A stretch of DNA of 64,000 nt, taken from sequence record PP328843.1; one strand, written 5' to 3'. The position numbers were made by a program, and so were the translations under genes. The DNA comes from Escherichia phage 215Ecol030PP. Positions within the stretch are counted from its first letter, which is position 1. The number at the start of each line of letters is the position of its first letter. Shown here one piece after another: positions 1 through 64,000 of this stretch. The notes beneath the pieces are model-generated. The model had not been told where the DNA came from. It was given only the letters and a program-made list of their open reading frames with translations, and did no database searches.

Positions 1-41
1 TGACGCCTATATGGCTCTCGCAGAGGCCATGAAAAAAGCGT

Positions 42-49
42 TATAAATA
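42..49 (+). promoter_or_regulatory. T4-type late promoter (TATAAATA) upstream of gene 22
   Basis: Exact TATAAATA about 28 nt upstream of the gene 22 ATG. Confidence 0.55.
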
Positions 50-76
50 TTATTATCTAAACAACAGGACTACAAA

Positions 77-886
77 ATGCTTAAAGAACAACTGATTGCC
101 GAAGCGCAGAAAATTGATGCTTCCGTTGCTCTTGATAGTATTTTCGAATCAGTTAATATTTCTCCGGAAGCAAAAGAAACTTTCGGCACTGTATTCGAAG
201 CTACCGTCAAGCAGCACGCCGTTAAATTAGCTGAATCTCATATCGCTAAAATTGCTGAAAAAGCAGAAGAAGAAGTAGAAAAAAATAAAGAAGAAGCAGA
301 AGAAAAAGCTGAGAAGAAAATCGCTGAGCAAGCTTCTAAATTCCTTGACCATCTTGCAAAAGAATGGCTCACTGAAAATAAATTAGCAGTAGATAAAGGT
401 ATCAAAGCCGAACTGTTTGAATCCATGCTTGGTGGATTGAAAGAGCTCTTTGTTGAACACAACGTTGTTGTTCCAGAAGAATCAGTTGATGTTGTAGCTG
501 AAATGGAAGAAGAGCTGCAAGAACATAAAGAAGAATCAGCTCGTCTGTTCGAAGAACTCAATAAGCGTGACGCATATATCAATTATGTGCAGCGTGAAGT
601 GGCATTGAGCGAAAGTACTAAAGATCTGACTGAGTCTCAAAAAGAAAAAGTCTCTGCTCTGGTCGAAGGTATGGATTATTCAGATGCATTCTCAAGTAAA
701 TTGAGTGCAATCGTAGAAATGGTGAAGAAATCTAATAAAGATGAAAGCACTATTACTGAGAGTATAAATACTCCTGATACTGAAGCAGCCGGACTGAATT
801 TCGTCACTGAAGCTGTAGAAGATAAAGCTGCACCTGGTGCAGAAGATATTGTAAGTGTATATGCGAAAGTCGCATCTCGTTTCTAA
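77..886 (+). CDS. 22: Prohead core scaffold protein gp22
   Basis: 269 aa, acidic Glu/Lys-rich coiled-coil-like protein directly upstream of the major capsid gene; length and position match T4 gp22. Confidence 0.9.
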   Translation: MLKEQLIAEAQKIDASVALDSIFESVNISPEAKETFGTVFEATVKQHAVKLAESHIAKIAEKAEEEVEKNKEEAEEKAEKKIAEQASKFLDHLAKEWLTENKLAVDKGIKAELFESMLGGLKELFVEHNVVVPEESVDVVAEMEEELQEHKEESARLFEELNKRDAYINYVQREVALSESTKDLTESQKEKVSALVEGMDYSDAFSSKLSAIVEMVKKSNKDESTITESINTPDTEAAGLNFVTEAVEDKAAPGAEDIVSVYAKVASRF

Positions 887-904
887 TTTTAAAGGTTAAC
901 ACAA

Positions 905-2470
905 ATGACTATCAAAACTAAAGCTGAACTTTTGAACAAATGGAAGCCATTACTGGAAGGTGAAGGTTTACCGGAAATTGCTAATAGCAAACAAGCGATT
1001 ATCGCTAAAATCTTTGAAAACCAGGAAAAAGATTTCCAGACAGCTCCGGAATATAAAGACGAAAAAATTGCTCAGGCATTCGGTTCTTTCTTAACAGAAG
1101 CTGAAATCGGTGGTGACCACGGTTACAATGCTACCAACATCGCTGCAGGTCAGACTTCTGGCGCAGTAACTCAGATTGGCCCAGCTGTTATGGGTATGGT
1201 ACGTCGTGCTATTCCTAACCTGATTGCTTTCGATATTTGCGGTGTTCAGCCGATGAACAACCCGACTGGCCAGGTATTCGCAATGCGCGCAGTATATGGT
1301 AAAGACCCAATTGCTTCCGGTGCTAAAGAAGCATTCCACCCAATGTATGGTCCAGATGCAATGTTCTCTGGTCAGGGTGCTGCTAAGAAATTCCCAGCTC
1401 TGGCTGCTAGCACACAAACCACAGCAGGTGATATCTATACTCACTTCTTCCAGGACACTGGTACTGTGTATCTGCAAGCTTCTGCTCAAGTAACAATTAG
1501 TGCAAGCGCAACTGATGCAGATAAATTAGATGCTGAAATTAAGAAACAAATGGAAGCTGGTGCACTGGTAGAAATCGCTGAAGGTATGGCTACTTCTATC
1601 GCTGAACTTCAGGAAGGTTTTAACGGTTCTACCGATAACCCATGGAATGAAATGGGCTTCCGTATCGATAAACAAGTTATCGAAGCTAAATCTCGTCAGC
1701 TGAAAGCTGCTTACTCTATTGAATTAGCACAAGACCTTCGCGCTGTTCACGGTATGGATGCTGATGCTGAACTGTCTGGTATTCTGGCTACCGAAATCAT
1801 GCTGGAAATCAACCGCGAAGTTGTTGATTGGATTAACTACTCCGCACAGGTTGGTAAATCTGGTATGACCCTGACTCCGGGTTCTAAAGCTGGTGTATTT
1901 GACTTCCAGGACCCAATCGATATTCGTGGTGCTCGCTGGGCAGGTGAATCCTTTAAAGCTCTGTTGTTCCAGATTGACAAAGAAGCAGTTGAAATTGCTC
2001 GTCAGACCGGTCGTGGTGAAGGTAACTTCATTATCGCTTCCCGTAACGTAGTTAACGTTCTGGCTTCAGTTGATACTGGCATTTCTTATGCTGCACAGGG
2101 TCTGGCTACCGGCTTTAACACTGATACTACCAAGTCAGTATTTGCTGGTGTTCTGGGTGGTAAATACCGTGTATATATCGACCAGTATGCTAAACAGGAT
2201 TATTTCACTGTAGGTTATAAAGGTCCGAACGAAATGGATGCTGGTATTTACTATGCTCCATATGTAGCTCTGACTCCGCTGCGTGGTTCCGATCCGAAGA
2301 ACTTCCAACCGGTAATGGGATTCAAAACTCGTTACGGTATCGGTATCAACCCATTTGCAGAATCCGCTGCTCAGGCTCCGGCTTCTCGCATCCAGAGCGG
2401 TATGCCTTCTATTCTGAATAGCCTTGGTAAAAACGCTTACTTTAGACGTGTATATGTTAAAGGTATCTAA
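905..2470 (+). CDS. 23: Major capsid protein gp23
   Basis: 521 aa; sequence recognised as T4 gp23 (HK97-fold major head protein); SD GGTTAA upstream. Confidence 0.95.
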   Translation: MTIKTKAELLNKWKPLLEGEGLPEIANSKQAIIAKIFENQEKDFQTAPEYKDEKIAQAFGSFLTEAEIGGDHGYNATNIAAGQTSGAVTQIGPAVMGMVRRAIPNLIAFDICGVQPMNNPTGQVFAMRAVYGKDPIASGAKEAFHPMYGPDAMFSGQGAAKKFPALAASTQTTAGDIYTHFFQDTGTVYLQASAQVTISASATDADKLDAEIKKQMEAGALVEIAEGMATSIAELQEGFNGSTDNPWNEMGFRIDKQVIEAKSRQLKAAYSIELAQDLRAVHGMDADAELSGILATEIMLEINREVVDWINYSAQVGKSGMTLTPGSKAGVFDFQDPIDIRGARWAGESFKALLFQIDKEAVEIARQTGRGEGNFIIASRNVVNVLASVDTGISYAAQGLATGFNTDTTKSVFAGVLGGKYRVYIDQYAKQDYFTVGYKGPNEMDAGIYYAPYVALTPLRGSDPKNFQPVMGFKTRYGIGINPFAESAAQAPASRIQSGMPSILNSLGKNAYFRRVYVKGI

Positions 2471-2485
2471 TCTTTGACGATTTAA

Positions 2486-2501
2486 GGGACCTTCGGGTCC
2501 C
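2486..2501 (+). terminator. GC hairpin (GGGACC-TTCG-GGTCCC) followed by T-run after gene 23
   Basis: Perfect inverted repeat with UUCG loop followed by TTTAGTTGTTTTT. Confidence 0.55.
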
Positions 2502-2518
2502 TTTAGTTGTTTTTATGG

Positions 2519-2526
2519 TATAAATA
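2519..2526 (+). promoter_or_regulatory. T4-type late promoter (TATAAATA) upstream of gene 24
   Basis: Exact TATAAATA 28 nt upstream of the gene 24 ATG. Confidence 0.55.
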
Positions 2527-2553
2527 AATCATATAAACTGAAAGGAAAGCGCA

Positions 2554-3837
2554 ATGGCTAAAATCAACGAACTTCTGCGCGAATCAACCACAACGAATAG
2601 CAACTCAATCGGTCGCCCAAATCTCGTTGCTTTGACTCGCGCTACCACTAAATTAATATATTCTGACATTGTAGCAACGCAAAGAACTAATCAACCTGTT
2701 GCTGCTTTTTATGGTATCAAATACCTTAACCCAGACAATGAATTTACATTTAAAACTGGTGCTACTTACGCTGGCGAAGCCGGATATGTAGACCGAGAAC
2801 AAATCACAGAATTAACAGAAGAGTCTAAATTAACTCTCAATAAAGGCGATTTATTCAAATATAATAATATCGTTTATAAAGTATTAGAAGATACACCATT
2901 TGCTGATATTGAAGAAAGCGATTTAGAATTAGCTCTTCAGATTGCAATCGTTCTTTTAAAGGTTCGTCTATTTTCTGATGCTGCAGTAACAAGCAAATTT
3001 GAAAACTCTGATAGCGAAATTGCGGATGCTAGATTCCAGATTAATAAATGGCAAACCGCAGTTAAATCTCGTAAACTTAAAACTGGCATCACAGTTGAAT
3101 TAGCACAAGATTTAGAAGCAAACGGATTCGATGCTCCTAATTTCTTGGAAGATTTGCTTGCAACTGAAATGGCGGATGAAATCAATAAAGATATTCTGCA
3201 GTCTTTGATTACAGTATCAAAACGCTATAAAGTTACAGGAATTACTGATACTGGATTCATTGATTTGAGTTATGCATCTGCACCTGAAGCTGGTCGTTCA
3301 TTATACCGAATGGTATGTGAAATGGTTTCACATATCCAGAAAGAATCAACTTATACAGCAACGTTCTGTGTTGCTTCAGCTCGTGCCGCTGCGATTCTTG
3401 CTGCATCAGGTTGGTTAAAACATAAACCAGAAGATGACAAATATCTTTCACAAAATGCCTACGGGTTCTTAGCTAATGGTTTACCGCTTTATTGCGATAC
3501 CAACAGTCCATTAGATTATGTAATCGTTGGCGTAGTAGAAAATATTGGTGAAAAAGAAATTGTTGGATCAATTTTCTATGCTCCGTATACAGAAGGTCTT
3601 GACTTAGATGACCCTGAACATGTAGGTGCATTTAAAGTTGTAGTTGATCCAGAAAGTTTGCAGCCATCTATCGGTTTATTAGTTAGATATGCTTTATCTG
3701 CAAATCCTTACACTGTAGCAAAAGATGAAAAAGAAGCAAGAATAATTGATGGTGGAGACATGGATAAAATGGCGGGTCGTTCAGATTTGTCTGTTTTATT
3801 AGGTGTTAAGCTACCAAAAATTATTGTTGATGAATAA
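2554..3837 (+). CDS. 24: Capsid vertex protein gp24
   Basis: 427 aa, paralogous to gp23 in the ORF translation; T4 gp24 length and position. Confidence 0.92.
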   Translation: MAKINELLRESTTTNSNSIGRPNLVALTRATTKLIYSDIVATQRTNQPVAAFYGIKYLNPDNEFTFKTGATYAGEAGYVDREQITELTEESKLTLNKGDLFKYNNIVYKVLEDTPFADIEESDLELALQIAIVLLKVRLFSDAAVTSKFENSDSEIADARFQINKWQTAVKSRKLKTGITVELAQDLEANGFDAPNFLEDLLATEMADEINKDILQSLITVSKRYKVTGITDTGFIDLSYASAPEAGRSLYRMVCEMVSHIQKESTYTATFCVASARAAAILAASGWLKHKPEDDKYLSQNAYGFLANGLPLYCDTNSPLDYVIVGVVENIGEKEIVGSIFYAPYTEGLDLDDPEHVGAFKVVVDPESLQPSIGLLVRYALSANPYTVAKDEKEARIIDGGDMDKMAGRSDLSVLLGVKLPKIIVDE

Positions 3838-3843
3838 AACAAA

Positions 3844-3859
3844 GGGACCTTTCGGTCCC
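3844..3859. terminator. Hairpin between convergent genes 24 and rnlB (likely bidirectional terminator)
   Basis: GGGACC..GGTCCC inverted repeat flanked by A-run and T-run. Confidence 0.5.
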
Positions 3860-3866
3860 TTTTTAT

Positions 3867-4871
3867 TTAGCTCACCAATTCAATCCAAGCCGGACGAAGT
3901 ACATCTTGCACCATTTTAACTAATTCCTTTTTAATCAAAGAAGGATTATCTGCTTGAGTTAAAGTAATACCTTCACGAGAAGTTTCTTCCAAAATATCTT
4001 GAACAGTTAGTCCCATCACCTTTCCAAAATCTTTAGGACCAATTTCACCAATTTTAGAAATAACGTTATTTACTCGGTTCAGTGTAACGTAACAAGCTAA
4101 AATTCCAACCAATTTGTTATCAGCTTCTGACAGTTCAACTTTAGCTTTAATAGGCTTATCAGACTTTTTCTTTTCACTAAATTTAGAGTTCTTGCATTTG
4201 ATAGCTACGCGATTGCCATTAGGCATCCAAGAAGGATAACAAGGTTTCAATACATATCCTTCAGCGGTAAATACTTCGCCTTTTACTTCAGCATTCCAAA
4301 CGCATTTATTTGCATCAACTAATCCAGCATGGTCTACCGTAAAATTATAATCCTGGACGACAGAATCTAAATCATTTGGCAATTTAATAAGTTCTTCAAA
4401 TTTACCGCGACCTAAAAGTGGAGCCATTTTAAATTTAAATGTATTGCAGAATGATTCCATCATATAATCATCGACATAAGTCACATCACCACTTTCTGTA
4501 GTAACAATAATGTCAAATACATAAAAATCTTTATCGCCATAATCGACATTCTTCTGAATGCCAGGTCCAGCGAATTCGCCAAAAACTTGATAAGATACAA
4601 CCGCTGAAGTTTCCATAATATCTTGTACTGCTTTAATGGAATCAGCGTAATTCTTCAAAATAATTTCATACCCAAAGAAATCTTCAGCAGGAAGAATAGG
4701 ACCAGTACGTTTAGCACAAGTTGCTTTATCGCGTTCAATAATCAGTGAGAAATTTGTGCCATGAATCTTTTCACGAGCTACCCATTCGCCGCCAGTCAAT
4801 CCTAAACTATAAAGTTTTTCAATGAATTTAGAATTGTAATGATTTTCAAGACTGCTATACTTTTTAAACAT
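3867..4871 (-). CDS. rnlB: RNA ligase 2 (Rnl2)
   Basis: 334 aa; sequence recognised as T4 Rnl2 including the nucleotidyltransferase lysine motif (EKIHGTN). Confidence 0.92.
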
Positions 4872-4880
4872 AATTAATCC

Positions 4881-5159
4881 TCAAAATGTAATTTCTAACC
4901 AATCACCATCACGCTGGTCACTATTGACTTTAAAGCTAAATCCTTCTTTTCTCAGCCAATCACCAATTTCTTCAGTAATCAATTTATCGCGAGCAGTGCA
5001 ATAATAACTAAAATATGTTTTACCTTGTTCAGCTGCTTTATTAGCAAGTTCCGAAAAATCTTTAATAAAACACTCTAGCTTAAACTGTTTGCTTTTAAGT
5101 GCTTTTTCGCGTAATTGATTAGCAAAAGATTCATTTTCATAAAGATCATACTGTTCCAT
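4881..5159 (-). CDS. Hypothetical protein (position of T4 24.2)
   Basis: 92-aa ORF, tightly packed with neighbours. Confidence 0.55.
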   Translation of the reverse strand: MEQYDLYENESFANQLREKALKSKQFKLECFIKDFSELANKAAEQGKTYFSYYCTARDKLITEEIGDWLRKEGFSFKVNSDQRDGDWLEITF

Positions 5160-5361
5160 TTTTCACCTTCTTATTAATATGTCTTTTTCTATAGACAACT
5201 TTTTCTCGAGTCTCAAATTTATTCTTAGCAGTCATAGCTCGAGCCCATAATACAGCCACTTCTTTCGCCTGTAAGTTCAATTCACGAGCAATTTCAATGA
5301 ATGACTTTCCAGACTCATGAAGAGTAAACACCACAACCTCAGTTCTCATAATCAATCTCAT
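5146..5361 (-). CDS. Hypothetical protein (position of T4 24.3)
   Basis: 71-aa ORF overlapping the downstream ORF by 14 nt. Confidence 0.5.
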   Translation of the reverse strand: MRLIMRTEVVVFTLHESGKSFIEIARELNLQAKEVAVLWARAMTAKNKFETREKVVYRKRHINKKVKNGTV

Positions 5362-5449
5362 GTTATCGAGTTGGTGCCATTATATACATCGTTTTCTGAT
5401 TGTGGTTTGTGTGCTTTCAAAATGAAGAAAGGGGCCGAAGCCCCTGAGA

Positions 5450-6868
5450 TTATGGATAGGTATAGATGATACCAGTTTCTAAAGCAGTTTTATGAATGAT
5501 GTATCCATTACGCGATTCTTGGACATCAACTTCTGGATAATCTTTCATCATCTTCTGAAGAGTGTAACGATGCAGGTAGTATTTACTATCTGGATCTTCA
5601 GTTTTCCAATCTTTACCTTCTTCAGTCATTTTTTGGATTTCATCCATAACCCACCAACCGCACCAGATGTAAGCTGAGCTACGATGTGGAAGAGGATGAA
5701 CATAAGGTAATTCACCTTCTGGTTCCGGAGCAGCTTTATCAGTTACCTGAACTTGACCTTCTGCTGTAATAGTTTTGCTATCATAATCAGCAGCAGTAAC
5801 AGTTGCAGTAACTTCAATAGTTTGACTTCCAACAGATGATGTATCAACGGTGTATACATTAGTTGACCCTTCTACAGGAGAAGAATCTTTCTTCCATGAA
5901 TACGTAATTTGCGCTTCTTCCGGAGCATCCGTAACGTTAGCAGTAAATGTAGCCGAAGCATCTTGCTGAACATTAATAGAAGGAGGAGTCAATGTAACCT
6001 GTGGATTCATTGTCTTCTTATTAACTGTCAATGATACTTCATTAGAAGTAACTTCCTTTTCATTATAATTTTCTGCAGTTACTTGGGCTACGCATTTAAT
6101 TCTTTTTACTCCACTTGTAGTTGGAGTATAGTTAAATGTAGAGTTAGTTTCTCCACCAACTTGTGAATCATCTACATACCACTGATACGTAGCAGACGCT
6201 CCGTCAGGTTGAGAAGCTAATGCAGCAGTAAATTGAACCGGGGTTCCAATTACTCCAGCAGCAGGACTAGCAGGAGTTACTGCCAAGGTAGTTGTCTGTG
6301 TCTTTTTATTAACTGTCAATGATACTTCATTGGAAGTAACGCTCAGTGCATCATAATCTGTCGCAGTTACTTGAGCTACACACTTAATTTTTTTAACTCC
6401 GCTTGTAGTAGGAGTATAATTGAATGTAGCAGAAGTTGCTTCGCTCACAGGAGAACCGTCAACGTACCATTGATACGTAGCAGATGCGCCCGATGGCTGC
6501 GAAGCTAAAGCAGCAGTAAATTCAACAGCTGTTCCGATTACTCCTTCTGGAGGACTATTAGGAGTTACAGCTAAGGTAGTTGTCTGTGTCTTATTTTGAA
6601 CTGTGATAGTTGTACTAATTTCAGCTGTTTCAGCTTCAGCTTCTGGAACTGTATTTGTTGCAACCACTTTAATAGTCTTTTGACCAGCAGGTCCTTTTAA
6701 TACATAATTAAAGGTTGCTTCAGCTCCATCCTGTGGAACATTATCTACACTCCAAGCATAGGTAATAGTTCCACCTTCAGTTTGACCACTGGGTGCAGCA
6801 GTAAACTGCTTGGTTTCATCAATAACCCCCGTTGGTGTTTTAGGAGTTATATCAACTGTAAAAGTCAT
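5450..6868 (-). CDS. hoc: Highly immunogenic outer capsid protein Hoc, with an extra Ig-like domain
   Basis: 472 aa; tandem Ig-like repeats and conserved C-terminal capsid-binding region; T4 Hoc is 376 aa, so about 96 aa (one domain) longer. Confidence 0.85.
   Translation of the reverse strand: MTFTVDITPKTPTGVIDETKQFTAAPSGQTEGGTITYAWSVDNVPQDGAEATFNYVLKGPAGQKTIKVVATNTVPEAEAETAEISTTITVQNKTQTTTLAVTPNSPPEGVIGTAVEFTAALASQPSGASATYQWYVDGSPVSEATSATFNYTPTTSGVKKIKCVAQVTATDYDALSVTSNEVSLTVNKKTQTTTLAVTPASPAAGVIGTPVQFTAALASQPDGASATYQWYVDDSQVGGETNSTFNYTPTTSGVKRIKCVAQVTAENYNEKEVTSNEVSLTVNKKTMNPQVTLTPPSINVQQDASATFTANVTDAPEEAQITYSWKKDSSPVEGSTNVYTVDTSSVGSQTIEVTATVTAADYDSKTITAEGQVQVTDKAAPEPEGELPYVHPLPHRSSAYIWCGWWVMDEIQKMTEEGKDWKTEDPDSKYYLHRYTLQKMMKDYPEVDVQESRNGYIIHKTALETGIIYTYP
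6013..6588 (-). repeat. Imperfect tandem duplication (2 x about 288 bp) encoding two roughly 80 percent identical Ig-like domains of Hoc
   Basis: Protein segments QTTTLAVTP...SLTVNKKT occur twice consecutively; approximate boundaries. Confidence 0.7.
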
Positions 6869-6877
6869 AAGTTATCC

Positions 6878-7558
6878 TTATTTTAATGTTACGAAAGAAG
6901 AATTACGTGTTTCACGAATTAGAACTGATCCGTCACGATTAATGTAGTAAATTAAGCTAAATAAAGTTTGGTGTGCTGACGCGTGTTCAAAACTAGTTGG
7001 GTGAGATTTCCAATCCGGAGTTTCAGCAATCCACTGGTAAATCCACCAAGGAACGGTGCAGAATCCTGGATTTTTTCCAATCAGCTGAAGATTCGGACTA
7101 AAGTTTTCCGGAAGAGTAAATACAGACAGCTTTTCAGATTCAATAATCTCAGCTACAGCCTGCTCGAATTTTTCTTCAACAAAAGGAGTATCTTCAATCA
7201 AAACATCGGTATTTTCAGGAATTTTATCCGTTTCTACTACTTCAATTTTAATGTCAGATTTAACCGGAGAATCAATCAGAAGTGCTGCTTCTGGATTGAC
7301 TTCTTCATCGTCATATTTTAATCCGTCTGCGGCATCAGCAGCATCAATTAAGTCTTTAATAGATAACCCATCAGTCTCTGGCATAGGTTCACTAGCGAGC
7401 TTCTGGAGAGCTTCTTCAATATCATTAACGATATTATCAAAAGATTTATTCTTTTTGACCTTTATACCAAACTGTTCAGCATATTCAGCTAATTTAGCTT
7501 TAGCTTCTTTGTTATCATCAAGAGCCTTCAGCTCTGCAATATAATCTTTATCTATCAT
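6878..7558 (-). CDS. inh: Inh, inhibitor of the prohead protease
   Basis: 226 aa, adjacent to hoc as in T4. Confidence 0.7.
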   Translation of the reverse strand: MIDKDYIAELKALDDNKEAKAKLAEYAEQFGIKVKKNKSFDNIVNDIEEALQKLASEPMPETDGLSIKDLIDAADAADGLKYDDEEVNPEAALLIDSPVKSDIKIEVVETDKIPENTDVLIEDTPFVEEKFEQAVAEIIESEKLSVFTLPENFSPNLQLIGKNPGFCTVPWWIYQWIAETPDWKSHPTSFEHASAHQTLFSLIYYINRDGSVLIRETRNSSFVTLK

Positions 7559-7571
7559 AATATTTCCTCAG

Positions 7572-7579
7572 TATAAATA
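7572..7579 (+). promoter_or_regulatory. T4-type late promoter (TATAAATA) upstream of uvsW
   Basis: Exact TATAAATA 30 nt upstream of the uvsW ATG. Confidence 0.55.
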
Positions 7580-7608
7580 TAGATATATTTATTACATGGT
7601 ATTTAGAC

Positions 7609-9120
7609 ATGACTGACATTAAAGTACATTTTTATGATTTTAGTCACGTGAGAATTGATTGTGAAGAAAGTACATTTCATGAACTCCGTGATTTCTTTAG
7701 CTTTGAAGCTGATGGGTATCGTTTTAATCCGAAGTACAGATATGGCCACTGGGATGGACGAATCCGTCTGTTAGATTATAATCGTCTTCTTCCATTCGGC
7801 TTAGTCGGGCAAATTAAAAAGTTCTGTGATAACTTTGGCTATAAAGCCTGGATTGACCCACAAATTAACGAAAAAGAAGAATTATCAAGAAAAGATTTTG
7901 ATGAATGGCTTTCTAAATTAGAAATCTATTCAGGAAATAAAAGAATTGAACCACACTGGTATCAAAAAGATGCAGTGTTCGAAGGATTAGTTAATCGTCG
8001 TAGAATTCTTAATCTTCCAACATCCGCTGGTAAATCTTTAATTCAAGCTTTGCTTGCGCGATATTATTTGGAAAATTATGAAGGTAAAATTCTTATCATT
8101 GTTCCAACAACTGCTCTGACAACTCAGATGGCTGATGACTTCGTCGACTATCGTTTATTCAGTCATGCAATGATAAAGAAAATTGGTGGCGGAGCATCAA
8201 AAGATGATAAATATAAAAATGATGCACCGGTCGTTGTTGGTACATGGCAAACTGTAGTAAAACAACCGAAAGAATGGTTCTCACAGTTTGGAATGATGAT
8301 GAATGATGAATGTCATCTTGCTACAGGAAAAAGTATTTCATCTATCATATCAGGTTTAAATAACTGCATGTTCAAATTTGGTCTATCAGGTTCATTACGT
8401 GATGGCAAAGCCAATATCATGCAGTATGTTGGAATGTTTGGTGAAATATTTAAGCCAGTAACGACTTCTAAGTTAATGGAAGATGGACAAGTAACTGAGC
8501 TAAAAATTAATAGTATTTTTCTTCGCTATCCCGATGAGTTCACTACTAAATTAAAGGGAAAAACTTACCAAGAAGAAATAAAAATTATTACTGGGCTCAG
8601 TAAAAGAAATAAATGGATCGCTAAATTAGCTATTAAGCTTGCACAAAAAGATGAAAACGCTTTTGTCATGTTTAAACATGTATCGCATGGTAAAGCTATT
8701 TTCGATTTAATTAAAAATGAATACGATAAAGTTTATTACGTATCAGGGGAAGTTGATACCGAAACCCGCAACGTAATGAAAACCTTAGCTGAAAATGGTA
8801 AAGGAATAATTATAGTAGCTAGTTATGGTGTATTTTCTACTGGTATTTCAGTTAAAAATCTGCATCATGTTGTTTTAGCGCACGGCGTTAAATCAAAAAT
8901 CATTGTATTACAAACAATCGGTCGTGTATTACGTAAGCATGGTTCTAAAACAATCGCAACAGTCTGGGACCTCATAGATGACGCGGGCGTCAAGCCAAAA
9001 TCTGCTAATACGAAAAAGAAATATGTTCATTTGAACTATCTTTTAAAACACGGCATTGATCGTATTCAGCGCTACGCAGATGAAAAATTTAATTACGTAA
9101 TGAAAACAGTTAATTTATAA
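7609..9120 (+). CDS. uvsW: UvsW RNA-DNA and DNA helicase (SF2)
   Basis: 503 aa; Walker A (PTSAGKS) and DECH box present; matches T4 UvsW. Confidence 0.92.
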   Translation: MTDIKVHFYDFSHVRIDCEESTFHELRDFFSFEADGYRFNPKYRYGHWDGRIRLLDYNRLLPFGLVGQIKKFCDNFGYKAWIDPQINEKEELSRKDFDEWLSKLEIYSGNKRIEPHWYQKDAVFEGLVNRRRILNLPTSAGKSLIQALLARYYLENYEGKILIIVPTTALTTQMADDFVDYRLFSHAMIKKIGGGASKDDKYKNDAPVVVGTWQTVVKQPKEWFSQFGMMMNDECHLATGKSISSIISGLNNCMFKFGLSGSLRDGKANIMQYVGMFGEIFKPVTTSKLMEDGQVTELKINSIFLRYPDEFTTKLKGKTYQEEIKIITGLSKRNKWIAKLAIKLAQKDENAFVMFKHVSHGKAIFDLIKNEYDKVYYVSGEVDTETRNVMKTLAENGKGIIIVASYGVFSTGISVKNLHHVVLAHGVKSKIIVLQTIGRVLRKHGSKTIATVWDLIDDAGVKPKSANTKKKYVHLNYLLKHGIDRIQRYADEKFNYVMKTVNL

Positions 9121-9145
9121 GGGCTTCGGCCCTTTGGAGAAAAAG

Positions 9146-9376
9146 ATGTTACTAGGATTTAAACAATTTCTTTATGAAGCTTCTATTGATGAATTTATGG
9201 GTAAAATTGCCTCTTGCCAAACATTAGAAGGTCTAGAAGAACTTGAAGCTTATTACAAGAAAAGAGTCAAAGAAACTGAATTAAAAGATACTGATGACAT
9301 CTCAGTCAGAGATGCTTTGGCAGGAAAAAGAGCTGAATTAGAAGATTCAGATGATGAAGTAGAAGAAAGTTTTTAA
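9146..9376 (+). CDS. uvsW.1: UvsW.1 small acidic protein
   Basis: 76 aa from the ATG after a GGAG SD; the ORF track start at 9134 is a TTG. Confidence 0.75.
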   Translation: MLLGFKQFLYEASIDEFMGKIASCQTLEGLEELEAYYKKRVKETELKDTDDISVRDALAGKRAELEDSDDEVEESF

Positions 9377-9430
9377 ATAAAAAAGGCCCAACCAAAAAGG
9401 AAGGGCCAAAACTATAGACTAAAGGTCACA

Positions 9431-9598
9431 CTATAGCAAAAGTTGTGTTTCATTTAATTGTTCTTCCGAACTTTCTGAAACTGGTAGTTCTTTAATGTAA
9501 TTATAGCAAGGCCCAGGATGTACAGGACCTTTGTCTGTTTCAACAACCAATGCAGAATCGATTGGAGTTTTACAGACAACACAAATCTTATCTGACAT
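9431..9598 (-). CDS. Small Cys-containing hypothetical protein (position of T4 uvsY.-2)
   Basis: 55-aa ORF MSDKICVVCKTP... found by manual translation; below the ORF-track size cutoff. Confidence 0.4.
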   Translation of the reverse strand: MSDKICVVCKTPIDSALVVETDKGPVHPGPCYNYIKELPVSESSEEQLNETQLLL

Positions 9599-9626
9599 GA
9601 TTGTCTCCTCTGAATTATATATCTAT

Positions 9627-9851
9627 TTATACAACTCTCATATGCATATCAATGCCCATATCTTTAGAATAAAAATATTCATCAAGATATCCAGCAAATT
9701 TTCCTTTAATATAAAGGACATCTTCACCACACGGGTGGTCGGCCAGGATACGAATATCCTGACGCTTGAGATTATGCTTTTTCATTAAGAATTGAATTTC
9801 CGTTTCAAATTCTTCTTCATAATTAAAAGCATCATCAATGCTATATCTCAT
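9627..9851 (-). CDS. Hypothetical protein (position of T4 uvsY.-1)
   Basis: 74-aa ORF immediately downstream of uvsY with ATGA overlap. Confidence 0.55.
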   Translation of the reverse strand: MRYSIDDAFNYEEEFETEIQFLMKKHNLKRQDIRILADHPCGEDVLYIKGKFAGYLDEYFYSKDMGIDMHMRVV

Positions 9852-10264
9852 TATTTTCCAGCCTCAAATGCTCGCATGTCTTGAATATGCTTAATAGCAA
9901 ATCCACGTGATTTAATAGCATCAAGAGCTCCGCTACAGAAATCTAATAAAATCCCCCAATACTGTAACGAGGTATCAACCTTTAAAACATCCTTATCAGC
10001 TGATAGAACTGTCTTCATTTCTGATTTCTCGTAACGATCCATACTAAATTCATCACCATCTCCTCGTCCCGAGTAGTAGTCTAATCTAGCTTTAAGAGCA
10101 ACTTTTTTCTGTGCGTCAATTCTAAGCATTTCCTTTTTAATACTTGAATGCTTATTAAGCCATTTACTATATAACATCACATTATTAGCTGCTTCATACT
10201 GTAATTTAGTCGAATCTATAAACACATCTTTCTTCAATTCTTCTTGAAGATCTTCTAATCTCAT
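9851..10264 (-). CDS. uvsY: UvsY recombination mediator
   Basis: 137 aa; sequence recognised as T4 UvsY. Confidence 0.93.
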   Translation of the reverse strand: MRLEDLQEELKKDVFIDSTKLQYEAANNVMLYSKWLNKHSSIKKEMLRIDAQKKVALKARLDYYSGRGDGDEFSMDRYEKSEMKTVLSADKDVLKVDTSLQYWGILLDFCSGALDAIKSRGFAIKHIQDMRAFEAGK

Positions 10265-10330
10265 ATTGTTCTCTATTCAATTGTTATTGGATGGACTTAG
10301 ATTCATTATACCACGTTTATACGTGAAGCA

Positions 10331-10729
10331 TTATACTCTGTTACTGGAAGCCAGTTGTAGTTTTATCTGCTCAATATCATCAGGGTTATCGATGACCGAA
10401 AAGCGTATTTCTACTATCAGAGTATAATCATCATAAACTGGTATTACATTAACTGCTAATTTATCAATACGTGGCTCGTAGTTTCTTACTGCGCTTTCAA
10501 TATTGCGCTCAACTGTGTCAGCAGTAAGAGGAGTCATATTTTCAAAAAGCTGGTCTGATAAATCACATCCAAATTCAGGGTCAAACGGTCTTGAACCTTT
10601 TCTTGTTGTAATAATTCCCAAAAGACTGTTTTTAATTGACCTTAATCCAAGTGATCTGGAAACATCTTTGTTCCAATCCATTTTCATTTCCGGGTCAATA
10701 TCAGAATAAAGCTTATTAATATTTGCCAT
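10331..10729 (-). CDS. 25: Baseplate wedge protein gp25
   Basis: 132 aa; T4 gp25 length and position. Confidence 0.88.
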   Translation of the reverse strand: MANINKLYSDIDPEMKMDWNKDVSRSLGLRSIKNSLLGIITTRKGSRPFDPEFGCDLSDQLFENMTPLTADTVERNIESAVRNYEPRIDKLAVNVIPVYDDYTLIVEIRFSVIDNPDDIEQIKLQLASSNRV

Positions 10730-11355
10730 TATAGTAACTCAAAGAACTCTTTGAGGCCTCTTATTACGTGAGCATGGGTTTTTCCACACTCTGGACACTT
10801 AATTGGAACAGCCAAATAAACGGTAGGTTTTAAAAGCATATCTTTTATAGCTACAATATCTGACTCTGTGATGATAGAATATAAATCTTCTAGTTCCTTT
10901 TCATTTAAGTCTTCAACTGGAATGCTTTCCCCGTTAGCATGAATCGTTTCTATACATGATACTATCATGTGGGCTATATTTTTATCATCAAAAATTTTAG
11001 GGTATCGGAATTTAATTTTAATGTCACCCAGTGTATACCAGAGGTCTTCTGGTGCATCTATTTGTGTATGTAATAGATTTATATGGGTTGGTATTTCAGT
11101 TCCACAGGTGCACTTCCAGGAGTTTTCATGATTAACTTCTCCAAGAGAATGCGCCCATAAATGAATCAGCAGTAGTTCTGATTCTTGACGGTTTAAATCT
11201 TTTGCATTTGTGCATTCTTTGATTAGCTTTTTAACGATCTCTTCTACTGAACCGTTCTTTTTAGCAGTAATAAGCTCTAGATATTCTTTAAGAGTAAATG
11301 CGCGACAGTTGATTATTTTAGAACCAACTCTCACATCAAATTTGTATTCATACAT
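10729..11355 (-). CDS. 26: Baseplate hub protein gp26
   Basis: 208 aa from ATG 11355 (MYEYKF...) preceded by AAGGAG; the ORF track start at 11415 extends further upstream. Confidence 0.8.
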
Positions 11356-11375
11356 ATTTAGCTCCTTTATTATCA

Positions 11376-11387
11376 TATTTATAAATA
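11376..11387. promoter_or_regulatory. Palindromic late promoter element TATTTATAAATA reading TATAAATA on both strands (divergent 26/25 and 51/27 late transcription)
   Basis: TATAAATA on plus strand at 11380-11387 and on minus strand at 11376-11383. Confidence 0.55.
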
Positions 11388-11404
11388 GAATAAAAGGAGC
11401 ATCT

Positions 11405-12154
11405 ATGGCAAACATTATTCGTTGTAAATTACCAGATGGTGTTCATCGTTTTAAACCATTTACGGTAGAAGATTATCGAGATTTTTTGTTAGTTCGAAAC
11501 GATATAGAACATCGGTCACCACAAGAACAAAAAGAAATAATTGCTGATTTAATTGCCGATTATTTTGGAGACTATCCGAAGACTTGGCAACCATTTATAT
11601 TTTTGCAGGTATTTGTAGGGTCAATAGGTAAAACAAAAGTACCAGTCACATTCGTATGTCCAAAATGTAAAAAAGAAAAGACAGTTCCATTTGAAATATA
11701 TCAAAAAGAATTAAAGGAACCTGTTTTTGATGTAGCTAATGTTAAAATTAAATTAAAGTTTCCTTCTGAGTTTTATGAAAATAAAGCAAAGATGATTACT
11801 GAAAATATTCATTCTGTTCAAGTAGATGAAATTTGGTATGATTGGAAGGAAATTAGCGAATCAAGTCAAATAGAACTTGTTGATGCAATCGAGATAGAAA
11901 CATTAGAAAAAATTCTCGATGCAATGAATCCTATTAATTTAACTCTACATATGTCCTGCTGTGATAAGTATGTAAAAAAATACACTGATATAGTAGATGT
12001 GTTTAAGCTATTAGTTAACCCAGATGAAATATTTACTTTTTATCAAATTAATCACACACTCGTAAAAAGTAATTATAGCTTAAATTCAATAATGAAAATG
12101 ATTCCTGCCGAGCGCGGATTCGTATTAAAACTGATTGAGAAGGATAAACAATAA
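11405..12154 (+). CDS. 51: Baseplate hub assembly protein gp51
   Basis: 249 aa from ATG 11405 after AAAAGGAG; T4 gp51 length. Confidence 0.8.
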
Positions 12155-13329
12155 TGAGTATGTTGCAACGCCCTGGATATCCAAATCTCAGCGTTAAATT
12201 ATTTGATAGCTACGACGCTTGGAGTAATAATAGATTTGTTGAATTAGCTGCTACTATTACCACATTAACTATGCGGGATTCTCTTTATGGCCGAAATGAA
12301 GGAATGCTGCAGTTTTATGATTCTAAAAATATTCATACAAAAATGGATGGAAATGAAATAATTCAGATTTCTGTAGCTAATGCAAACGATATTAATAATG
12401 TTAAAACACGAATTTATGGATGTAAGCATTTTTCCGTGTCAGTAGATTCAAAGGGTGATAACATCATTGCTATTGAATTGGGAACTATTCATTCTATAGA
12501 AAATCTTAAATTTGGCAGACCGTTTTTCCCTGATGCAGGTGAATCTATAAAGGAAATGCTTGGTGTCATTTATCAAGACCGCACGCTATTAACTCCAGCG
12601 ATAAATGCTATAAATGCTTATGTTCCTGATATTCCATGGACTAGCACATTTGAAAACTATTTGTCGTATGTTAGAGAAGTTGCTCTAGCTGTAGGAAGTG
12701 ACAAATTTGTATTTGTATGGCAAGACATCATGGGAGTTAACATGATGGATTATGATATGATGATAAATCAAGAACCATATCCAATGATTGTCGGTGAGCC
12801 ATCTTTAATAGGTCAATTCATCCAAGAACTAAAATACCCATTAGCGTATGATTTCGTTTGGTTGACTAAATCGAATCCTCACAAACGTGACCCAATGAAA
12901 AACGCTACTATCTATGCTCATTCATTTTTAGATTCTTCATTGCCAATGATTACTACAGGAAAAGGCGAAAACTCTATTGTAGTGTCAAGGTCAGGTGCTT
13001 ATTCTGAAATGACTTATAGGAATGGATATGAAGAAGCTATTCGTCTTCAAACTATGGCGCAATATGATGGCTATGCTAAATGTTCTACTGTCGGTAATTT
13101 TAACTTGACCCCTGGCGTTAAAATTATTTTTAATGATAGTAAAAACCAATTTAAAACAGAATTTTACGTTGATGAAGTTATTCATGAATTATCAAATAAT
13201 AATTCAGTAACTCATCTATATATGTTCACTAATGCAACGAAACTGGAAACAATAGACCCAGTTAAGGTTAAAAATGAATTTAAATCTGATACTACCACTG
13301 AAGAAAGCAGTTCTTCCAATAAGCAATAA
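12154..13329 (+). CDS. 27: Baseplate hub protein gp27
   Basis: 391 aa; T4 gp27 length and position. Confidence 0.9.
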
Positions 13330-13807
13330 AGAAGTTTCTATTCCTAAAATGGGTCTTAAACATTATAACATTTTAAAGGATGTTAAAGGTCCTGATGAAA
13401 ATTTAAAACTTCTTATTGATTCTATTTGTCCGAATTTATCACCGGCAGAAGTTGATTTCGTTTCTATTCATTTATTGGAATTTAATGGAAAGATTAAATC
13501 TCGTAAAGAAATAGATGGCTATACTTATGACATTAATGATGTTTATGTATGCCAAAGATTGGAATTTCAATACCAAGGAAATACATTTTATTTTAGACCG
13601 CCTGGAAAATTTGAACAATTTTTAACGGTGAGCGATATGTTATCTAAATGCTTGCTTAAGGTCAATGATGAAGTTAAAGAAATTAATTTTCTTGAGATGC
13701 CAGCATTCGTTTTAAAATGGGCAAATGATATTTTTACAACTTTAGCAATTCCTGGCCCTAATGGTCCAATAACCGGAATTGGCAATATTATTGGATTATT
13801 TGAATGA
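13274..13807 (+). CDS. 28: Baseplate hub distal subunit gp28
   Basis: 177 aa; T4 gp28 length and position. Confidence 0.85.
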
Positions 13808-15576
13808 AAAAGCCACAAGAAATGCAAACGATGCGTAGAAAAGTTATTTCAGATAATAAACCAACACAGGAAGCGGCTAAATCCGCTTCTAACACTTTAT
13901 CTGGACTTAACGATATATCTACGAAATTGGATGATGCTCAAGCTGCTTCTGAATTAATTGCTCAAACGGTCGAAGAAAAATCAAATGAAATAATTGGAGC
14001 AATTGATAATGTAGAAAGCGCAGTGAGTGATACTACTGCCGGTTCTGAATTAATTGCTGAAACTGTCGAAATTGGCAACAATATTAATAAAGAAATCGGT
14101 GAATCACTCGGAAGTAAATTAGATAAATTAACGAGTTTACTCGAGCAAAAAATCCAGACAGCCGGAATTCAACAAACAGGAACTAGTTTAGCTACGGTTG
14201 AAAGCGCTATTCCTGTTAAAGTTGTTGAGGACGATACAGCTGAATCTGTTGGTCCTTTATTACCGGCTCCTGAAGCAGTTAATAATGATCCTGATGCTGA
14301 TTTTTTCCCTACCCCTCAGCCAGTTGAACCTAAACAAGAATCGCCAGAAGAAAAACAGAAAAAAGACGCATTTAACTTAAAATTATCTCAAGCTTTAGAT
14401 AAATTAACGAAGACTGTTGATTTTGGATTTAAGAAATCCATTTCAATTACTGATAAAATATCGAGCATGTTATTTAAGTATACTGTCAGTGCTGCTATTG
14501 AAGCCGCTAAAATGACTGCAATGATATTGGCTGTTGTTGTCGGAATAGATCTGTTGATGGTTCATTTCAAATATTGGTCAGATAAATTTTCGCAGGCTTG
14601 GGATTTGTTTAGTACAGACTTTACTAAATTCTCTAGCGAAACCGGAACATGGGGTCCTTTATTACAAAGCATCTTTGGTTCTATTGATAAAATTAAGAAG
14701 CTGTGGGAAGCTGGAGATTGGGGCGGATTGACAGCAGCTATTGTAGAAGGACTTGGAAAGGTTCTTTTTAATTTAGGAGAGCTTATTCAGCTTGGAATGG
14801 CTAAATTATCTGCTGCAATTCTTCGAGTCATTCCTGGCATGAAGGATACCGCTGATGAAGTAGAAGGAAGAGCACTAGAAAATTTCCAAAATACTACAAA
14901 TGCTTCTCTTAACAAAGAAGACCAAGAAAAAGTTGCAAACTATCAATATAAAAGAATGAATGGAGAACTTGGTCCGATAGCAAAAGGACTAGACAAAATT
15001 GCGAACTGGAAAACTCGTGCATCTAACTGGATTCGTGGTGTTGATAATAAAGAAGCACTAACGACTGATGAAGAGAGAGCAGATGAAGAAGAAAAATTAA
15101 AGCAACTTTCTCCGGAGGAAGCTAAAATTGCTTTAATGAAAGCTAATGAAGCTCGTGCTGCTATGAATCGTTTTGATGAATATGCTAATTCAGCTGATAT
15201 GAGTAAAGATTCAACAGTTAAATCAGTTGAAGCTGCCTATGAAGACCTTAAAAAACGGATGGATGACCCGGATTTAAATAATTCACCGGCAGTTAAAAAA
15301 GAACTTGCTGCTAGATTTTCTAAAATTGATGCTACTTATCAAGAGCTCAAGAAAAATCAGCCTAATGCCAAACCTGAAACTTCTGCTAAATCACCAGAAG
15401 CGAAACAAGTCCAGGTGATTGAAAAGAACAAAGCACAGCAAGCTCCTGTTCAACAAGCATCTCCTTCAATCAATAATACTAATAATGTTATTAAGAAAAA
15501 TACTGTCGTTCATAATATGACACCCGTAACGAGCACGACTGCTCCTGGTGTATTTGATGCGACTGGAGTTAATTAA
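13804..15576 (+). CDS. 29: Baseplate hub and tail length determinator gp29
   Basis: 590 aa; T4 gp29 length and position. Confidence 0.9.
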   Translation: MKKPQEMQTMRRKVISDNKPTQEAAKSASNTLSGLNDISTKLDDAQAASELIAQTVEEKSNEIIGAIDNVESAVSDTTAGSELIAETVEIGNNINKEIGESLGSKLDKLTSLLEQKIQTAGIQQTGTSLATVESAIPVKVVEDDTAESVGPLLPAPEAVNNDPDADFFPTPQPVEPKQESPEEKQKKDAFNLKLSQALDKLTKTVDFGFKKSISITDKISSMLFKYTVSAAIEAAKMTAMILAVVVGIDLLMVHFKYWSDKFSQAWDLFSTDFTKFSSETGTWGPLLQSIFGSIDKIKKLWEAGDWGGLTAAIVEGLGKVLFNLGELIQLGMAKLSAAILRVIPGMKDTADEVEGRALENFQNTTNASLNKEDQEKVANYQYKRMNGELGPIAKGLDKIANWKTRASNWIRGVDNKEALTTDEERADEEEKLKQLSPEEAKIALMKANEARAAMNRFDEYANSADMSKDSTVKSVEAAYEDLKKRMDDPDLNNSPAVKKELAARFSKIDATYQELKKNQPNAKPETSAKSPEAKQVQVIEKNKAQQAPVQQASPSINNTNNVIKKNTVVHNMTPVTSTTAPGVFDATGVN

Positions 15577-15584
15577 GGAATAAT

Positions 15585-16679
15585 ATGGCAATTGTTAAAG
15601 AAATAACTGCTGATTTAATTAAAAAGTCCGGTGAGAAAATTTCAGCCGGACAGAGTACTAAATCAGAAGTAGGAACTAAAACATACACAGCCCAGTTTCC
15701 AACTGGGCGTGCTAGTGGTAATGACACTACAGGGGACTTCCAGGTAACAGATCTATATAAGAATGGATTATTATTTACTGCATACAATATGTCATCTAGG
15801 GATTCTGGAAGTCTTAGATCGATGAGATCTAACTACTCTTCTTCATCTTCGAGTATTTTACGTACAGCTAGAAACACTATTAGTAGTACAGTATCAAAAC
15901 TATCAAATGGATTAATATCAAATAATAATTCAGGAACAATAAGTAAATCTCCTATCGCAAACATTCTTTTACCGAGATCTAAATCTGATGTTGATACATC
16001 ATCACATAGATTTAATGATGTTCAAGAAAGCCTTATCAGTAGAGGCGGAGGTACTGCTACTGGAGTGCTAAGTAATATTGCTTCAACCGCAGTATTTGGG
16101 GCACTGGAAAGTATAACACAAGGTATAATGGCTGATAATAATGAACAGATTTATACGACAGCCAGAAGTATGTATGGTGGTGCTGAAAATAGAACTAAAG
16201 TGTTTACATGGGATTTGACTCCACGTTCAACAGAAGATTTAATGGCTATTATTAATATCTATCAATATTTTAACTATTTTTCTTATGGTGAAACGGGTAA
16301 ATCTCAATATGCTGCTGAAATAAAGGGGTATTTAGATGATTGGTATCGTTCTACGTTAATTGAACCTTTATCTCCGGAAGACGCAGCTAAAAATAAAACA
16401 CTATTTGAGAAAATGACATCGAGTTTAACTAACGTTCTTGTAGTTTCAAACCCGACAATTTGGATGGTGAAAAACTTTGGTGCAACATCTAAGTTTGATG
16501 GAAAAACGGAAATATTCGGTCCATGTCAAATCCAGAGTATCAGATTTGATAAAACACCTAATGGTAACTTTAACGGATTAGCTATTGCTCCAAATCTCCC
16601 TAGTACATTTACTCTCGAGATTACTATGAGAGAAATTATCACGTTAAACCGTGCTTCTTTATATGCGGGGACTTTTTAA
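15585..16679 (+). CDS. 48: Baseplate tail tube cap gp48
   Basis: 364 aa; T4 gp48 length and position. Confidence 0.9.
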   Translation: MAIVKEITADLIKKSGEKISAGQSTKSEVGTKTYTAQFPTGRASGNDTTGDFQVTDLYKNGLLFTAYNMSSRDSGSLRSMRSNYSSSSSSILRTARNTISSTVSKLSNGLISNNNSGTISKSPIANILLPRSKSDVDTSSHRFNDVQESLISRGGGTATGVLSNIASTAVFGALESITQGIMADNNEQIYTTARSMYGGAENRTKVFTWDLTPRSTEDLMAIINIYQYFNYFSYGETGKSQYAAEIKGYLDDWYRSTLIEPLSPEDAAKNKTLFEKMTSSLTNVLVVSNPTIWMVKNFGATSKFDGKTEIFGPCQIQSIRFDKTPNGNFNGLAIAPNLPSTFTLEITMREIITLNRASLYAGTF

Positions 16680-17644
16680 TGTATTCTTTAGAGGAATTTA
16701 ATAATCAAGCAATAAACGCAGATTTCCAACGTAATAATATGTTTAGCTGCGTTTTTGCAACAACTCCATCAACTAAAAGCTCTTCGTTGATAAGTTCAAT
16801 TAGCAACTTTTCTTATAATAACTTGGGCCTAAATTCAGATTGGTTAGGATTAACTCAAGGCGATATTAATCAGGGAATTACCACGCTAATTACTGCTGGC
16901 ACACAAAAACTGATAAGAAAATCAGGGGTTAGTAAATATCTTATTGGTGCCATGAGTCAACGTACAGTTCAAAGTTTATTAGGCTCATTTACAGTTGGTA
17001 CATATTTAATTGACTTCTTTAACATGGCATATAACTCATCTGGATTGATGATATACTCCGTAAAAATGCCAGAGAATAGATTATCCTATGAAACTGACTG
17101 GAACTATAATTCTCCTAATATTCGTATAACCGGAAGAGAATTAGACCCTTTGGTTATTTCATTTAGAATGGATTCAGAGTCGTGTAATTATCGTGCAATG
17201 CAAGACTGGGTTAACGCTGTTCAAGACCCAGTAACTGGATTGCGTGCTTTGCCGCAAGATGTCGAGGCAGATATTCAGGTTAATCTTCATTCTCGCAATG
17301 GATTACCACATACTGCGGTGATGTTCACTGGATGCATTCCAGTGTCCGTAAGCGCTCCTGAGTTATCATATGATGGAGATAACCAAATAACTACATTTGA
17401 TGTTACTTTTGCGTATAGAGTGATGCAGGCTGGAGCAGTTGATAGACAAGCTGCCCTTGAATGGCTTGAATCTGCTACTATAAATGGTATTCAAAGCGTT
17501 CTCGGAAATAGTGGAGGTGTTACTGGACTATCTAATTCGCTTTCACGACTTAGTAGATTAGGGGGAACTGCAGGAAGCATTTCAAATATTAATACTATGA
17601 CAGGAATTGTCAATTCGCAAAGTAAAATATTAGGAGCAATATAA
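16679..17644 (+). CDS. 54: Baseplate tail tube initiator gp54
   Basis: 321 aa; T4 gp54 length and position. Confidence 0.88.
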   Translation: MYSLEEFNNQAINADFQRNNMFSCVFATTPSTKSSSLISSISNFSYNNLGLNSDWLGLTQGDINQGITTLITAGTQKLIRKSGVSKYLIGAMSQRTVQSLLGSFTVGTYLIDFFNMAYNSSGLMIYSVKMPENRLSYETDWNYNSPNIRITGRELDPLVISFRMDSESCNYRAMQDWVNAVQDPVTGLRALPQDVEADIQVNLHSRNGLPHTAVMFTGCIPVSVSAPELSYDGDNQITTFDVTFAYRVMQAGAVDRQAALEWLESATINGIQSVLGNSGGVTGLSNSLSRLSRLGGTAGSISNINTMTGIVNSQSKILGAI

Positions 17645-17648
17645 CAAT

Positions 17649-17666
17649 GGGGACCGAAAGGTCCCC
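17649..17666. terminator. Hairpin GGGGACC-GAAA-GGTCCCC between convergent genes
   Basis: Perfect 7-bp stem with GAAA loop followed by TATTTTTATTT. Confidence 0.55.
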
Positions 17667-17672
17667 ATATTT

Positions 17673-17963
17673 TTATTTACGGAATGAAATGAAAGCAGCA
17701 ACTGAAGCAACTAAACTGTCTTCAATATAAACTTCAATTTTTACCGGAGCTTCTGACTCAAATTTACCTGTTACTACACCCTGAAAAATACTTTCAGTCT
17801 GTTCTGGCTTTGAAAAATTTTCAGAAGGAAAAATTCCAAACTTTTTATCTGTTCCGAAAATTTTGATAAATTCATCATAAACCGCTTCGTTAAAAGCATT
17901 ATCAGCAGGAATAACGCCTTCAACTACAAGTTCTTGACCTAAAAAGCGTAAAGAAGATTTCAT
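17673..17963 (-). CDS. Hypothetical protein (alt-upstream region)
   Basis: 96-aa ORF with GAGGA SD, driven by the early promoter at 17995-18024. Confidence 0.6.
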   Translation of the reverse strand: MKSSLRFLGQELVVEGVIPADNAFNEAVYDEFIKIFGTDKKFGIFPSENFSKPEQTESIFQGVVTGKFESEAPVKIEVYIEDSLVASVAAFISFRK

Positions 17964-17994
17964 TTTGTGTTCCTCATGTTATGTCAGTAAGACT

Positions 17995-18024
17995 ACTATA
18001 ACACAACACGAGGGACTTGTAAAC
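17995..18024 (-). promoter_or_regulatory. T4-type early promoter (GTTTAC, 18-nt spacer, TATAGT)
   Basis: Minus-strand -35 GTTTAC and -10 TATAGT; part of a 53-bp repeat shared with the alc promoter. Confidence 0.55.
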
Positions 18025-18385
18025 TACATTTTGAACTTTTTAGTACGCGTAATAGGCATGCGTCGATTTTATACTGTTTCATTGTTTGAAGAGCAGTATC
18101 AAAAACAGCATTAATGACGCCAATTGGATTTCCACCCAAGTTTCTAAGCTTAACCAGTGATAATTTCTCGTTGACACCTATCATTACGATATGCATCATT
18201 TTATCGCCTGGCTTAACGTTTTTATTTGTATCACCGCCAGAGGTGTATGTACAAAATCTAAATCCAGGAAGCACGCTTTCTTCGTCGGCTTGAATAGCAA
18301 AAATTTGAGGTATTTTATGCTTAGGATTTAAGTTAACAACCGGCGCCGAAGCGCCGTCAAATAATTATGTAATAAGTTCCATGAT
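17996..18385 (-). pseudogene. Duplicated alt N-terminal segment interrupted by an in-frame TAA at codon 6
   Basis: Manual translation reads MELIT-stop-LFDGASAPVVNLNPKHKIPQIF...GFRFCTYTSGGDTNKNVKPGDKMMHIV..., colinear with Alt residues 2 to about 130; the ORF track reports only the GTG-initiated 92-aa distal part (17996-18274). Confidence 0.6.
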
Positions 18386-20443
18386 TTATCCTTGAACGAA
18401 CTTGTAAGGCATGTTTGCAATATCTATGCAAGACGCAATAATTCCAAGAGATGATTCTACTTTCTGTTTAACATTTGATGAAACAAATGATGCAAAGTCA
18501 ACTCTGTCTTCTATTTCAATATCACCTGTCATTGCAACTACTTCACCGGTTTCCATTAAACGGTCTCCGTCATAAATTACCGATTCGGTGAGTTCTTCTG
18601 TGGTCATAACTTCAGCTTGAATAAGCTTGTTGTTAGTTCTAACTGTTCCATCGTTGTAAGATGCATCGGTTATTTTATTAACTTTGACCATTAATCCACG
18701 TGGCAAAATGACTTCCATTTCATTTGAAGGCGCTAAACTTCCACCAGGTAAAACAACATTGACCTTATCAGCCCCAGTAATAACCCATCCAATTCCAACT
18801 AAATTATCGCTAGAATTTACTAGTCCTTCATCAGTTTTATCAATAGAAACACTTAGACGTTTTTCGTCTGGTAAAACACCTATAGATGAATCAGTCATCC
18901 AAGTACCAAAAATATTTGGATATAATGATGTTGACACAAAGTTTCTAAAATAAAAAACTCGATTTTTTACCATTGCTTCATATATTGAAGGTAACATTCG
19001 TTGTGAACGATACAAAGTAATACCTTTTGGTAATCGTTCACCATTTTTAAAGGCTGAATCTAAATTATCAATGGCTTGTTCTATTTCAGGTGCTGTTAAA
19101 ATACTTGTACGCTCATCTGGATTATATAATCCCAAAAGAGCATTATTTATGTCTACATATCCTGAACCTACATATTCACGAATTCCGCGTTTTTGCGCTG
19201 GCGTGTATTTAGATGAATCTTTATTTTCGACTATAGGATGTAATGACCATCCAGCGGTAAGAGCATATCCACGTAATTCTCTTCGAATAATCTTTGTTTT
19301 TATTGCATTCCAAGAATTTTGTACTAACTCATTTGCAGCATCTTGGTTTAAATGCGAATGTCTGTTAATATTTCTTTCAAACCAGGCACCTTTATATTTT
19401 TCTAAAGTATCATCGACGATAGAAGCAATAGTTTCTAAAGTTTTTATTGAAGTAATAGATTCTTTTCGTAATTTTTCTAAAGCTTTATTTTTTATTTCTG
19501 CATTAATAATGGATTCTTTATCTTCAGGAATTATAGAAGCTTCTCTGAATGCCATCCCAGCTGTAACACTGCTAAGAGCATTCTCTAGTGCAAATCCTGA
19601 AGTAGAAATTACCGTTAATTCATTAGAATCAGAAATTAAAGGCGCGTCCGCTGGTTTATTTAATTCTGCCGCTGAAGCCTCAAATTTTTGAAACATCGGT
19701 GTTTCAAATCTAGAAGATTCCAATGATTGACTTTGTGCAATTGCTCTACGGGAAATTTTAACTTTAACGATTACAGCTTGGTCAGAACGTTTATCATTTT
19801 CTTGTGCAATAGATGCTGCAATTGCCTCATTTTTAGTTACTTGAGCTCCAGTATCTTTATTGATATAAACATCACCGACCTTCGATTCAACCTTAGTAAA
19901 GAGCTCGGTACTAATTTCCGGAACTCCTGGAATGTCTTCTAGTGATACATTTTTGCGATGTATAAGAATATATGCATACTTTTTATCATAATCCCAGAGT
20001 TCCTTAAGAAGGACGTATCTGCCACCTGAACGACTACGGATAAGTCTATCAGCAATAACTTGAATTTGTCGAGCTTGACCAGCAGTTTTAGACTTAAGAA
20101 TACGAAGCATACAGGCATCAATTTTATACTGACGCATCGTCTGCATTGCAACAGTAAAAACTGAATTGATATAATTAATTGGGCTTGGACCAAGACCTTT
20201 CAATTTAGCAATTGAACCTTTAGCGGTTAATGTAAAAGGAACAATATGCATCATTTTATCGCCCATCTTTAAATCACGATTAGTGTCACCTCCAGATGTA
20301 TAGGTACATAAACGAAAGCCTGGTTGTTCAATTGCATCATCAACATGAACTGAAAAAATTTGCGGTATTTTCTTCTTTGGATTTAAGTTTGTAATCGGAA
20401 GAGTAGTATCTTCGTCAAATAATTCTGTAATTAGTTCCATCAT
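18386..20443 (-). CDS. alt: Alt, head-packaged ADP-ribosyltransferase
   Basis: 685 aa; T4 Alt length and position between 54 and 30. Confidence 0.88.
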   Translation of the reverse strand: MMELITELFDEDTTLPITNLNPKKKIPQIFSVHVDDAIEQPGFRLCTYTSGGDTNRDLKMGDKMMHIVPFTLTAKGSIAKLKGLGPSPINYINSVFTVAMQTMRQYKIDACMLRILKSKTAGQARQIQVIADRLIRSRSGGRYVLLKELWDYDKKYAYILIHRKNVSLEDIPGVPEISTELFTKVESKVGDVYINKDTGAQVTKNEAIAASIAQENDKRSDQAVIVKVKISRRAIAQSQSLESSRFETPMFQKFEASAAELNKPADAPLISDSNELTVISTSGFALENALSSVTAGMAFREASIIPEDKESIINAEIKNKALEKLRKESITSIKTLETIASIVDDTLEKYKGAWFERNINRHSHLNQDAANELVQNSWNAIKTKIIRRELRGYALTAGWSLHPIVENKDSSKYTPAQKRGIREYVGSGYVDINNALLGLYNPDERTSILTAPEIEQAIDNLDSAFKNGERLPKGITLYRSQRMLPSIYEAMVKNRVFYFRNFVSTSLYPNIFGTWMTDSSIGVLPDEKRLSVSIDKTDEGLVNSSDNLVGIGWVITGADKVNVVLPGGSLAPSNEMEVILPRGLMVKVNKITDASYNDGTVRTNNKLIQAEVMTTEELTESVIYDGDRLMETGEVVAMTGDIEIEDRVDFASFVSSNVKQKVESSLGIIASCIDIANMPYKFVQG

Positions 20444-20463
20444 ATCCTCTCTATTGTTTATTC

Positions 20464-20471
20464 TATTTATA
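20464..20471 (-). promoter_or_regulatory. T4-type late promoter (TATAAATA) upstream of alt
   Basis: Minus-strand TATAAATA about 20 nt upstream of the alt start. Confidence 0.5.
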
Positions 20472-20492
20472 AAATTAAAGGCCCGAAGGCCT

Positions 20493-20681
20493 TTAATAAT
20501 CTAGTGGTAAGAGAGTACGGTATATTTCAAACTTTGGACCTTTTTCATAGGCATCAAATGTTTCTGTGAATTTATTATAAGCATATGCATCTACAAATTC
20601 GAGAATGACTTGTGATACAGAAGTAGAAACATCTCCACCTTCTTTTTGAGCAATGACAATTGTTTCTAAGTAAGCTTTCAT
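20493..20681 (-). CDS. Hypothetical 62-aa protein between gene 30 and alt
   Basis: ORF overlapping the gene 30 stop (ATGA) and ending in a terminator-like hairpin. Confidence 0.5.
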   Translation of the reverse strand: MKAYLETIVIAQKEGGDVSTSVSQVILEFVDAYAYNKFTETFDAYEKGPKFEIYRTLLPLDY

Positions 20682-22141
20682 AGACCAGTTACCTCATGAA
20701 AATCACCAAATACATCTTCGAACGTATTAGCTTTAGTTTTATCTTCGCGTAAACGAATCGCAATCGGAAGAAATAATTTAACGTAATCAGTGCGGCCATC
20801 AGATTTTAACCAACCGTTGCATTCGCACTCTAGAATTTTTCCAATATAATAATTTTGGTTTTCCATAATGCGAGTACGGTCAAGTTCATGCGATTTTACA
20901 CCGGCTTTATCTTTTAAGCCTGAACCAGCATTTACTTTAATTTTTCCACACTCTGATTCAAGAATAAATCCACCTGCTTTAGTAGGGTCTTTACGGTGAG
21001 GATAAATTCCTACAATTTTTAAATCAACATCAATTACTTCTTTAAATTTATAGAGATTTTTTGAACGAGCATTTTCCCATAATCCATCGATATTTTTGAG
21101 AATAATACCTTCAAGACCTTGGTCAATATACTTTTTATAAATTACCTTAGCTTCATCTAGGTTATTTACTACTTGGTTTTCAATTAAAATTACTTTATCA
21201 TAGCCTGATGTCATTTGTTCTAGTTTAGAAAAACGTACATCATATTTCAAACGAAATGCAGGAAGACCGTATATTTCTACCAACGGAACATAGTCCCAGA
21301 CCTGAAACTTCATGCATTGAGCTTCTTTTTCAGAAATGGTTCCCTTTAAAGATTTATTAGCGATTCCATTAGAAGTAGTACGTGATTCAGCTACTTCGGC
21401 GAATTCTTTGGCTTTACTAATTTCAGGATAAGCATCAAAAAGAAAATCTAGGCCTTCTGGCTCCTTTTTAACTTGCTCATGGTATACCAATTCGCCATCA
21501 ATTAACACGCCTTCTGGATGAATCTGGCGGGCTTCAGCGGTCATTTTGATTAATTCTTCCTTAAGAAGATCTAATCCTAGATATTCATTACCGGCTCGTG
21601 ATAAAAGACGAACATCATCTAATTCATCACCTCTGACTTCGGCAAAGCACCGAGCTCCATCAGCTTTTAACTGGGCAAAGGCTGGAAATTTGATATTCTT
21701 ATTAATGCCTTTTTCATCATAAGAACTTGCAAGCATTTGAGGTTGTTCAGGAATTAAACCTGGCCAAACTTTGTTTGCAATAGATACCGAAGCACCGCAT
21801 TCAAGGTCTCGCATCATCACTCGACGCAAAACTTCAACATCATCTTTTTTACCATCGGTGATGTATCCAGTTAATTCCTCAATTGCCGCATTTCCAGTCA
21901 ATTTCCGAGTAGCTAACGTGAATTCAATGAAGTCAAGCATATCGGTAAGAGTCAACATTCCAAAACTCTGGGTAGCAATACCAGGTTTAGGCCATTTCTT
22001 GATATAATACTGCAACCCACGAGAATAAGTCAGACGATATACTCGTTTAAGCAATTCATTATCTTTATTCTTTTCAAGAATTGCTTGCTTCTGCTTAGTT
22101 GAACCAATAGATGCTATTTCGTTCAGAATTTTAAGAATCAT
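20678..22141 (-). CDS. 30: ATP-dependent DNA ligase
   Basis: 487 aa; sequence recognised as T4 DNA ligase (KADGAR adenylation motif present). Confidence 0.95.
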   Translation of the reverse strand: MILKILNEIASIGSTKQKQAILEKNKDNELLKRVYRLTYSRGLQYYIKKWPKPGIATQSFGMLTLTDMLDFIEFTLATRKLTGNAAIEELTGYITDGKKDDVEVLRRVMMRDLECGASVSIANKVWPGLIPEQPQMLASSYDEKGINKNIKFPAFAQLKADGARCFAEVRGDELDDVRLLSRAGNEYLGLDLLKEELIKMTAEARQIHPEGVLIDGELVYHEQVKKEPEGLDFLFDAYPEISKAKEFAEVAESRTTSNGIANKSLKGTISEKEAQCMKFQVWDYVPLVEIYGLPAFRLKYDVRFSKLEQMTSGYDKVILIENQVVNNLDEAKVIYKKYIDQGLEGIILKNIDGLWENARSKNLYKFKEVIDVDLKIVGIYPHRKDPTKAGGFILESECGKIKVNAGSGLKDKAGVKSHELDRTRIMENQNYYIGKILECECNGWLKSDGRTDYVKLFLPIAIRLREDKTKANTFEDVFGDFHEVTGL

Positions 22142-22407
22142 TGTTCATCCTTCAGAGTTTGGTTTACAGCTCTATTATAAATCAATTCATCATTAAGCTC
22201 AGTCAAAGACTTATGATATGTGGTTCTAACTTTATTTCCTTGCATCCAGTGCTTGACGTAAATGAAACCTTGCTCTACACATTTTTTAAAAATTCGTTCG
22301 TCTTTTTGAGCTCGGAATTCTGGATTGCATCTAAAAAATTGATTTACGTGACCGTAATCACGTGTAGTATTACCTTCATTTTCATAAATGGTATGAACAA
22401 CAAACAT
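22138..22407 (-). CDS. Hypothetical protein (30.1 position)
   Basis: 89-aa ORF overlapping the gene 30 start. Confidence 0.55.
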   Translation of the reverse strand: MFVVHTIYENEGNTTRDYGHVNQFFRCNPEFRAQKDERIFKKCVEQGFIYVKHWMQGNKVRTTYHKSLTELNDELIYNRAVNQTLKDEQ

Positions 22408-23246
22408 TAGAATGCTCCTTGGAAAATATTATCACCACTAGTAGGTCTATTATACAAATACTCTATGCCACCAGGTTTAATATAGTTCCATGTCTGAAAC
22501 GGATGTGTCTGATATGGATGATATAGATGATTATAAGGATTAAATCCAGGAGTTCTCCAGGTAGTGTTCCAAGGAAAAGAATCGTTTTTGATCATCTTCT
22601 CAATTACATCTTTTATAACTTTTTCACTATCAAAACTTTCTTTATTTTCCTTCGATGGAAAAAGCTTATTCTCTACATCATTCCATGTATAAACTCGCTG
22701 AGCAGTTTTTGGAATATTGTCACGTTCTCCTCGAGCCATCCAATAAACCGGAACATTTAATATTTCACTCGCGTGGTCGCAGTGGTGAGCGAGATCGTCA
22801 ATATAACAAATTACGTTATATTTCTCTTTTGCCTTTTTAAACAACTCTTCTTTTGAAGAATCATGACCACACATCATTACTTCTGAGAAGGCACCAGGAA
22901 AAAGAGCATTCAAATTAAATTGACGATTTAATAGAGCGTCAATAGAATCACCCAGCGCTGTAACAGCTACAAAATTATAATCTTCTTTTAATTTGTTAAT
23001 TACACACAGAGCATCTTTATATGGAGACAAGTAACGAATAAAATCTGAACGATTGTATTTTTCAATTAACTTGACGCCAAGTTCTTCGTCACAATTAAAA
23101 AGTTTACCAGGAGAAATAAATTTTTCATCTTGGATCATTTTTAAAATATGTTCCAATGGAAGATTATATTTCTGGGCAAAATAAGGAAGACCCGATTGCC
23201 AGCTTAAACATACTCCATCAATATCAGTTAAAATAGTAGGCTTCAT
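22407..23246 (-). CDS. HAD-superfamily-like hydrolase (30.2 position)
   Basis: 279 aa; N-terminal LTDIDGV resembles HAD motif I (DxDG). Confidence 0.55.
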   Translation of the reverse strand: MKPTILTDIDGVCLSWQSGLPYFAQKYNLPLEHILKMIQDEKFISPGKLFNCDEELGVKLIEKYNRSDFIRYLSPYKDALCVINKLKEDYNFVAVTALGDSIDALLNRQFNLNALFPGAFSEVMMCGHDSSKEELFKKAKEKYNVICYIDDLAHHCDHASEILNVPVYWMARGERDNIPKTAQRVYTWNDVENKLFPSKENKESFDSEKVIKDVIEKMIKNDSFPWNTTWRTPGFNPYNHLYHPYQTHPFQTWNYIKPGGIEYLYNRPTSGDNIFQGAF

Positions 23247-23707
23247 AGAGAGTCTCTTAATAGGTTTAACACATCAATAAATTCAGCTTCGGTTAGTATT
23301 GTATCATCTTTTGTTAGACCACTAGCCATGCTGTGCTTCAAAACTTTTCCTTTCGAGGCTTGTAATGCATCACGAAATCCCTTGTTTTGGATCGCTGCTT
23401 CAAAATATGCATTTGTGTATAATTCTTTCCACGCCGGGGAGTATCTTGAAAACGGAACTCCAAGCCAAAAGAGGGTCCCGCGGTCCTGAGCTCTTGCATA
23501 AGACCTTCCAGCTTGTTGGGCGGCAAGCCCGGATAACCCAAATATACGACGTTGTTGTTCAACGTTTTTCACCTTACACCCTTGGAGGAATCCTTCGAGA
23601 CCTCCAAATTGGATACCATCCATAACGAAAGGCCATTGGGCGAAATTGCTTAATGCACATGATGGCCATCTAAAATTGCTTCTTATCTCTAGCTCAGGCA
23701 TTTTCAA
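23243..23707 (-). CDS. NADAR/YbiA-family protein (30.3 position)
   Basis: 154 aa; SNFAQWPFVMDG...GLEGFLQGCK resembles the YbiA/NADAR signature. Confidence 0.6.
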   Translation of the reverse strand: MKMPELEIRSNFRWPSCALSNFAQWPFVMDGIQFGGLEGFLQGCKVKNVEQQRRIFGLSGLAAQQAGRSYARAQDRGTLFWLGVPFSRYSPAWKELYTNAYFEAAIQNKGFRDALQASKGKVLKHSMASGLTKDDTILTEAEFIDVLNLLRDSL

Positions 23708-23900
23708 TACTTATAATTTCAACATCAGCCCAATGACCATAGCAAGGAAGACGAAATTCAACTGGCCAGTTAGGGTCCTTTTCTAATATAATAGACTTAA
23801 CTTGTGGTTCTTCATGTTCATCGGTATACGGACCTTTATACGTTACTTTATATGTGACCTTAATGTACTGAATTCCAAAAATCTTATTAATTATATTCAT
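23694..23900 (-). CDS. Hypothetical protein
   Basis: 68-aa ORF in a tightly packed early gene array. Confidence 0.45.
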   Translation of the reverse strand: MNIINKIFGIQYIKVTYKVTYKGPYTDEHEEPQVKSIILEKDPNWPVEFRLPCYGHWADVEIISIENA

Positions 23901-24094
23901 ACTAATTCCTTTAATCCATAGATAGGAGATAATTCATCACCCATACGAAGGTCTTCATTTCCATCTACCCAGGAAACAATATAAGCCTCTTTTATTTGAA
24001 CGTCTCTCCATTTAAATGCAGGCAAAACCTTAGAAATTAATCCAGGTATACCGACTCCCTTTAATTCAACAGTTTGACCCAAAAAGAATTTCAT
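23897..24094 (-). CDS. Hypothetical protein
   Basis: 65-aa ORF overlapping neighbours. Confidence 0.45.
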   Translation of the reverse strand: MKFFLGQTVELKGVGIPGLISKVLPAFKWRDVQIKEAYIVSWVDGNEDLRMGDELSPIYGLKELV

Positions 24095-24381
24095 TAGAAC
24101 CTCATCTGAAATCCGTGCGATTTAACATTACCACCACCAATGTCAGAAATATTAATTTCACGCGCAATTGAAGGGTCAATGTCAATTTCACGATTGAGTT
24201 TAATGATTGCTAGAGTATCACGTCCATTTACAGTACGGAACTCTAAAGGACATACTACATTAACGTAGTTTTTAATCGATTCACTGGTAGGTTGCAAATG
24301 AGCAGGAAGGCCTTTAGGCGCCTTTGAGAAAACCACTTCACAGAAATTTTTACGGGTATCAAAATAAGTAGTCATAAACAT
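24094..24381 (-). CDS. Hypothetical protein
   Basis: 95-aa ORF with a GAGGA-type SD upstream. Confidence 0.5.
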   Translation of the reverse strand: MFMTTYFDTRKNFCEVVFSKAPKGLPAHLQPTSESIKNYVNVVCPLEFRTVNGRDTLAIIKLNREIDIDPSIAREINISDIGGGNVKSHGFQMRF

Positions 24382-24422
24382 AGTATTTTCCTCAGTAAGG
24401 GGCCGAAGCCCCTCATTTATTT

Positions 24423-24788
24423 TTAAATATCAAATTCGTTAAGAACTACATCAAAGATTGCTTCAAGATGCTCAGGTTTAGCTCTGTTACTCAGAATATG
24501 ACGAATCCAAGTTTTAACCAGAAGCTTGCGATTAACGCCATTCCAACAAGGATGAGTACCTAAATCACGTTGACGGAAATCATCATCTAATGCGATTTTA
24601 AAGGAAGAACCTTCTTTCGTGATTGAAACCGTGATGCCATTTTCAAATCGCATATAAACGTAGTTAGGAGTCATATACTGTTCAATTTCGCATACTGATC
24701 CATTTTGATGTTTCCAAAGGCAGATAGTATCAATAGAACCTGCAATACCATTAGAAACATATTTACGTTCAAAGTTGATGTAGTTCAT
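24423..24788 (-). CDS. Hypothetical protein
   Basis: 121-aa ORF with GGAGAATAAAA ATG context, driven by the early promoter at 24826-24854. Confidence 0.55.
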   Translation of the reverse strand: MNYINFERKYVSNGIAGSIDTICLWKHQNGSVCEIEQYMTPNYVYMRFENGITVSITKEGSSFKIALDDDFRQRDLGTHPCWNGVNRKLLVKTWIRHILSNRAKPEHLEAIFDVVLNEFDI

Positions 24789-24825
24789 TTTTATTCTCCG
24801 AGATGTTTAATTGCGGTACAGGTAT

Positions 24826-24854
24826 ATAATATCATATCCTGTACCAAAGTAAAC
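24826..24854 (-). promoter_or_regulatory. T4-type early promoter (GTTTAC, 17 nt, TATTAT)
   Basis: Minus-strand consensus hexamers with 17-nt spacer. Confidence 0.55.
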
Positions 24855-24856
24855 AA

Positions 24857-25189
24857 TTATTTTACTACTTTCCAATGCTGCATGTCAAGTTTACCAACTT
24901 TTTTCATCTTCTCAATCAAACGTTCGGCACGTTGACGGGCTGTAACATAATACCATTCACCTAATTCATTTTGTTCAATTTTTCCAACGATTACTGTATT
25001 CAATTCATAAATCCAACCAGTAAAGAAATTATGAACTTGAATTGTAAAGGTGAAATCTGTTCCCATACCTTCTGTTGTTTCTACTTCAATAATATCACCT
25101 TCAACTGCCATTAAGAACCACATAGTTTCATCATATTTACCATTGAAGCATTTAGTTTTAACTGCAGCGTTCAGATTAATCGTTTTCAT
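24857..25189 (-). CDS. Hypothetical protein
   Basis: 110-aa ORF with AAGGAGAATAAA ATG context. Confidence 0.55.
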   Translation of the reverse strand: MKTINLNAAVKTKCFNGKYDETMWFLMAVEGDIIEVETTEGMGTDFTFTIQVHNFFTGWIYELNTVIVGKIEQNELGEWYYVTARQRAERLIEKMKKVGKLDMQHWKVVK

Positions 25190-25216
25190 TTTATTCTCCT
25201 TTGTTTGTGTAAGATA

Positions 25217-25246
25217 ATACTATCACAAAGGAACCATACTGTAAAC
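25217..25246 (-). promoter_or_regulatory. T4-type early promoter (GTTTAC, 18 nt, TAGTAT)
   Basis: Minus-strand hexamers upstream of ORF 24857-25189. Confidence 0.5.
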
Positions 25247-25299
25247 AACTTTATGCAATCTTTGGAAAATAAAAAAGGACTCCCGAAGGAGTCCTCAAC

Positions 25300-25518
25300 T
25301 TATGCTTTCTGCTTACCAAAACGAGAAGCATCATCTCGAAGAACCGCACGTGCTCGGCGCATGATCTTCTCAACAGTTTGATTGATACGAGAGTTCGACC
25401 CACGCTTGTAGCCAGCGCGTTTAGAATCACCAACTTTCTTTTCAACTGCTTTCTTTGCTTTAGCTTGTTTTGCCATTATAAATTCTCTTTTAAATGAAAA
25501 TGCAGGACTTATTGGCAT
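25300..25518 (-). CDS. Small basic Lys/Arg-rich protein (30.9 position)
   Basis: 72-aa ORF (58 aa from the internal MAKQAKAKK start) followed by a hairpin terminator at about 25266-25290. Confidence 0.5.
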   Translation of the reverse strand: MPISPAFSFKREFIMAKQAKAKKAVEKKVGDSKRAGYKRGSNSRINQTVEKIMRRARAVLRDDASRFGKQKA

Positions 25519-25720
25519 TGCCTGCGCAAGCCCTCAAGGGGAACATAGGTTTTTGGATATTTAACGACCAGGATAACCATAAACCCGTCATCATTCACAT
25601 TCAAGAGGTACACCGTAAAACTGCCGGGGTCTTAAAACTATAATGATTCGCAAATCATTAATCAGACAGTTCGACGGCTCCTCGATTTAGCTCACACTAA
25701 GGCAGTGAATCTCCAATAAA

Positions 25721-25969
25721 TTACTTCAATGTTACCACAAAGTGACGAACTGCTTTTCGCGCAGCAGAAGCCAAAGGCTTAGCATATTTAAGTTCATCTT
25801 TTTCCTGAAGCTCAGCAGCTAATGCAGTTTGAGCAGGATTCAGATGTTTGAAATAACGCAGGATTTCAAGAGCTTCGGCTTCAACATCAATAGATGCGCC
25901 ATAGTTTTCGTGACCATTATTCCATGCGTTTCGTTGCAGTTCAAGAGCGTGTTGTAATTGTTTAATCAT
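25721..25969 (-). CDS. rIII: rIII lysis-inhibition accessory protein
   Basis: 82 aa, located just downstream of gene 31 as in T4. Confidence 0.7.
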   Translation of the reverse strand: MIKQLQHALELQRNAWNNGHENYGASIDVEAEALEILRYFKHLNPAQTALAAELQEKDELKYAKPLASAARKAVRHFVVTLK

Positions 25970-26116
25970 TTAAAAATTCTCGTTAGAGATTAAAACTCGG
26001 TAGTCACGTTCTTCTGAATTTCATCTTCTTTCGACAGATCTCTCAGTTGTAGACTACCACATAGAATTGTTCGGTTAACTTATTATTCCGACACCCAATT
26101 CATATTATTATTTATA

Positions 26117-26452
26117 TCACTTATAAAGACACGGAATAGCTTTATAGTGACAAGTAACGAATTTTTGTTTAATTTCTTTTGGCTGCTTAAGACCCAGAGC
26201 TACAAAAGGATGCGGAACATTTCGAATTTGACCAACTGGAAGAGAAGTCAAATCACCAACTTCGCAGAAACCTTCAGGAACATCAGGACCGACAGAGTGA
26301 ATTACACACAGTTCAGGAACTTCACCTTGAACACGTTTACCGATAATAAGTCCTGATTCTGTAACTTCTTCATCACCGGCTTGTGCAGGTTCAGAAACTA
26401 AAATAACATATTCACCGACAGCACGAATTGGTAGCTGTTGTACTTCAGACAT
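26117..26452 (-). CDS. 31: gp31 co-chaperonin (GroES analogue)
   Basis: 111 aa; sequence recognised as T4 gp31. Confidence 0.92.
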
Positions 26453-26508
26453 CGTTTTTCCTTTTTGTTAACAGATGAATTAATAATAACAAATAATTCT
26501 TAAAGCAT

Positions 26509-26817
26509 TTATTTACCAATAAATTGGAGCAAATGCTCAACTTTCATACCATTAACGGAAATCAATTTGTCAATAGAAAAACCTCGCCATGCACCAAGCT
26601 CAACATCAAATACTGGAACCATATCAGTAGATTCTTTCCTAGTAGATTCCGTCAATTTACCAGTTTGCATGGTTGGCATAAAGTCTGCATCACGAGTACC
26701 TTTCATAACACGAATAGTACCATCAGACTTTTCAAAAACTACGCTTGAAACACCCATGGACAATTTAGTTTTCAAAATTTCACGAATTGCTACTTTTTGT
26801 TCAGTCGTCAGTTTCAT
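26509..26817 (-). CDS. Hypothetical protein (31.1 position)
   Basis: 102-aa ORF. Confidence 0.5.
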   Translation of the reverse strand: MKLTTEQKVAIREILKTKLSMGVSSVVFEKSDGTIRVMKGTRDADFMPTMQTGKLTESTRKESTDMVPVFDVELGAWRGFSIDKLISVNGMKVEHLLQFIGK

Positions 26818-27054
26818 TTATTTACCTATTACAGTTTTAATATGAGTTGTTCCACGTTCTTTAAGAGTGGAAAGTAATTTTTGGCATTTTTCTAAATCAG
26901 ATTTCCAACTATATGGTCTATCAATACTAGTCCAATCAGTTTTATAATACTGTTTCCATTTAGAGAAAAAATATTTCTTATACTCTACAGCAAATGAGAT
27001 GTTCTCGTTAGAATAAGAACTAATTGCTGTGAGCTTTACCAAACGAAATTTCAT
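26818..27054 (-). CDS. Hypothetical protein (31.2 position)
   Basis: 78-aa ORF abutting cd. Confidence 0.5.
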   Translation of the reverse strand: MKFRLVKLTAISSYSNENISFAVEYKKYFFSKWKQYYKTDWTSIDRPYSWKSDLEKCQKLLSTLKERGTTHIKTVIGK

Positions 27055-27635
27055 TATTCACCGCAGAATTCGTTGATATTTTCCCAGTTTAACTTATTCA
27101 AGTTTTTCTTAGGAACATTAAACACTTCAATACCTGCATTTCGCAGAATATCATCCCAGCCAGGTTTATTTTTATCATATGTTTCGCAATAAACCAGCTT
27201 TTTAATACCAGATTGAGCTATCGCTTTTGCGCAATCCGGACATGGAGAAAGTGTTACATACATAGTAGCACCTTCAATAGAAGAACCATTTCGTGCAGCA
27301 AACAAAATTGCATTTAGTTCAGCATGAATTTCATTTTTAGATGACCATTCCGAGTGAGCACTACGGTGTTCTTTCGCCAAGACAAAACGATCAGTTGAAC
27401 CAAATGATACGCATTCAGGCTTATGACCTTGAATGATAGTATGTTTAGGCTTATTCAACAACCAACCTTGCTCAGCAGCATAATCACAACAGTTCACACC
27501 CCCTGCGGGTGAACCATTATACCCAGTAGAAATAATACGTCCATTCTTTTCAATTACTGCTCCTACCTTCCAGGAGCAACATTTTGATTCCTGCGATACT
27601 AAATATGCAATTTGAAGTACTGTACTCGCTTTCAT
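27054..27635 (-). CDS. cd: dCMP deaminase
   Basis: 193 aa; HAELNA and PCPDC zinc-binding deaminase motifs; recognised as T4 Cd. Confidence 0.93.
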   Translation of the reverse strand: MKASTVLQIAYLVSQESKCCSWKVGAVIEKNGRIISTGYNGSPAGGVNCCDYAAEQGWLLNKPKHTIIQGHKPECVSFGSTDRFVLAKEHRSAHSEWSSKNEIHAELNAILFAARNGSSIEGATMYVTLSPCPDCAKAIAQSGIKKLVYCETYDKNKPGWDDILRNAGIEVFNVPKKNLNKLNWENINEFCGE

Positions 27636-27970
27636 TTCATAATCACCAGATAAGCAGATTTAGCAGTTTCAACACGATAAATTTCGTGACGAAGTTTAGT
27701 TATACTTTTAATAACAGAACTAATTATATTCTGCCCATCTTTAAAGCGGTTTTTCTTATCAATAAAAACTGCGCCAGTCATCTTTTTGTGAAGCTCAACT
27801 GGATACTTCGTCACAATAATAGCATCATACACGGAAGGATGAATACTATTCACCAGAGTATCATTCATTAAAGTTATTCTAATGAACTTTGCTGTTTCAG
27901 AATCAAGCGCTCTATGATCGCCAGTATCATTTTCAAGACAATTATCAATTATATCAGTTAAATTCATCAT
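27632..27970 (-). CDS. Hypothetical protein (cd.1 position)
   Basis: 112-aa ORF overlapping the cd start. Confidence 0.5.
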   Translation of the reverse strand: MMNLTDIIDNCLENDTGDHRALDSETAKFIRITLMNDTLVNSIHPSVYDAIIVTKYPVELHKKMTGAVFIDKKNRFKDGQNIISSVIKSITKLRHEIYRVETAKSAYLVIMK

Positions 27971-28203
27971 AGTACGCCATACACCCTTTGTGCTTCAACT
28001 AATCCATCAAAATCCAGTTTAAGATGCGATATTTGATCGCCATCGCCTGGATTCACAATTACTAATACTGAGCGAGGAGTTTCGGTAATAACACGAACCG
28101 ATGTTTCAGGAAATCGTTCAGAAACCTTATTTACTAATTCCTGTGCAAATAGTTTAACTTTTTCTTGGAATTCTTTAACAGTAATTGGTTTTTCGCTTAG
28201 CAT
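27967..28203 (-). CDS. Hypothetical protein (cd.2 position)
   Basis: 78-aa ORF with GAGGAAATTGAA ATG context. Confidence 0.5.
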   Translation of the reverse strand: MLSEKPITVKEFQEKVKLFAQELVNKVSERFPETSVRVITETPRSVLVIVNPGDGDQISHLKLDFDGLVEAQRVYGVL

Positions 28204-28233
28204 TTCAATTTCCTCATTTGTTTTGGTAGAGCT

Positions 28234-28263
28234 ATAATATCACAACTCTACCGTAAAGTAAAC
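28234..28263 (-). promoter_or_regulatory. T4-type early promoter (GTTTAC, 18 nt, TATTAT)
   Basis: Minus-strand hexamers upstream of ORF 27967-28203. Confidence 0.5.
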
Positions 28264-28265
28264 CA

Positions 28266-28541
28266 TTAAATCGCTTTGAATTCTGCTGTCTGCGATTCAA
28301 AACGAATGTCGCCTTTGATGACTAGCTCAGCATCAAGACCGAATACGACAATGATATGCGCTGACCCAGGATACAGTTGAATAACAACAGAATCCACCTG
28401 GTCTGGAAGCAAAGTGTTTAATACATGAGTCACTTGAGCGTGGATTCGAAGTTCAGCTGCATTATCAAGCTTTTCAAACATGTTATTAGCGATAATTTGG
28501 CTAAACACTACTTCTACGATTTTAGAGTAAGTCGGAAACAT
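28266..28541 (-). CDS. Hypothetical protein (cd.3 position)
   Basis: 91-aa ORF. Confidence 0.5.
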   Translation of the reverse strand: MFPTYSKIVEVVFSQIIANNMFEKLDNAAELRIHAQVTHVLNTLLPDQVDSVVIQLYPGSAHIIVVFGLDAELVIKGDIRFESQTAEFKAI

Positions 28542-28543
28542 AT

Positions 28544-28744
28544 TTACCTCACATAATTTTCTTCAAGCCAATCAATAACATCCAAAGCGTTATCAAAAAT
28601 TGAACCATCTACTTTGTCTTCTGTTTCATAATCAAGAACATCTAAGCCTACTCTTCCGTCAACAATAGGCCATAGACAAAATAGATATTTCTTTTCTTTT
28701 TCGATTTTATCACAAAGACGATAAATCTTTTCTAGATTATTCAT
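28544..28744 (-). CDS. Hypothetical protein (cd.4 position)
   Basis: 66-aa ORF. Confidence 0.45.
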   Translation of the reverse strand: MNNLEKIYRLCDKIEKEKKYLFCLWPIVDGRVGLDVLDYETEDKVDGSIFDNALDVIDWLEENYVR

Positions 28745-28927
28745 AAGTTTTCCATGGTAAAGGCAGTTTAGTTTTCTTTACTGTTAGTTCAACATCAGGA
28801 TTCTTTTCTCTTAATTTAAGGCATTCCTCCCAAGCTCTGATTTCACTAGTGAATATACAAAATTGCCCATTACTAGTACCAACTAAACCACTATTTACAA
28901 TAGCCCAAGTTTCATGATGCCAAGCCA

Positions 28928-28928
<1 letters not shown>
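28737..28928 (-). CDS. Hypothetical protein (cd.5 position)
   Basis: 63-aa ORF. Confidence 0.45.
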
Positions 28929-30128
<1,200 letters not shown>

Positions 30129-30132
<4 letters not shown>

Positions 30133-30365
30133 TTATTTTTCTCAACCAATGATTGAATATAATCATGCAGGTCTTTAGATGCTTTACCCCACTTATTTTG
30201 GTATTCATTTTTAAGATTAGCCCGAGATTGAGCTAATAAAACATCATTAGTTGGAGGTAAAGATTCTAATCGTTGAATCTGGCGTCCATAAATCATTGCA
30301 GCCATCTCAGATTCATAAATCAATCCTTTGAGATGTTCAAATTGATGCCATGAAATCATTTGCAT
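30129..30365 (-). CDS. Hypothetical protein (pseT.2 position)
   Basis: 78-aa ORF. Confidence 0.5.
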
Positions 30366-30655
30366 TTATCCTCTTTTAACTCTTGGCGATAATAACATAT
30401 CATAGTTTTCTGATCATGTACATATCGTTTTACATCATTAAGCCAAATACGAAATTCCTGGGAATCTTCAAATGGCATACCGACCCAAGCTTTACCATCG
30501 ATAACTTTAACTTGCCAAGATAGTTTAGCTTCATCATATGACTTTATCTGCACAGGCCAATTAGGATGAACTGTTTCTTTCTTTACTTCTAGAGGCTTTG
30601 TCGAACAACCAACTAGAAGACCAATAGATAATATTACTGCTGATAGTTTAATCAT
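30356..30655 (-). CDS. Putative lipoprotein (pseT.3 position)
   Basis: 99 aa; N-terminal hydrophobic signal ending in lipobox-like LLVGC. Confidence 0.5.
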   Translation of the reverse strand: MIKLSAVILSIGLLVGCSTKPLEVKKETVHPNWPVQIKSYDEAKLSWQVKVIDGKAWVGMPFEDSQEFRIWLNDVKRYVHDQKTMICYYRQELKEDKCK

Positions 30656-31005
30656 TTAGAAAGGTCCTGGATGTCTTCTGCGAACTTATTAAAGGAGTTG
30701 TTGATTTGTTTTTCAACCAATCCTGGCTTATGAGCCACCACATCCGCCTTCTTTGCGTCTTTGCGCAGTTTTTCATTTTCACGCTCAATAGCAGCAATTG
30801 CCTCACGATTTTTATTATTCATCGCATCAATATAATTATATTGAATTTTTAAATCATTTAATGCTAAAGCGTTTTCATTGGCCGTTTTTGTAATTTCTAC
30901 AACAGACGTTTCTAATCTTTCAATTTTACTTTTTAAAATTAAAGAAGTTCCGCCCAATGCAATTACAATTAATAACAAACCTGCTGTCGTATTACTTAAT
31001 TGCAT
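30652..31005 (-). CDS. Hypothetical coiled-coil protein with N-terminal transmembrane segment
   Basis: 117-aa ORF; hydrophobic N-terminus then charged helical region. Confidence 0.5.
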   Translation of the reverse strand: MQLSNTTAGLLLIVIALGGTSLILKSKIERLETSVVEITKTANENALALNDLKIQYNYIDAMNNKNREAIAAIERENEKLRKDAKKADVVAHKPGLVEKQINNSFNKFAEDIQDLSK

Positions 31006-31502
31006 AAAGTTTTAATAACCTCTACAATATCGTCTTGAGAAAGACCGTTAATTAAAATATGATGTTCAGCCGGAGATTTAGAAATTTTAAAGCATGCCTC
31101 AACATCTTCTGCCATATCTGATGCGCTACGATTTGGATTACTAATTCCAAGACGATGTTTTCCCGTTAAAGGATTAACGATGATATAACATTTACAGTTG
31201 TTAATATGAACATTAGGTTGAGTCTGATTAATGAACACTTCACAGTCGTATTTCGCAAGCTGATTTTCTAAAAAGACTTTCATCTCTTCAACCGCATCAG
31301 GAAGCATATCACGGGCTTGCTCAAGACGACGATTTCGATATTCTTTAATGGTCGTTTTCCGCTTGACTTGCTTAGCTAAATCTTTCTTAAGATCGGTGAT
31401 ATATCCAACTCGCCGATTTCCTTTAAATACAGAAATCCCATCTGTAGTATCACCGTATGCTTCAACGACCATTTCAGTAGTAATAAGCTGCAAATCCATC
31501 AT
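30996..31502 (-). CDS. alc: Alc, host transcription (elongation) shutoff protein
   Basis: 167-168 aa (MMDLQLITTEM...; true start may be the second ATG at 31499); position upstream of pseT region and downstream of rnlA as in T4. Confidence 0.75.
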   Translation of the reverse strand: MMDLQLITTEMVVEAYGDTTDGISVFKGNRRVGYITDLKKDLAKQVKRKTTIKEYRNRRLEQARDMLPDAVEEMKVFLENQLAKYDCEVFINQTQPNVHINNCKCYIIVNPLTGKHRLGISNPNRSASDMAEDVEACFKISKSPAEHHILINGLSQDDIVEVIKTLCN

Positions 31503-31530
31503 AAAGTCCTCATGTTATGTCAGTAAGACT

Positions 31531-31560
31531 ACTATAACACAACACGAAGGACTTGTAAAC
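31531..31560 (-). promoter_or_regulatory. T4-type early promoter (GTTTAC, 18 nt, TATAGT) for alc
   Basis: Minus-strand hexamers; 53-bp near-identical copy of the promoter at 17972-18024. Confidence 0.55.
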
Positions 31561-31563
31561 AGC

Positions 31564-33151
<1,588 letters not shown>

Positions 33152-33178
33152 AATAAAATGGGCCTTGCGGCCCACTCC

Positions 33179-33681
33179 TTAAAAGTATTTTTTAAAACTC
33201 ATCATAACTTTATCATCAACATCATTATCAATCTGTGCAACAAGGTAAGATGACAATTCTACTTCTTGTGGCGCAGATTGAACATTATCAGAATTAAGAT
33301 ATTCACGAATCCAAGGATATGGATGTTTAACCGGAGCATCGGTAATTGGGCATGGAAGACCACACTGCTTCATACGAGATACAGTTAAGTAATCAATAAA
33401 GCTCCACATGCTATTTGTATTTAATCCAGGAACATCTCCATCTTTAAATAAATGAACTGCCCAATCTTTTTCTTGGCGGTTAACTTCCATGAAAATATCA
33501 ACTGCTTCTTGTTCACACTCTTGAGCAATTTTAACCCATTGATCGCCATCAGTACCAGATTGAAGTTGACGAATAATATATTGGGTGCCTTTAAGGTGAA
33601 GCTGTTCATCGCGTGCAATGAACTTCATAATCTTGGCATTACCTTCCATGATTTCCATATTCTTATGGAAGTTAAAGGTAC
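33179..33681 (-). CDS. nrdB: Ribonucleotide reductase small subunit NrdB, exon 2
   Basis: Encodes (C)TFNFHKNMEIMEGNAKIMKFIARDEQLHL... through the C-terminus; class Ia R2 homology; splice position inferred, uncertain by a few nt. Confidence 0.75.
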
Positions 33682-34272
33682 CGTATGTTCGATTGAGCTC
33701 GCTAATTCTCAACCCGTTCTCTTATGAACTGCTGCATGTTACCATGCAGTCCAGACTATATCACAATCCCGGAGGGATTCTCCCCATTTCGAGTCGCTTG
33801 ACCCTACGTCCGAAGACTAGTCGTTGAACCTTGTTTTGCAATTGTCGCCGTGCCATCGTTTATATGTTGATGGTGATAAATCTTTCTTATCACAATATGG
33901 ACAATTCAATTGAATTCTATTTGGATTTAATTTACATCTGTCATTATGTTTTAGATAAAATCCAGGACCTTTACCAATGTGACCGCAGAAATCACATGTG
34001 ATTTCTTTTTGTGCAGGATGGGTCCCGTTCTTAACCATTTCTAATGTTTTGCTGATGTTCTTTTCTTATGGTCTTCCATCAGAATCTTTAGGTATAGGTC
34101 CGTTAGCATCTATCCAAATTTTTCTATAGTTCAATTGTGCATCCTCTTAAAAGTATAATCATATTATACTAATTAAAGGTGCAAGCAAAACCTTGGCTGC
34201 TAGTTTTCCATAAAGGACTTTCCAGCAATTAAAGGAGTTTTCGATAAACGTTACCGTTTAAAGGCGCATTTT
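33682..34272 (-). mobile_element. Group I self-splicing intron in nrdB (about 591 nt) carrying a short remnant homing-endonuclease-like ORF
   Basis: The nrdB reading frame is interrupted by about 0.6 kb between codons ...FYVSFA and CTFNFH...; exon 1 ends in U and the intron ends in G at the inferred junctions; T4 nrdB is known to carry a group I intron at this location. Confidence 0.7.
33817..34038 (-). CDS. Intron-encoded Cys-rich zinc-finger-like ORF (likely truncated I-TevIII-type homing endonuclease remnant)
   Basis: 73 aa with CxxCxH...C and CxxC...H..C patterns; too short for an intact HNH endonuclease. Confidence 0.5.
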   Translation of the reverse strand: MVKNGTHPAQKEITCDFCGHIGKGPGFYLKHNDRCKLNPNRIQLNCPYCDKKDLSPSTYKRWHGDNCKTRFND

Positions 34273-34948
34273 ACGCAAAAGATACATAAAAACGAATAGC
34301 TTCTAAGGCATTAATAACGTGCAAACAGAGGTAAAGAGATTTCATTAAAGCACGTTTAGCTTCGGCTTCTTGTTTAATAGCTCGGTTTAAACGAAAGACG
34401 GCATCAGGAGATTCTTTAGCTAGTTCTACAAATTCTTTAGCATTTTCCCATTCACGGGTTTTAATCAGAACATCATCATAATAACGTCCAATTGATTCAG
34501 CACGTTTCATAATAGCTTCATCTAATACAATCTCATCAAATACCTTCGATGGATCAGTATAAAGATTTCGCATGATATGAGTATATGAACGACTGTGAAT
34601 AGTTTCACTAAAAGTCCATGTAGCAACCCATGTATCAAGACTTGGGTCTGAAATTAATGACATAAGTACAGCAGACGGTGCACGGCCCTGAATGCTATCC
34701 AAAAGTGATTGATACTTCAGATTATTAGTAAAAATATCTTGCTGATATTGAGGAAGCTTATTAAACTGTGCAGCATCCATCATTAAGTTAACTTCTTCGG
34801 GACGCCAGAAAAAACTGATCTGCCGCTCAATGAGTTCTTCAAATACTCGATGTCGTTGAATATCATATCGAGCTAAACCTAATCCAGAACCAAAGAACAT
34901 CGGTTCATTCAAAACATCAACAGGGGATGTATTAAAAACTGTACTCAT
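34273..34948 (-). CDS. nrdB: Ribonucleotide reductase small subunit NrdB, exon 1
   Basis: 225 codons MSTVFNTSPVDVL...ALEAIRFYVSFA; class Ia R2 homology. Confidence 0.8.
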
Positions 34949-34999
34949 AAATTTTCCTCTTAGTTAATAGTTAGTGACTCGTCCATGAGTCATATTATA

Positions 35000-37264
35000 T
35001 CATAATTTACAGGATGAACAATCTTCAGCTTTTGGAGTTTCTATTTCATAATCATCAGTACCAGAACCATCACGGGTATTATGATAATAGAAATTTTTAA
35101 TGCCATAATACCATCCGTATAGCATGTCATCAATCATTATTGACATTGGAACCTTGCCTTTAGGGAAGATTTGGGGGTCATAGTATGTATTCGCCGAAGC
35201 TGATTGACAAACCCATTTCAGCATAATAGCTACCTGCGTAAGATAAGGTTTATTACCTTTCTTAGCTAATTTCCATGTATAATCATAGAGGTCTATGTTA
35301 TGCTCAATATTGGGCACGACTTGATTAAAGGAGCCCTCTTTTGATTCTTTAACAGAGACTGGTCCACGTGGAGGCTCGATACCGTTTGTACTGTTAGAAA
35401 CTTGGGAAGATGACTCACATGGCATAAGTGCTGATAATGTGCTATTACGGATGCCAAAGAGCTTAAGGTCTTCCCGCAGCGCCGACCAGTCACAAACGTA
35501 TTTTGGAGCTGCGATTTGGTCAATCTTTTTATTGTACCAGTCGATAGGTAGTTCGCCTCGAGACCAACGAGTGTCTGAATAATATTCGCAAGGTCCTTTT
35601 TCTTTGGCGAGCTTAATGGATGCTTTAATGAGTCCATACTGTAATCTCTCAAATAGTTCATGTGTTAAATCGTTAGCATCTTCATAAGAAGCAAAGTTAC
35701 TTGCCAGCCAAGCTGCATAGTTAGTAACACCTACACCGAGGTTACGACGCTTTTTAGCTTTTTCTGCTTCAGGAACTGGATATCCTTGGTAATCCAACAG
35801 ATTATCAAGAGCACGAACTTGAACTTCTGCCAATTCATTAATTTTATCTTGGTCTTGCCAGTCAAAATTATCTAGTACGAATGCGCTAAGGGTACACAAT
35901 CCAATTTCAGCATCAGGGCTATTCACATCATTTGTTGGAATAGCAATTTCACAACACAAGTTACTCTGACGAATAGGTGCCTTTTCACGAATAAACGGAG
36001 TATAGTTATTCGTATTATCAATGAACTGTACATAAATCCTTGCTGTTCCTGAACGTTCAGTCATGAGCAATTCAAATAGTTCACGGGCTTTAATACGCTT
36101 TTTACGAATATTAGGGTCTTTTTCTGCTGCTTCGTATAATTCACGGAAACGGTCTTGGTCTTTAAAATAAGAATAATAAAGCTCTCCACCCATTTCATGT
36201 GGACTGAACAAAGTAATGTAATCGTTCTTTCCAAATCGTTCCATCATCAAATCATTCAACTGAACACCATAATCCATATGACGGATGCGGTTTTCTTCTA
36301 CGCCTTTGTTATTTTTCAAAACGAGAAGATTTTCAACTTCCAAATGCCAAATAGGATAATAAGCAGTAGCAGCGCCGCCACGAATTCCACCCTGTGAACA
36401 TGATTTAACTGCAGTCTGAAAATGTTTCCAAAAAGGAATAACACCAGTATGGCGTACTTCACCTGTGCCAATCTTAGAACCTTCAGCACGAATCATACCA
36501 ACGTTAATACCAATTCCAGCGCGTTTAGAGATATATTCAACAATTGAAGCAGAAGCCTTATTGATAGACTTCAGTGAATCGCCTGCCTCAATAACAACGC
36601 ATGAACTAAACTGCCGAGTTGGAGTACGGCAACCAGCCATAATAGGAGTTGGTAATGAAATCTGTCGAGTAGATACCGCTTCATAAAAACGGATAACATG
36701 TTTTAATCTATCAACAGGTTCATCTTGATGCAATGCCATTCCAATAGTCATAAATGCAAACTGTGGAGTTTCATAAATTTGACCAGTGGTTTTATCTTTA
36801 ACTAGATATTTTTCTTTTAATTGCATCGCCCCGGAATAAGTAAATTCCATATCCCGCTCGTGCTTAATTTTTGATTCTAAAAATGTAATTTCTTCTGCTG
36901 AATATTTTGACAATAATTCAGGGTCATATTTACCTTCATTTACACAGTAAGAAATATGGTCAATAAATGAACGTGGTTCATATTGTCCGTAAACATGCTT
37001 ACGAAGAGCAAACATTAAACAGCGTGCAGCTACATATTGATAATCAGGCTCTTCAACCGAAATAGAATTCGCAGCAGCCTTAATGACAATAGTCTGAATA
37101 TCATCAGTTGTCATTCCATCACGGAGATAAGATTTAATATTTTCATATAATTCATAAGGATCTACTGATGTTCCCTCAGCTGCCCAAGATAAAACTTTAA
37201 TAATTTTTTGTGGGTCAAAGCTCTGAGAAACACCACTACTTTTGATAACATTAATTAATTGCAT
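35000..37264 (-). CDS. nrdA: Ribonucleotide reductase large subunit NrdA
   Basis: 754 aa; class Ia R1 with ATP-cone N-terminus; T4 NrdA length. Confidence 0.95.
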   Translation of the reverse strand: MQLINVIKSSGVSQSFDPQKIIKVLSWAAEGTSVDPYELYENIKSYLRDGMTTDDIQTIVIKAAANSISVEEPDYQYVAARCLMFALRKHVYGQYEPRSFIDHISYCVNEGKYDPELLSKYSAEEITFLESKIKHERDMEFTYSGAMQLKEKYLVKDKTTGQIYETPQFAFMTIGMALHQDEPVDRLKHVIRFYEAVSTRQISLPTPIMAGCRTPTRQFSSCVVIEAGDSLKSINKASASIVEYISKRAGIGINVGMIRAEGSKIGTGEVRHTGVIPFWKHFQTAVKSCSQGGIRGGAATAYYPIWHLEVENLLVLKNNKGVEENRIRHMDYGVQLNDLMMERFGKNDYITLFSPHEMGGELYYSYFKDQDRFRELYEAAEKDPNIRKKRIKARELFELLMTERSGTARIYVQFIDNTNNYTPFIREKAPIRQSNLCCEIAIPTNDVNSPDAEIGLCTLSAFVLDNFDWQDQDKINELAEVQVRALDNLLDYQGYPVPEAEKAKKRRNLGVGVTNYAAWLASNFASYEDANDLTHELFERLQYGLIKASIKLAKEKGPCEYYSDTRWSRGELPIDWYNKKIDQIAAPKYVCDWSALREDLKLFGIRNSTLSALMPCESSSQVSNSTNGIEPPRGPVSVKESKEGSFNQVVPNIEHNIDLYDYTWKLAKKGNKPYLTQVAIMLKWVCQSASANTYYDPQIFPKGKVPMSIMIDDMLYGWYYGIKNFYYHNTRDGSGTDDYEIETPKAEDCSSCKL

Positions 37265-37581
37265 AAGTCCTCAATTTGAAAATCGTCTTTAAACAGTCGG
37301 TTAACTATATGAGCTATTATATCACCATGACACGGCTTTGGTTTACATGTGCATCCTAGCCTCATTCCACGTAAAGGCTCTAAATGTGCTTTAGTTATTT
37401 CTCCGGATTTAATTCGACGTATAAAATCTTTTTTGAATAATTCAATGGCAGCCTCCCGGCTGCCAGCATCTTTACCGACGTAATTCCCCCAAAATGTACC
37501 ACGGTGAATATTAACATCAAAGTCGGATTTGTATTTATTCACTACCCGGCATAGACGGCCCGCGCGGTGATAATTCGGCAT
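37255..37581 (-). CDS. Hypothetical protein with [13 protein letters not shown] motif (DUF4326-like)
   Basis: 108-aa ORF overlapping the nrdA start. Confidence 0.5.
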
Positions 37582-37798
37582 ATTGTTTTTCCGTTAAAAC
37601 AGTAATATCGTAGTAACAGTCAGAAGAAGTTTTAACTGTGGAAATTTTATTATCAAAATACTCACGAGTCATTTTATGAGTATAATATTTTTTGCCATAA
37701 ATGATAATAGGCTGATTTGGTCCTGGAACTTCTAACTCGCTTGGGTTAGGAAGTGTAAAAAGAACGGCACCAGAAGTATCTTTAAATCGTAAAATCAT
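37535..37798 (-). CDS. Hypothetical protein (nrdA-upstream)
   Basis: 87-aa ORF. Confidence 0.5.
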
Positions 37799-37822
37799 AT
37801 ATCCTCACAATTAATAAATTAA

Positions 37823-38134
37823 TTACACCGCCATTTTTCCTTTCAAGACACCATGGGACTGATAATCTTTGAGAACGAAATCTTTAGGCCTGAGTTTAAG
37901 AATGTATTCCAATTGTTCTTTAGTAGAAAGATAGCGGAATTTATAAGGCAATCCGCCTATTACCAGTTCACAAAGCTCTTTAGGTTCACGACGCAAAATT
38001 TCTTTACATTGTTCCACGTGATTCATATAGATATGAGTATTACCACCAGAAAATATCAAATCTCCTGGAATAAGATTACACATCTTAGCTACAATATGAA
38101 CTAACGCAGCATATGATGCAATGTTGAATGGAAG
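37823..38134 (-). CDS. td: Thymidylate synthase, exon 2
   Basis: Encodes LPFNIASYAALVHIVAKMCNLIPGDLIFSGGNTHIYMNH...KGKMAV, the TS C-terminal half. Confidence 0.88.
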   Translation of the reverse strand, partial: LPFNIASYAALVHIVAKMCNLIPGDLIFSGGNTHIYMNHVEQCKEILRREPKELCELVIGGLPYKFRYLSTKEQLEYILKLRPKDFVLKDYQSHGVLKGKMAV

Positions 38135-38396
38135 CATTATGTTCAGATAAGGTCGTTAATCTTATCCCGGAATTATATCCAGCTGCATGTCACCATGCAG
38201 AGCAGACTATATCTCCAACTTGTTAAAGCAAGTTGTCTATCGTTTCGAGTCACTTGACCCTACTCCCTAAAGGGATAGTCGTTAGGCATTTAGGTAGAAC
38301 CAAAGTCCTACAATTTAGCACGGGATTGTCTACTAGAGAGGTTCCCCGTTTAGATAGATTACAAGTATAAGTCACCTTATACTCAGGCCTCAATTA
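38135..38396 (-). mobile_element. Group I self-splicing intron in td, ORF-less (262 nt)
   Basis: The intron begins UAAUUGAGGCCUGAGUAUAAGGUGACUUAUAC... and ends ...CUGAACAUAAUG, which I recognise as the T4 td intron core; no I-TevI ORF is present. Confidence 0.8.
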
Positions 38397-39086
38397 ACCC
38401 AAGAAAACATCTACTGAGCGTTGATACCACTGCAAATCCAAATAGCCATTACGCACATTAAACTGATAGAACATATGACAAGGCGGTAATGCCATATATT
38501 TAAGTTCAGCTGGATTCCATGCAGAAACAATTTGACGCCTATCATTTGGCAATTTTTTAATACGATCAATAACTTCTACAATTTGGTCTACACCGCCAAA
38601 ATCACGCCATTGTTTTCCATAAATTGGACCAAGTTCACCGCTATGGTATCCTAAATCTTTTGCTTGATTTTCGTAATTTTCATCCCAGACTGTTTTGCCT
38701 TGAATTAATGAATCATGCTGAATTTGGTCTACACCGCCAAAATCACGCCATTGTTTTCCATAAATTGGACCAAGTTCACCGCTATGGTATCCTAAATCTT
38801 TTGCTTGATTTTCGTAATTTTCATCCCAGACTGTTTTGCCTTGAATTAATGAATCATGCTGAATTAATCGTAAATCATTTACGTTAGTACTTCCTGATAA
38901 GAACCAAAGTAGCTCAGCAATGCAAGCTTTCCAAGCGAGCTTCTTAGTTGTTACCGCAGGAAAACCTTTAGTTAAATCCCAGCGTAATTTAGTACCGAAC
39001 AAAGCAATTGTTCCTGTGCCTGTTCGGTCATCGGTTTCATAGCCATTTTCAAAAATGTCTTTAATTAAATCTTGGTATTGTTTCAT
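38397..39086 (-). CDS. td: Thymidylate synthase, exon 1 (contains an in-frame 47-codon tandem duplication)
   Basis: MKQYQDLIKDIFENGYETDDRTGTGT... with catalytic ALPPCHMF; the segment QHDSLIQ...GGVDQI occurs twice in a row. Confidence 0.88.
38580..38861. repeat. Perfect direct tandem duplication, 2 x 141 bp, inside td exon 1
   Basis: Positions 38580-38720 and 38721-38861 are identical by eye; junction microhomology ATT. Confidence 0.9.
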
Positions 39087-39130
39087 TTAGTACCTTATAT
39101 AAATTATAATACATTTTATGAAGCTAATAA

Positions 39131-39478
39131 TCAATACGGTTTAGCATCAAATTTTCTTTCGATTTCAGGAGTGAAATATAATTCTTTACCGCGTTTGGAA
39201 AAGCGACCAATAATATGATAATTATTCTCATCAAACGTAATATTACCAATATCCATAGCTTTCAACCAAATATCGATATTTCTATCCAGCTTTATGTCAA
39301 AATTCCAATACGGAGAACTATTACCGAAAATACTGCAAGCAGATTCAGTGAAACAACTGCTATAAATCTTGTCTTTAGGAACTACTAATTGATAGACACC
39401 TTTAATAAACTGAGGACCCTGCCACTTTGGCTGTTTCGCGTCTTCTTCTAATAGAATAGGGTAATAATTAAAGTTCAT
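39131..39478 (-). CDS. Hypothetical 115-aa protein inserted between frd and td
   Basis: ORF MNFNYYPILLEED... from ATG 39478 (the ORF track start at 39490 is a GTG); no recognisable motifs. Confidence 0.55.
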   Translation of the reverse strand: MNFNYYPILLEEDAKQPKWQGPQFIKGVYQLVVPKDKIYSSCFTESACSIFGNSSPYWNFDIKLDRNIDIWLKAMDIGNITFDENNYHIIGRFSKRGKELYFTPEIERKFDAKPY

Positions 39479-39498
39479 ATTTTCCGCCACGCGTTATT

Positions 39499-40328
<830 letters not shown>

Positions 40329-40338
40329 ATTATTTTCC

Positions 40339-40638
40339 TTAAACAGACTTTTTCACAATTTTCCAATCAGCTTTAAACTGATCGACGTCAGAATGGTAAA
40401 TCCAGAATCCTGCGCTTTCTCCGTCTTCATAAAGAGGACATCCATCACATTCATCTTCCCATCCCATGTCACGTAAAAGATGTTCAGCTTTTTCAACAAG
40501 TTCAGAATCTTTACCGATGATATTAAAATACCATTTACCTCTAACTTCTGAATCTTTGATGCTCTGGCGTTGTAATCTCATTTTATTCTCCTTAGTTGAT
40601 AAGGCTATAGTATCATTACCATAGCCCGTTGTAAACAA
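40339..40638 (-). CDS. Hypothetical protein (frd.2 position)
   Basis: 99-aa ORF with AAGGAGAATAAA ATG context. Confidence 0.55.
   Translation of the reverse strand: MFTTGYGNDTIALSTKENKMRLQRQSIKDSEVRGKWYFNIIGKDSELVEKAEHLLRDMGWEDECDGCPLYEDGESAGFWIYHSDVDQFKADWKIVKKSV
40607..40636 (-). promoter_or_regulatory. T4-type early promoter (GTTTAC, 18 nt, TACTAT)
   Basis: Minus-strand hexamers upstream of ORF 40339-40638. Confidence 0.5.
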
Positions 40639-40932
40639 TTATTTTTGAATTTTATCGAGCCACTTACCAAGCTTAATCATTTCTTTAGTAGCCTTTTCCA
40701 TACTTCTGAACTTAACCAATAGAGGATAGGTATCGACACCCATAACTAAACTGGTTACAAGACTGTGTTCACCCACAAGCCATAACGAATACGTTTGAAT
40801 ATCGAGCCCGTAATTTCTGTCTTTATGGACCCGTACACCCATCACTTCAAATTTCTCACTAGCTTTTTCTACCGCATCCAGGAAATCATCTTTAGTCATA
40901 TTAGGCCTTAAAAGTTTTTCGCAAAAGTTCAA
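40639..40932 (-). CDS. Hypothetical protein
   Basis: 97-aa ORF. Confidence 0.5.
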   Translation of the reverse strand: MNFCEKLLRPNMTKDDFLDAVEKASEKFEVMGVRVHKDRNYGLDIQTYSLWLVGEHSLVTSLVMGVDTYPLLVKFRSMEKATKEMIKLGKWLDKIQK

Positions 40933-41302
40933 TGATTTCGTCTACATTGTTTTCGTCAACAATGCAGTGAATTTTTGTTACGCCAGAAACCTTGTCTTTG
41001 ACTTCATCCTCTTCAGAAGTTGGTTCTTTATATTCGCGGAAACAATAAAACTCTTCTTCACTAAGTTCAAAATAATCATCACCCATACCATCATCATTAT
41101 AGATTTCACCGTTAGCACAAATGATTTCGGTTACATAATCAAAGCCATCTAAACTTGATATTGATTTAACTTCAAACCAACCACCATTTTCTTGAATGAT
41201 GCCGACCATATTAGCATTTGATGAACTAATATCAATGAAAGATTTAATACGGTGTGGATTTAACTCGTATTTTTTGCCGATTTCCATTTTGATTTTCCTC
41301 AT
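40901..41302 (-). CDS. Hypothetical protein
   Basis: 133-aa ORF. Confidence 0.5.
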   Translation of the reverse strand: MRKIKMEIGKKYELNPHRIKSFIDISSSNANMVGIIQENGGWFEVKSISSLDGFDYVTEIICANGEIYNDDGMGDDYFELSEEEFYCFREYKEPTSEEDEVKDKVSGVTKIHCIVDENNVDEIIELLRKTFKA

Positions 41303-41332
41303 TTTAATAGGGGCTTAATAGCCCCTTGATAA

Positions 41333-41623
41333 TTATTGTTCAATCAGTCCCATGTAAAATTCTGCGTCTTCAGAATCCATGCCATCACAATATTCATTAG
41401 CCATAAAGCGGGTGAGGTCTTCAAGAGGACCTTCAATAACGATTTGAATACTCCAAAACTTAGAATCTTGTACGCTTGTGATACTAAGTTCAGGATAACG
41501 ATTACGAATAATCTCTTCAATATATTCAAAATCAACGATGTCAATATCAACTTTAGCCATATTATTTTCCTCTTTAATCATCAGCAGTATTGCCGATAGT
41601 TGTATAGTACCATGGAAGGACAA
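41333..41623 (-). CDS. Hypothetical protein
   Basis: 96-aa acidic ORF with AGAGGAAAATAAT ATG context. Confidence 0.5.
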
Positions 41624-41633
41624 GGATGTAAAC
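41604..41633 (-). promoter_or_regulatory. T4-type early promoter (GTTTAC, 18 nt, TACTAT) with upstream A/T-rich element
   Basis: Minus-strand hexamers; member of a repeated promoter cassette family (see findings). Confidence 0.5.
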
Positions 41634-41664
41634 CGTTTTGTGAAAAAATTTTTGAAATAAAAAA

Positions 41665-41683
41665 GGGGACCTCTAGGGTCCCC
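41665..41683 (-). terminator. Intrinsic terminator downstream of gene 32
   Basis: GGGGACC-CTAGA-GGTCCCC hairpin followed on the minus strand by TTTTTTATTTC. Confidence 0.6.
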
Positions 41684-41705
41684 AATTAATTAGTAATATA
41701 ATCTA

Positions 41706-42611
41706 TTAAAGGTCATTCAAAAGGTCATCCAGGTCCGTGTCATCAGCACTAGATGAACTGCCAGAGCTTGAGCTCATAAAATCATCTTCAGTTTTTGTTT
41801 TGAAGTCATCAACATTGAATGCATCCAAATCATCAGCAACTTTATCAGCTTTCTTAGCGGCAGTTGCAGCGGCACCACCCATAGCAGCAGTTCCCATAAC
41901 TTGACTGAACTTAGTGCTCAGTTCTTCAAACGATTTGAATTTATCTTTAGAAGTCATTTCAGAAAGGTCAACCATTTGTTCGAACAGTTCTTTCTGGAAA
42001 GATTCATCGTCAATGTTTGGAATCGCAGATTGATTCAGGAATTTAGATTCGTCGTAGTTACTAAATCCAGAAACTTGTTTAACTTTCAGTACAAAGTTAG
42101 CACCTTCCCACGGACAAGTTACATCAACCGGAGTTTCACCCATTTCAACATCAACCGCAATCATTGCATTGATTTTATCCCAGATTTTCTTACCGAAGCG
42201 GTATTTAAATACTTTACCTTCGTTTTCTGGAGCAGCTGGATCTTTTACTACAAGAATGTTAGCCCAGTAAGAAGTTTTACGTTTAACAAGACTGTACTCT
42301 TTATTGTCAGTGTTGTACAGATCATTTTTACTGATGTACTGACATACTGGGCAAGAATCGTAATCACCGTGGGTAGATGAACATGTTTCAATATACCATT
42401 TACCATTTTTCTTGAAACCGTGATTTACAAGAATTGCGAATGGTGCTTGTTCATCATTTTTAGACGGAAGAAAACGAATTACTGCTTGACCGTTACCCGC
42501 ATTGTCGAGTTTCAGTTTCCACTCGCCTTTATCTTCAGAAGAAAAACCTTTATTGCCATTCAGTTTAGCCATTTGTGCAGCGAGTTCAGCAGTAGATTTA
42601 CGTTTAAACAT
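41706..42611 (-). CDS. 32: gp32 single-stranded DNA-binding protein
   Basis: 301 aa; sequence recognised as T4 gp32, including the acidic Ser-rich C-terminus. Confidence 0.95.
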
Positions 42612-42690
42612 TTTTATTTCCTTTTTAATTTAATTAACAGTTGGTGCTATGACGATGTATGACCTCATAGCTGGTCAGTGAGATAATTAT
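42612..42690 (-). promoter_or_regulatory. Gene 32 translational operator (pseudoknot plus unstructured A/U-rich leader)
   Basis: Leader mRNA ...GCUAUGAGGUCAUACAUCGUCAUAGCACCAACUGUUAAUUAAAUUAAAAAGGAAAUAAAAAUG matches the known gp32 autoregulatory site architecture. Confidence 0.6.
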
Positions 42691-42694
42691 AATC

Positions 42695-42702
42695 TATTTA
42701 TA
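42695..42702 (-). promoter_or_regulatory. T4-type late promoter (TATAAATA) upstream of gene 32
   Basis: Minus-strand TATAAATA upstream of the gene 32 leader. Confidence 0.5.
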
Positions 42703-42710
42703 ATAAGCAA

Positions 42711-43364
42711 TTAATACTTACAAGATTTCACAGTTTCAATGAAAACATTTTTAGCTTTCTGTGAATCAATATTTAAAATTTTTCTATAAGCCTTTAACTT
42801 TATAGAATAATTATTCCAGACTAAATTATCAGTCTGTTCATCATGTTTATCAATTATATTTAAAAATGAATCAAGCAAGATAAACGTCTCAAACGAAATT
42901 ATGTTCGATTGCAGAAGTTTAAAAATATAACTCGACTGAACTTTTGGATTATACTCAAAGATTTCTTTAAAAGCAGAAACTTCAACTTTTTTACTAAAAT
43001 AATAGATATTCCTAATATCTTCTTCAAACTTAAATTTAATTTGCTTTAAGCGTCCGATATATTCACGATAAAACACAAGTGCATCAGCGTCAGAGATGTC
43101 ACCAATCCAAGCATCTTGGTTAGCAACCAAATTACTTATAAAGATTAAAGCAAGTTCCTTTAATTTATATTTTTCTGATAACTTCTGGAAAAAATACTTA
43201 TCCCTTCGCTTTTGATAAGCGGCATCAGACACCCGCATGCACCAATTATACTTAATTACATCATACTTTCCATTCATATGTTGTTTTATCATTAAGTATA
43301 ATTTATAAACTGATTTACCATCAATGTATCTTTCACCACCAGCAGGCATGCGGAGTTTAATCAT
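42711..43364 (-). CDS. 59: gp59 helicase loader
   Basis: 217 aa; recognised as T4 gp59; no intervening seg gene between 59 and 32. Confidence 0.9.
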   Translation of the reverse strand: MIKLRMPAGGERYIDGKSVYKLYLMIKQHMNGKYDVIKYNWCMRVSDAAYQKRRDKYFFQKLSEKYKLKELALIFISNLVANQDAWIGDISDADALVFYREYIGRLKQIKFKFEEDIRNIYYFSKKVEVSAFKEIFEYNPKVQSSYIFKLLQSNIISFETFILLDSFLNIIDKHDEQTDNLVWNNYSIKLKAYRKILNIDSQKAKNVFIETVKSCKY

Positions 43365-43699
43365 AGTAGAAAATCTAATGTATTAGTTTTTTCACAACGA
43401 ACAACAGAAGGACGTAAAAGATTTTCGTCAATAGCTTCTGACTGGATTTTTTCAATTATCCCCGAAGGAATAAATTTAGCAAATTGAGTTTCAGGAATAG
43501 AGTTTTCTTCCAAGAATGCTGTTGTAGCTTCAAGATAACTCATTCCAAACTCTTCTACCATTTTTTCAATAATAAATCCGTTTTCTTGACGGTCAAGAAG
43601 CTTTGCTATTTCATCCTTTTCTTTCTTAATTGAAAGTTCTTTTTCTGAAAGACCGGTCTCATCGACCGGACGAATATCATTTAGAGAAAACTGTGTCAT
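43361..43699 (-). CDS. 33: gp33 late transcription co-activator
   Basis: 112 aa from MTQFSLNDIR...; the ORF track start is 3 codons further upstream. Confidence 0.85.
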   Translation of the reverse strand: MTQFSLNDIRPVDETGLSEKELSIKKEKDEIAKLLDRQENGFIIEKMVEEFGMSYLEATTAFLEENSIPETQFAKFIPSGIIEKIQSEAIDENLLRPSVVRCEKTNTLDFLL

Positions 43700-43946
43700 A
43701 AAGTTCAACTACCTCTTCAGTTTCAGCTTCAAACACATCACGGTTATCTTTATGATACAAAGCTAATAGACGATTAAACATCTTACCATCAACGCCAAGT
43801 TCATCTTTGGCACGAATTCGAATATCTTTAATCAGTTCATTATAACCGGAAATTTTCAGTTTATGATCAGATGCTTCTTTAATAAATTTAGCCAAGTCTT
43901 CGCCATGGATAGCTTCATCAAATTCAACCATTTCTTTTTTAGCCAT
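43677..43946 (-). CDS. dsbA: DsbA double-stranded DNA-binding protein
   Basis: 89 aa; T4 DsbA length and position. Confidence 0.8.
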   Translation of the reverse strand: MAKKEMVEFDEAIHGEDLAKFIKEASDHKLKISGYNELIKDIRIRAKDELGVDGKMFNRLLALYHKDNRDVFEAETEEVVELYDTVFSK

Positions 43947-43954
43947 TATTCACC

Positions 43955-44872
43955 TCAAAATTCATTAATGCTATTAGTTAATTTAGAAAGACCCGCTTTT
44001 ACAAAATATGAATAAATTTTGCCACGCGGTGGTAATTTATATGAATTATAGTAATTCACAATGTTTGAAGCAATATTATCAGGAATATAATCAAAATCAA
44101 TTAGAACTAAATTTTCTTTATAACGATTATATTCAGATTCTGTGAGAAGCACCTTAGCTTGCTCACGGTCATTAGCAATAGCTTCAACGATTGAAGTTTT
44201 CATTGAAGGAGTTCGTTCACCTTCAACTCTAGTAAACCAAAAGTCAGATCGTACTTTAACTGAAGCAACGTTATCCTTTTTGTCTCCCTTAAGGATTTTA
44301 GTCATACAGTCAATTTCAGCAGAACCGCTTTTAATTTTAACCCATTTCTTGTGCATCGGTGACCATTGCTTAACATTTGGATATTTGTGAAGCTGTGTAA
44401 AGTCACCATCCGATGAAATGATTAAAATCTTGTGTCCTTCTAAAGAGAACTTTTTAACAAGAACAGCAATATGGTCATCTGCTTCATACTTATCAATATC
44501 CATAACAATGTATGGCATATAAGCTTTCAATTCATCTATAACTTTATGGCTGGATTCAAAATAACCTTCCCAATCCCAAGTAGATTCTTCTCGTGCTTTT
44601 CCACGGTTTTTCTTATAATAATAAGCAAAATCACGACGCCAATATCCAGATTTCGCGTTATCAATACACAGCACAATTTTAGTGTATCCAAGCGTTTTTG
44701 CTTTTTTGACATTAAACTTAATTGAGTTCAATATCAAATGACGAACCATTGATAAATTAATTTTTTCTTTATCTGGAAAGTTTACCAAAGCAGTTGAAAG
44801 CGCAATTTGACTAAAGTCAATTAAGCAGATTCCTTCTTTGTAATCTTCATCCAACATCATTTCTAAATCCAT
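43955..44872 (-). CDS. rnh: RNase H (5-prime to 3-prime exonuclease, FEN family)
   Basis: 305 aa from MDLEMMLDEDYKEG...; recognised as T4 RNase H. Confidence 0.9.
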   Translation of the reverse strand: MDLEMMLDEDYKEGICLIDFSQIALSTALVNFPDKEKINLSMVRHLILNSIKFNVKKAKTLGYTKIVLCIDNAKSGYWRRDFAYYYKKNRGKAREESTWDWEGYFESSHKVIDELKAYMPYIVMDIDKYEADDHIAVLVKKFSLEGHKILIISSDGDFTQLHKYPNVKQWSPMHKKWVKIKSGSAEIDCMTKILKGDKKDNVASVKVRSDFWFTRVEGERTPSMKTSIVEAIANDREQAKVLLTESEYNRYKENLVLIDFDYIPDNIASNIVNYYNSYKLPPRGKIYSYFVKAGLSKLTNSINEF

Positions 44873-44934
44873 ATGAACCTCGTTCAATTAGTGAGATTTC
44901 TATTATATACTATCTAAATCTTAAAGTAAACAGG

Positions 44935-44942
44935 TATAAATA
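44935..44942 (+). promoter_or_regulatory. T4-type late promoter (TATAAATA) upstream of gene 34
   Basis: Exact TATAAATA about 35 nt upstream of the gene 34 ATG. Confidence 0.55.
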
Positions 44943-44976
44943 CTTATTATTGAAAACACAATAGGAGCCCGGGAGA

Positions 44977-47900
44977 ATGGCCGAGATTAAAAGAAAGTTC
45001 AGAGCAGAAGATGGTCTGGACGCAGGTGGCGATAAAATAATCAACGTAGCTTTAGCTGATCGTACCGTAGGAACTGACGGTGTTAACGTTGATTACTTAA
45101 TTCAAGAAAACACAGTTCAACAATATGATCCAACTCGTGGATATTTAAAAGATTTTGTAATCATTTATAATAATCGTTTTTGGGCAGCAACGGATGATAT
45201 TCCAAAACCTGCTGGAAATTTTAATAGAATTCGTTGGAAAGCATTACGTACTGATGCTGTATATACAACCGTATCATCTGGACCATATCAATTAAAATCC
45301 GGAGAAGCAATTTCAGTAGATACATCAGTTGGCAATGACATTGAGTTTACTTTACCACCTTCTCCGCTTGATGGAGAAACCGTAATAATTCAAGATATCG
45401 GTGGAAAACCTGGCATAAATCAGGTTAAAATAAATTCTTCAAATCAGAGTATTGTCAATTTTAGAGGTGAACAGGTACGTTCAGTTTTAATGACTCATCC
45501 AAAGTCACAGATGGTATTCATTTTTAATAATCGTTTGTGGCAAATGTATGTTGCTGATTATAGCAGAGAAGCTGCGATTGTTACTCCATCGACTGCATAT
45601 CAAGCACAATCTAATGATTTTATCGTGCGTAGATTTACTTCCGCTGCGCCGATTAATGTTAAGCTTCCAAGATTTGCTAATCATGGCGATATTATTAATT
45701 TCGTCGATTTAGATAAATTAAATCCACTTTATCATACAATTGTCACGACATATGATGAAACGACGTCAGTGCAAGAAGTTGGAACTCATTCCATTGAAGG
45801 CCGTACAACGATTGACGGTTTCTTGATGTTTGATGATAATGAGAAATTGTGGAGATTGTTTGACGGGGATAGTAAAGCGCGTTTACGCATTATAACGACT
45901 AATTCTAATATTCGTCCAAATGAAGAAGTTATGGTATTTGGTGCGAATAATGGAACAGCTCAGACAATTGAACTTCAGCTTCCGACTGATATTTCTGTTG
46001 GTGATACTGTTAAAATTTCCATGAATTACATGAGAAAAGGACAAACAGTTAAAATCAAAGCTGCCGGTGAAGATAAAATTGCTTCTTCAGTTCAATTGCT
46101 GCAATTCCCAAAACGTTCAGAATATCCGCCTGAAGCTGAATGGGTTACAGTTCAAGAATTAGTTTTTAACGGTGAAACTAATTATGTTCCAGTTTTGGAG
46201 CTTGCTTATATTGAAGATTCTGATGGAAAATATTGGGTTGTACAGCAAAACGTTCCAACTGTAGAAAGAGTAGACTCTTTAAATGCTTCTACTAGAGCAA
46301 GATTAGGCGTAATTGCTTTAGCTACGCAAGCTCAAGCAAATGCTGATTTAGAAAATTCTCCACAAAAAGAATTGGCAATTACTCCAGAAACGTTAGCTAA
46401 TCGTACTGCTACTGAAACTCGCAGAGGTATTGCAAGAATAGCAACTACTGCTCAAGTGAATCAGAACACCACATTCTCTTTTGCAGATGACCTTATCATC
46501 ACTCCTAAAAAGCTGAATGAAAGAACTGCTACAGAAACTCGTAGAGGTGTCGCTGAAATTGCTACGCAGCAGGAAACTAATACAGGTACTGATGATACTA
46601 CAATCATTACTCCTAAAAAGCTTCAAGCTCGTCAAGGTTCTGAGTCATTATCTGGTATTGTAACTTTTGTATCTACTGCAGGTGCTACTCCAGCTTCTAG
46701 CCGTGAATTAAATGGTACGAATGTTTATAATAAAAACACTAATAATTTAGTTGTTTCACCTAAAGCTTTGGATCAGTATAAAGCTACTCCAACACAACAA
46801 GGTGCGGTAATTTTAGCAGTTGAAAGTGAAGTAATTGCTGGACAAAGCCAAGAAGGATGGGCAAATGCGGTTGTAACGCCAGAAACGTTACATAAAAAGA
46901 CATCAACTGATGGAAGAATTGGTTTAATTGAAATTGCTACGCAAAGTGAAGTTAATACAGGAACTGATTATACTCGTGCAGTCACTCCTAAAACTTTAAA
47001 TGACCGTAAAGCAACTGAAAGTTTAAGTGGTATAGCTGAAATTGCTACGCAAGTTGAATTCGACGCAGGCGTCGACGATACTCGTATCTCTACACCATTA
47101 AAAATTAAAACTAGATTTAATAGTACTGATCGTACTTCTGTTGTTGCTCTATCTGGATTAGTTGAATCAGGAACTCTCTGGGACCATTATACCCTTAATA
47201 TTCTTGAAGCAAATGAGACACAGCGTGGTACACTTCGTGTAGCTACACAAGTTGAAGCTGCTGCAGGAAAATTAGATAATGTTTTAATAACTCCTAAAAA
47301 GCTTTTAGGTACTAAATCTACTGAAGCACAAGAAGGTGTTATTAAAGTTGCAACTCGGTCTGAAACTGTAGCTGGAACGTCAGCAAATACTGCTGTATCT
47401 CCAAAAAATTTAAAATGGATTGTGCAGAGTGAACCTACTTGGGCAGCTACTACTGCGATAAGAGGTTTTGTTAAAACTTCATCTGGTTCAATTACGTTCG
47501 TTGGTAATGATACGGTAGGTTCAACACAGCCATTAGAATCATATGAGAAAAATGGTTATGCAGTATCACCATATGAATTAAATCGCGTATTAGCAAATTA
47601 TTTGCCATTAAAAGCAAAAGCTGTAGATAGTAATTTATTAGATGGTCTAGATTCGCTCCAGTTCATTCGTAGGGACATTGCACAGACGGTTAATGGTTCA
47701 CTAACCTTAACCCAACAAACGAATCTGAGTGCCCCTCTTGTATCATCTAGTACTGCTACATTCGGTGGATCAGTTTCAGCAAATAGTACATTAACTATTT
47801 CTAATACTGGAACGGCAACTCGTCTGATTTTTGAGAAAGGACCTCAAACTGGAACAAACCCGACTCAAACGATGACTGTCAGAGTGTGGGGAAATCAATT

Positions 47901-48846
47901 TAGTGGGGAATCAGACACAACACGTTCTACCGTATTTGAAGTTAGTGATGAAACGTCTAGTCATTTTTATTCTCAGCGTAATAAAGCTGGTAATATAACA
48001 TTTAATATAAACGGTACAGTAACGCCGATAAATGTGAATGCTTCAGGAACATTGAATGCGAATGGCGTTGCAACATTCGGTAGTTCAGTTACTGCTAATG
48101 GCGAATTTATCAGTAAATCATCGAATGCTTTTAGAGCAATAAACGGTGATTATGGATTCTTTATTCGTAATGATGGTGCTAACACCTATTTTATGCTTAC
48201 TGCATCTGGCGATCAGACCGGTGGATTTAATGGATTACGTCCTTTAACTATTAATAATGCATCTGGTCAAGTAACGATTGGTGAAAGCTTAATCATTGCC
48301 AAAGGTGCTACTATAAGTTCAGGTGGTTTAACTGTTAACTCGAGAATTCGTTCTCAGGGTACTAAAACCTCTGATTTATATACCCGTGCGCCAACATCTG
48401 ATACTGTAGGATTCTGGTCAATCGATATTAATGATTCAGCCACTTATAACCAGTTCCCGGGTTATTTTAAGATGGTTGAAAAAACTAATGAAGTGACTGG
48501 GCTTCCATACTTAGAACGTGGCGAAGAAGTTAAATCTCCTGGTACATTGACTCAGTTTGGTAACACGCTTGATTCACTTTACCAAGATTGGATTACTTAT
48601 CCAACGACTCCAGAAGCACGTACCACTCGCTGGACACGTACATGGCAGAAAACCAAAAACTCTTGGTCAAGTTTTGTTCAGGTATTTGACGGAGGTAACC
48701 CTCCTCAACCTTCAGATATAGGAGCGATCCCATCTGATAATGGAATAATAGGTAATCTTACTATTCGCGATTTCTTGCGAATTGGTAATGTTCGCATTAT
48801 TCCTGACCCAGTGAATAAAACTGTTAAATTTGAGTGGATTGAATAA
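44977..48846 (+). CDS. 34: Long tail fibre proximal subunit gp34
   Basis: 1289 aa; T4 gp34 length; internal repeated ...TPKKL... motifs. Confidence 0.93.
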   Translation: MAEIKRKFRAEDGLDAGGDKIINVALADRTVGTDGVNVDYLIQENTVQQYDPTRGYLKDFVIIYNNRFWAATDDIPKPAGNFNRIRWKALRTDAVYTTVSSGPYQLKSGEAISVDTSVGNDIEFTLPPSPLDGETVIIQDIGGKPGINQVKINSSNQSIVNFRGEQVRSVLMTHPKSQMVFIFNNRLWQMYVADYSREAAIVTPSTAYQAQSNDFIVRRFTSAAPINVKLPRFANHGDIINFVDLDKLNPLYHTIVTTYDETTSVQEVGTHSIEGRTTIDGFLMFDDNEKLWRLFDGDSKARLRIITTNSNIRPNEEVMVFGANNGTAQTIELQLPTDISVGDTVKISMNYMRKGQTVKIKAAGEDKIASSVQLLQFPKRSEYPPEAEWVTVQELVFNGETNYVPVLELAYIEDSDGKYWVVQQNVPTVERVDSLNASTRARLGVIALATQAQANADLENSPQKELAITPETLANRTATETRRGIARIATTAQVNQNTTFSFADDLIITPKKLNERTATETRRGVAEIATQQETNTGTDDTTIITPKKLQARQGSESLSGIVTFVSTAGATPASSRELNGTNVYNKNTNNLVVSPKALDQYKATPTQQGAVILAVESEVIAGQSQEGWANAVVTPETLHKKTSTDGRIGLIEIATQSEVNTGTDYTRAVTPKTLNDRKATESLSGIAEIATQVEFDAGVDDTRISTPLKIKTRFNSTDRTSVVALSGLVESGTLWDHYTLNILEANETQRGTLRVATQVEAAAGKLDNVLITPKKLLGTKSTEAQEGVIKVATRSETVAGTSANTAVSPKNLKWIVQSEPTWAATTAIRGFVKTSSGSITFVGNDTVGSTQPLESYEKNGYAVSPYELNRVLANYLPLKAKAVDSNLLDGLDSLQFIRRDIAQTVNGSLTLTQQTNLSAPLVSSSTATFGGSVSANSTLTISNTGTATRLIFEKGPQTGTNPTQTMTVRVWGNQFSGESDTTRSTVFEVSDETSSHFYSQRNKAGNITFNINGTVTPINVNASGTLNANGVATFGSSVTANGEFISKSSNAFRAINGDYGFFIRNDGANTYFMLTASGDQTGGFNGLRPLTINNASGQVTIGESLIIAKGATISSGGLTVNSRIRSQGTKTSDLYTRAPTSDTVGFWSIDINDSATYNQFPGYFKMVEKTNEVTGLPYLERGEEVKSPGTLTQFGNTLDSLYQDWITYPTTPEARTTRWTRTWQKTKNSWSSFVQVFDGGNPPQPSDIGAIPSDNGIIGNLTIRDFLRIGNVRIIPDPVNKTVKFEWIE

Positions 48847-48854
48847 GAGGTATT

Positions 48855-49970
48855 ATGGAAAAATTTATGGCAGAGTTTGGACAAGGATATGTCCAAACGC
48901 CATTTTTATCGGAAAGTAATTCAGTAAGATACAAAATAAGTATAGCGGGTTCTTGCCCGCTTTCTACAGCAGGACCATATGTTAAATTTCAGGATAACCC
49001 TGTCGGAAATCAAACATTTAGCGCAGGTCTTCATTTAAGAGTTTTTGACCCTTCAACAGGAGCATTAGTTGATAGTAAGTCATATGCTTTTTCTACTTCA
49101 AATAATACTACATCAGCTGCTTTTGTTAGTTTCATGAATTCTTTGTCAAACAATAGACTTGTTGCTATACTAACTAGCGGAAAGGTTAATTTTCCTCCTG
49201 AAGTGGTATCTTGGTTAAGGGGAGCAGGAACTTCAGTTTTTCCATCAGATTCAGTATTGTCAAGATTTGACGTATCATATGCTGCTTTTTATACTTCTTC
49301 TAAAAGAGCTATTGCATTAGAGCATGTTAAACTAAGTAATAGAAAAAGCACAGATGATTATCAAACTATTTTAGATGTTGTATTTGATAGTTTAGAAGAC
49401 GTCGGAGCTACGGGATTTCCTAAAAGAACATATGAAAGTGTCGAGCAATTTATGTCAGCGGTTGGTGGAACTAATAACGAAATTGCGCGATTGCCAACTT
49501 CAGCTGCTATAAGTAAACTTTCTGACTATAATTTAATTCCTGGTGATGTTCTTTATCTTAAAGCACAGTTATATGCTGATGCTGATTTACTTGATCTTGG
49601 AACTACAAACATATCCATTCGTTTTTATGATGCATCAAATGGATATATTTCCTCGACCCAAGCTGAGTTTACTGGGCAAGCTGGGTCTTGGGAATTAAAA
49701 GAAGACTATGTAGTTGTTCCAGAAAACGCCGTAGGATTTACGATATATGCACAAAGAACTGCTCAAGCAGGTCAAGGCGGCATGAGAAATTTAAGTTTTT
49801 CTGAAGTATCAAGAAATGGCGGCATTTCAAAACCTGCCGAATTTGGCGTCAACGGTATTCGCGTTAATTATGTCTGTGAATCGGCTTCACCTCCAGATAT
49901 AATGGTACTTCCTACACAAGCCTCTTCTAAAACTGGCAAAGTGTTTGGACAGGAATTTAGAGAAGTTTAA
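48855..49970 (+). CDS. 35: Long tail fibre hinge protein gp35
   Basis: 371 aa; T4 gp35 length and position. Confidence 0.88.
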   Translation: MEKFMAEFGQGYVQTPFLSESNSVRYKISIAGSCPLSTAGPYVKFQDNPVGNQTFSAGLHLRVFDPSTGALVDSKSYAFSTSNNTTSAAFVSFMNSLSNNRLVAILTSGKVNFPPEVVSWLRGAGTSVFPSDSVLSRFDVSYAAFYTSSKRAIALEHVKLSNRKSTDDYQTILDVVFDSLEDVGATGFPKRTYESVEQFMSAVGGTNNEIARLPTSAAISKLSDYNLIPGDVLYLKAQLYADADLLDLGTTNISIRFYDASNGYISSTQAEFTGQAGSWELKEDYVVVPENAVGFTIYAQRTAQAGQGGMRNLSFSEVSRNGGISKPAEFGVNGIRVNYVCESASPPDIMVLPTQASSKTGKVFGQEFREV

Positions 49971-49975
49971 ACTGA

Positions 49976-49993
49976 GGGAGCCTTCGGGCTCCC
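49976..49993 (+). terminator. Hairpin GGGAGCC-TTCG-GGCTCCC followed by T-run after gene 35
   Basis: Perfect stem with UUCG loop, then TTTTTCTTT. Confidence 0.55.
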
Positions 49994-50001
49994 TTTTTCT
50001 T

Positions 50002-50009
50002 TATAAATA
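50002..50009 (+). promoter_or_regulatory. T4-type late promoter (TATAAATA) upstream of gene 36
   Basis: Exact TATAAATA 24 nt upstream of the gene 36 ATG. Confidence 0.55.
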
Positions 50010-50032
50010 ATATTAAAATAAAGGGGCATATA

Positions 50033-50683
50033 ATGGCTGATTTAAAAGTAGGTTCAACTGTGGGTGGATCTGTCATTTGGCATCAAGGAAATTTTCCATT
50101 GAATTCAGCCGGTGACGATGTACTCTACAAATCATTTAAAATATATTCAGAATATAATAAACCGCAGGCAGCTGATAACGATTTCGTTTCTAAAGCTAAT
50201 GGTGGTACTTACACCGGTCCAATTACTATTAATTACGGGGTAAATAGTTATCTTCAATTAAGTAATAATGAAACCCCCATCCGAATTCGTTCTGGTGGCG
50301 GCACTGGTAATACTCTTGTAGTTGGTGGCTCTTCTGGCGGTATTAGTTTTAGACCAGCAGGTAGTGAAATCACTACTGGACAAATTACGATTACGCCAGA
50401 AGGTTTGACAACATTTACCAAAGCTGTAACGGCTCCATCTGTAACTGTTACATCTACTCCTTCCGCAGCATCTGATGTTACTCGTAAAGATTATGTTGAT
50501 GGAGCAATAAATACTGTTACAGCAAATGCAAACTCTAGGGTATTACGCTCTGGAGACACTATGACAGGAAATTTAACTGCGCCAAACCTTTTTTCACAGA
50601 ATCCTGCATCTCAACCTTCACACGTTCCACGATTTGACCAAATCGTAATGAAGGATTCTGTTCAAGATTTCGGCTATTATTAA
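50033..50683 (+). CDS. 36: Long tail fibre distal connector gp36
   Basis: 216 aa; position between 35 and 37. Confidence 0.85.
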
Positions 50684-50691
50684 GAGGACTT

Positions 50692-53637
50692 ATGGCTACT
50701 TTAAAACAAATACAATTTAAAAGAAGCAAAACTGCAGGTCAACGTCCTGCTGCTTCAGTATTAGCCGAAGGTGAATTGGCTATAAACTTAAAAGATAAAA
50801 CAATTTTCACAAAAGATGACTCAGGTAGTGTTATAGAATTAGGTTTAAAATATGGAGGAACTATAAATGGGTCTTTAGAGGTTACAGAAAATATAACTGG
50901 AACTTTAATTGGAAATTCTAGCACAGCTACTAAATTGCAAACACCTAGGAAAATTAATGGTATATCTTTTGATGGGTCAAAGGACATTACCTTAACTCCA
51001 TCTGACATAAATGTCAATAGCACAACATTTATAAAAAATAATGGCGAATTACCTGTTGATGCTAATTTAGATACGTATGGGCCTGTTGAAGAATATCTTG
51101 GAGTTTGGTCGAAAGCAACTTCAACCAACGCTCAACCAGCAAATAAATTTCCAGAAGAAAATGCTGTAGGTGTGCTAGAAGTATTTGTGGCCGGTCAATT
51201 TGCTGGTACTCAGAGATATACAACTAGATACGGAAATGTTTATATTCGTTCCTTGACTGCTACATGGAACGGAGTAAATGGTCCGTGGAGTGTGTGGCGA
51301 AATATTCAATCCGGTACTCGTCCACTGTCAACAACAATTGATCTTAATGATCTAGGAGGCGCTGAACACCTTGGTTTGTGGCGAAATAGTTCAAATTCCA
51401 TTGCTACCTTTGACAGAAATTTCCCAGAAGAGGGGTCGTCAGCTCAAGGTCTTTTGGAAGTATATGAAGGTGGAAACTATTCTCGTACACAAAGATATAC
51501 AACCAGATTTGGTGTTGTATATACTCGTTGTCTTGCTGCCGCGTGGGATGCTTCCGCGCCTAAATGGGGACCGTGGCAACAAGTCGGTAATGTCACACCA
51601 GCGACTTTCTATGACGGAAACCTGAATGATTTTAAAACTCCTGGGTTATATAACATTTTAGGCACTGATGCCGTTATTAACTGTCCTACTGGTGAAGGTT
51701 TACCAGCCGTTATTGTTGGTTTGCTGGAAGTTAAACAGCGTGCTTCTGGTGGTGCTATTTTCCAAAAATTTACTACTGCCGGAACAGGTGCAACTACCCG
51801 CGATCGTATTTTTGAGCGCGCATATACCGGCGGTGTGTGGGGTGAATGGAACGAAGTATACACATCCTATTCTCTACCAATTACTTTGGGTATGGGCGGT
51901 ATTAAATCTAACTTAGCTGAGTTAGACTGGCAAACCTTTGATTTTGTCCCTGGTAGTATGTTTAGTGTTCCTTTGAACAAAATAAAGAACATGCCAGCTA
52001 ATATGAATTGGGGCACGATTGACGGAAACTTAATTATGTTTTCTGTTGGTCCTAGCGAACATACTAGCACAGGGCGTACTGTTCAGGTTTGGCGCGGTAC
52101 TGTATCCCAGACAAACTACCGTTATTTTGTCGTTCGTGTGTTCGGTAATTCTGGAAATAGAACTTGCACAGTCCGCCGTGTTGTTCTTGAAGACGGATCA
52201 CATACTTGGACTGCTCAACAAAACTTTAGGGGATTGCTGAATATCACTGCTGCTGTTAATCTTGGTGCTAATCAGAAAATTTCACTTGCTCCAGGAGCAT
52301 ATATTCAAGCCCCTGCTAGCGGTTCTGGTTCTAATACTTACGCAAATCAGAATACTACCATTGCACCATTATATCAGGCCATTGACGATTCAAATAAAAA
52401 CCAGTTTGCACCAATTGTTAAACAGAAAAACACTGTAAGTAATATCACCTTTGCCACTGGTATGGCTATAGGTACATCCGAATATAAGATCATTGCTCAG
52501 GGTGATTTATCCGCTAATGGAACAGCAGATGGGTTAAAACAATGGACTTTCATGCCGTCAGGTTATTTTAAATCTCCAGGGCGTGTATATGTCGGTGATG
52601 CGTTCCTTAATACAGATGGTAATATTGCCGGTTCAATCTGGAAGAAATATAACAATGCGACAAATTTAGATGCTGCCTTGAATACTCGCGTAGGTAAAGG
52701 CGGTGATACGATGACAGGTCGGTTAACAATCAATGCACCTAATGATTCTATTGTATTATCAACAACTGCTAGTAATTCTTTGCATATTCGCGGTGACATA
52801 GACGGGACTGGTAACTGGTATATTGGCAAGGGTGGTGCTGATAATTCGCTAGCATTTTATAGCTATGCTTCTCAGGCGGCAGTACATATCACAAACAATG
52901 GTGAGATTGCGTTAAACCCGCAAAATACCGCAATGGTTAACGTTAACCGCGACCGTGTACACATTAACGGTTCTGGATGGATTGCTAGACAACCGGGTGA
53001 TTGGGGCAACCAATGGCGAGTAGAAGCTCCATTATTCGTCGATCATGGTTATGTTTCACAGGATTGTTATTATCCTATTCTTAAAGCAAGAAGCGTTATA
53101 ACCAATCAAGGATATAGCACCTCTGTTGACTTTGGTATGCGTCGTACTCCATCACAGTGGGGGCAAGCAATCATTCGTGTCGGATCCACGGAGGCTTCTC
53201 CTGATGCTGGACACCCACAAGCTGTGTTTGCATTCCATCATGATGGATTCTTTTATACACCAGGAAATGGTAGCTTTAGCGATGTGTATATTCGTTCTGA
53301 TGGTCGTCTTAAGATTAATAAAAAAGAGCTAGAAAACGGAGCGGTCGAAAAAGTTTGCCGACTGAAAGTTTATATTTACGATAAAGTTAAGTCTATTAAA
53401 GACCGTAGTGTTATTAAACGTGAAGTTGGTATTATTGCTCAGGATCTTGAAAAGGAATTACCGGAAGCTGTATCTAAAGTTGAAGTTGATGGATCTGATG
53501 TTCTGACAATTTCTAACTCTGCTGTGAATGCTCTTTTAATTAAAGCTATTCAGGAAATGAGTGAGGAAATTAAAGAATTGAAAACGCCTCTCTTTACTAA
53601 AATTGCTCGCAAAATTAGTAAATATTTTAAATTCTAA
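50692..53637 (+). CDS. 37: Long tail fibre distal subunit gp37 with C-terminal intramolecular chaperone (self-cleaving) domain
   Basis: 981 aa; N-terminus conserved with gp37; C-terminal roughly 115 aa contain SDGRLK..N..E...[13 protein letters not shown], typical of peptidase S74 intramolecular chaperone domains. Confidence 0.88.
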
Positions 53638-53643
53638 CAACAA

Positions 53644-53658
53644 GGGGGAAATGCCCCC
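53644..53658 (+). terminator. Hairpin GGGGG-AAATG-CCCCC after gene 37
   Basis: Inverted repeat followed by TTTGG; weak T-run. Confidence 0.4.
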
Positions 53659-53673
53659 TTTGGAGTATAAATT

Positions 53674-54471
53674 ATGGCAGTAGTTGGAGTTCCTGGCTGG
53701 ATTGGAAGTTCAGCCGTAAATGAAACAGGACAGCGCTGGATGAGTCAAGCGGCTGGTCAATTAAGATTGGGTGTTCCTTGCTGGATGAGTCAATTTGCAG
53801 GTCGCTCACGAGAAATTATTCACACGCTTGGAGCAGACCATAACTTCAATGGTCAATGGTTCCGAGATAGATGTTTTGAGGCAGGTAATGCACCTATAGT
53901 GTTTAATATTACAGGTGATTTAGTATCATATTCTAAAGATGTTCCTTTATTCTTCATGTACGGAGATACACCAAATGAATATGTTCAGTTAAATATTATT
54001 GGCGCTCATATGTGGGGTAGAGGTGGACAAGGTGGATGGACTCATTCCGGTGGAGATGGTAATGGACAACAAGGCGGGCATTGTATTCAAAACGACATTG
54101 GTGGACGATTAAGAATTAACAACGGTGGAGTAATTTGCGGTGGAGGTGGCGGTGGTGGCGGTATCGCTTATCGTCCTCACTCTGGCGCAAACTGGCAGGA
54201 TATTGGTGGCGGTGGAGGAAGACCATTTGGCCCAGGAGGTGGCGGTGGTTATTCAGGAGGTGCTGCTTCTTATGACGGCCCAGGAGGTGGTTATAATTAT
54301 GGTAATGCTCATTCTGGTCAGGGCGGTGATGCCGGAGGAAATGGACAAAATGCCTGGTCTGATGGCGGTAAAGTACTAAAAGTCGGTGCAGGAGGAGCAG
54401 CAGGTTATGCTGTCATAGGATCTGCTCCAACTTGGCAAAATGTTGGAGTAATATATGGTCCAAGAGTATAA
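53674..54471 (+). CDS. 38: gp38 receptor-binding adhesin, T2-type (glycine-rich motifs)
   Basis: 265 aa; multiple poly-Gly runs (GGGGGGGG, GGGGG, GGGGG) separating short variable segments. Confidence 0.85.
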
Positions 54472-54502
54472 TTTTGAATAAATACCCCTAAAAGGAGGGT
54501 CT

Positions 54503-55159
54503 ATGGCAGCACCTAGAATATCATTTTCGCCCTCTGATATTCTATTTGGTGTTCTAGATCGCTTGTTCAAAGATAACGCTACCGGGAAAGTTCTTGCTTC
54601 CCGGGTAGCTGTCGTAATTCTTTTGTTTATGATGGCGATTGTTTGGTATAGGGGAGATAGTTTCTTTGAGTACTATAAGCAATCAAAGTATGAAACATAC
54701 AGTGAAATTATTGAAAAGGAAAGAAATGCACGCTTTGAATCTGTCGCCCTGGAACAACTCCAGATAGTTCACATATCATCTGAGGCAGACTTTAGTGCGG
54801 TGTATTCTTTCCGCCCTAAAAACTTAAACTATTTTGTTGATATTATAGCATATGAAGGAAAATTACCTTCAACAATAAGTGAAAAATCACTTGGAGGATA
54901 TCCTGTTGATAAAACTATGGATGAATATACAGTTCATTTAAATGGACGTCATTATTATTCCGACTCAAAATTTGCTTTTTTACCAACTAAAAAGCCTACT
55001 CCCGAAATAAACTACATGTACAGTTGTCCATATTTTAATTTGGATAATATCTATGCTGGAACGATAACCATGTACTGGTATAGAAATGATCATATAAGTA
55101 ATGACCGCCTTGAATCAATATGTGCTCAGGCGGCCAGAATATTAGGAAGGGCTAAATAA
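54503..55159 (+). CDS. t: Holin T
   Basis: 218 aa; single N-terminal TM segment and large periplasmic domain; recognised as the T4 t holin. Confidence 0.92.
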   Translation: MAAPRISFSPSDILFGVLDRLFKDNATGKVLASRVAVVILLFMMAIVWYRGDSFFEYYKQSKYETYSEIIEKERNARFESVALEQLQIVHISSEADFSAVYSFRPKNLNYFVDIIAYEGKLPSTISEKSLGGYPVDKTMDEYTVHLNGRHYYSDSKFAFLPTKKPTPEINYMYSCPYFNLDNIYAGTITMYWYRNDHISNDRLESICAQAARILGRAK

Positions 55160-55432
55160 TTATTTGTTCGTATACATTTCTAGATATCGATATACACCCT
55201 CAAAACCCTCGTTGAATTCATCGATGAGGGTTTTCTTATCTTCTTGAGTTAATTCAGAAACAATTTTACGAAATGAATTCTGATTTAACTTTCTACCTTC
55301 ATGCGTTACTCCAATCTCATTAAGAAATGCAATAAAATTAGCACGATTCTCAACAATATCTTCTCTGGAAAATTTAATCAAAATAGATGCAACAGTAATA
55401 ATTTCACGAACTGTATCAATGTTTTTATTCAT
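55160..55432 (-). CDS. asiA: AsiA anti-sigma70 factor
   Basis: 90 aa; recognised as T4 AsiA. Confidence 0.92.
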   Translation of the reverse strand: MNKNIDTVREIITVASILIKFSREDIVENRANFIAFLNEIGVTHEGRKLNQNSFRKIVSELTQEDKKTLIDEFNEGFEGVYRYLEMYTNK

Positions 55433-55463
55433 TAACTATACCACTCAATTAGTTGACTTTGTT

Positions 55464-55493
55464 ATAATATCATCAGACGCTTGATTTGTAAAC
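55464..55493 (-). promoter_or_regulatory. T4-type early promoter (GTTTAC, 18 nt, TATTAT) for asiA
   Basis: Minus-strand consensus hexamers about 30 nt upstream of asiA. Confidence 0.55.
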
Positions 55494-55593
55494 TGGTCTG
55501 TGTTATTTTCTTCAAAAATTTTTTCTACGAATTCCTTGAACGACTCGCGTTCCTGAGCTACATTATGCTCGATTACCTTTTCAAGATTATGAC

Positions 55594-55872
55594 TCATTCG
55601 AAATAATCTTCAATTTCGTAATCATGGACATAAATCATTATAGTTTCTAATACATCATCAATACTTTTTCCTGGAGCTGGAATTACGTAAAAATATCCTG
55701 CTTTTGAGAGGTCTTTATAAGTTCCAATCAAGAAATCATTATTCTCAAGATGTAACTCTTCAACTAATTCATTGACAATTGAATGGTATAGGTTTGGTAG
55801 AAACTTATATAGCTTTTCTAGAATATCAATTTTGATTGTGTATTGAACCACGGACTGAGAATCAATAATCAT
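55594..55872 (-). CDS. arn: Arn anti-restriction (McrBC inhibitor) protein
   Basis: 92-aa acidic protein adjacent to asiA as in T4. Confidence 0.7.
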   Translation of the reverse strand: MIIDSQSVVQYTIKIDILEKLYKFLPNLYHSIVNELVEELHLENNDFLIGTYKDLSKAGYFYVIPAPGKSIDDVLETIMIYVHDYEIEDYFE

Positions 55873-55949
55873 AGACCTTCCCCTTATGTTTCTGTTTGCG
55901 ATTAGATTCTTTAAACGCTTTCTTCTTATCCTTATGGACAGAAGCTTTA

Positions 55950-56174
55950 TTAAAATTGTGTTTTGCGACTAAATTGTTCATAGTGCTGAATTACCTCTCT
56001 CAAACACTTGCATGTGAATGAAAACTTTTTAGCTACACCACATTCAAATATATGTTCTCTTAAATCACGTGTGTCAGTATATCCCATCTCAACAATAAAA
56101 TGTCTTATTAGATTTTTATCTTTATCATTGAGAGAATTAAAATAATCGGATTTTGAATTAATTTCCCTGGCCAA
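55950..56174 (-). CDS. Hypothetical protein (arn.1 position)
   Basis: 74-aa ORF. Confidence 0.45.
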   Translation of the reverse strand: MAREINSKSDYFNSLNDKDKNLIRHFIVEMGYTDTRDLREHIFECGVAKKFSFTCKCLREVIQHYEQFSRKTQF

Positions 56175-56454
56175 ATTGAATCACCTTCAGTTGACGTTTT
56201 AGTTCTTTTATCATTTCTTCGTTCATCGCAATATAAAGATCACGTAAAGCAGGTTTTAGCATTCCATTTACCGGAGAACTAAATGGACATACATAATCTT
56301 TTCCTACGAGCTTTTTAGTGAATTCCATATTACAGAACTGAAATGCCGGTTCATTGGCATAAATTCCCCAATTAGTTGACATCATTTTATTGGCATATTC
56401 CAACGCCTGGATTTGATTCTTAATTCCATCAATTTGAAACTTTTTAATATTCAT
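56158..56454 (-). CDS. Hypothetical protein (arn.2 position)
   Basis: 98-aa ORF. Confidence 0.5.
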   Translation of the reverse strand: MNIKKFQIDGIKNQIQALEYANKMMSTNWGIYANEPAFQFCNMEFTKKLVGKDYVCPFSSPVNGMLKPALRDLYIAMNEEMIKELKRQLKVIQFGQGN

Positions 56455-56915
56455 TAGTAAAGGTCCTCAGAGTAAAGTTCTTTTTCACTACCACCGCGTT
56501 CAATACGTACTTGTCCGGCGTAAGTTGCAATAATCATTGCTTCTTCACGTGTCCAGTAATTGCTATACTGATCAATAAACCCTTGGTCATCATCACAAAC
56601 TTGCTGAGTAACTAATTGGGGTTTAACTACATCTAAAACTTCTGCCATATCTTTAGAATAATGACGAGCACCTGGAATAACAAGAGTTCGTCCATCTTTT
56701 AATTTAAAACGATTAGCTGCACAGACAATTCGTCGTTGATACTTTTGGTTTTCATCCCAATACGCAGTCTGCCAACAAATTTCAGGAACTTCTTTCAGAA
56801 TATCTTCTTCTGTGCATTTATAACCATGCGCTTTAAATTTTTCAACAAGACTTTCTGGAGTTTCACGAGATAAAGGAACATTCAGCATTTTTAAACGATT
56901 AATAAATGGGTTCAT
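56454..56915 (-). CDS. Hypothetical protein (arn.3 position)
   Basis: 153-aa ORF. Confidence 0.5.
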
Positions 56916-57241
56916 TTAAACCATCCTTTAATACGTTGCCACAAAGTTTTCTGCTGAGCTTTGTTAACACCAATTGAACGAATAACTGGTTGAGATTCCT
57001 GAAATTCTTTATAATCAGCAAGGTAAATTTCGTAAGCTGCATCCGTAAATGAACTTATCGCTGCCATAAAATTATTGCGAATACCTACTGGAGCATCTTT
57101 ACTTTCACGAATAATCATGTATTTACCAGTCTTAATCTTTACGATAGTTCCAAGATAAGCTCCATGGTACCAGATGTCCCAACCCTCTTGAGTAGGTTCT
57201 ACACAACGACGAAGTTCATTGACAATTTCTAACTTGTTCAT
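56912..57241 (-). CDS. Hypothetical protein (arn.4 position)
   Basis: 109-aa ORF. Confidence 0.5.
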
Positions 57242-57251
57242 TATTTATTCC

Positions 57252-57887
57252 TCACAGTTCAGATGCTACAGTGATTACAGCTTCAATGTTTTCTGCCGAG
57301 CGTTTAATGTCAAGATACACATTACCGTTTTTAGCGATTTTACATGACATTCCGATATCAGTAAATTTCTGAATATGATGTTCCATCATTTTGTATCCAA
57401 AAATTCGCATATTTCCATTATTGTTAATTTCAAAATTACGAATTCCGTGAGTGCGTTTTTCTAAAATGGCAAGATAATTACTACGATAAGTTTCAACCTT
57501 TTTAAGAACAAATCCATTTTCATCTAAAAGTTTTAACATGAGGTCTTTATCTTCTTCCATATCAGAAGTAATCTCACGAGCTTTACGAGTTGCTCGTTTT
57601 TTCAGTAGTTCCGGAGCATTTTCCTGCGCGTATAAAGTTGCTGCGTTTGAAATAATATCTTGAGCTTCACCTGTAATGATTAATCCATCACCAGATTTCT
57701 CCACCAGGCCTTTTTTAATCAATACCCCAATATTACTATTAACTACTGCGTTACCTAAATCTGGATGCACCTCACGAACTTCTGCAGCTGTAATGAAATC
57801 TTTCTTAGCAATGGTAATTAAAATCGCAGCAGTTTTTTCATTCAGAACATCGTTAGAAGCTTTGATGATGTAAGTTACTTTAGACAT
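57252..57887 (-). CDS. motA: MotA middle-transcription activator
   Basis: 211 aa; recognised as T4 MotA. Confidence 0.92.
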   Translation of the reverse strand: MSKVTYIIKASNDVLNEKTAAILITIAKKDFITAAEVREVHPDLGNAVVNSNIGVLIKKGLVEKSGDGLIITGEAQDIISNAATLYAQENAPELLKKRATRKAREITSDMEEDKDLMLKLLDENGFVLKKVETYRSNYLAILEKRTHGIRNFEINNNGNMRIFGYKMMEHHIQKFTDIGMSCKIAKNGNVYLDIKRSAENIEAVITVASEL

Positions 57888-57924
57888 TTTAATCTCCGTT
57901 TCAGTTCATTTATTTGATAGGTCT

Positions 57925-57953
57925 ATAGTATCATGTTTAAAGCAGAAGTAAAC
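57925..57953 (-). promoter_or_regulatory. T4-type early promoter (GTTTAC, 17 nt, TACTAT) for motA
   Basis: Minus-strand consensus hexamers about 35 nt upstream of motA. Confidence 0.55.
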
Positions 57954-57992
57954 ACTTTTTTGCACTCTTTTTCAAGAGCTCTAATAAAGTAC

Positions 57993-58220
57993 TTACTTAA
58001 TGTTCAGATTACGAACTTCGATTTCGTCTTCATGGGCAAAATCAAACTGTTTGAATTCTGTGTCACCTTTAAATTTAAAAATCATTGTGAAGAAAGTCAG
58101 AACACCAGGTTTTTCTTCACGAACTCCACAGATATCATATTCAATACCATCTACAACCAGTTTGTTAGCAGTCAGAGCATTTTTAGCTTTAACGATTTCG
58201 TTTTCGATTTTAAATTTCAT
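57993..58220 (-). CDS. Hypothetical protein (motA.1 position)
   Basis: 75-aa ORF. Confidence 0.5.
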   Translation of the reverse strand: MKFKIENEIVKAKNALTANKLVVDGIEYDICGVREEKPGVLTFFTMIFKFKGDTEFKQFDFAHEDEIEVRNLNIK

Positions 58221-58269
58221 TTTTTGTATCTCCGGGTTGTTTGTTTCAGTTCATTTATTTGATAGTTGT

Positions 58270-58299
58270 ATAGTACCACAGTATGCTTTGGTTGTAAAC
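58270..58299 (-). promoter_or_regulatory. T4-type early promoter (GTTTAC, 18 nt, TACTAT)
   Basis: Minus-strand hexamers; member of the repeated promoter cassette family. Confidence 0.5.
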
Positions 58300-58330
58300 C
58301 GTTTTGTGAAAAAATTTTTGAAATAAAAAA

Positions 58331-58350
58331 GGGAGAGCCGAGGCTCTCCC
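58331..58350 (-). terminator. Intrinsic terminator downstream of the gene 52 operon
   Basis: GGGAGAGCC-GA-GGCTCTCCC hairpin followed on the minus strand by TTTTTTATTTC. Confidence 0.55.
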
Positions 58351-58355
58351 TAAAA

Positions 58356-58505
58356 TTACTGCATGACTGTGATAACTGTCATGATAACACGTTGAATTCC
58401 GAACGCAAGAAGACCTCCTGCTACGGCAGGAACAACACCTAAACCCGCCAGTAAAATGCCACCAGATACTAATGCAGCGCTTGTGATACCAATGAATGGA
58501 CTCAT
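58356..58505 (-). CDS. Small hydrophobic protein (49 aa)
   Basis: Manually translated ORF MSPFIGITSAALVSGGILLAGLGVV... overlapping the gene 52 stop (ATGA); below the ORF-track cutoff. Confidence 0.35.
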   Translation of the reverse strand: MSPFIGITSAALVSGGILLAGLGVVPAVAGGLLAFGIQRVIMTVITVMQ

Positions 58506-59830
58506 TTGATTTCCTCTAAATCTTTGGTGTATTCTGTAACTACATCAGTAGTTTTCCAATATTCGTTTTCTTCTTTTTTGGCTTTAGCTTCTTCAGCAAG
58601 TTTCTTTGCTTCGTCGGAAGTCATATGAAAAATATTCATTCCAACTAGTTTATCAACATAAGAAGAATACATCTCAATTTTAGAAAGTTCTTCAGTCAGT
58701 TCTTTACGAGTTTTACCCTGTACAACAATTTCACCTGAAATTACTTTCTTAATGAAATGTGCCTTGGCAAAGGCTAAACGAAATGCTGATTCAGTTTCTT
58801 TAATTTTGTTATCAATTCGTTTTTGGACATAAGTTTTACGAACTTCAACAAAGTCTTTAATTAAATCAACTACGTTATCGTAAACTTGTAGCTTTCCTTT
58901 CTCATTAATGACGGTAATATTCTGAGAACGACGTTCAATCAATCCGAAGTCTTTCATAATTTTTGCATGACGTTCTTCTTCGTTATCGCTCAAAGAGTAT
59001 TCTTTGCGGAATTTAACTTTGAAGCCAAAGCCATGCTCACCACAAGCATCATCCCATGTAATGAAGCCTTTATCTTCAAGCGGGTCTAAGATTTTACTCA
59101 CATAAGTTTCACGATCATACTTATATGGAATCTCAGTGATATGCATTTGAGTTCGTGAAGTAAACTTATATGTTCCACGAATTTCATATTGTCCATCAAT
59201 TTCAACGACTTCACCACGAAATTCTGGGAATTCTACCTTCGGTTTAGTTACTTTCTTTCCTTGAAGAGCTTGCAGTACAGCTTTCTTAACAGAATAAACA
59301 CTATGAGGAAGAATGTAAGTTGCATAACCAGTTGCAATACCGGAAACGCCATTAAGAAGAACAGTAGGAATAATAGGCAAATAGAAAGCAGGCGGAATGT
59401 GTTCTTTATCTTGATGTACTGGAGCATATTCAGTATCTTTATATACGTTATAGAAATTTTTACTTACACGAGCAAAAATATAACGACTTGCTGCTGCCTT
59501 TTGGACAGTACGAGAACCAAAGTTTCCTTGACCGTCTAACAGAGGAAAGTTATTATTCCAAGTGTTAGCCATCAAAGCACCTGCGTCTTGCGCAGAGTTT
59601 TCACCATGATGATATCCAAGGTCCGCTACACCGCCTGCGATAGAAGCGAGTTTGTGAAACTTATCTTTATTTCCTCGTGCCAAATCAAGAGCTCGAGCAA
59701 TAACAAATCGTTGAACTGGCTTAAATCCATCAATCATATTTGGAATGGCACGATTTTCAACCGTGTACATAGCATAAGCCAATGCTTCATTATCAATGAT
59801 ACTTTTTAAATCACGATTATTCAGTTGCAT
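58502..59830 (-). CDS. 52: DNA topoisomerase II medium subunit gp52
   Basis: 442 aa; recognised as T4 gp52 (GyrA-like cleavage domain). Confidence 0.93.
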   Translation of the reverse strand: MQLNNRDLKSIIDNEALAYAMYTVENRAIPNMIDGFKPVQRFVIARALDLARGNKDKFHKLASIAGGVADLGYHHGENSAQDAGALMANTWNNNFPLLDGQGNFGSRTVQKAAASRYIFARVSKNFYNVYKDTEYAPVHQDKEHIPPAFYLPIIPTVLLNGVSGIATGYATYILPHSVYSVKKAVLQALQGKKVTKPKVEFPEFRGEVVEIDGQYEIRGTYKFTSRTQMHITEIPYKYDRETYVSKILDPLEDKGFITWDDACGEHGFGFKVKFRKEYSLSDNEEERHAKIMKDFGLIERRSQNITVINEKGKLQVYDNVVDLIKDFVEVRKTYVQKRIDNKIKETESAFRLAFAKAHFIKKVISGEIVVQGKTRKELTEELSKIEMYSSYVDKLVGMNIFHMTSDEAKKLAEEAKAKKEENEYWKTTDVVTEYTKDLEEIK

Positions 59831-59834
59831 AAAT

Positions 59835-59975
59835 TTACCATACTAGTGAATGTAGTGCCATAATAACATCAGAAATGAAAAGCACGACTTGAATTAATCC
59901 GAACATTATTCCGTAATATAATGCTATCAATAAAATAGCAAGGGCTAATGAATAGCCCAAGATTTTCTTAATCAT
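59835..59975 (-). CDS. Small hydrophobic protein (46 aa)
   Basis: Manually translated ORF MIKKILGYSLALAILLIALYYGIMFGL... directly upstream of gene 52. Confidence 0.35.
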   Translation of the reverse strand: MIKKILGYSLALAILLIALYYGIMFGLIQVVLFISDVIMALHSLVW

Positions 59976-60126
59976 TAGTAGATAACAACACAAATGTTAA
60001 ATATGCACACATACCCTGGGCTAAAGCTTGTGAAAACACACTGCTGGCATCAATACAGATAGTTAAAACACATGCTACTATCCAACAAATAAATGAAATA
60101 ACTCCTAATAATTTTGCGATATTCAT
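59968..60126 (-). CDS. ac: Small membrane protein (52 aa), probably Ac
   Basis: Manually translated ORF MNIAKLLGVISFICWIVACVLTICID... located between stp and 52, where T4 ac lies. Confidence 0.4.
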   Translation of the reverse strand: MNIAKLLGVISFICWIVACVLTICIDASSVFSQALAQGMCAYLTFVLLSTND

Positions 60127-60133
60127 ATTTTCC

Positions 60134-60214
60134 TCACTGGCGTCCGAAGACGCCTTTAGTTTTAAGATTATTACGATAGAACTGCATCACGTGTTCGTTG
60201 TGAAAATTACTCAT
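60134..60214 (-). CDS. stp: Stp peptide (26 aa)
   Basis: Manual translation gives [26 protein letters not shown], identical to the T4 Stp peptide as I recall it; start overlaps the ndd stop. Confidence 0.8.
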
Positions 60215-60672
60215 TAATATGCCTGCAAAACGAATTTAAAGTTATCAGCCAACATACGGTTCATTTCTTCAAGCGTTTGATACTCAGAATGATGGTTACG
60301 AGTAAACGCTAAAGCTAACTGACCCTTTCCAAATCCCGTCGTCAGAGGTTTCATCTTAGAAGAAGGTAGATAAAATACTGTGTATGGAACATTGTTATTT
60401 GCAATAGTACGCGCAAGTTGAGACCGGCGTTGACGAATATGACTTAAAACCGCACTGAATCCTTGCTTAGAACGCTGATTACCTACATAAAATCGTGCAG
60501 ACACACATGGATTACTAAATGGACGACCATCTAATTTACTCACTAAAAAGTAAAATCCAGGTTTAGATAAAATATCTTTATGCGGAGTTCCTAAAAACCA
60601 TTCACCACCCTTGATTGTACCAATAACAGTTGCGCCTGCATTGTTCAGATCAGTAACAGTCATATATTTCAT
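60214..60672 (-). CDS. ndd: Ndd nucleoid disruption protein
   Basis: 151 aa from [16 protein letters not shown]...; recognised as T4 Ndd; the ORF track start is 16 codons further upstream. Confidence 0.88.
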
Positions 60673-60732
60673 ATTAATTTCCTCTAAATTATTTTCTACT
60701 CCAAGGCCGCATGAATACACACGGCCATTAAA

Positions 60733-60948
60733 TTAATCGTCGCAGTCGACGCTCAATTCCCAAAACTCTTCTACGGTATAAGTTTCAGTATCATTTTCAA
60801 TGCAGAAACGTTCATTACTGTTATTTGCTAAAGTAGCGTTAACTGTCGGTTTCTCGCTAGTGCTCTTAAGAGGTGAAATACGCATTAACTGATCACCGTT
60901 ATCTAAACAGAAAATTTCACCAACTTTTACATCTTTAAAAATTTTCAT
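60733..60948 (-). CDS. Hypothetical protein (ndd.1 position)
   Basis: 71-aa ORF. Confidence 0.5.
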   Translation of the reverse strand: MKIFKDVKVGEIFCLDNGDQLMRISPLKSTSEKPTVNATLANNSNERFCIENDTETYTVEEFWELSVDCDD

Positions 60949-61063
60949 AATTCACCTCAAGGAGTATAAAATCCAAACGCAGTTGTTGACCATCCCATCC
61001 AATATGGGAAATTTGCGCCAATGTAAAACATAAGAATATAAAACCAACCGCTCAGCAAATTCA

Positions 61064-61282
61064 TCATTTTACACCATTCCAAATTGTTTCAACCACGGAT
61101 TTTAAACCATTTTGATGAATATCAATTCCGACTACTGTCATCAAATAGATTCCAACTACAACTGAACCTAAGGCAAAAATCAGCATGAAAATGAATAAAG
61201 CCGGAAAAATATTATCGAAAAACCATTCAATAAATGTAAAAGCACTGCGTTTACGCTTCATATTTTCCTCACATAAATCCAA
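61064..61282 (-). CDS. Hypothetical membrane protein
   Basis: 72-aa ORF with a long hydrophobic segment. Confidence 0.45.
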   Translation of the reverse strand: MDLCEENMKRKRSAFTFIEWFFDNIFPALFIFMLIFALGSVVVGIYLMTVVGIDIHQNGLKSVVETIWNGVK

Positions 61283-61517
61283 AGTAAACGTTTAATACAT
61301 CAATCATTAAAACGATTGGGAATATACTCAAAACTACTAGTATTATAACTACATTCCATATAGCTTTAACAATCTTTTTCATTTTCTGTTCCTCCGTAGT
61401 TGATAGGGTAATAATACCACAGAGGAACAGTCTTGTAAACAACTTTTTTAAAAATATTCGTAATAAATGTGAATACCAACTACTACCGCTGAAACCTGTG
61501 CAACCCACCACGCGCAA
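61269..61517 (-). CDS. Hypothetical membrane protein
   Basis: 82-aa ORF with a C-terminal hydrophobic segment. Confidence 0.4.
   Translation of the reverse strand: MRVVGCTGFSGSSWYSHLLRIFLKKLFTRLFLCGIITLSTTEEQKMKKIVKAIWNVVIILVVLSIFPIVLMIDVLNVYFGFM
61412..61441 (-). promoter_or_regulatory. T4-type early promoter (GTTTAC, 18 nt, TATTAT)
   Basis: Minus-strand hexamers; lies inside the 5-prime part of ORF 61269-61517, which makes that ORF's upstream portion doubtful. Confidence 0.45.
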
Positions 61518-61625
61518 GCAATAAGTACAGAATTCATAATTTTCATAATAACCTCATCACAAAAGTAAATGTTAAACAAATTACTGGAATACTAATTAAC
61601 CAAACAAAACACCACCATAATGAAC

Positions 61626-61889
61626 TCATAGTTCAATCTCAATGATTTCCAGGTGTTTTTGTTTTATTGCCTTTTTAACACAATCATGGACTAAATATGA
61701 CCATGAATCATTATATTCTCCATTAACTAATCGTTGGAGATCTTCACGTGATGATAAGTAAGGTTGATCTGATTCCCATTTTGATAAAAATACTGCAGTA
61801 AAAATATCTCCTTCACCTGTCGTTGAAGTCGTAAATGCAATAAATTCACCGGTAATTTTATGTTTAGCGTAATAAAATTTAAATTTCAT
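61626..61889 (-). CDS. Hypothetical protein
   Basis: 87-aa ORF with GGAGGAGTAAAA ATG context. Confidence 0.55.
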   Translation of the reverse strand: MKFKFYYAKHKITGEFIAFTTSTTGEGDIFTAVFLSKWESDQPYLSSREDLQRLVNGEYNDSWSYLVHDCVKKAIKQKHLEIIEIEL

Positions 61890-61916
61890 TTTTACTCCTC
61901 CGTAGCTGATAGTTGT

Positions 61917-61946
61917 ATAGTACCACAGTCCTTGTGGTATGTAAAC
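61917..61946 (-). promoter_or_regulatory. T4-type early promoter (GTTTAC, 18 nt, TACTAT)
   Basis: Minus-strand hexamers upstream of ORF 61626-61889. Confidence 0.5.
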
Positions 61947-61965
61947 TGTTTTGTGAAAAAATTTT

Positions 61966-62523
61966 TTAAATGGAAAGATACCATCCGTTGTAGTTGCTTT
62001 TTCTTACAACCTTACGAAGGTCTTCTCTGTCACCGATGAACTTCGGAGTGTACTGGATGACACCTGGATGAATTTCTTTAGTGTTGAATATAATTATACA
62101 GTCAGCGACTTGATGATTTAGAATGGGCCCTAGATTTATTCCAGAACCATATGGATACTCTCCGCTGCATCCGGTTGTTACCGAAATCCAACGTGAGTCA
62201 GTTTGATGTGTCTTAACTTCTACACGAAGCCCACAGTATTTTGGATGCGCCAAAACATCCCATGCATATGTGTACGGATCATCGACATCTTCTTGACCTT
62301 TGTTAACATACCCGCTCAGCCAATCTGCTACAAAAAATTCTGCGTACACAGCGATACGGCATCTTTCGATAACTTCTGCCTTATCTTGATTTGGGTTTTG
62401 TTTTAAAGAGTATCTTGCTGTATCAGCAATTTTGGCCTTCATTTCACTAGTCAAGTCACTGTTCGATAGGGTAAATGTCGGAATCTGAAATAGTCTCTGT
62501 AACCCAGGATTCGTTTTCTGCAT
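61966..62523 (-). CDS. denB: Putative endonuclease IV (DenB)
   Basis: 185 aa; length and position upstream of ndd and downstream of rIIB match T4 denB; assignment by synteny. Confidence 0.6.
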   Translation of the reverse strand: MQKTNPGLQRLFQIPTFTLSNSDLTSEMKAKIADTARYSLKQNPNQDKAEVIERCRIAVYAEFFVADWLSGYVNKGQEDVDDPYTYAWDVLAHPKYCGLRVEVKTHQTDSRWISVTTGCSGEYPYGSGINLGPILNHQVADCIIIFNTKEIHPGVIQYTPKFIGDREDLRKVVRKSNYNGWYLSI

Positions 62524-62785
62524 TTAGACTTTCCTTTTTACCACTGAGATAAGCGTTATATACTTTAAGAGTGCCGTAATAAATTCGGTCATTTTCATCT
62601 AAAGACTCGCGGTCAAGTTCATCGAGCTCCTTTTTATCCATGACTATAACATCATTACAGTAAAGAAACCCAAGTTTTTCGTGACCAAACTCAAATTTAT
62701 TACAGTACACAATATTAGCGTGATGATTTCCGTGCAGTTTAATCTCTTTTATGTCAGAATCACCGATATTCATACAATAAATCAT
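62456..62785 (-). CDS. Hypothetical protein (denB.1 position)
   Basis: 109-aa ORF. Confidence 0.5.
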   Translation of the reverse strand: MIYCMNIGDSDIKEIKLHGNHHANIVYCNKFEFGHEKLGFLYCNDVIVMDKKELDELDRESLDENDRIYYGTLKVYNAYLSGKKESLNAENESWVTETISDSDIYPIEQ

Positions 62786-62823
62786 AATTTTTCCTTAAAA
62801 CAAAAGGGCCGAAGCCCTTTATT

Positions 62824-63018
62824 TTACTTGAATTGTGCAATTCTTTTCTCTAGACATTCAGCATAAGATTTCATTGAGATAAACTGCGAAAGTAGCAGTT
62901 CTTGCTCAACTGCGCTAACTGTTAGAAACTTTGCGCTTTCTAAAAATTTGCTCAGTGCATTAATTTTGAGCATTAATTGATCGTATTCTTCTTTTACTCG
63001 TGCTTGATAACCTAACAT
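62824..63018 (-). CDS. Hypothetical protein
   Basis: 64-aa ORF flanked by GGGCCGAAGCCC hairpins. Confidence 0.45.
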   Translation of the reverse strand: MLGYQARVKEEYDQLMLKINALSKFLESAKFLTVSAVEQELLLSQFISMKSYAECLEKRIAQFK

Positions 63019-63050
63019 AATTTTCCTTAATGTGATAAGGGCCGAAGCCC

Positions 63051-63989
63051 TTATTTAAATTGTTCAGTAACGTCTTCAACTACTTCGTATTGGCAGGTAC
63101 GCATTTTAGCATCGTTGTAATCAATCGGAATTGATACTACATCACGCGGATGTACTTTAACTTTTACAACTCGACTGGTTGAACTGCCAAAGTGACGAAT
63201 ATAAGATTTAGAACACACATGCAGACCACGAGAACAAGTTTGTGTATCATCGTCATTCACACGAGTACGTGGCATTTTAACTACTTTACCAGGACTGTTA
63301 TCAAAGGTGTTTGAGTGACAGTCAAAGTAGTTGTCACGAACTACTTTCCAAGCATAGAAGTAACCATCTTCGGTGATTTCAATATCGTTTGCTACCAAGA
63401 AATCAAAGAGTCGAGATACCGCTTTTTGGCTTGGGTTTTCCAACAGATTTTCCAAGAACGGAAAATAAAATTCAAAGTTTTCACCTTTTTCCATCGAATC
63501 GAGAATACGATCAACTAAACCAGACCGCAATTCAATATTTTGATAGAACAAGCTTCCACCTTCAATTCGAACATCACCGGAAATATATTTTTCAACAGCG
63601 CGACGAACGTTAATTTTTTGCGCAGCTTCTTCCAGCTTATCCGCTACAAGCAGATTAAGAATTTCCTGGAAGTTTGAATGAGTATTAGGAGTTGCGTTAT
63701 AAGTTACACCGTCAACAGTAATTGAAATGAATTTTTTAGATGCATTCCAAATAATGTCAGATTTAGCAACTGGAGCAATAACTGCATCGCTATTAACTTT
63801 AACTGTAATATCACCGCTAATAGTAACTTTAGAGCGTTTAGCTTCTTCAGCATTTTTCAAAACACGACGAATTGTGTCAACCGATACACCTTGCCAATCA
63901 GCCAATTCCTGTTGGGTGTAATTACCACTTGAATACAATTTAACAATTTCAGCTTGTTCGTTTTTGGTCAGGCATTTAATATTGTACAT
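63051..63989 (-). CDS. rIIB: rIIB membrane-associated lysis-inhibition protein
   Basis: 312 aa; sequence recognised as T4 rIIB. Confidence 0.93.
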   Translation of the reverse strand: MYNIKCLTKNEQAEIVKLYSSGNYTQQELADWQGVSVDTIRRVLKNAEEAKRSKVTISGDITVKVNSDAVIAPVAKSDIIWNASKKFISITVDGVTYNATPNTHSNFQEILNLLVADKLEEAAQKINVRRAVEKYISGDVRIEGGSLFYQNIELRSGLVDRILDSMEKGENFEFYFPFLENLLENPSQKAVSRLFDFLVANDIEITEDGYFYAWKVVRDNYFDCHSNTFDNSPGKVVKMPRTRVNDDDTQTCSRGLHVCSKSYIRHFGSSTSRVVKVKVHPRDVVSIPIDYNDAKMRTCQYEVVEDVTEQFK

Positions 63990-64000
63990 AATTTTCCTTA

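Follow-up and report, generated by a model that had tools for sequence, protein, structure and literature searches.

The 64,000-nt stretch of the Escherichia phage 215Ecol030PP genome analysed here (PP328843.1; "the window" below) follows the T4 gene order and lacks homing endonuclease genes (HEGs) that T4 carries at the same junctions. This raises the question of whether it represents a distinct T-even lineage and a recipient rather than a donor in seg-mediated marker exclusion, as originally predicted, or simply an ordinary relative of T4.

Relationship of the window to T4 and other T-even phages

T4 (NC_000866) positions 104041–168903, from gene 22 through rIIB, align collinearly with the window, with the same gene order throughout, nucleotide identities of ~96–98% over most of its length, and indels which fit the T4 annotation. 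The collinear order and high identity to T4 and its relatives place the phage in Tequatrovirus (T4-type), as does the breadth of matches: 439–477 database records cover at least 80% of 25-kb queries from the window. The nearest relative differs from one segment to another, each time at ~96–97% identity, which is ordinary Tequatrovirus mosaicism. The window is best explained, with a probability of roughly 85%, as an ordinary mosaic Tequatrovirus sequence spanning gene 22 to rIIB, in the common HEG-poor state.

Compared to T4, the window is missing segD, segE, segG, mobE, nrdB.1, and the I-TevI ORF. The T4 record bears out the map given in the original prediction: segD separates gene 23 from 24, segE separates inh from uvsW, SegG separates 32 from 59, and the td intron contains I-TevI; the absences of mobE and nrdB.1 had been overlooked. 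As anticipated, tblastn searches of the window with the SegD, SegE, SegG, and I-TevI proteins gave no match to any of them. When all 15 T4 HEG proteins were used (E ≤ 10), there was likewise no Seg, Mob, I-TevI, or I-TevII match, and no SegA–G- or MobA–E-like ORF was found in the window, the best tblastn E-value for these being no better than 0.3 (chance level). The sole real match among the 15 was an I-TevIII remnant (E = 1.5e-51). Replacement of T4's HEGs by different ones was also considered and ruled out: when ten ORFs specific to the window, among them the frd-td and motA-52 inserts, were scanned with Pfam and PHROG, no nuclease domain was found, the only matches being to DUF5417, DUF7418, and PHROG families without an assigned function. 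The window is nevertheless not free of HEG-related DNA, because it contains a td intron and an nrdB intron with the I-TevIII remnant. Neither the ORF-less td intron nor the remnant-bearing nrdB intron had been noted in the original prediction.

The three seg junctions

Genes 23–24, inh–uvsW, and 32–59 are adjacent and HEG-free, as had been described, with spacers of 83, 50, and 99 bp. The 23–24 spacer (2471–2553, plus strand) contains a terminator-like hairpin (2484–2503) and a TATAAATA motif. At this junction T4 has 789 bp, including segD (106561–107232 in the T4 record), against 60 unaligned bp in the window. The inh–uvsW spacer (7559–7608, plus strand) corresponds to a 635-bp junction in T4 containing segE (112057–112674), and over 181 bp the sequences of T2, RB18, and PD112 are all 100% identical to that of the window. 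The 59–32 spacer (42612–42710, minus strand), 100% identical to that of T2, corresponds to a 623-bp junction in T4 containing SegG (147909–148541). The window spacers hold junction-specific sequence missing from T4. The short T2-type spacers are most likely the original state, with segD, segE, and segG as insertions into them in T4.

Uninterrupted junctions are the usual condition. They were found in 587 of 654 matching records (~90%) for 23–24, 446 of 606 (~74%) for inh–uvsW, and 356 of 497 (~72%) for 32–59, counted as database records, which include RefSeq/GenBank duplicates and sampling bias and do not represent independent lineages.

Gene 32 itself is mosaic, with a T4-like 5' third which could include the SegG site. 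This segment, next to a T2-type spacer, was considered as a possible footprint of SegG co-conversion; that reading was not adopted, T4-like sequence being what is found by default throughout the window.

The td locus

In td, on the minus strand, exon 1 (38397–39086; 549 nt plus a 141-nt duplication) and exon 2 (37823–38134) are separated by a 262-nt group I intron without an I-TevI ORF (38135–38396), identified by Rfam model RF00028 and by alignment with T4 and PD112. The intron scores 65.5 bits (gathering threshold 50), covering model positions 1–253 (the full-length model). Its insertion site is that of the T4 intron, and T2 does not have the 262-nt block. Roughly 268 database records carry a td intron. 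Its core is ~99% identical to that of T4, a divergence no greater than that of the flanking exons. The intact I-TevI ORF expected of a mobile intron is not present: sequence corresponding to T4 144470–143716 has been deleted, with the junction at 38304/38303 inside a hairpin (38311–38294) whose 7-bp stem is capped by a UUUG loop. The predicted fold is good (z = −3.4) and closes a hairpin over the junction.

The same deletion junction (GGACT/TTGGTTC) is found in PD112 (NC_054928, vB_vPM_PD112) and vB_EcoM_CE1. PD112 is 97.9% identical to the window over the td intron and flanks; it differs in having a td–frd ORF of 68 aa, unlike that of the window, and in lacking the 141-bp duplication in exon 1. 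This duplication is perfect, tandem, and in frame (38580–38865). Its junction had no exact match in IMG/VR or JGI metagenome contigs, and it may be an assembly artefact.

The T4 intron has the full I-TevI ORF, while other phages have shorter deletions (in T4 coordinates, 144341–143772 in G28 and e11/2, and 144459–143764 in Shinka), so that the deletion shared by the window and PD112 is the largest of a nested series. The td gene keeps a group I intron, predicted to be self-splicing, in which loss of I-TevI would have left a closed P6a-like hairpin. On grounds of parsimony, the absence of I-TevI would be a secondary loss, a late stage in the HEG cycle of invasion, degeneration, and loss. Because deletion derivatives with different endpoints occur in other phages, ORF loss seems to be recurrent at this site.

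An alternative is that the ORF-less intron is the ancestral, pre-invasion form, and that I-TevI entered its P6a loop later, in the T4 lineage. ORF invasion of this kind has been proposed for phage introns (PMC2988022), and the window allele would suit it: its junction forms a perfect hairpin (7-bp stem, 4-nt loop) in which no ORF-specific residue is left, and the identical allele occurs in PD112 and CE1. Against this, the window allele is simply the far end of the nested series, its core has diverged from that of T4 no further than the flanking exons have, and the deletion derivatives in other phages retain I-TevI fragments. This history is considered unlikely, with the direction of change argued from parsimony; the window allele has no ORF-specific sequence of its own. 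Secondary loss is the preferred reading for td.

In either case, td is not an empty I-TevI target, as an ORF-less intron occupies the homing site. Because the intron still interrupts that site, the allele should be immune to I-TevI.

The nrdB locus

The nrdB gene, also on the minus strand, consists of exon 1 (34273–34948), a 591-nt group I intron (33682–34272), and exon 2 (33179–33681). Together the exons are as long as the T2 nrdB gene (1179 nt); the last base of the 5' exon is U and that of the intron is G. The intron boundaries come from alignment with T4 and from the block missing in the intronless T2 gene. Rfam, which lists only the td intron for the window, did not report this one at its gathering threshold, and it was assigned by homology to the characterised T4 intron rather than by covariance model. 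It differs from that of T4 by a 6-bp deletion, a 1-nt deletion, and two substitutions (~99% identity). Within it is the I-TevIII pseudogene remnant (33817–34109, minus strand), detected by tblastn as two HSPs in different frames. This has the T4-type internal deletion of ~500 bp (the allele is 499 bp shorter than those with full-length I-TevIII), and the additional 1-nt deletion splits it into two reading frames.

Sequence comparison shows the nrdA–nrdB region to be mosaic. The 51-bp spacer between the two genes (34949–34999, minus strand) is without mobE and nrdB.1 and is of the mobE-less type found in SHFML-11 and T2. The first ~170 bp of nrdB, on the other hand, are T4/Manna-type, and a patch at 34356–34473 is of non-T4 type. 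No database record had more than 86.5% identity to the mobE-less spacer joined to a T4-type nrdB 5' end.

The defunct nrdB intron is mobilised in trans by MobE, which nicks nrdB at codon 42 (Wilson & Edgell 2009, PMC2790892). All the mobE-less phages sampled in that study had AAG as this codon (PMC2790892). The window is an exception to that pattern: codon 42 (34825–34823), at the published nick site (PMC2790892), is CGG, as in T4 and Manna, while T2 has AAG and SHFML-11 AAA. That the CGG allele is immune to MobE is a hypothesis of Wilson & Edgell (PMC2790892). The window thus shares with their trans-homing model the defunct intron and the T4-type nick-site allele predicted to be co-converted, and differs from that system in having no mobE.

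The locus may have originated by recombination of a phage that had mobE with one that did not. This could have happened through a MobE-triggered conversion tract ending short of mobE, or through replacement of mobE by an empty spacer. The locus looks like the product of past HEG activity and not like a naive recipient.

Lineage markers

Several features cited as marking a distinct lineage are present. Hoc is longer than in T4 (472 vs. 376 aa), with an extra Ig-like repeat; PseT is only 82.7% identical to that of T4, compared to ~98% for neighbouring genes; and there is an ORF between frd and td (39131–39490, minus strand), matching phrog_1928 (function unknown) and without a nuclease domain. 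In addition, gp37 and gp38 differ from those of T4; gp38 is adhesin-type, with 44.6% identity to T2 gp38, and both proteins are just distantly similar to their T2 counterparts. Several other small ORFs are also extra relative to T4.

These do not add up to a distinct T-even lineage, because empty junctions are the majority state, the frd–td ORF is T2-like (99.1% amino acid identity), and the nearest relative depends on the segment compared. The frd–td ORF and adhesin-type gp38 are T2-like or widespread, not distinctive, and the HEG-poor junctions are likewise known biology. It is T4 that is the outlier among T-even phages, as reviews have already stated, and its HEGs explain marker exclusion (PMC2988022).

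The classical HEG-poor recipient, known from T2 × T4 partial exclusion, is T2 itself (PV958097). Like the window, it is without segG and mobE, and has the identical 99-bp 59–32 spacer and inh–uvsW junction, the frd–td ORF, and an adhesin-type gp38. Unlike the window, it has intronless td and nrdB genes. The introns are instead features in common with T4, namely the td intron core and the nrdB intron with its internally deleted I-TevIII.

Recipient status and origin of the HEG-poor state

Crosses in the literature show RB30, which has no segE, and T2L, which has no segG, to be on the receiving side in homing and marker exclusion (PMC2330249, PMC2988022), SegE and SegG acting on phages that do not have them (PMC2330249), while SegD reportedly does not home. 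The window has the corresponding absence of seg genes at homologous junctions. It is therefore a plausible recipient for segE and segG, a susceptibility suggested by identity to the T2 spacers and qualified for SegG by the T4-like 5' third of gene 32. The predicted role of recipient rather than donor holds to this extent and fails to extend to the intron loci. At td, the intron-filled homing site implies that the phage is not a recipient for I-TevI, and with a T4-type nick-site allele in nrdB it is probably not one for mobE. In mixed infection with T4, judging from the T2 and RB30 crosses, the phage would be expected to gain segE and segG, without acquiring I-TevI by homing and without segD homing; MobE would probably be resisted.

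It could be argued that the phage belongs to a naive lineage, never invaded by T4-type HEGs and with every T4 HEG locus empty and cleavable. The three short seg junctions, which T2 and hundreds of other phages share in identical form, would fit, as would the lack of Seg and Mob homologues. This is improbable overall and already contradicted at td and nrdB: both introns are present, one with an I-TevIII remnant; the 5' end of nrdB is an allele otherwise found only beside mobE; and an intron-filled td cannot present an exon-junction homing site. The idea that HEG absence reflects misassembly, such as collapse or mis-joining at repeated GIY-YIG genes, can be set aside as extremely improbable in spite of the one possible artefact in the window (the td duplication), because the empty junctions recur base for base (up to 100% identity) in many independently sequenced genomes and contain junction-specific sequence not found in T4.

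The genome is thus better described as HEG-poor than as naive, because it has an ORF-less td intron and a defunct nrdB intron with the T4-type codon 42. A tentative extension, which we consider somewhat less probable than not, is that it is an "immunised survivor", carrying HEG-resistant target alleles without the endonucleases themselves: at td, a homing site blocked by the ORF-less intron, and at nrdB, the MobE-associated nick-site allele along with the defunct intron.

Implications

That the seg, mob, and intron endonucleases of T4 are missing from most of its relatives has been known for decades, and is the basis of T2 × T4 marker exclusion. What the window adds is modest: its place in a naturally occurring series of I-TevI genes with ever larger deletions within an intact td intron, and a recombinant nrdB in which the defunct T4 intron and nick-site allele occur without mobE, as an exception to the 2009 pattern. 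Both loci illustrate late stages of the HEG life cycle in phages, and they could be used for testing the spread of immunity without an endonuclease. If the phage does carry resistant alleles in this way, it would be evidence from nature that immunity can pass through T-even populations without the HEG itself, by way of co-conversion tracts or HEG loss, and could help to explain why most relatives of T4 stay HEG-poor despite very efficient homing.

Homing Endonuclease Genes and Junctions

In the T4 record (NC_000866), segD (106561–107232) lies between genes 23 and 24, segE (112057–112674) between inh and uvsW, segG (147909–148541) between genes 32 and 59, and I-TevI (143694–144431) within the td intron, as the original prediction had it. 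At the corresponding points the window has no seg genes, only spacers of 83 bp (2471–2553; 789 bp in T4), 50 bp (7559–7608; 635 bp in T4), and 99 bp (42612–42710; 623 bp in T4). When all 15 T4 homing endonuclease proteins were compared with it (tblastn, E ≤ 10), SegD, SegE, SegG, and I-TevI had no match, and I-TevIII was the only one that did (E = 1.5e-51). No nuclease domains were found in ten window-specific ORFs. mobE and nrdB.1 are missing too, leaving a nrdA-nrdB gap of 51 bp vs. 700 bp in T4. The window is poor in homing endonuclease genes (HEGs), yet not free of HEG-related DNA, since it holds a group I intron in td and an nrdB intron with I-TevIII.

Short queries across each junction showed 23-24 to be uninterrupted in 587 of 654 matching phage records, inh-uvsW in 446 of 606 (including T2, at 100% identity), and 32-59 in 356 of 497 (RB32 and RB14 included). 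Although duplicate entries and sampling bias affect these record counts, they plainly point one way: the seg-less junction is the majority form among matching records. The 59-32 and nrdA-nrdB junctions of T2 (PV958097) are empty like those of the window, and its frd-td ORF is 99% identical. The other traits cited for a distinct T-even lineage are also real: a longer Hoc (472 vs. 376 aa in T4), a diverged PseT (82.7% identical to that of T4, with neighboring genes at ~98%), a gp38 of the T2 adhesin type (44.6% identity), and an ORF between frd and td. Since each is common to many phages, however, they do not define such a lineage.

The window is collinear with T4 104041–168903 (gene 22 to rIIB; blastn). 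By megablast, 439 phage records, all T4-like, span at least 80% of its first 25 kb, with phage e11/2 (vB_EcoM_112) the best match (96.8%). The closest relative is SHFML-11 for 25–50 kb (95.8%) and PYps14T or PM107 for 50–64 kb (96–97%), so the identity of the nearest relative shifts from segment to segment; no near-identical record was among the database matches of these segments. Overall, it is an ordinary mosaic Tequatrovirus.

The td Intron

The td intron (38396–38135, minus strand, 262 nt by alignment to T4 and T2) is a full-length group I intron (Rfam, 38183–38406, 65.5 bits vs. a gathering score of 50). It lacks exactly T4 144470–143716, the I-TevI ORF and its upstream expression signals, and the deletion junction forms a 7-bp hairpin capped by a UUUG loop. 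The intron is present in about 268 records, 36 of which match the ORF-less query over at least 80% of its length. Among the representatives aligned, the ORF is complete in T4, G28 and e11/2 lack T4 144341–143772 but keep both ORF ends, Shinka lacks 144459–143764, and phage vB_vPM_PD112 (NC_054928) shares the endpoints of the window. This nested series shows repeated ORF loss inside an intact intron, with the allele seen here inherited and the most complete deletion. Secondary loss of I-TevI is the most parsimonious reading; that the ORF-less intron is instead the ancestral form is unlikely.

Exon 1 of td contains a perfect (100%) in-frame tandem duplication (38580–38865, minus strand, 141 bp × 2.0), giving a predicted Td of 333 rather than 286 aa, with residues 76–122 repeated. 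It is in none of the top database hits, and its junction was not found in IMG/VR or JGI metagenome contigs. Genuine slippage could explain it, as a 4-bp AATT microhomology flanks the units. An artifact could as well: its length equals the default final k-mer of MEGAHIT, 141, and a circular-contig overlap that stayed untrimmed and became internal when the genome was rotated would look the same.

The nrdB Locus

The nrdB intron (34272–33682, minus strand, 591 nt) is of the T4/Manna type; relative to that of T4 it has two substitutions and two deletions, one of 6 bp and one of 1 nt. Its I-TevIII has the T4-type internal deletion and a further frameshift. A four-way alignment with T4, Manna, and SHFML-11 shows the nrdA-nrdB region to be mosaic. 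The nrdA 3′ end and spacer are of the mobE-less type (47/47 and 45/48 identical to SHFML-11), while over its first ~170 bp nrdB agrees with T4 and Manna (60/60, vs. 45–51/60 for SHFML-11). Matches of at least 96% all stop at the nrdB start and adjoin mobE, and no database record above 86.5% identity joins this 5′ end to the mobE-less spacer. Many phages have the intron without mobE, but in these I-TevIII is full-length (records span 1860 bp vs. the 1361-bp query); truncated I-TevIII and a mobE-less junction occur together in none of the best 60 matches. We infer that the locus is recombinant. A MobE-triggered conversion tract may have spanned the nick site and intron, ending before mobE, or an empty spacer may have been substituted for mobE. 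The defunct nrdB intron can be mobilized in trans by MobE (PMC2790892); by either route, it is now parted from its mobilizer.

In an exon 1 patch of ~120 bp just upstream of the intron site (34356–34473), the window, SHFML-11, and Manna agree (55–59/60) and T4 is the odd one out, strongly diverged (24/60).

Other Features

Tandem repeats at 6011–6604 in hoc (5450–6868; a 288-bp unit in 2.1 copies, 79% identity) and the 96 extra residues of Hoc suggest an additional Ig-like domain from an old tandem duplication. UvsW is 503 aa (7609–9120), followed by a separate 80-aa ORF (9134–9376), whereas T4 RefSeq annotates a single 587-aa UvsW in a region with flagged sequence discrepancies; the window supports the split arrangement. 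The region upstream of alt cross-matches the alt 5′ end (17996–18392 and 20241–20448, ~71% identity), as does the T4 alt.-1/alt.-2 partial duplication; T2 has two annotated Alt-like genes here.

A ~73-bp element occurs at 41595–41667, 58261–58333, and 61899–61971, two copies lying right on the border of window-specific insertions (57934–58255 and 61652–61898). On the minus strand it has a GC-rich stem-loop, then an early-promoter-like sequence (GTTTAC ... TATAC), and it resembles the promoter/stem-loop cassettes for which a role in the modular shuffling of T4-type phages has been proposed. The 322-bp motA-gene 52 insertion recurs at 100% identity in ACG-C40 and CM8, among others. Five small ORFs without T4 counterparts, all of unknown function, sit between conserved early genes: 29830–30132 (phrog_2364), 40083–40328 (phrog_3183), 40639–40932 (phrog_4423), 61626–61889 (phrog_2390), and 62456–62785 (phrog_2237, also DUF7418). 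This placement is typical of hyperplastic regions of T4-type genomes.

Expected Behavior in Co-infection with T4

The phage had been proposed as a recipient in seg-mediated marker exclusion. This would hold for segE and segG, which, judging from published crosses (PMC2330249, PMC2988022, PMC2790892), it should gain from T4 because its spacers are identical to those of T2. Gene 32 (41706–42611) tempers the segG prediction, being T4-like at 22 of 40 T4/T2 polymorphic sites, mostly in nt 52–319. It is mosaic, mostly T2-like within nt 372–852, with an upstream spacer 100% of T2 type.

The proposal would not extend to the other HEGs. I-TevI recognizes the intronless exon junction (PMC2988022), so the td allele should be no homing target, and by the published crosses I-TevI should not be gained in this way. 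MobE-dependent nicks map to nrdB codon 42 (Wilson and Edgell, PMC2790892), which those authors reported as AAG in all mobE-less phages and as AAG, AAA, CGG, or CGA in mobE-bearing ones; it is CGG in the window, T4, and Manna, AAG in T2, and AAA in SHFML-11. The phage should probably resist MobE, if those authors' idea of immunity in the codon 42 region holds. SegD does not home according to Sokolov (2018), as cited in PMC10055350, and on that account no segD homing should be expected here.

The observation itself stands, with the HEGs missing and their T4 positions right, and its interpretation is only partly supported. Absence of HEGs from most T4 relatives is already known, and the window is an ordinary example. 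That this genome bears HEG-immune alleles without the HEGs themselves has perhaps a one-in-three chance of being correct (about 0.35) and, if true, would be of moderate interest only.

Follow-up and report, generated by a model that had tools for sequence, protein, structure and literature searches.

A tandem pair of Ig-like domains in the Hoc protein of Escherichia phage 215Ecol030PP as one allele of a copy-number polymorphism in Tequatrovirus

The capsid decoration protein Hoc of Escherichia phage 215Ecol030PP has 472 amino acids, whereas Hoc of phage T4 (NP_049793) has 376, and the difference is exactly one unit of 96 amino acids. This raises the questions of what the extra unit is, where it came from, and whether it is particular to this phage. 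The sequence analysed here, called the window, is a stretch of 64,000 nucleotides from record PP328843.1. A first-pass annotation of the window, made from the sequence alone, had given these two lengths and had explained the difference by an internal tandem duplication of an Ig-like domain; both lengths agree with the open reading frame and with the T4 protein.

The identity of the gene has to be settled before its repeats can be interpreted. Positions 5450-6868 on the minus strand form a single open reading frame of 472 codons plus stop. The product matches the family PHROG 1149 ('Hoc-like head decoration') at E = 5e-139, and in a phmmer search it matches T4 Hoc (PDB 5vf3_Z) at E = 9e-222. 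In the window the gene is flanked by a homologue of 24.3 (5146-5361) and by inh (6878-7558), which is the genome position of hoc in T4-type phages, and the order rnlB-24.2-24.3-hoc-inh-uvsW is the same in the window, T4, RB32 and PP01. No phage in GenBank exceeds 96.8% identity to the window over 25 kb, and the good matches are all Tequatrovirus-type coliphages. Because of the PHROG match, the match to T4 Hoc, the gene order and the nature of the best genome matches, the gene is assigned as the hoc gene of a T4-like phage (Tequatrovirus). The features of the locus are as follows; D1, D2a, D2b and D3 are the Ig-like domains in the order of the protein.

5430..5445, minus strand: terminator-like hairpin AGGGGCTTCGGCCCCT followed by a T-rich tail, just 3' of the hoc stop codon (pattern scan)
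5450..6868, minus strand: hoc coding sequence (open reading frame, PHROG 1149, phmmer match to T4 Hoc, gene order)
5453..5731, minus strand: C-terminal capsid-binding domain, aa 380-472 (near-identity to T4; PHROG 21694 at aa 408-472)
5732..6010, minus strand: Ig-like domain 3 (D3), aa 287-379 (Pfam Ig_3/I-set at aa 289-374; alignment with D3 of T4 Hoc; pLDDT about 90)
6011..6298, minus strand: D2b, second copy of Ig-like domain 2, aa 191-286 (repeat unit; best PKD stretch at aa 197-267)
6299..6586, minus strand: D2a, first copy of Ig-like domain 2, aa 95-190 (repeat unit; Pfam Ig_2/BiPBP_C/PKD)
6587..6868, minus strand: Ig-like domain 1 (D1), aa 1-94 (aligns with aa 1-94 of T4 Hoc; beta strands with pLDDT 81-92)

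The record of phage NBG2 has a terminator annotated at the position that corresponds to the hairpin. The exact T4 late-promoter motif TATAAATA is absent from the minus (hoc) strand between window positions 5000 and 9000. Two further details of the neighbourhood can be mentioned. The inh gene (6878-7558, minus strand) directly adjoins uvsW (7609-9120, plus strand), with a gap at 7559-7608; in T4 this gap is filled by the homing endonuclease gene segE, which RB32, PP01 and the window do not have. The 24.3 homologue (5146-5361, minus strand) encodes 71 amino acids as in RB32 (216 nt), while the T4 annotation is 171 nt long (56 aa).

The repeat itself is easily seen at the DNA level. Tandem Repeats Finder reports 2.1 copies of a 288-nt period at 6011-6604 (79% matches, score 750), and a gap-free repeat search places the two copies at 6011-6298 and 6299-6586 with 79% identity. 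The length of 288 nt had been correctly given in the first-pass annotation, but its coordinates (6013-6300 and 6301-6588) are off by 2 nt. Both units start with QTTTLAVTP and end with SLTVNKKT, as had been described there, and the estimate of about 80 percent identity between the two consecutive 96-aa segments is close to what was measured: D2a and D2b share 76 of 96 amino acids (79.2%) and 227 of 288 nucleotides (78.8%). In 5000 shuffles of one unit the in-register identity was 26.0% +/- 2.5% with a maximum of 34%, which places the observed value at z = 20.7, and a chance resemblance of the two units is excluded. The remaining pairs of Ig-like domains within the protein are just 29-41% identical. 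D2a and D2b are therefore what is expected of a tandem domain duplication within a gene, namely directly adjacent, in-frame units of a whole domain with a similarity far above that of other domain pairs.

That the repeated unit is a complete Ig-like domain is supported by profiles and by structure prediction. The Pfam family PKD (PF00801) matches with 43.8 bits against a gathering cut-off of 23.5, in two stretches within the repeats; BiPBP_C (33.3 bits, cut-off 26.8) and Ig_2 (27.3 bits, cut-off 27) also score above their thresholds, and the matches of Ig_2, Ig_3 and I-set span the repeats plus the domain that follows them. An AlphaFold2 model, computed from an alignment of 36 Hoc sequences, has four successive all-beta domains (beta-sandwiches) over aa 1-378 with a pLDDT of about 90 and blocks mostly between 85 and 96, while the C-terminal domain is modelled with alpha/beta secondary structure at low confidence. 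When the PDB is searched with Foldseek, the top matches are fragments of four Ig domains, namely Sidekick-2 Ig1-4, Dscam1 Ig1-4 and ICAM-5 D1-D4, with E values of about 1e-12 to 1e-13. Pfam, AlphaFold2 and Foldseek all find the N-terminal string of Ig-like domains that is typical of Hoc; on these three lines of evidence the architecture is D1-D2a-D2b-D3-Cterm, compared to D1-D2-D3-Cterm in T4, with D2a and D2b both being copies of domain 2 of T4 Hoc. Domain prediction had been proposed as a check that could overturn the duplication by showing the segments to be unrelated; instead, PKD lies above its threshold in two stretches and the segments are homologous. D2a and D2b differ at 20 residues, of which 16 sit outside the predicted strands, as would fit a conserved beta core and variable loops in the modelled D2 units.

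The rest of the protein can be aligned with T4 Hoc from end to end. D1, D3 and the capsid-binding domain have 86-97% nucleotide identity between T4 and the window, the gene position is the same (T4 Hoc: NP_049793, PDB 5vf3/8t1x chains; PMC10385173), and the C-terminal 93 amino acids, at 97% nucleotide identity, contain a single non-synonymous difference. Residues 189-472 of the window protein align with residues 93-376 of T4 Hoc, so that the homologue of T4 residues 281-376 is present. A role of this C-terminal domain in capsid binding is taken from the T4 literature (PMC10385173).

A sequencing or assembly artefact, such as a mis-joined or artificially expanded repeat, has to be considered here as well. 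Repeats in hoc do disturb assemblies. In the record of Shigella phage KNP5 (NC_055713.1; L003:1501-3572, a region of 2072 nt), a run of N lies inside the gene; what could be taken for a longer Hoc is in this case an assembly gap. In KNP5 the Hoc annotation is confined to the 3' 588 nt, and the gap looks to be located at the repeated domains. In the window, however, the two copies differ at 61 of 288 nucleotides, so that reads map uniquely, and the open reading frame is intact. In addition, the 1419-nt gene recurs in many independently sequenced phages and in metagenomic contigs. An artefact is thus extremely improbable, and for practical purposes this reading is refuted.

How common the allele is can be estimated from database searches. 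A megablast search with hoc matched 656 phage records, and 37 of the best 40 GenBank matches among these span about 1419 nt, including PP01, VEc20, Pu-Krd-SF1, NBG2, IME340, SHFML-11 and PhiZZ30. These seven have the same architecture and length as the window (1419 nt, 472 aa) and are 94-96.6% identical to it in nucleotides; in PP01, D2a and D2b are positional orthologues of the window units (94% and 98% nucleotide identity). What separates the two-copy Tequatrovirus alleles from that of the window is limited to point differences and short mosaic patches. The window hoc has no identical counterpart among the database records; the best match is 96.6% over hoc. In an evenly spread sample of 60 of the matched records, 19 span about 1419 nt and nearly all others about 1131 nt (including RB51 and T2); the two-copy share is taken from the record spans in this sample, and since the search output joins overlapping pieces of single-copy matches, the count is approximate. 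The same architecture is thus present in roughly a third of the sampled Tequatrovirus genomes. At the protein level, the best 120 clusters fall into classes of 376-378 aa (81 clusters), 468-472 aa (30) and 567-570 aa (9), and the closest cluster is 96% identical to the window protein. A comparison of Hoc lengths in related phages, which had also been suggested, therefore gives three distinct classes.

The longest class contains three-copy alleles (568-570 aa), for example in the Escherichia phages UGKSEcP1 and UGKSEcP2. They share with the window the gene, its flanks and the 96-aa D2 unit, but have three D2 units and hence five Ig-like domains where the window has two such units. In these alleles (UGKSEcP1, OV877085.1, L005:1501-3207; proteins P0001-P0008) the three units are mutually 75-78% identical in DNA. 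One protein of 567 aa (P0043) is built differently; its D1, D2 and C-terminal domain are T4-like, but between them lie three further Ig-like domains that are far more divergent. Its overall identity to the window protein is 53%, and it has the look of a hybrid between distant hoc lineages. The two-copy hoc is thus a widespread allele class, already sequenced and annotated and not particular to phage 215Ecol030PP, and the window allele represents one of the classes in a standing polymorphism in which the D2 copy number is 1, 2 or 3. The duplication proposed in the first-pass annotation stands in so far as D2a and D2b are tandem paralogues of domain 2; that one of them is 'additional' holds only relative to T4, which is an arbitrary reference.

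The age of the two copies can be judged from their divergence. By the Nei-Gojobori method, D2a and D2b have a dS of 0.71 and a dN of 0.14 (omega 0.20), and both copies are under purifying selection. For orthologous parts of the window and T4 genes, dS is 0.29 in D1, 0.38 in D3 and 0.14 in the C-terminal domain. In the set of two-copy proteins the mean identity is 88% among first units and 86% among second units, compared to 79% between first and second units, and there is no two-copy protein with units more than 85% alike. First and second copies are thus positional orthologues across phages; the duplication is older than the diversification of these phages, or it joined alleles that had already diverged. 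With a dS of 0.71, positional orthology and a widespread allele class, a recent, lineage-specific origin does not agree, and D2a and D2b are old tandem paralogues and not the product of a recent event in phage 215Ecol030PP.

A rival reading is that the two-copy state is ancestral and that the single-copy genes of T4 and RB32 arose by in-register deletion between the repeats. It would then be T4 that has lost a domain. The greater dS between the paralogues than between window and T4 orthologues is what this history would leave behind, and RB32 has a D1 that differs from that of the window at only 1 of 282 nucleotides (99.6% identity). D2a and D2b can be told apart at 61 nucleotide sites. At these sites the single D2 of RB32 is of the a-type at nt 51-207 and of the b-type at nt 213-246, the pattern expected from a crossover between D2a and D2b; the single D2 of T4 looks 'mostly b' and that of RB32 'mostly a', and identical runs of 13-26 nt shared by the D2 units could support recombination. 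A clean deletion by a single crossover, in which the D2 of RB32 consists of the 5' part of D2a and the 3' part of D2b, does fit at the protein level. It is contradicted at the nucleotide level, where RB32 returns to the a-type at nt 255 and 282, and where T4 is a mirror image, of the b-type to nt 213, of the a-type at nt 225-246, and then of the b-type again. Such a b-a-b pattern is impossible from a single crossover in a window-like parent. Furthermore, many mosaic haplotypes blur any simple history, and the ancestral number cannot be read from an outgroup, as the number of Ig-like domains in more distant Hoc proteins is 2, 3, 4 or 5. A loss in T4 and RB32 is therefore a reasonable possibility, though not one to be expected.

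The mosaicism also means that the two copies could stem from unequal recombination of diverged alleles instead of divergence in place. It is known that T4-like phages recombine heavily. In a specific form of this idea, an RB32-like and a T4-like single-copy allele were joined by unequal recombination in a mixed infection, with later exchanges of patches. D2a is 93% identical in nucleotides to the single D2 of RB32, and D2b is 91% identical to the single D2 of T4. The D2 units of RB32 and T4 are 80% identical to each other, which is about the value for D2a and D2b (79%), and mosaic haplotypes are abundant. Yet the window allele is RB32-like and not T4-like in D3 and in its 3' flank (94.6% vs 86.4%), which calls for one further exchange or more, the loop-encoding patch at nt 213/225-246 is of the opposite type to the one that this model predicts, and the divergence between the alleles could itself come from older paralogues. 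Such a fusion is rather unlikely.

The single D2 units of T4 and RB32 are thus mirror-image mixtures of D2a and D2b. The patch at nt 213/225-246 encodes a loop that reads ATDYDALSV or AENYNEKEV, and it is the a-type version of this patch that interrupts the otherwise b-type D2 of T4. In the protein set, the diagnostic residues combine in dozens of mosaic haplotypes, and the loop motif has many alleles. When proteins are paired with their nearest neighbour by D1, D3 and C-terminal sequence, the copy number is the same in 70 of 111 cases, compared to 57 +/- 5.6 after permutation, and for half of the two-copy proteins the nearest neighbour has one copy. The window is an example of this, as its nearest flanks are those of the one-copy phage RB33 (98.2%) and of a three-copy allele (97.5%), while other two-copy alleles are at 95%. 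Copy number thus hardly tracks the flanking hoc sequence, and because of this, gain, loss and recombinational exchange seem to be frequent. These sequences are most simply read as the result of D2 units that often undergo homologous exchange, gene conversion and in-register gain or loss. An 'additional' domain in the window could equally be described as one 'lost in T4', with alleles of one, two and three copies coexisting as mosaics.

The account preferred here, which is very probably correct, is that of a Tequatrovirus hoc allele encoding D1-D2a-D2b-D3 and a capsid-binding domain, in which D2a and D2b are old paralogues and recombination appears to maintain a polymorphism in copy number. The first duplication was probably due to unequal or illegitimate recombination at similar sequences at the ends of D1 and D2; both ends read ACAGTT..AA.AAGACA, a microhomology at the domain boundary. 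As each unit is exactly 288 nt long, the reading frame and the domain boundaries are kept. Among close relatives the number of D2 units varies from one to three, and the allele is part of this polymorphism, which seems to be both upheld and reshuffled by homologous recombination, from unit to unit as well as between phages in a co-infection. Purifying selection keeps both D2 copies functional.

Variation in the number of Ig-like domains in Hoc is already published. Fokine et al. described strings of Ig-like domains in 650 Hoc homologues in 2023, with up to 10 domains, and found that their number is highly variable even among close relatives of T4 (PMC10385173). In the same work, Hoc of Serratia phage Muldoon has 1174 aa, with 10 Ig-like domains joined to a conserved capsid anchor at the C-terminus; by this description it is like the window protein, but it has far more domains and is distant in sequence. 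At the other end, phage phiPNJ-9 has a three-domain variant of Hoc without one Ig domain (PMC11853027). A closer parallel is found in Klebsiella phages. Marfa (MN044033.1; L011:1501-2907) and PMBT63, which are 87% identical to each other, have Hoc proteins of 471-472 aa with four Ig-like domains and a homologous capsid-binding domain as in the window, and for PMBT63 an 'additional Ig-like domain' compared to T4 has been reported, together with a wide variation in Hoc domain number (PMC13435897). Hoc of the Marfa group is about 47% identical to the window protein, and its extra domain is also a tandem paralogue, with 78% amino acid identity to its neighbour. In this case the duplicated unit is D3-like and not D2, and the duplication is therefore independent. 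This Klebsiella group of T4-like phages also has Hoc alleles of about 375 and about 280 aa. More distant hoc genes on viral contigs encode proteins of 279-282, 367-378, 471-472 and about 545 aa, in steps of about one Ig domain. The literature that was searched, in which subscription journals are poorly covered, held no explicit account of a D2 duplication in Tequatrovirus Hoc or of a copy-number polymorphism specific to D2, and this absence is weak evidence; the supplementary text of PMC10385173 contains no table of Hoc lengths.

As for function, hoc in the window is intact and constrained, and its product is a five-domain Hoc with a capsid-binding domain nearly identical to that of T4. Because of this near-identity, the protein is expected to bind as a monomer at the centre of each gp23 hexamer and to project from there as a fibre. 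In T4 the Hoc fibre is about 180 Å long for four domains (PMC10385173). One more Ig domain would therefore add about 45 Å, and the expected outcome is a fibre longer by one Ig domain that exposes two D2 surfaces. Such a fibre could have a greater reach and a higher avidity for glycans or cell surfaces. The effects on fibre length and adherence suggested in the first-pass annotation are plausible. One possible binding site can be named. In the D2 of phiPNJ-9 Hoc, the residues S183/L184/T185 are reported to be needed for binding to MUC2 (PMC11853027). The motif NEVSLT is found in the window protein at aa 180-185 (D2a) and again at aa 276-281 (D2b), and because it occurs in both units, a two-copy Hoc may present the putative MUC2-binding site twice; this is a transfer from a single paper and from a Hoc with a different domain architecture.

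In bacterial surface adhesins, the copy number of tandem repeats is also known to vary. By this analogy, D2 could tentatively be seen as a recombination-driven cassette array, in which exchange inside a phage and from one phage to another alters the copy number (1, 2 or 3) and the loop sequences of each unit more quickly than the remaining parts of hoc diverge, and which might in this way tune the reach, avidity or antigenicity of the fibre. That D2 may be a cassette which is shuffled and varies in copy number is the only mildly new aspect of this locus. Hoc serves as a scaffold for phage display and vaccines in T4, and the 'bacteriophage adherence to mucus' model is built on it. The allele in the window is found in many sequenced phages and the variability in Ig number has been published, so this instance adds nothing new beyond the test material that it offers: natural alleles with three, four and five Ig domains in near-identical phages are ready material for relating the length and valency of the fibre to the binding of mucin or cells.

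Follow-up and report, generated by a model that had tools for sequence, protein, structure and literature searches.

The promoters of alc and alt.-3 in Escherichia phage 215Ecol030PP (sequence record PP328843.1) lie in two nearly identical cassettes, in which the promoter spacer is complementary to the leader and Shine-Dalgarno (SD) sequence that follow it. RNA arriving from the upstream gene is predicted to fold these two strands into a hairpin that buries the SD, and on balance we lean towards the view that this promoter-embedded structure confines translation of alc and alt.-3 to RNA initiated at their own promoters. The stretch of DNA analysed here in its entirety (the window) comprises 64,000 nucleotides and is a Tequatrovirus sequence about 97% identical to T4.

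A repeat finder run over the window returned a 54-nt minus-strand repeat identical at 53 of 54 positions (98%), whose copies precede alt.-3 (copy 1) and alc (copy 2), lie 13,536 nt apart and share the same orientation, making them direct repeats. An earlier note on this DNA had reported a 53-bp repeat with one mismatch at a distance of 13.5 kb, and this was recovered exactly where described, at 17972–18024 with no mismatch to the quoted 53-mer and at 31508–31560 with one (G/A), the self-alignment, run as a repeat search, lengthening it by one base. No third copy of the 53-mer was present in the window at up to three mismatches, and none of 100 dinucleotide shuffles of the window yielded two matches to it. 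Identity between the copies breaks off sharply upstream of GTTTAC and immediately past GAGGA. As the note had maintained, the likeness goes beyond the hexamers to include spacer and leader, and it far exceeds the usual family resemblance of early promoters: in a comparison of 66 pairs of early-promoter-like sites in the window, the cassette pair has 40 of 41 spacer and leader positions in common, whereas the remaining pairs average 15.9 (sd 3.9, maximum 26).

Judged by its sequence, each copy is a σ70-type early promoter followed by a leader and an SD, with a putative transcription start (Table 1). A σ70 consensus scan of the minus strand found TTTACA-17 nt-TATAGT in both, with TG before the −10 element and 10 of 12 consensus matches; this is the same site as the GTTTAC-18-TATAGT of the earlier note, which had correctly described a minus-strand early promoter with leader and SD. 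The arrangement of −35 element, spacer of about 17 nt, TGn and −10 element typical of T4 early promoters is thus present at both copies. Phage Lutter carries an annotated promoter at the site corresponding to copy 1, and a promoter feature is recorded in phage SA21RB beneath the match to copy 2; a literature search for genome-wide T4 start-site data found none. Upstream of the two promoters, where A/T-rich UP elements of T4 early promoters would lie (−40 to −60), the sequences are the coding 3′ ends of alt.-2 and rnlA, both A-rich and differing between the copies. An intrinsic terminator was considered for the dyad within each cassette and rejected, as the combination of a G+C-rich stem and a U run was not found: the stems continue with UAUGAUGG and ACAAAAUG rather than a U-tract, and the terminator scan made no call at either copy. 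Membership in a known RNA family was likewise rejected, an Rfam search returning only chance matches to microRNA precursors (13–15 bits against thresholds of 83–98) and no score at the gathering threshold.

The genomic setting differs between the two copies. Between alt and copy 1 lies alt.-1/alt.-2, a decayed remnant (18186–18343 is 72% identical to 20241–20398) in which the alt.-2 reading frame terminates at a TAG within the −10 element of copy 1; it is missing from T2, SV76, G28 and Ge15, where alt directly adjoins the cassette. The first strong minus-strand terminator candidate downstream of alt follows alt.-3, with none before that gene, and the terminator scan found no terminator between the rnlA stop codon and copy 2. 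Read-through into the cassettes is expected because no terminator intervenes, and we infer both this entry of upstream transcripts and a block on their translation. In T4 omics data, alc and alt.-3 are both classed as early RNA and early protein, alt as late, and rnlA as early RNA with late protein, a timing that agrees with an early promoter of its own for each gene and is compatible with insulation. The alc start in the T4 annotation is the second ATG (31499). Upstream of rnlA, at about 32700–32745 on the minus strand, a putative MotA-type middle promoter (AATGCTTCCA...TACTAT) was noticed whose spacer holds a dyad, CCACATGGAATGTGG, resembling the alt.-3 spacer dyads of other genera and that of the alc promoter of PhAPEC2; rnlA has no entry in the middle promoter table of the Hinton review (PMC2988021).

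Table 1. Positions in the window of the two cassettes, their predicted hairpins and the neighbouring genes and signals
Feature	Position	Strand	Remarks
Cassette copy 1	17971..18024	-	upstream of alt.-3; sequence match, repeat, promoter scan
Copy 1, −35 TTTACA	18023-18018	-	
Copy 1, TGn	18003-18001	-	
Copy 1, −10 TATAGT	18000-17995	-	
Copy 1, transcription start	near A at 17988	-	start inferred
Copy 1, SD GAGGA	17975-17971	-	
Copy 1, predicted hairpin	17969..18016	-	5′ arm 18016-18000 (spacer); 3′ arm 17985-17969 (leader + SD)
Cassette copy 2	31507..31560	-	fills the whole rnlA-alc intergenic gap; sequence match, repeat, promoter scan
Copy 2, −35 TTTACA	31559-31554	-	
Copy 2, −10 TATAGT	31536-31531	-	
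Copy 2, transcription start	near A at 31524	-	start inferred
Copy 2, SD GAGGA	31511-31507	-	
Copy 2, predicted hairpin	31504..31554	-	5′ arm 31554-31536; 3′ arm 31521-31504
Terminator-like hairpin, bidirectional	17647..17668	.	after alt.-3
alt.-3 CDS	17673..17963	-	96 aa; downstream of copy 1
alt.-1/alt.-2 remnant	17996..18385	-	partial duplicate of the alt 5′ part
alt	18386..20443	-	late gene; its transcripts would run into copy 1
Late-promoter motif TATAAATA	20464..20471	-	just upstream of alt; terminator hairpin before motif
alc CDS	30996..31502	-	inhibitor of host transcription; downstream of copy 2
rnlA (gene 63)	31564..32688	-	stop codon 3 nt before the −35 G of copy 2

The 17-nt promoter spacer AAGUCCCUCGUGUUGUGU is the reverse complement, allowing for G-U pairs, of the leader and SD GACAUAACAUGAGGA, a pairing lengthened in the alc copy by CUU, three final paired bases (31506–31504) that lie outside the repeat. 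In read-through RNA these strands are predicted to form a hairpin of 20–22 bp with a 3′ arm ending in AUGAGGA, the computed folds having energies of −23 (copy 1) and −27.3 kcal/mol (copy 2) and z-scores of −4.5 and −5.5, with none of 200 shuffles as stable; in copy 1 the apical stem and loop cover the −10 element and the start region. The SD is completely paired in the predicted minimum-energy fold of the read-through RNA of both copies, and its computed probability of being open is 3.6e-5 in long RNA versus 0.12 in short RNA beginning at the inferred +1 for alc, and 7e-9 versus 0.07 for alt.-3. The 5′ arm consists of the promoter spacer, so that transcripts initiated downstream of the −10 element necessarily lack it. 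The complementarity of the spacer to the leader and SD as arms of an RNA hairpin was overlooked in the earlier note, and it would supply a possible selective reason for the joint conservation of spacer and leader.

Sequence variation within Tequatrovirus provides weak evidence that this pairing is selected. All of the main-stem substitutions seen keep or improve pairing (C>U opposite G, G>A opposite U on three occasions, C>U at the bulge, and a C>U that turns C-A into U-A), although they are exclusively transitions, roughly half or more of which would keep pairing by chance. No two-sided compensatory changes were found within the genus, where the 3′ arm is invariant, so that every shuffle reproduces the observed value and the control cannot discriminate. 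A comparison of sense and antisense folding, used as a test of RNA versus DNA, gave a mixed outcome across lineages: the sense strand folds 6–10 kcal/mol better in Tequatrovirus, where three G-U pairs of the stems become C-A mismatches on the opposite strand, equally well in Karamvirus and Moonvirus, and worse in two Klebsiella phages.

Across genera, spacer and leader co-vary. The rnlA-alc gap invariably contains GTTTACA directly after the rnlA stop codon, a −10 element, a TAC at the expected start (T36-A37-C38 in the alignment of alc upstream regions) and an SD. The SD pairs with a spacer whose sequence differs in five of the seven sampled lineages, namely Karamvirus, Moonvirus, Dhakavirus (represented by two phages) and two Klebsiella phages. 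The alc hairpins of Karamvirus and Moonvirus are 17 bp long with z-scores of about −6.4, that of Dhakavirus comprises 9 bp over GAGGAGA, and the two Klebsiella phages have weaker folds (z −0.3 and −1.3). In Kanagawavirus the partner of the alc spacer is leader sequence immediately 5′ to the SD, the 3′ arm ending 3 nt short of it, and the alc locus of Mosigvirus PhAPEC2 is without such a hairpin. Because leader lengths differ, a cross-genus MAFFT alignment of the alc upstream region is not in structural register, and a permutation test was therefore used rather than columnwise covariation. Spacer–leader duplexes from the same phage average −17.7 kcal/mol versus −10.6 for mismatched phage pairs, and the true assignment ranks best of all 720 permutations.

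Other early promoters of the window echo this arrangement. For 11 independent early promoters, duplexes between the spacer and leader of the same promoter average −10.7 versus −6.7 for mismatched ones (permutation p about 1e-5), with four same-promoter pairs ranking first among the window's spacer–leader duplexes. The design is found in some form at about half of the window's remaining early promoters and is lacking at about half. The SD is also buried at the minus-strand promoters with −35 sites at 61439 (−23.2 kcal/mol, z −5.9) and 25245, which are related to each other (repeat family D12) and whose differences are compensatory; at those with −35 sites at 24853 and 28262 the hairpin encloses only the −10 element, and at 40635 the spacer again pairs with its own leader. 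Two of the three promoters preceded by a terminator are without an embedded hairpin, an anecdotal hint that an upstream terminator and the absence of such a hairpin are linked. We tentatively entertain, with rather less confidence than our reading of the two cassettes themselves, the possibility that SD-burying hairpins around early promoters represent an uncatalogued general design of T4-type phages, in which the spacer doubles as an anti-SD, the alc/alt.-3 repeat being one such module, copied whole between the two loci.

The duplication of the cassette itself is old. Comparison of both loci in related phages, which the earlier note had proposed as a check, showed the two copies to be present genus-wide: T4, T2 and about 500 Tequatrovirus records contain them, nearly all at two places per record. 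The duplication thus predates the radiation of Tequatrovirus phages, and the suggestion that it was recent does not hold. Searches further afield yielded seven matching stretches in IMG/VR, and a metagenome scan with a 17-nt degenerate core produced mostly chance matches, with two further T4-like copies among the matches listed. Within single genomes the copies are identical at 54 of 54 positions in one IMG/VR contig and in G28, at 53 in T4 and in the window, and at 49 in T2. T4 has its single mismatch in the alt.-3 leader (G>A), a position different from that in the window, where it is a C>T in the alc spacer. For gene conversion, also raised in the earlier note, support is limited: G28 carries the two derived changes TATAATAAT at both loci, whereas in T2 the two copies are unlike at 5 of the 54 positions. 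Both loci segregate for the same G/A polymorphisms. Taken together, these patterns hint at occasional conversion between the loci, with parallel change towards the TATAAT consensus as the alternative.

Sequence comparison indicates that the alt.-3 cassette was most likely derived from that of alc. In Dhakavirus, Mosigvirus, Marfavirus, Kanagawavirus and Karamvirus the alt.-3 promoter is different, with a dyad internal to the spacer and a free SD, and in the alc copy the repeat bases A7, A8 and G9 pair with the CUU just outside the repeat, which they cannot do in the alt.-3 copy. The repeat edges fall on motifs common to many early promoters, GTTTACA and ACAUGAGGA, and the alc core may have replaced that of the alt.-3 promoter by recombination at these short shared −35 and SD motifs, a copy-replacement at short homologies of the kind proposed for the promoter-early stem-loop (PeSL) cassettes discussed below. 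The alt.-3 spacer of T2-type phages has undergone the changes C11U, C15U and G16A and forms a bulge-free duplex with its own leader that takes in the locus-specific AC beyond the SD. In JK45 a related cassette (L009, 1503–1563, minus strand) precedes a small ORF located between ndd and denB. It matches the alt.-3 copy at 87% identity over the −10 element, start region and leader, down to GAGGAACACAAAATG, and its different spacer pairs with its own leader (GTAGGA with TCCTAC). The search that recovered JK45 placed 72 records in the 80–90% identity band.

The earlier note had further suggested that recombination between the copies could delete or invert the DNA between them. A crossover could indeed delete (or duplicate) the 13.5-kb interval, but inversion does not apply to direct repeats. 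The interval contains DNA ligase (gene 30), gene 31, cd and pseT; since the first two are essential in T4, a phage with the deletion should not survive. At 54 bp, the repeat is close to the lower limit quoted for T4 recombination. The only rearrangement seen near the cassettes is in G28, where a 351-bp tandem duplication (L138, 2590–3000) spans the rnlA 3′ end, the cassette and the 5′ part of alc; it yields a truncated alc and a second copy of the cassette, with its junction in coding sequence outside the cassette.

Several other repeats were observed in the window. A perfect 141-nt (47-codon, in-frame) tandem duplication at 38580–38861 lies within exon 1 of td (ORF 38394–39086, minus strand) and adjoins the td group I intron at 38183–38406; because the corresponding stretch measures 400 nt in the nearest relatives and 541 nt in the window, it is either private to 215Ecol030PP or an assembly artefact. 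A 98-nt repeat family occupies 41595–41692, 58261–58358 and 61908–62005, the former two consisting of a terminator hairpin, an A/T-rich stretch and an early promoter in the classic PeSL layout, and the third being 60% identical and without the terminator; no embedded SD-burying hairpin was found in any of the three copies. A 288-nt tandem repeat at 6011–6586 consists of two copies that are 79% identical.

In the mechanism that we propose for alc and alt.-3, each copy would act as a self-contained minus-strand early cassette composed of a strong σ70 promoter, a leader of about 18–20 nt and the SD GAGGA, placed 4–8 nt ahead of the start codon. Late alt transcripts reading into alt.-3, and denA/rnlA transcripts reading into alc, would fold the hairpin and sequester the SD. 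RNA from the cassette's own promoter would begin within the loop and, because the 5′ arm is the spacer itself, would be without this arm, leaving its SD free. Both genes would then be translated solely from their own early promoters and be insulated from the timing of the upstream gene, and the copies would be kept alike by selection on promoter, SD and pairing, together with occasional conversion. Ribosomes that finish translating the upstream gene 3 nt before the hairpin might, on the other hand, be able to open it.

Other explanations account for parts of these data. In its published sense a PeSL would attenuate or terminate upstream transcription, its sequence serving mainly as a recombination linker and the pairing of the SD being incidental. 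This we consider unlikely here, even though the anatomy matches the published description, the alc-to-alt.-3 copy is bounded by shared motifs, structural polymorphisms lie beside both copies (alt.-1/alt.-2 is present in some phages and missing from others, and G28 has its tandem duplication), and JK45-type phages have a related cassette at a third locus. The lack of a U-tract or a terminator call speaks against termination, the G28 junction lies in coding sequence rather than in the cassette, the genes flanking each copy are not variable ORFans but pairs conserved across genera, and from genus to genus it is usually the SD in particular that the 3′ arm covers. A simpler account would have the promoter copied once, with promoter, start region and SD each under its own constraint and the hairpin a functionless by-product. 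These regions are in any case at least 95% identical throughout Tequatrovirus, two-sided covariation is not seen within the genus, and an invariant 3′ arm is what separate constraints on leader and SD would produce. Such a plain duplication nevertheless strikes us as still less probable than a PeSL, given that spacers are otherwise the least conserved part of the window's early promoters (the next-best promoter pairs have 4–11 of 17 spacer positions in common), that other genera and other promoters retain the complementarity through different sequences, and that fold z-scores range from −4.5 to −6.5.

Two further readings appear very improbable. The duplex might be a processing site, cut by RNase III or another enzyme in the polycistronic RNA to separate the upstream and downstream messages, and at 20–22 bp the Tequatrovirus stem has sufficient length for RNase III. 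The conserved basal helix over the SD, however, measures only 7–9 bp in Dhakavirus and Klebsiella phage Roth01, with weak or interrupted pairing beyond it, implying that what is conserved is pairing of the SD and not a long uninterrupted duplex; nor did any Rfam family match. We give equally little credence to an element acting in DNA, whereby the dyad would modulate promoter activity as a cruciform or a protein-binding site. The dyad does enclose the −10 element, the Karamvirus and Moonvirus stems are without G-U pairs, and some lineages fold equally well or better in antisense, yet it is the complementarity that is conserved across genera and not the sequence, and the three G-U pairs and better sense folding in Tequatrovirus would favour a role in RNA.

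Should translation of alc and alt.-3 indeed be confined in this way, an immediate-early gene would stay silent on read-through middle or late RNA. A working hairpin would mean that the promoter spacers of T4-type phages hold a second code, an anti-SD strand, which would explain the joint conservation of spacer and leader, and that Alc, an inhibitor of host transcription, is not made from later read-through RNA, beside the late-needed alt and possibly rnlA. Phage engineering could then make use of the cassette as a portable, insulating module for expression. Were the hairpin functionless, what would remain is a pair of well-conserved paralogous early promoters, already found in reference T4.

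Three known systems invite comparison. T4 early promoters are described as combining UP, −35, TGn and −10 elements (Hinton 2010, PMC2988021), and the cassettes resemble them in their −35, TGn and −10 matches and in lying directly upstream of genes classed as early, differing in that an UP element is not part of the repeat and in a spacer and leader likeness well beyond that of the ordinary early promoters in the window. PeSL cassettes of T4-like phages (Arbiol et al. 2010, PMC2839356; Comeau et al. 2014, PMC4122927) are strong σ70-like early promoters that carry an SD and ATG at their 3′ end, occupy intergenic positions, recur within a genome and have a stem-loop between the −35 and −10 elements or over the −10; the T4/PST promoter consensus TTTACW-N17-TAYWAT given there fits the cassette. 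Both copies likewise place an early promoter with SD and ATG in an intergenic gap and have a stable predicted stem-loop in or beside the promoter, here enclosing the −10 element. Polymorphism near the cassettes takes the form of an indel beside copy 1 and the G28 duplication beside copy 2, whose junction lies outside the cassette. The cassettes differ from PeSLs in lying between conserved genes instead of variable ORFans and in having neither a poly-G/poly-C stem nor a U-tract. PeSLs have been assigned the roles of attenuator and linker for recombination; in the two cassettes the SD itself forms the 3′ arm, suggesting translational control instead.

A parallel to the proposed mechanism is offered by T4 e, soc, 49 and I-TevI, whose ribosome-binding sites are hidden by hairpins and which have an internal promoter (Uzan and Miller 2010, PMC3014915); alc and alt.-3 are absent from the list of such genes in that review. 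As in those genes, a helix in the long transcript would hide the SD or AUG, and a promoter within the region of the 5′ strand would give rise to a shorter, translatable RNA: the SD is paired, by prediction, in upstream-initiated RNA, and RNA from the internal promoter is without the 5′ arm. The temporal order would be reversed, however, for e, soc, 49 and I-TevI have a late internal promoter and a silent early or middle RNA, whereas the promoter of the cassette is early and its silent RNA would be the later or upstream-initiated one. The late-promoter motif TATAAATA is absent from the cassette, and because its promoter is of the early σ70 and not the late TATAAATA type, the cassette is probably best viewed as a variant of the e/soc/49/I-TevI arrangement rather than a strict member of it.

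Follow-up and report, generated by a model that had tools for sequence, protein, structure and literature searches.

Immediately downstream of alt, on the same strand, Escherichia phage 215Ecol030PP carries a short stretch that opens like a second alt gene and meets a stop codon at its sixth codon. Is this a partial copy of alt that has been restarted as a small protein, or the residue of something larger, and does any part of it still serve the phage? The window analysed here is a stretch of 64,000 nucleotides (sequence record PP328843.1) from a T4-like phage of the genus Tequatrovirus. In a nucleotide database search, 901 bases spanning the remnant have matches in 503 phage records, with an identity of 95-99% in nearly all and of 97.7% in T4 itself, and the closest record over 6.5 kb of the locus is phage 235Ecol030PP (98.2%), with none identical. 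One further record, PV654520.1, is 97.7% identical over 6.5 kb and carries the name Pseudomonas phage vB_PSGBLB0006 (host P. aeruginosa ATCC 9027); a mistaken host label or a contaminated sample is possible. The order of the locus is that of T4, from the ligase gene through alt.1, alt, the remnant and alt.-3 to gene 54, and on the plus strand genes 54, 48 and 29 follow alt.-3. The part of the locus upstream of the remnant contains the following features:

20678-22141, minus strand: DNA ligase (ORF list)
20493-20681, minus strand: alt.1 (ORF list)
20464-20471, minus strand: T4 late-promoter-type motif TATAAATA, read from the sequence, 21 nt upstream of the alt ATG
18386-20443, minus strand: alt, an intact 685-aa ORF for the Alt ADP-ribosyltransferase (ORF list; annotated alt in T4T and relatives)
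18388-18386, minus strand: TAA stop codon of alt, 3 nt before the ATG of the remnant

The alt product matches the Pfam family ADPrib_exo_Tox (PF03496, E = 8e-35) over residues 375-615. Its ORF opens with two adjacent ATGs (MMELITE..., 20440-20443, minus strand) and is 685 aa long here; T4T annotates alt as 682 aa, from MELITE, and in related records the gene is annotated at 2049, 2088 or 2094 nt, so that start calls and gene length vary. The motif TATAAATA, the T4 late-promoter consensus, is the likely origin of a transcript that extends across alt and on into the remnant. In T4, both the RNA and the protein of alt are classed as late (PMC9697503).

Minus-strand translation at the remnant gives I-MELIT, a stop, LFDGASAPVVNLNPKHKIPQIFAIQADEESVLPGFRFCTYTSGGDTNKNVKPGDKMMHIVMIGVNEKLSLVKLRNLGGNPIGVINAVFDTALQTMKQYKIDACLLRVLKSSKCSLQVPRVVL and a second stop; the frame from 18385 reads I-MELIT, a stop, LFDGASAPV... 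and LKSSKCSLQVPRVVL before the final stop. The original prediction had begun this frame at 18385, and its translation holds, but the start has to be moved by three bases: the ATG occupies 18382-18380 on the minus strand, and 18385-18383 is an ATC spacer after the alt stop. With its ATG 3 nt past that stop, the remnant does sit where a tandem paralogue just downstream of alt had been proposed. Its coding features are:

18032-18382, minus strand: alt2 remnant, codons 1-117 of a second alt paralogue (BLAST against intact alt2 and Alt)
18365-18367, minus strand: nonsense TAA at codon 6, where intact alt2 and T4 have GAA (alignments)
17996-18274, minus strand: 92-aa ORF opening with GTG (ORF list), alt2 codons 37-117 plus the frame-shifted tail KCSLQVPRVVL

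The reading frame from the native start of the remnant is interrupted by the TAA at codon 6 (18367-18365), where alt has a Glu codon, as had been noticed from the sequence. When this stop is read as Glu, BLASTP aligns the remnant with the Alt protein of the window over Alt residues 2-118 with one 1-residue gap and 73/117 identities (62%, E = 4e-50), and identity at the DNA level is 65%, so the colinear homology to the Alt N-terminus claimed at the outset is borne out. T4 Alt, an NAD+--arginine ADP-ribosyltransferase packaged in the head, has the homologous N-terminal region as well, including the MELITELFD start, and is 62% identical to the remnant over 117 residues. Three PHROG families match the remnant, namely phrog_802 (Alt-like), phrog_15247 and phrog_23015, with positions 41-120 of phrog_802 matched at E = 2e-34. 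The 92-aa ORF has no Pfam match; the PF03496 catalytic domain is absent from it and falls in a deleted segment of 1699 bp.

The paralogue to which these codons belong, alt2, is intact in most tequatroviruses. PaulHMueller and 303Ecol101PP carry a complete alt2 of 685 aa in exactly this slot, and six more carriers are phage 107, Kha5h, NBG2, phiD1, Sf24 and REP1. The intact gene is annotated as Alt2 in PaulHMueller/Bas45 (bas45_0031) and as alt_2 in 303Ecol101PP, and intact Alt2 is found elsewhere in RB32 and RB14 (as "alt.-2"), in T2 and in phiD1 (g200). It opens with the same TAAATCATG junction as the remnant, has the same start context 3 nt after the alt stop and the same hairpin, and agrees with the remnant at 98% of DNA positions over the first 117 codons; against the 5' end of alt2 in PaulHMueller, nucleotide identity is 98% (378/386). 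The difference is one of length, as intact Alt2 has 685 aa with its own PF03496 domain whereas the remnant lacks codons 118 to ~680. In Alt and Alt2 alike the domain lies at residues ~375-620, and the two proteins are 41% identical overall, with the first ~235 residues much better conserved.

To judge from these alignments, the remnant is what is left of alt2, a paralogue with a full length of 685 aa, and Alt is an ancient paralogue of Alt2, not the parent copy of the remnant. Since the remnant is 98% identical to alt2 and only 65% identical to alt, the alt/alt2 duplication is old and the truncation recent. Two other origins were considered and rejected. First, the original prediction had taken the stretch as a duplicate of the alt N-terminal region only; a partial duplicate is ruled out by the complete 685-aa alt2 that fills the same slot in many tequatroviruses. 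Second, a recent duplication of alt is ruled out by the 65% DNA identity together with near-saturated third codon positions, 63/117 of which differ between the remnant and alt.

How the rest of the gene was lost can be read from its ends. Alignment of the window with intact alt2 yields two BLAST blocks with a 9-nt overlap, and the missing segment is the 1699 bp between two 9-bp CTAAAAAGT repeats, which stand at 4840 and 6539 of the fetched PaulHMueller locus in frames 0 and +1. In intact alt2 the first copy occupies codons 114-116 (CTA AAA AGT, frame 0) and the second lies 20 nt before the stop (T CTA AAA AGT T, frame +1), while the window retains a single copy:

18035-18043, minus strand: deletion junction, single surviving CTAAAAAGT copy (BLAST overlap, repeat positions)

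The deletion bears the signature of a microhomology-mediated event. Because 1699 is 3n+1, the stump misses alt2's own TAG and runs out of frame, which accounts for its non-homologous tail (AGT TCA AAA TGT AGT TTA CAA GTC CCT CGT GTT GTG TTA TAG); the terminal TAG falls within the -10 hexamer of the alt.-3 promoter. The junction is identical in 15 aligned deletion-bearing sequences (the window and 14 fetched loci), and a 91-mer across it is contiguous in 90 of the ~489 records that hold the alt2 start, both counts including RefSeq/GenBank duplicates and many T4 laboratory isolates. This 1699-bp deletion, and not the nonsense codon, is the main inactivating event.

The alt2 remnant is already known, as the T4 pseudogene alt.-1/alt.-2 (T4p199/T4p198; UniProt P39495/P39494), with which the window shares locus, junction, hairpin and promoter at 97.7% identity. 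In T4, codon 6 is GAA and the loss of 1 nt from the AAATAAAAAC run has produced two overlapping ORFs of 61 and 67 aa, whereas the window has TAA at codon 6, keeps AAATAAAAAC and has no frameshift. Notes in the T4 RefSeq and T4T records describe alt.-1/alt.-2 as a second alt copy that has been damaged, or as a duplication of that gene, Nolan et al. 2006 class them as duplicated paralogues of alt (PMC1524935), and PHROGs holds a separate family for each T4 fragment. Gene g192c of Yersinia phage fPS-2 is the same allele as that of the window (deletion plus codon-6 TAA) with the same 92-aa GTG ORF, as is likewise the case in EC128; it is annotated as "similar to N-terminal of ... Alt, putative pseudogene" and departs from the window by a few point differences, such as G33D and F111L in the window. 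Comparison with T-even counterparts, which had been proposed as a check, thus leads to the same pseudogene locus in T4 and fPS-2. The intact alt2 of Kha5h (KT184312.1) is annotated "apparent insertion in alt.-2"; its annotators used the deleted state of T4 as the reference, which inverts the likely evolutionary direction.

Phages with the deletion differ in what has happened to the stump since. AV121 and FL23 have no further lesion and an ORF of 128 aa. The window, fPS-2 and EC128 have only the codon-6 TAA in addition, T4, G2540-3 and Pu-Krd-SF5 have only the 1-nt deletion in the AAATAAAAAC run, and slur03 and ESh36 have both; one additional 1-nt deletion each is present in F25 (otherwise frameshift only) and in 235Ecol030PP (TAA plus frameshift). 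Deletion-bearing phages therefore include carriers of the TAA (nt 16), of the -1 frameshift (nt 160), of both and of neither, which implies recombination or recurrent mutation within 145 bp. The extra 1-nt deletion of F25 lies inside the CTAAAAAGT junction and restores the original C-terminal frame of alt2 (...KFKM followed by the stop).

Variants were compared between 8 intact alleles and 15 deletion-bearing sequences (the window and 14 loci) and classed by where they occur:

Intact-only variants: 3 disruptive or non-synonymous, 12 synonymous
Variants shared by both groups: 1 disruptive or non-synonymous, 20 synonymous
Remnant-only variants: 12 disruptive or non-synonymous (8 non-synonymous, 3 indels, 1 nonsense), 4 synonymous

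Remnant-only variants differ in composition from intact-only variants (Fisher's exact p = 0.004) and from all variants seen in intact alleles, with shared ones pooled with intact-only ones (p = 1e-5), and the same direction is seen within the GTG ORF (7 disruptive to 3 synonymous against 2:12 in intact alleles, p = 0.01) and within the part that corresponds to T4 alt.-2 (4:1 against 2:11, p = 0.02); the p-values serve only as indications, since the 23 genomes recombine and are non-independent. The direction of the change is nevertheless clear, a loss of constraint after the deletion. Together, the codon-6 TAA, the 1699-bp deletion and the 12:4 ratio of remnant-only changes uphold the description of the stretch as an inactivated, decaying pseudogene, and we hold with high confidence that 17996-18382 on the minus strand is a remnant of alt2 that no longer functions, alt2 itself being an old, full-length paralogue in tandem with alt.

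The history that we propose has three steps. Recombination between the CTAAAAAGT repeats, in an ancestor shared with T4, would have removed 1699 bp and with them codons 118 to ~680, including the whole catalytic domain. The stump would then have read through the last codons of alt2 into the alt.-3 promoter, ending at the TAG in its -10 box. Freed from selection, it would finally have gained different secondary lesions in each lineage, in the window the change of GAA to TAA at codon 6, after which ribosomes coupled from alt would make only MELIT. Any roles left to the region would be those of a 3' trailer of the late alt mRNA, carrying a hairpin, and of a seat for the early promoter of alt.-3 at its far end; the hairpin and promoter roles rest on position and consensus matches. 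The relevant features are:

18341-18356, minus strand: c(UUCG)g hairpin CGGCGC-UUCG-GCGCCG with a predicted 6-bp stem, starting 30 nt after the alt stop
17995-18023, minus strand: sigma-70-type early promoter of alt.-3 (promoter scan; TTTACA, 17-nt spacer, TG-extended TATAGT)
17673-17963, minus strand: alt.-3, intact, the next genuine gene, 96 aa, DUF5498 (Pfam PF17602, E = 1e-64; annotated alt.-3 in T4T)
17647-17668, both strands: bidirectional terminator hairpin with a 9-bp stem (scan; annotated terminator in fPS-2)

The original prediction had seen a GAAG-loop hairpin that replaced the segment just after the stop. On the transcribed (minus) strand the loop is a UUCG tetraloop, of which GAAG is the plus-strand complement, and no segment was replaced, as the hairpin is present unchanged at codons 9-15 of intact alt2. 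In the predicted fold the centroid structure is the hairpin alone (-12.8 kcal/mol). The window contains 11 perfect hairpins of the c(UUCG)g type, with stems 6-10 bp long, all located 0-60 nt past the stop of an ORF on the same strand (window scan):

2484-2503, 9119-9134 and 49975-49994, plus strand: c(UUCG)g hairpins
63054-63035, 62820-62803, 60154-60139 and 25295-25276, minus strand: c(UUCG)g hairpins
24413-24398, 20497-20474, 18356-18341 and 5445-5430, minus strand: c(UUCG)g hairpins

Several of these directly precede the Shine-Dalgarno sequence of the next gene, the one at 20497-20474 (minus strand) is the alt.1/alt terminator, and 18356-18341 alone corresponds to coding sequence in related phages that still have the whole of alt2. 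C(UUCG)G hairpins of T4 intercistronic regions are reportedly the subject of work by Tuerk and colleagues from 1988. The alt2 hairpin likewise has a G+C stem and a UUCG loop closed by C-G shortly past a stop codon, but, unlike those intercistronic hairpins, it was ancestrally inside the coding sequence of alt2 and has no U-tract. By position it belongs to the known gene-end class of T-even phages. The hairpin at 18356-18341 was also considered as an intrinsic terminator and ruled out, as it lacks a U-tract and was not called by the terminator scan; stabilization of the 3' end of the alt mRNA is accordingly a putative role for it.

At the far end of the stump, the promoter of alt.-3 has 10/12 consensus matches plus the TG element in the promoter scan. 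The same sequence follows the alt2 stop in phages with the intact gene. Anti-Shine-Dalgarno pairing at alt.-3 is -6.3 kcal/mol. In T4, alt.-3 is early in both RNA and protein (PMC9697503 Table S2), which fits a promoter at 18023-17995, and C-terminal extensions of T4 Alt.-3 permit escape from the CmdTAC defence system (PMC11618068). The hairpin at 17647-17668 stands between the convergent alt.-3 and gene 54 with T-runs on both sides, and this terminator is the end of the alt/remnant/alt.-3 transcription unit.

These observations raise the possibility that the stump is kept as regulatory DNA or RNA, with the hairpin protecting the 3' end of the alt mRNA and the spacing or promoter needed for alt.-3, and that only its coding function is dead. 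This is not a true rival to the pseudogene and concerns ~45 of 390 nt, and we consider it possible but somewhat doubtful. It would fit the position of all 11 hairpins within 60 nt of a same-strand stop, a right-hand deletion endpoint just short of the alt.-3 promoter, the early expression of alt.-3 in T4 and the preservation of the 66-nt stretch that bears the hairpin, which is 95-100% identical in 485/489 records and 90-95% identical in the other 4. That conservation is, however, inseparable from recent common ancestry and offers no covariation to examine, the hairpin has neither a U-run nor a call in the terminator scan, and its 101-nt context folds no better than shuffled sequences (z = -0.41).

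A second alternative is that the loss of Alt2 was itself adaptive, with the deletion allele spread by recombination through about one fifth of sequenced tequatroviruses, T4 included, and the stump retained. Retention may then reflect a need for the hairpin and promoter, or for a small fragment of the Alt2 N-domain made from an internal ATG. We regard adaptive loss as improbable. If it did occur, it could remove an injected ADP-ribosyltransferase that is sensed by host defence, or could alter the expression of alt and alt.-3.

What may be translated from the pseudogene depends first on its native start, where anti-Shine-Dalgarno pairing is -5.2 kcal/mol; the neighbouring genes alt, alt.1, alt.-3 and ligase range from -5.2 to -6.9 kcal/mol. 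With this fair Shine-Dalgarno sequence and a start that abuts the alt stop, the pentapeptide MELIT is probably made. The original prediction had suggested a restart at the GTG at 18274. In its fuller form, this alternative has translation of the truncated frame resume at GTG 18274 or ATG 18199, giving an Alt N-domain fragment of 67-92 aa, a decoy or competitor in Alt packaging or at host targets. The 92-aa ORF does exist and is annotated by gene callers in fPS-2 and EC128, and the 67-aa version (T4 alt.-2) forms a PHROG family of its own, phrog_15247. The ORF from the downstream ATG (MMHIV..., codons 62-117) is closed in only one aligned sequence with the deletion, which leaves a slight chance of a small product. 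Against this, neither start has a usable Shine-Dalgarno sequence: pairing is -1.0 kcal/mol at the GTG, weaker than the background mean of -1.7, and -3.4 kcal/mol at the ATG. Translational coupling is also absent, as upstream translation ends at least 90 nt before either start; in T4 the frameshift makes alt.-1 and alt.-2 overlap at ATGA, which could couple translation of the second to that of the first, whereas the window has no such coupling. The fragment would lack the N-terminal MELITE targeting or cleavage segment and would end partway through the conserved N-terminal region, which reaches about residue 235 in Alt and Alt2. Disruptive changes accumulate in the GTG ORF among related phages, as the 7:3 ratio given above indicates, and 235Ecol030PP has an additional frameshift within it. 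In T4, transcripts of Alt.-1 and Alt.-2 were detected (classed as middle) and neither protein was found by time-resolved proteomics (PMC9697503 Table S2), a non-detection that is weak evidence, as proteomics easily misses small proteins. A MotA-box middle promoter around the GTG (TGCTTC) was considered by eye and rejected, as its spacing to any -10 element does not fit. The 92-aa ORF is thus probably not translated, and we judge the restart very unlikely.

A capsid-targeting or decoy peptide had been suggested as well. T4 capsid-targeted proteins have an N-terminal targeting segment that is joined to the cargo and ends in an L/I-x-E protease site. In the window the Glu codon of I-T-E is the TAA, and the downstream ORFs lack the N-terminus; because the stop at residue 6 leaves only MELIT from the native start, such a peptide is implausible. 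A further alternative is readthrough of the TAA, by suppression or recoding, to yield a 128-aa peptide with a capsid-targeting N-terminus for packaging into heads. The fair Shine-Dalgarno sequence at a start 3 nt past the alt stop and the uninterrupted 128-aa ORF of AV121 and FL23 would agree with this proposal, but there is no evident recoding signal, a TAA with T after it terminates efficiently, slur03, ESh36 and 235Ecol030PP join the TAA to a frameshift and are beyond rescue by readthrough, and the pattern of lesions is as neutral decay predicts. Readthrough is therefore extremely improbable. Recurrence in independent genomes refutes the idea that an intact gene was missequenced or misassembled, at the stop codon or throughout, the outcome on which the original prediction would have fallen: the exact 66-mer containing the TAA recurs in 43 of ~489 records from many laboratories (with the same duplicates and T4 isolates counted) and the junction in 90, including many independent T4 sequences.

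Reading the stretch as the decaying stump of alt2 has a direct consequence for annotation: the 92-aa ORF and T4 alt.-1/alt.-2 should be labelled as alt2 pseudogene fragments, and not as hypothetical proteins or as "ADP-ribosyltransferase". The locus has little value for discovery and is a textbook example of how a gene decays in a model family of phages; what is established here, namely exactly where the deletion ends, how the stump reads out of frame into the alt.-3 promoter and which secondary lesions it has gained, refines a known story. For the enzyme that was lost, a literature search on Alt2 as a phage ADP-ribosyltransferase found no paper on a second Alt enzyme, and when Alt was searched by sequence against the PDB, distant ADP-ribosyltransferase domains of toxins were the sole matches, with none for the N-terminal region. 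T4 itself represents the derived state, and most of its relatives have two Alt enzymes.

Follow-up and report, generated by a model that had tools for sequence, protein, structure and literature searches.

Escherichia phage 215Ecol030PP (PP328843.1) carries, in the 64,000-nt stretch of its DNA analyzed here (the window), a gene that is very probably the orthologue of gene 30.3 (adfN) of phage T4, encoding a NADAR N-glycosidase that removes DarT1-made ADP-ribose from phage DNA. In a DarTG1 host, DarT1 would ADP-ribosylate guanines in the infecting phage DNA and block its replication. AdfN would then cleave the bond between ADP-ribose and guanine, restoring the DNA and allowing the phage to replicate. 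Catalysis would depend on Glu36 and Lys43 of an E-x3-Q-x2-K motif together with His123 in the last strand of the protein. The integrity of the gene, the 99% identity of its product to the T4 protein, the NADAR fold, and the conservation of the catalytic residues come from the present analysis, whereas its activity as an enzyme and its effect against DarTG1 are expected from published experiments with the T4 protein. The finding is correct but already known: the family assignment was made in 2012 by de Souza and Aravind (as cited in PMC11543638 and PMC11125620), followed by the biochemistry in 2023 to 2024 and the biology in 2025.

The gene is contained in a minus-strand open reading frame that extends from a TTG at 23707 to 23243, encodes 154 aa, and carries the motifs SNFAQWPFVMDG and GLEGFLQGCK. 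An earlier note on this DNA had taken the entire frame as the gene; the frame and its motifs are confirmed, but the start is most likely the ATG at 23701, two codons further in and six bases shorter. The resulting coding sequence of adfN, at 23243..23701 on the minus strand, specifies 152 aa plus the stop codon and is described as a phage-type NADAR ADP-ribosylglycohydrolase. The ATG was chosen and the TTG dropped on the basis of the T4 annotation, where gene 30.3 occupies 128307..128765 of NC_000866 (459 nt, 152 aa, ATG start), and of the published residue numbering, since this start gives the two catalytic residues their published numbers, E36 and K43. Both ends of 30.3 overlap with a neighbouring gene: its ATG with the stop codon of 30.4, located upstream (ATGCCTGA), and its stop codon with the start codon of 30.2 (ATGA). 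Thirteen nucleotides differ from T4 30.3, 11 of them synonymously and 2 non-synonymously, which indicates purifying selection on the 30.3 frame.

The window belongs to a T4-like phage (Tequatrovirus), with the genes alt, alt.1, 30 (ligase), 30.1, 30.2, 30.3, 30.4 ... rIII, and 31 ordered as in T4. The 2.5 kb around adfN shows 96 to 97% identity to many Tequatrovirus genomes, and with an identity of ∼97% to the best database phages in this region, the phage is not T4 itself. Near identity of the product, the order 30.4-30.3-30.2-30.1-30, and a full-length protein with its C-terminal helix together mark the gene as the orthologue of T4 adfN. The alt gene (18386..20443) is located 3 kb from adfN in the same leftward cluster. 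The gene had previously been placed next to both a HAD-like hydrolase gene and the DNA ligase gene; the former is indeed adjacent, but genes 30.2 and 30.1 separate 30.3 from the ligase gene (gene 30, 20678..22141). A scan of 20400..26200 for promoters and terminators gave no excess over shuffled sequence (23 versus 21.1 and 4 versus 3.4 sites, respectively).

The T4 annotation also contains an out-of-frame ORF, 30.3', inside 30.3. Its equivalent in the window lies at 23338..23562 on the minus strand in another frame, with the ATG changed to ACG and a TTG as the only remaining start. Within 30.3', four nucleotides differ from T4, each of these changes being non-synonymous in the 30.3' frame and synonymous in that of 30.3, so 30.3' is unlikely to be a selected coding frame and was rejected as a gene. 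PHROGs still holds a family for it, phrog_14037.

A separate observation concerns the thymidylate synthase gene td. Its exon 1 (ORF 38394..39086, minus strand, 230 aa), in which the peptide IQHDSLIQGKTVWDENYENQAKDLGYHSGELGPIYGKQWRDFGGVDQ is repeated, contains a perfect in-frame tandem duplication of 141 nt, or 47 codons, at 38580..38865 (TRF: 2.0 copies, 100% match). In the five best database phages listed, a 70-nt probe over the junction of the duplication finds a match only in two pieces spread across 145 nt, indicating that these five are without the duplication, which could be a recent event or an assembly artefact. The group I intron of td at 38183..38406 on the minus strand (Rfam RF00028, 65.5 bits) measures only ∼224 nt and hence is without a homing-endonuclease ORF. 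The close relatives RB3, NBG2, and PST carry I-TevI at this place, and the sequence in them that matches 1001 nt of the window is spread over 1614 nt in three pieces.

The product of adfN is identical to T4 gp30.3 at 150 of 152 positions (99%), the differences being S2P and I125M. Homologues of gp30.3 were found by tblastn in 1510 phage records, ∼645 of them with at least 90% identity and ∼780 with less than 60%, the latter from phages of Klebsiella, Aeromonas, Acinetobacter, Vibrio, and other hosts. Phage BW-1 encodes an identical protein. Many database records label 30.3 a "hypothetical protein," and PHROGs assigns the window protein to phrog_652, "unknown function."

Membership in the NADAR superfamily was assessed with profiles, structure prediction, and an alignment of 50 gp30.3-family sequences drawn from the collected homologues. 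The only Pfam match of the window protein is PF08010 (Phage_30_3), with an E value of 2.4e-70 and a score of 235 bits, the cut-off being 36. The profile search that the earlier note had suggested as a check gave a divided answer: the Pfam NADAR model PF08719 does not pick up the window protein at an E value of ≤1 but does pick up 20 of the 50 aligned relatives individually, with a best E value of 1.5e-7. The window protein had no match in NCBIfam or PADLOC, and phmmer against PDB sequences returned a single chance-level match. The profile of the 50-sequence alignment detects E. coli YbiA (2b3w) over the N-terminal motifs in hmmsearch (E = 0.0019), and hhalign aligns residues 16 to 122 with residues 27 to 124 of YbiA at a probability of 94.4% (E = 8.7e-8). 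The AlphaFold2 model built on the same alignment reaches a mean pLDDT of 94 and a pTM of 0.89. The link to NADAR thus surfaced only through the family profile, hhalign, and structure and not in direct sequence searches, and the practical value of the result is one of annotation, as the standard Pfam NADAR model misses the gp30.3 subfamily. As a separate observation, 34 of the 50 aligned sequences, the window protein not among them, are hits of PDC-M42C, a PADLOC model for a candidate defence (best E = 3.4e-5), which suggests a NADAR-like component in an uncharacterized candidate defence system.

The window protein is a member of the NADAR superfamily, with its YbiA-like fold, and within it of the phage gp30.3 subfamily, given the PF08010 score above threshold and a histidine at the third catalytic position. 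The resemblance to YbiA and NADAR proposed earlier therefore holds at the superfamily level, with the hhalign probability given above and invariant E36 and K43, but not for the YbiA family in the strict sense. The latter is ruled out by the last-strand glutamate (E125 of YbiA and PnNADAR), which corresponds to the invariant His123 of the gp30.3 family. An antitoxin of the DarG1 type (BC4488 NADAR) is likewise ruled out by the missing N-terminal extension, the histidine instead of aspartate at position 123, and the absence of an adjacent darT.

The N-terminal NADAR motif LSNF, FSNF in YbiA, is encoded by codons 17 to 20 (23642..23653, minus strand). L17, S18, N19, and F20 are invariant in the 50-sequence alignment and align with YbiA residues 29 to 32 in both hmmsearch and hhalign. 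The E-x3-Q-x2-K motif that follows this SNF element in the window protein reads EGFLQGCK (codons 36 to 43, 23573..23596, minus strand), with the catalytic Glu36 at 23594..23596 and Lys43 at 23573..23575. Here, E36, G37, F38, Q40, and K43 are invariant, and E36, Q40, and K43 align with E48, Q52, and K55 of YbiA. His123 (23333..23335, minus strand) is invariant as well and is the mark of the phage gp30.3 subfamily. In hhalign, the aligned region stops at K122/V124, one residue short of H123, which puts H123 opposite E125 of YbiA. This agrees with the replacement of the catalytic glutamate by histidine described for phage NADARs (PMC11543638, PMC11125620). Equivalents of the ADP-ribose-binding residues D130 and W133 of PnNADAR are not assignable from the alignments.

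The C-terminal helix comprises codons 138 to 151 (23249..23290, minus strand) according to the AlphaFold2 model and is intact in the full-length alignment with T4. In the inactive RB69 allele, a frameshift removes the last 15 residues and with them this helix (PMC11825919). The window allele is full length, without such a truncation, and keeps every invariant residue along with the helix. Met125 is the consensus of the gp30.3 family in the 50-sequence alignment. For these reasons, the window allele (S2P, I125M) is predicted to be a functional AdfN behaving like that of T4.

[quoted passage not shown] Taken with the Toxins study and the transposon-sequencing preprint described below, this work shows adfN to be both necessary and sufficient for the resistance. 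Deletion of adfN prevents T4 and T2 from plaquing on DarTG1 cells, and its expression rescues RB69 on such cells (PMC11825919). The purified wild-type protein strips ADP-ribose from DarT1-modified DNA, and the E36A variant does not; the substitutions E36A and K43A and the RB69-type truncation each lower the activity of T4 AdfN, with rescue lost only in part for E36A and K43A (PMC11825919). An association of AdfN with DarT1 was not found by bacterial two-hybrid analysis, and AdfN(T4) is ineffective against DarTG2, whose adducts are formed on thymidine (PMC11825919). AdfN(T4) neither neutralizes DarT1 in uninfected cells nor fully rescues phages other than T-even phages; its full activity is confined to T-even infection, suggesting a further phage partner (PMC11825919). 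A study in Toxins from 2024 independently describes activity of T4 gp30.3 on ADP-ribosyl-guanine in vitro and no protection of uninfected cells; the construct is given there as "residues 1-208," though the gene encodes 152 aa (PMC11125620). In a transposon-sequencing preprint (HIDEN-SEQ), insertions in 30.3/adfN are lost specifically on the DarTG1 host, and the phage can do without the gene on E. coli K-12, needing it only when DarTG1 is present.

A role in counter-defence against DarT, put forward in the earlier note as plausible, is supported by the near identity to a T4 protein that de-ADP-ribosylates DNA (PMC11825919, PMC11125620). The phage carries an intact gene for a predicted enzymatic anti-DarTG1 activity and, in contrast to RB69, is expected to form plaques on E. 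coli strains with DarTG1. Such predictions are useful for judging the host range and defence sensitivity of therapeutic T4-like phages, though conceptually they contain nothing new.

Gene 30.2 (22407..23246, minus strand), which is translationally coupled to adfN, encodes a HAD-fold protein with a 5'(3')-deoxyribonucleotidase-like domain in residues 1 to ∼200 followed by a disordered, variable tail, in keeping with its earlier description as a HAD-like hydrolase. The tail (residues ∼200 to 279) is predicted to be disordered, with pLDDT values of <50 at residues 224 to 279, and its length and sequence vary greatly among homologues, many of which share a short GIEYL..QPT motif close to their C terminus. 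The pairing of a 30.3 homologue with a HAD gene immediately behind it recurs in Morganella phage Rgz1, whose HAD gene product shows 46% identity to that of 30.2, in Acinetobacter phage AB1I1M-1, and in two Vibrio schizoT4 phages. In AB1I1M-1, the protein P0180 (L005 3592..4242, 216 aa) is labelled "DNA ligase"; it is homologous to gp30.2, which is of the HAD type (E = 5e-52), and the label appears to be wrong. Small ORFs lie between 30.3 and a gene of HAD size in JC221 and LPCS28, and 30.3 is located elsewhere in RB43, Klebsiella phage Mineola (L006 3001..3450), Aeromonas phage L9-6 (L004 3001..3450), and Ralstonia phage RSP15 (L002 3495..4013). In the last three, it resides in a tRNA gene cluster, not near the DNA ligase gene, which may only reflect a hot spot for accessory genes or may point to a substrate connected with RNA in these phages. 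With 30.3 elsewhere or separated in several lineages, adjacency to 30.2 is a weak sign of a functional pair. It is quite unlikely that 30.2 is the additional T-even factor that AdfN(T4) would need for full activity, or that its product processes ADP-ribose once released or else a phospho-ribosyl remnant: this gene arrangement belongs to the core order conserved near the ligase, the two genes lie apart in several lineages, and adfN is the only gene named by the transposon screen on DarTG1 (HIDEN-SEQ preprint).

Other functions of gp30.3 have to be weighed against the removal of ADP-ribose from DNA. Iyer, Burroughs, and Aravind proposed soluble substrates for phage NADARs on contextual grounds in 2022 (PMC9503650), and gp30.3 could mainly act on soluble ADP-ribose derivatives, such as NAD-derived signals or by-products of RNA repair, and thereby blunt defences of the signalling type. 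The homologues within the tRNA clusters of Mineola, L9-6, and RSP15 are consistent with a function linked to RNA in those phages, but tRNA regions are general hot spots for accessory genes, and the direct de-ADP-ribosylation of DNA and the clear DarTG1 phenotype of the T4 protein (PMC11825919, HIDEN-SEQ preprint) make this explanation an unlikely one. It is very improbable that gp30.3 is a regulator of host takeover that undoes the ADP-ribosylation by the phage's own enzymes Alt, ModA, and ModB. Characterized NADARs act on N-glycosidic base adducts, and a gene needed only in the presence of DarTG1 does not fit such a role; the nearby location of alt in the same leftward cluster, which would fit it, belongs to the core gene order that T4-like phages conserve. 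The early expression of T4-like NADARs alongside the ADP-ribosyltransferases, noted in the 2022 survey (PMC9503650), also speaks for it.

There is equally little likelihood that gp30.3 binds DarT1 non-catalytically, as AdfA does, or is a housekeeping N-glycosidase for riboflavin intermediates like YbiA. The partial rescue retained by the E36A and K43A mutants (PMC11825919) and the position of YbiA as the closest solved relative detectable by sequence point in these directions. Binding is contradicted by the negative two-hybrid result and by the de-ADP-ribosylation of DNA by the wild type but not by E36A (PMC11825919), and the housekeeping function is contradicted by the replacement of the YbiA-defining glutamate with His123. 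For the window orthologue, published biochemistry and genetics disfavour all three explanations, leaving an N-glycosidase that acts on DarT1-modified phage DNA, and conceivably on additional substrates, as the preferred one.

Among known systems, T4 gp30.3 (AdfN, PF08010) resembles the window protein in length, in its position between 30.4 and 30.2 upstream of the ligase, in the residues E36, K43, and H123, and in the intact C-terminal helix; the two differ by S2P and I125M. The NADAR antitoxin DarG1 (BC4488 family; G. lovleyi NADAR, PDB 8bat) is larger, with 219 aa compared to 152 aa, and has an N-terminal DNA-binding extension, whereas only 16 residues precede LSNF in the window protein. DarG1 further carries an aspartate at the third catalytic position instead of the histidine, and its gene adjoins darT1, in contrast to adfN of the window with its neighbours 30.4 and 30.2. 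T4 gp30.3 is unable to replace DarG1 in uninfected cells (PMC11825919). E. coli YbiA (2b3w), the founding NADAR/DUF1768 member, shows ∼20% identity; its E125 is His123 in the window protein, and a counterpart of its D130-x2-W133-G segment is not recognizable in the alignments. YbiA is an N-glycosidase for riboflavin intermediates and provides no protection against DarT1 in vivo (PMC11125620).

Two further anti-DarTG factors of T4 differ from AdfN in fold and mode of action: AdfA (61.2) binds DarT1, and AdfM (tk.4) is a macrodomain directed against the thymidine adducts of DarTG2. AdfN(Bas32) and AdfN(Bas60), from T5-like phages and Vequintavirinae, are likewise orphan phage NADARs; they act against DarTG1 with specificity for guanine adducts (PMC11825919). 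They were acquired independently, belong to other NADAR clades, and work without T-even infection (PMC11825919).

Follow-up and report, generated by a model that had tools for sequence, protein, structure and literature searches.

Gene order in the window, by which we mean the whole 64,000-nt stretch of DNA that was analysed, is nrdA (35000-37264), a 51-nt gap (34949-34999), nrdB, denA (32741-33175) and rnlA (31564-32724), all on the minus strand. The nrdB gene is divided into two exons by an intron, as follows:

34273-34948, minus strand: nrdB exon 1, with its ATG at 34948 and T34273 as the first base of a split Cys codon (ORF list, splice reconstruction and Pfam Ribonuc_red_sm on the spliced product)
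33682-34272, minus strand: nrdB group I intron of 591 nt, 5' AAAAUGCG ... ACAUACG 3', with its terminal G at 33682 (alignment with T4, RB3 and LH2, and intron-less alleles)
33179-33681, minus strand: nrdB exon 2, which starts with the GT of the Cys codon and includes the stop (ORF list, splice reconstruction, Pfam and comparison with T4)

The exon-1 ORF in the ORF list (34271-34948, minus strand) ends in ...EAIRFYVSFA / ...ALEAIRFYVSFA and is then closed by a stop. It is followed by about 590 nt without a long in-phase frame, after which comes the exon-2 frame (33179-33712, minus strand), whose in-phase part starts at ...GTFNFHKNMEIMEGNAK and runs to 33179. When T34273 and G33681 were joined in the splice reconstruction, they formed a TGT Cys codon and gave a 392-aa NrdB that reads FYVSFA-C-TFNFHKNMEIMEGNAK. 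This spliced NrdB has a single continuous match to Pfam Ribonuc_red_sm (residues 33-335, E 1.1e-36), and 366 of the 392 columns in its alignment with T4 NrdB are identical (~93%). Both exons are open and contain no frameshifts or stops relative to T4 NrdB. A preliminary description of this DNA, made from the letters alone, had the NrdB frame break after FYVSFA and resume about 591 nt further on, and our coordinates for the intron, 33682-34272, are identical to those given there.

That description also allowed for the junction being a few nucleotides off, which it is not. A 240-nt query across the spliced junction was matched in one piece, at ~98% identity, by the intron-less nrdB of RB32, RB33, KMB22 and Ec_O157kw. 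Since these natural alleles are colinear with the spliced junction, the insertion point is fixed directly to the base and does not depend on the U/G rule alone. The rule does hold, with U as the last base of exon 1 and an omega-G (G33682) closing the intron directly before the 3' exon GUACCUUU. The spliced mRNA is expected to have the junction ...UUUGCGU joined to GUACCUUU, i.e. ...UAUGUAUCUUUUGCGU joined to GUACCUUUAACUUCC. For annotation, nrdB is better entered as one joined CDS (34948..34273 + 33681..33179, minus strand), and an entry as two fragments plus a "homing endonuclease" is to be avoided. One patch of exon 1, NrdB residues ~171-196 (34361-34438), is strongly diverged from T4 and 4 aa longer (EFVELAKESPDAVFRLNRAIKQEAEAKRA vs DMVEYYKDQGLILADKDVEQRAKRD). 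This mosaic block lies a short way upstream of the intron, in a protein that is otherwise nearly identical to T4 NrdB.

Judged by its alignment, the intron is the nrdB group I intron of phage T4, which belongs to subgroup IA. Comparison with the 598-nt T4 intron (NC_000866) found four differing sites, all in the loop that carries the ORF:

after 34166: deletion of 6 nt
34071: C for A, at the deletion junction
34047-34050: run with one A fewer
33985: C for T, synonymous

Because all four differences are inside the ORF loop, the ribozyme core is 100% identical to that of T4. It lies in two halves:

34178-34272, minus strand: 5' half of the ribozyme core, with the guide sequence, P2 (AAACG/CGUUU), the P3 5' strand, P4, P5 and the start of P6
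33682-33845, minus strand: 3' half of the ribozyme core, with the P6 3' strand, P7, P7.1/P7.2, the P3 3' strand, P8, the P7 3' strand, P9, P9.1, P9.2 and the terminal G

The claim of a group I intron in nrdB is thus upheld by the T4-identical core, and also by matches of both halves to RF00028. In a permissive small search, the 5' half matched model positions 1-134 at 34140-34289 (20.6 bits, E 0.0017) and the 3' part lay within a match at 33732-33972 (35.7 bits, E 3e-07) that is confident from GUUCAACGACUA to the P9 hairpin. Neither half alone reaches the RF00028 gathering score of 50 in the window. When the whole window was searched with Rfam at the gathering threshold, only the intron in td was reported and the nrdB intron was not. 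The split, sub-threshold match is due to the ~340 nt of ORF in the P6 loop and not to absence of a ribozyme. Phage PD112 has a natural ORF-less allele of 304 nt with the same core, and this one passes the gathering score, with 68.6 bits. Rfam matches to rseX and a snoRNA on the opposite strand (E 7.6 and 2.5, respectively) were weak and were dismissed as chance.

The intron was then modelled with its ORF loop cut as in the PD112 allele. The fold recovered group I core helices, namely P2, P4/P5, the P6 extension, P7.1, P7.2, P9, P9.1 and P9.2, and a check of complementarity found the strands of P1, P3, P7 and P8 to be complementary. The fold places the hairpins typical of subgroup IA, P7.1 and P7.2 (GUC-UUCG-GAC and GGGUC-AAGC-GACUC), between P7 and the P3 3' strand, and they appear in the Rfam alignment as an insert between model positions 148 and 149. 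P9 reads CUGCAUG-GUAA-CAUGCAG, and T4-type and RB3-type alleles differ in it by a compensatory change from G-C to A-U. In P1, the guide GCGC (intron positions 6-9) pairs with exon GCGU and places a U-G pair at the splice site; this helix is T4-identical, and as drawn by hand it is only 4 bp long. The T4 td and nrdD introns, with I-TevI and I-TevII, are likewise of group IA, sit in nucleotide-metabolism genes and carry their ORF in a peripheral loop. I-TevI and I-TevII are of the GIY-YIG family and are active in T4. Self-splicing of the T4 nrdB intron is established (reviewed in PMC2988022 and PMC1865063). Given the identity of the two cores, the window intron should splice as T4's does, in a guanosine-dependent manner.

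The loop in P6 holds what is left of an endonuclease gene:

34066-34134, minus strand: N-terminal stump of I-TevIII, with a TTG start, LNYRKIWIDANGPIPKDSDG followed by RP, and then TAA; 22 codons plus stop (intron frame translation)
34072-34076, minus strand: deletion junction, a GAAGA microhomology (alignments)
33817-34038, minus strand: 73-aa remnant ORF (I-TevIII residues 197-269), which extends into the ribozyme core by its last ~9 codons
33934-33996, minus strand: zinc finger 1, C15-x2-C18...H31-x3-C35
33838-33903, minus strand: zinc finger 2, C46-x2-C49...H63-x3-C67

The 73-aa ORF had been described beforehand as carrying two zinc-finger-like motifs, lacking an HNH domain and being consistent with a truncated I-TevIII-type endonuclease, and all three points held. 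The ORF is present in the ORF list and both motifs were located; they are of the CX2C-X12/13-H-X3-C type and match C211/C214 and C242/C245 of I-TevIII. A profile search had been suggested as a check, and in PHROGs the ORF matched over its full length to two families, phrog_12324 (269-aa I-TevIII, residues 197-269, E 9.7e-51) and phrog_27406 (defective T4 form, residues 25-97, E 4.6e-52). Pfam gave only sub-threshold zinc-ribbon noise on the ORF (best E 0.033) and, therefore, the identification is based on the PHROG matches (E ~1e-50) and on direct alignment with I-TevIII of phage RB3, from which the ORF differs by one residue (T/A).

RB3 shares the intron and its insertion site, and its intron is 1091 nt long, encodes an intact 269-aa I-TevIII with an H-N-H domain and two zinc fingers, and is mobile (PMC1865063). 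In RB3 I-TevIII, Pfam HNH_3 covers residues 4-48. Neither Pfam nor PHROG detected an H-N-H motif in the 73-aa ORF, and the HNH_3 region is reduced in the window to the separate stump, whose first 20 residues are identical to those of RB3 I-TevIII, where they make up the first part of the HNH_3 match. Missing from the window are ~494 nt of coding sequence that RB3 retains, which comprise the H-N-H motif and the linker (roughly residues 21-183 of I-TevIII). The missing segment falls between ...GATTCTGATG and GAAGACCATAAG..., with its breakpoint in the short repeat GAAGA(A/C)CA, and the stump ends in a stop at this junction.

DNA binding by I-TevIII requires its two fingers, which do bind zinc (Robbins et al. 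2007, PMC1865063). The minimal fragment that binds and shifts DNA is 166C (residues 166-269), whereas the 194C fragment (residues 194-269) resists protease, takes up two zinc ions and forms dimers, but does not shift homing-site DNA (PMC1865063). The minimal DNA-binding domain is incomplete in the window, where the ORF covers residues 197-269 only. Since the remnant corresponds to 194C, by analogy it is a zinc-finger and dimerisation module and less than a complete DNA-binding domain.

By alignment, the truncation is the internal deletion already described for T4, whose version is a deletion mutant (Eddy and Gold 1991, as cited in PMC2790892 and PMC2988022). The 1986 entry for the T4 nrdB intron, X04140, lists a 97-aa URF. 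T4 and nine other phages have the same breakpoint, among them LH2, FL18, F26, G8, FL12, ESh36, Lv5cm and Manna. T4 (NC_000866 T4p230/T4p231; X04140) shares with the window the gene, the insertion site, the core, the deletion at the GAAGA junction and the zinc-finger C-terminus. It differs in having an intron of 598 nt with a 97-aa ORF, the late-promoter sequence TATAAATA and an A at the junction, whereas the window intron has 591 nt, 73 aa, no TATAAATA and a C at the junction.

A search with a 951-nt region matched 724 phage records, ~118 of which contain the whole intron region. The intron-bearing records are ~97-98% identical among the matches listed, and they come from T4-like phages of Escherichia, Shigella, Salmonella and Yersinia. 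The 20-kb stretch around the intron is ~95-96% identical to SHFML-11, RB3 and others, which makes the window a T4-like phage that is identical to no record in the collection. On this basis, the source phage is classed as Tequatrovirus-like. At this one site, public genomes contain the full series of forms: intact introns of ~1085-1091 nt, T4-type deletions of 587-599 nt, the ORF-less form of 304 nt and intron-less genes. The ORF-less form is found in vB_vPM_PD112 and CE1, which have the same intron, insertion site and core but neither an ORF nor the zinc-finger remnant. In PD112 (intron at 1123-1426 in the coordinates of the piece examined), the ORF was lost by a deletion between two ACAATTG repeats, one at the ORF start and one near its end. 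This allele shows all of the ORF region to be dispensable.

The polymorphisms of the window intron are mosaic. The 3' core (33682-33790, P9 CUGCAUG/CAUGCAG) is of the T4 type, unlike that of RB3, which has RB3-type polymorphisms including the compensatory pair in P9. The window also lacks an A at intron position 63 (34209-34210), and this is common to the window and T4 alone. The 6-nt deletion in the hairpin loop and the C at the junction are seen in LH2-type alleles. This mixture suggests recombination among intron alleles.

The junction base could also mean that the deletion in the window had an origin separate from T4's, with slippage recurring at the GAAGA(A/C)CA microhomology. The window and eight other deletion alleles (FL12 is altered further) have the junction GAAGACCAUAAG (GAAGACC), which equals the distal repeat of RB3, whereas the T4 junction GAAGAACAUAAG (GAAGAAC) equals the proximal repeat, so that the crossovers could differ by 1-3 nt. 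The 304-nt allele of PD112, made by a deletion at a different microhomology, shows that such events recur. However, a single A/C point change explains the junction difference equally well, and the missing A shared with T4 alone and the T4-type 3' core, which FL18, LH2 and Manna also have, point to common descent of the element. We consider an independent origin improbable, and the biology would be the same with a shared or an independent deletion.

Apart from the large deletion, the signals for expression of the endonuclease were compared with those of T4. Endonuclease ORFs in T4-type introns are controlled by a late promoter and by a hairpin that sequesters the ribosome-binding site (PMC2988022). 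In the published scheme, late transcripts start inside the hairpin and the ribosome-binding site is thereby freed (PMC2988022). The corresponding hairpin was found in the window:

34143-34179, minus strand: SD-sequestering hairpin at the old I-TevIII start, with the SD AAGAGG at 34144-34149 (fold)

The hairpin has a predicted energy of -9.8 kcal/mol in both the window and T4 versions, with a loop that is 6 nt shorter in the window. The 6 nt deleted from the loop take out the late-promoter sequence, and TATAAATA is absent from either strand of the window intron. With the late promoter gone and the hairpin kept, the ribosome-binding site should stay masked, and the sequestered SD serves only the 22-codon stump. 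The 6-nt deletion was considered as decay specific to dead alleles and this was rejected, since the full-length ESh24 allele carries it too; it is a shared polymorphism.

The run of A at 34047-34050 (minus strand) is one A shorter in the window than in all 12 other alleles compared, which makes it unique among the 13. The resulting frameshift reduces what is a 97-aa ORF in T4, and an 87-aa ORF in LH2-type alleles that starts at an ATG created at the deletion junction, to 73 aa from Met197. Another possible explanation for the shorter run is a homopolymer sequencing error. Other deleted alleles have small indels of their own upstream of Met197, as expected for a pseudogene. Taken at face value, the sequence makes the window allele slightly more decayed than T4's. 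The loss from the A run together with the 494-nt deletion also brings the TTG stump and the zinc-finger ORF into the same reading frame, separated by a single TAA (34066-34068) and 10 wrong-frame codons, which is probably a coincidence. No Shine-Dalgarno sequence was found upstream of the ATG at 34038 (ACAUUAGAAAUG). Since the 73-aa ORF starts at this internal Met197 without such a site, it is best taken as a mechanical ORF that is probably not translated.

A different reading of the remnant is that the zinc-finger and dimerisation module (I-TevIII 197-269) is expressed as a small functional protein and is kept for this reason in every deleted allele. It could act as a dominant-negative partner that poisons the dimeric I-TevIII of a co-infecting phage through dead heterodimers, or it could bind an operator-like site near the old promoter or be a small DNA- or RNA-binding factor that aids the intron. 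The stability, zinc binding and dimerisation of 194C are in keeping with this. Also, the 222-nt zinc-finger stretch is free of frameshifts in 13/13 alleles, its sole indel being an in-frame 12-nt deletion in ESh36, while the ~95 nt upstream of it have about five separate indels, which could hint at residual constraint. Yet the changes in the stretch, counted by eye across the 13 alleles, are about two synonymous and three non-synonymous, as neutrality predicts, and together with the one in-frame deletion they are too few to tell whether purifying selection acts on it. All the alleles are at least ~97% identical, and the conservation may reflect recent ancestry only. The start at 34038 has no Shine-Dalgarno sequence, the late promoter is deleted, and the loop offers a single ribosome-binding site, which is sequestered and belongs to the stump. 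The proposed roles meet further difficulties in that 194C does not bind homing-site DNA (PMC1865063) and an allele containing the intron is already immune to I-TevIII because its homing site is split. A functional fragment is, thus, very unlikely; if it were real, what passes for the decaying pseudogene of a "defunct" endonuclease would instead be a domesticated fragment.

The preferred reading, which we hold with high confidence, is that a T4-like phage carries in nrdB a classical T4-type self-splicing intron with a dead I-TevIII and that the intron is now a stranded, non-homing passenger. The intron RNA would fold into the group I core and, with free guanosine, would cleave behind the last U of exon 1 (34273). 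The exon end released in this way would then attack after the terminal intron G (33682), joining the exons into an mRNA for the 392-aa NrdB. The loop in the P6 region formerly housed the I-TevIII gene, until, as in T4, a deletion of ~494 nt between two GAAGA repeats took away the H-N-H nuclease domain. Only the N-terminal stump of 22 codons and the C-terminal module of zinc fingers and dimerisation were left, and the endonuclease is dead. The allele is more decayed than T4's, with an extra frameshift and without the late promoter, while the ribosome-binding site is still locked in its hairpin. The phage also lacks a neighbour of the mobE type, which mobilises the defunct intron in T4. Clean splicing that does no harm would let the intron persist, as would the need for precise excision if nrdB is to be spared.

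The nrdB gene is dispensable for T4 in many hosts. That the intron no longer splices, leaving nrdB a pseudogene and the phage reliant on the host reductase, is nevertheless hardly credible. Nothing speaks for it directly, though the neighbouring td gene has an odd 141-bp duplication. Against it stand a core that is base-for-base identical to T4, two open exons ~93% identical to T4 NrdB without frameshifts or stops, and the location of all four differences from T4 in a loop that the PD112 allele does without entirely.

Whether a dead intron of this kind can still spread depends in T4 on its neighbour. The defunct T4 intron is inherited at high frequency through trans-homing, in which the neighbouring MobE nicks intron-less nrdB (PMC2790892) and the intron is dragged along. 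T4 has mobE and nrdB.1 between nrdA and nrdB, and RB3 has mobE there. The window has neither of these; its nrdA-nrdB gap measures only 51 nt, similar to those of ESh24 and PD112, and contains no mobE-type or other free-standing endonuclease gene. With its nuclease domain gone, the window intron should be unable to home by itself, and with neither an endonuclease of its own nor an adjacent helper it would be stranded. Homing in cis or in trans is, therefore, predicted to be absent for this intron.

Other phages with the deleted form have a different gene in this slot. The one in LH2 encodes a free-standing homing endonuclease of 522 aa (2914-4482 in the coordinates of the piece examined; phrog_3339, E 9e-151, with a weak match to Pfam REase_MTES_1575). 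Seven other deletion-form phages have a CDS of similar size that ends at the nrdB start; of these proteins, that of LH2 was the one searched. A neighbouring endonuclease of the LH2 type would fit hitch-hiking of the dead intron, as with mobE in T4.

Both the nrdB intron of T4 and the deletion in its I-TevIII gene are already known (Eddy and Gold 1991; Robbins et al. 2007), and the window offers nothing new in kind. The intron and the deletion have been textbook matter since 1986-1991, to which the window adds one allele whose extra decay is trivial. It has modest value as an example of a homing-endonuclease gene decaying after fixation.

The whole td-nrdA-nrdB stretch of the window is without an active endonuclease, with no ORF in the td intron, a dead I-TevIII and no mobE. 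The td group I intron lies at 38135-38396 on the minus strand (RF00028, 65.5 bits at 38183-38406) and has 262 nt without the I-TevI ORF, compared to 1016 nt in T4. An ORF-less td intron is also present in PD112 and CE1, with a one-piece match over 311/311 nt at 97.7% identity. Exon 1 of td (38580-38865, minus strand) contains a perfect 141-bp tandem duplication (2.0 copies, 100% match), and none of the best 25 database relatives has a colinear match to this stretch. It is either a real recent event in a dispensable gene or an assembly artefact. The duplication is in frame and repeats 47 aa (...HDSLIQGKTVWDENYENQAKDLGYHSGELGPIYGKQWRDFGGVDQI...).
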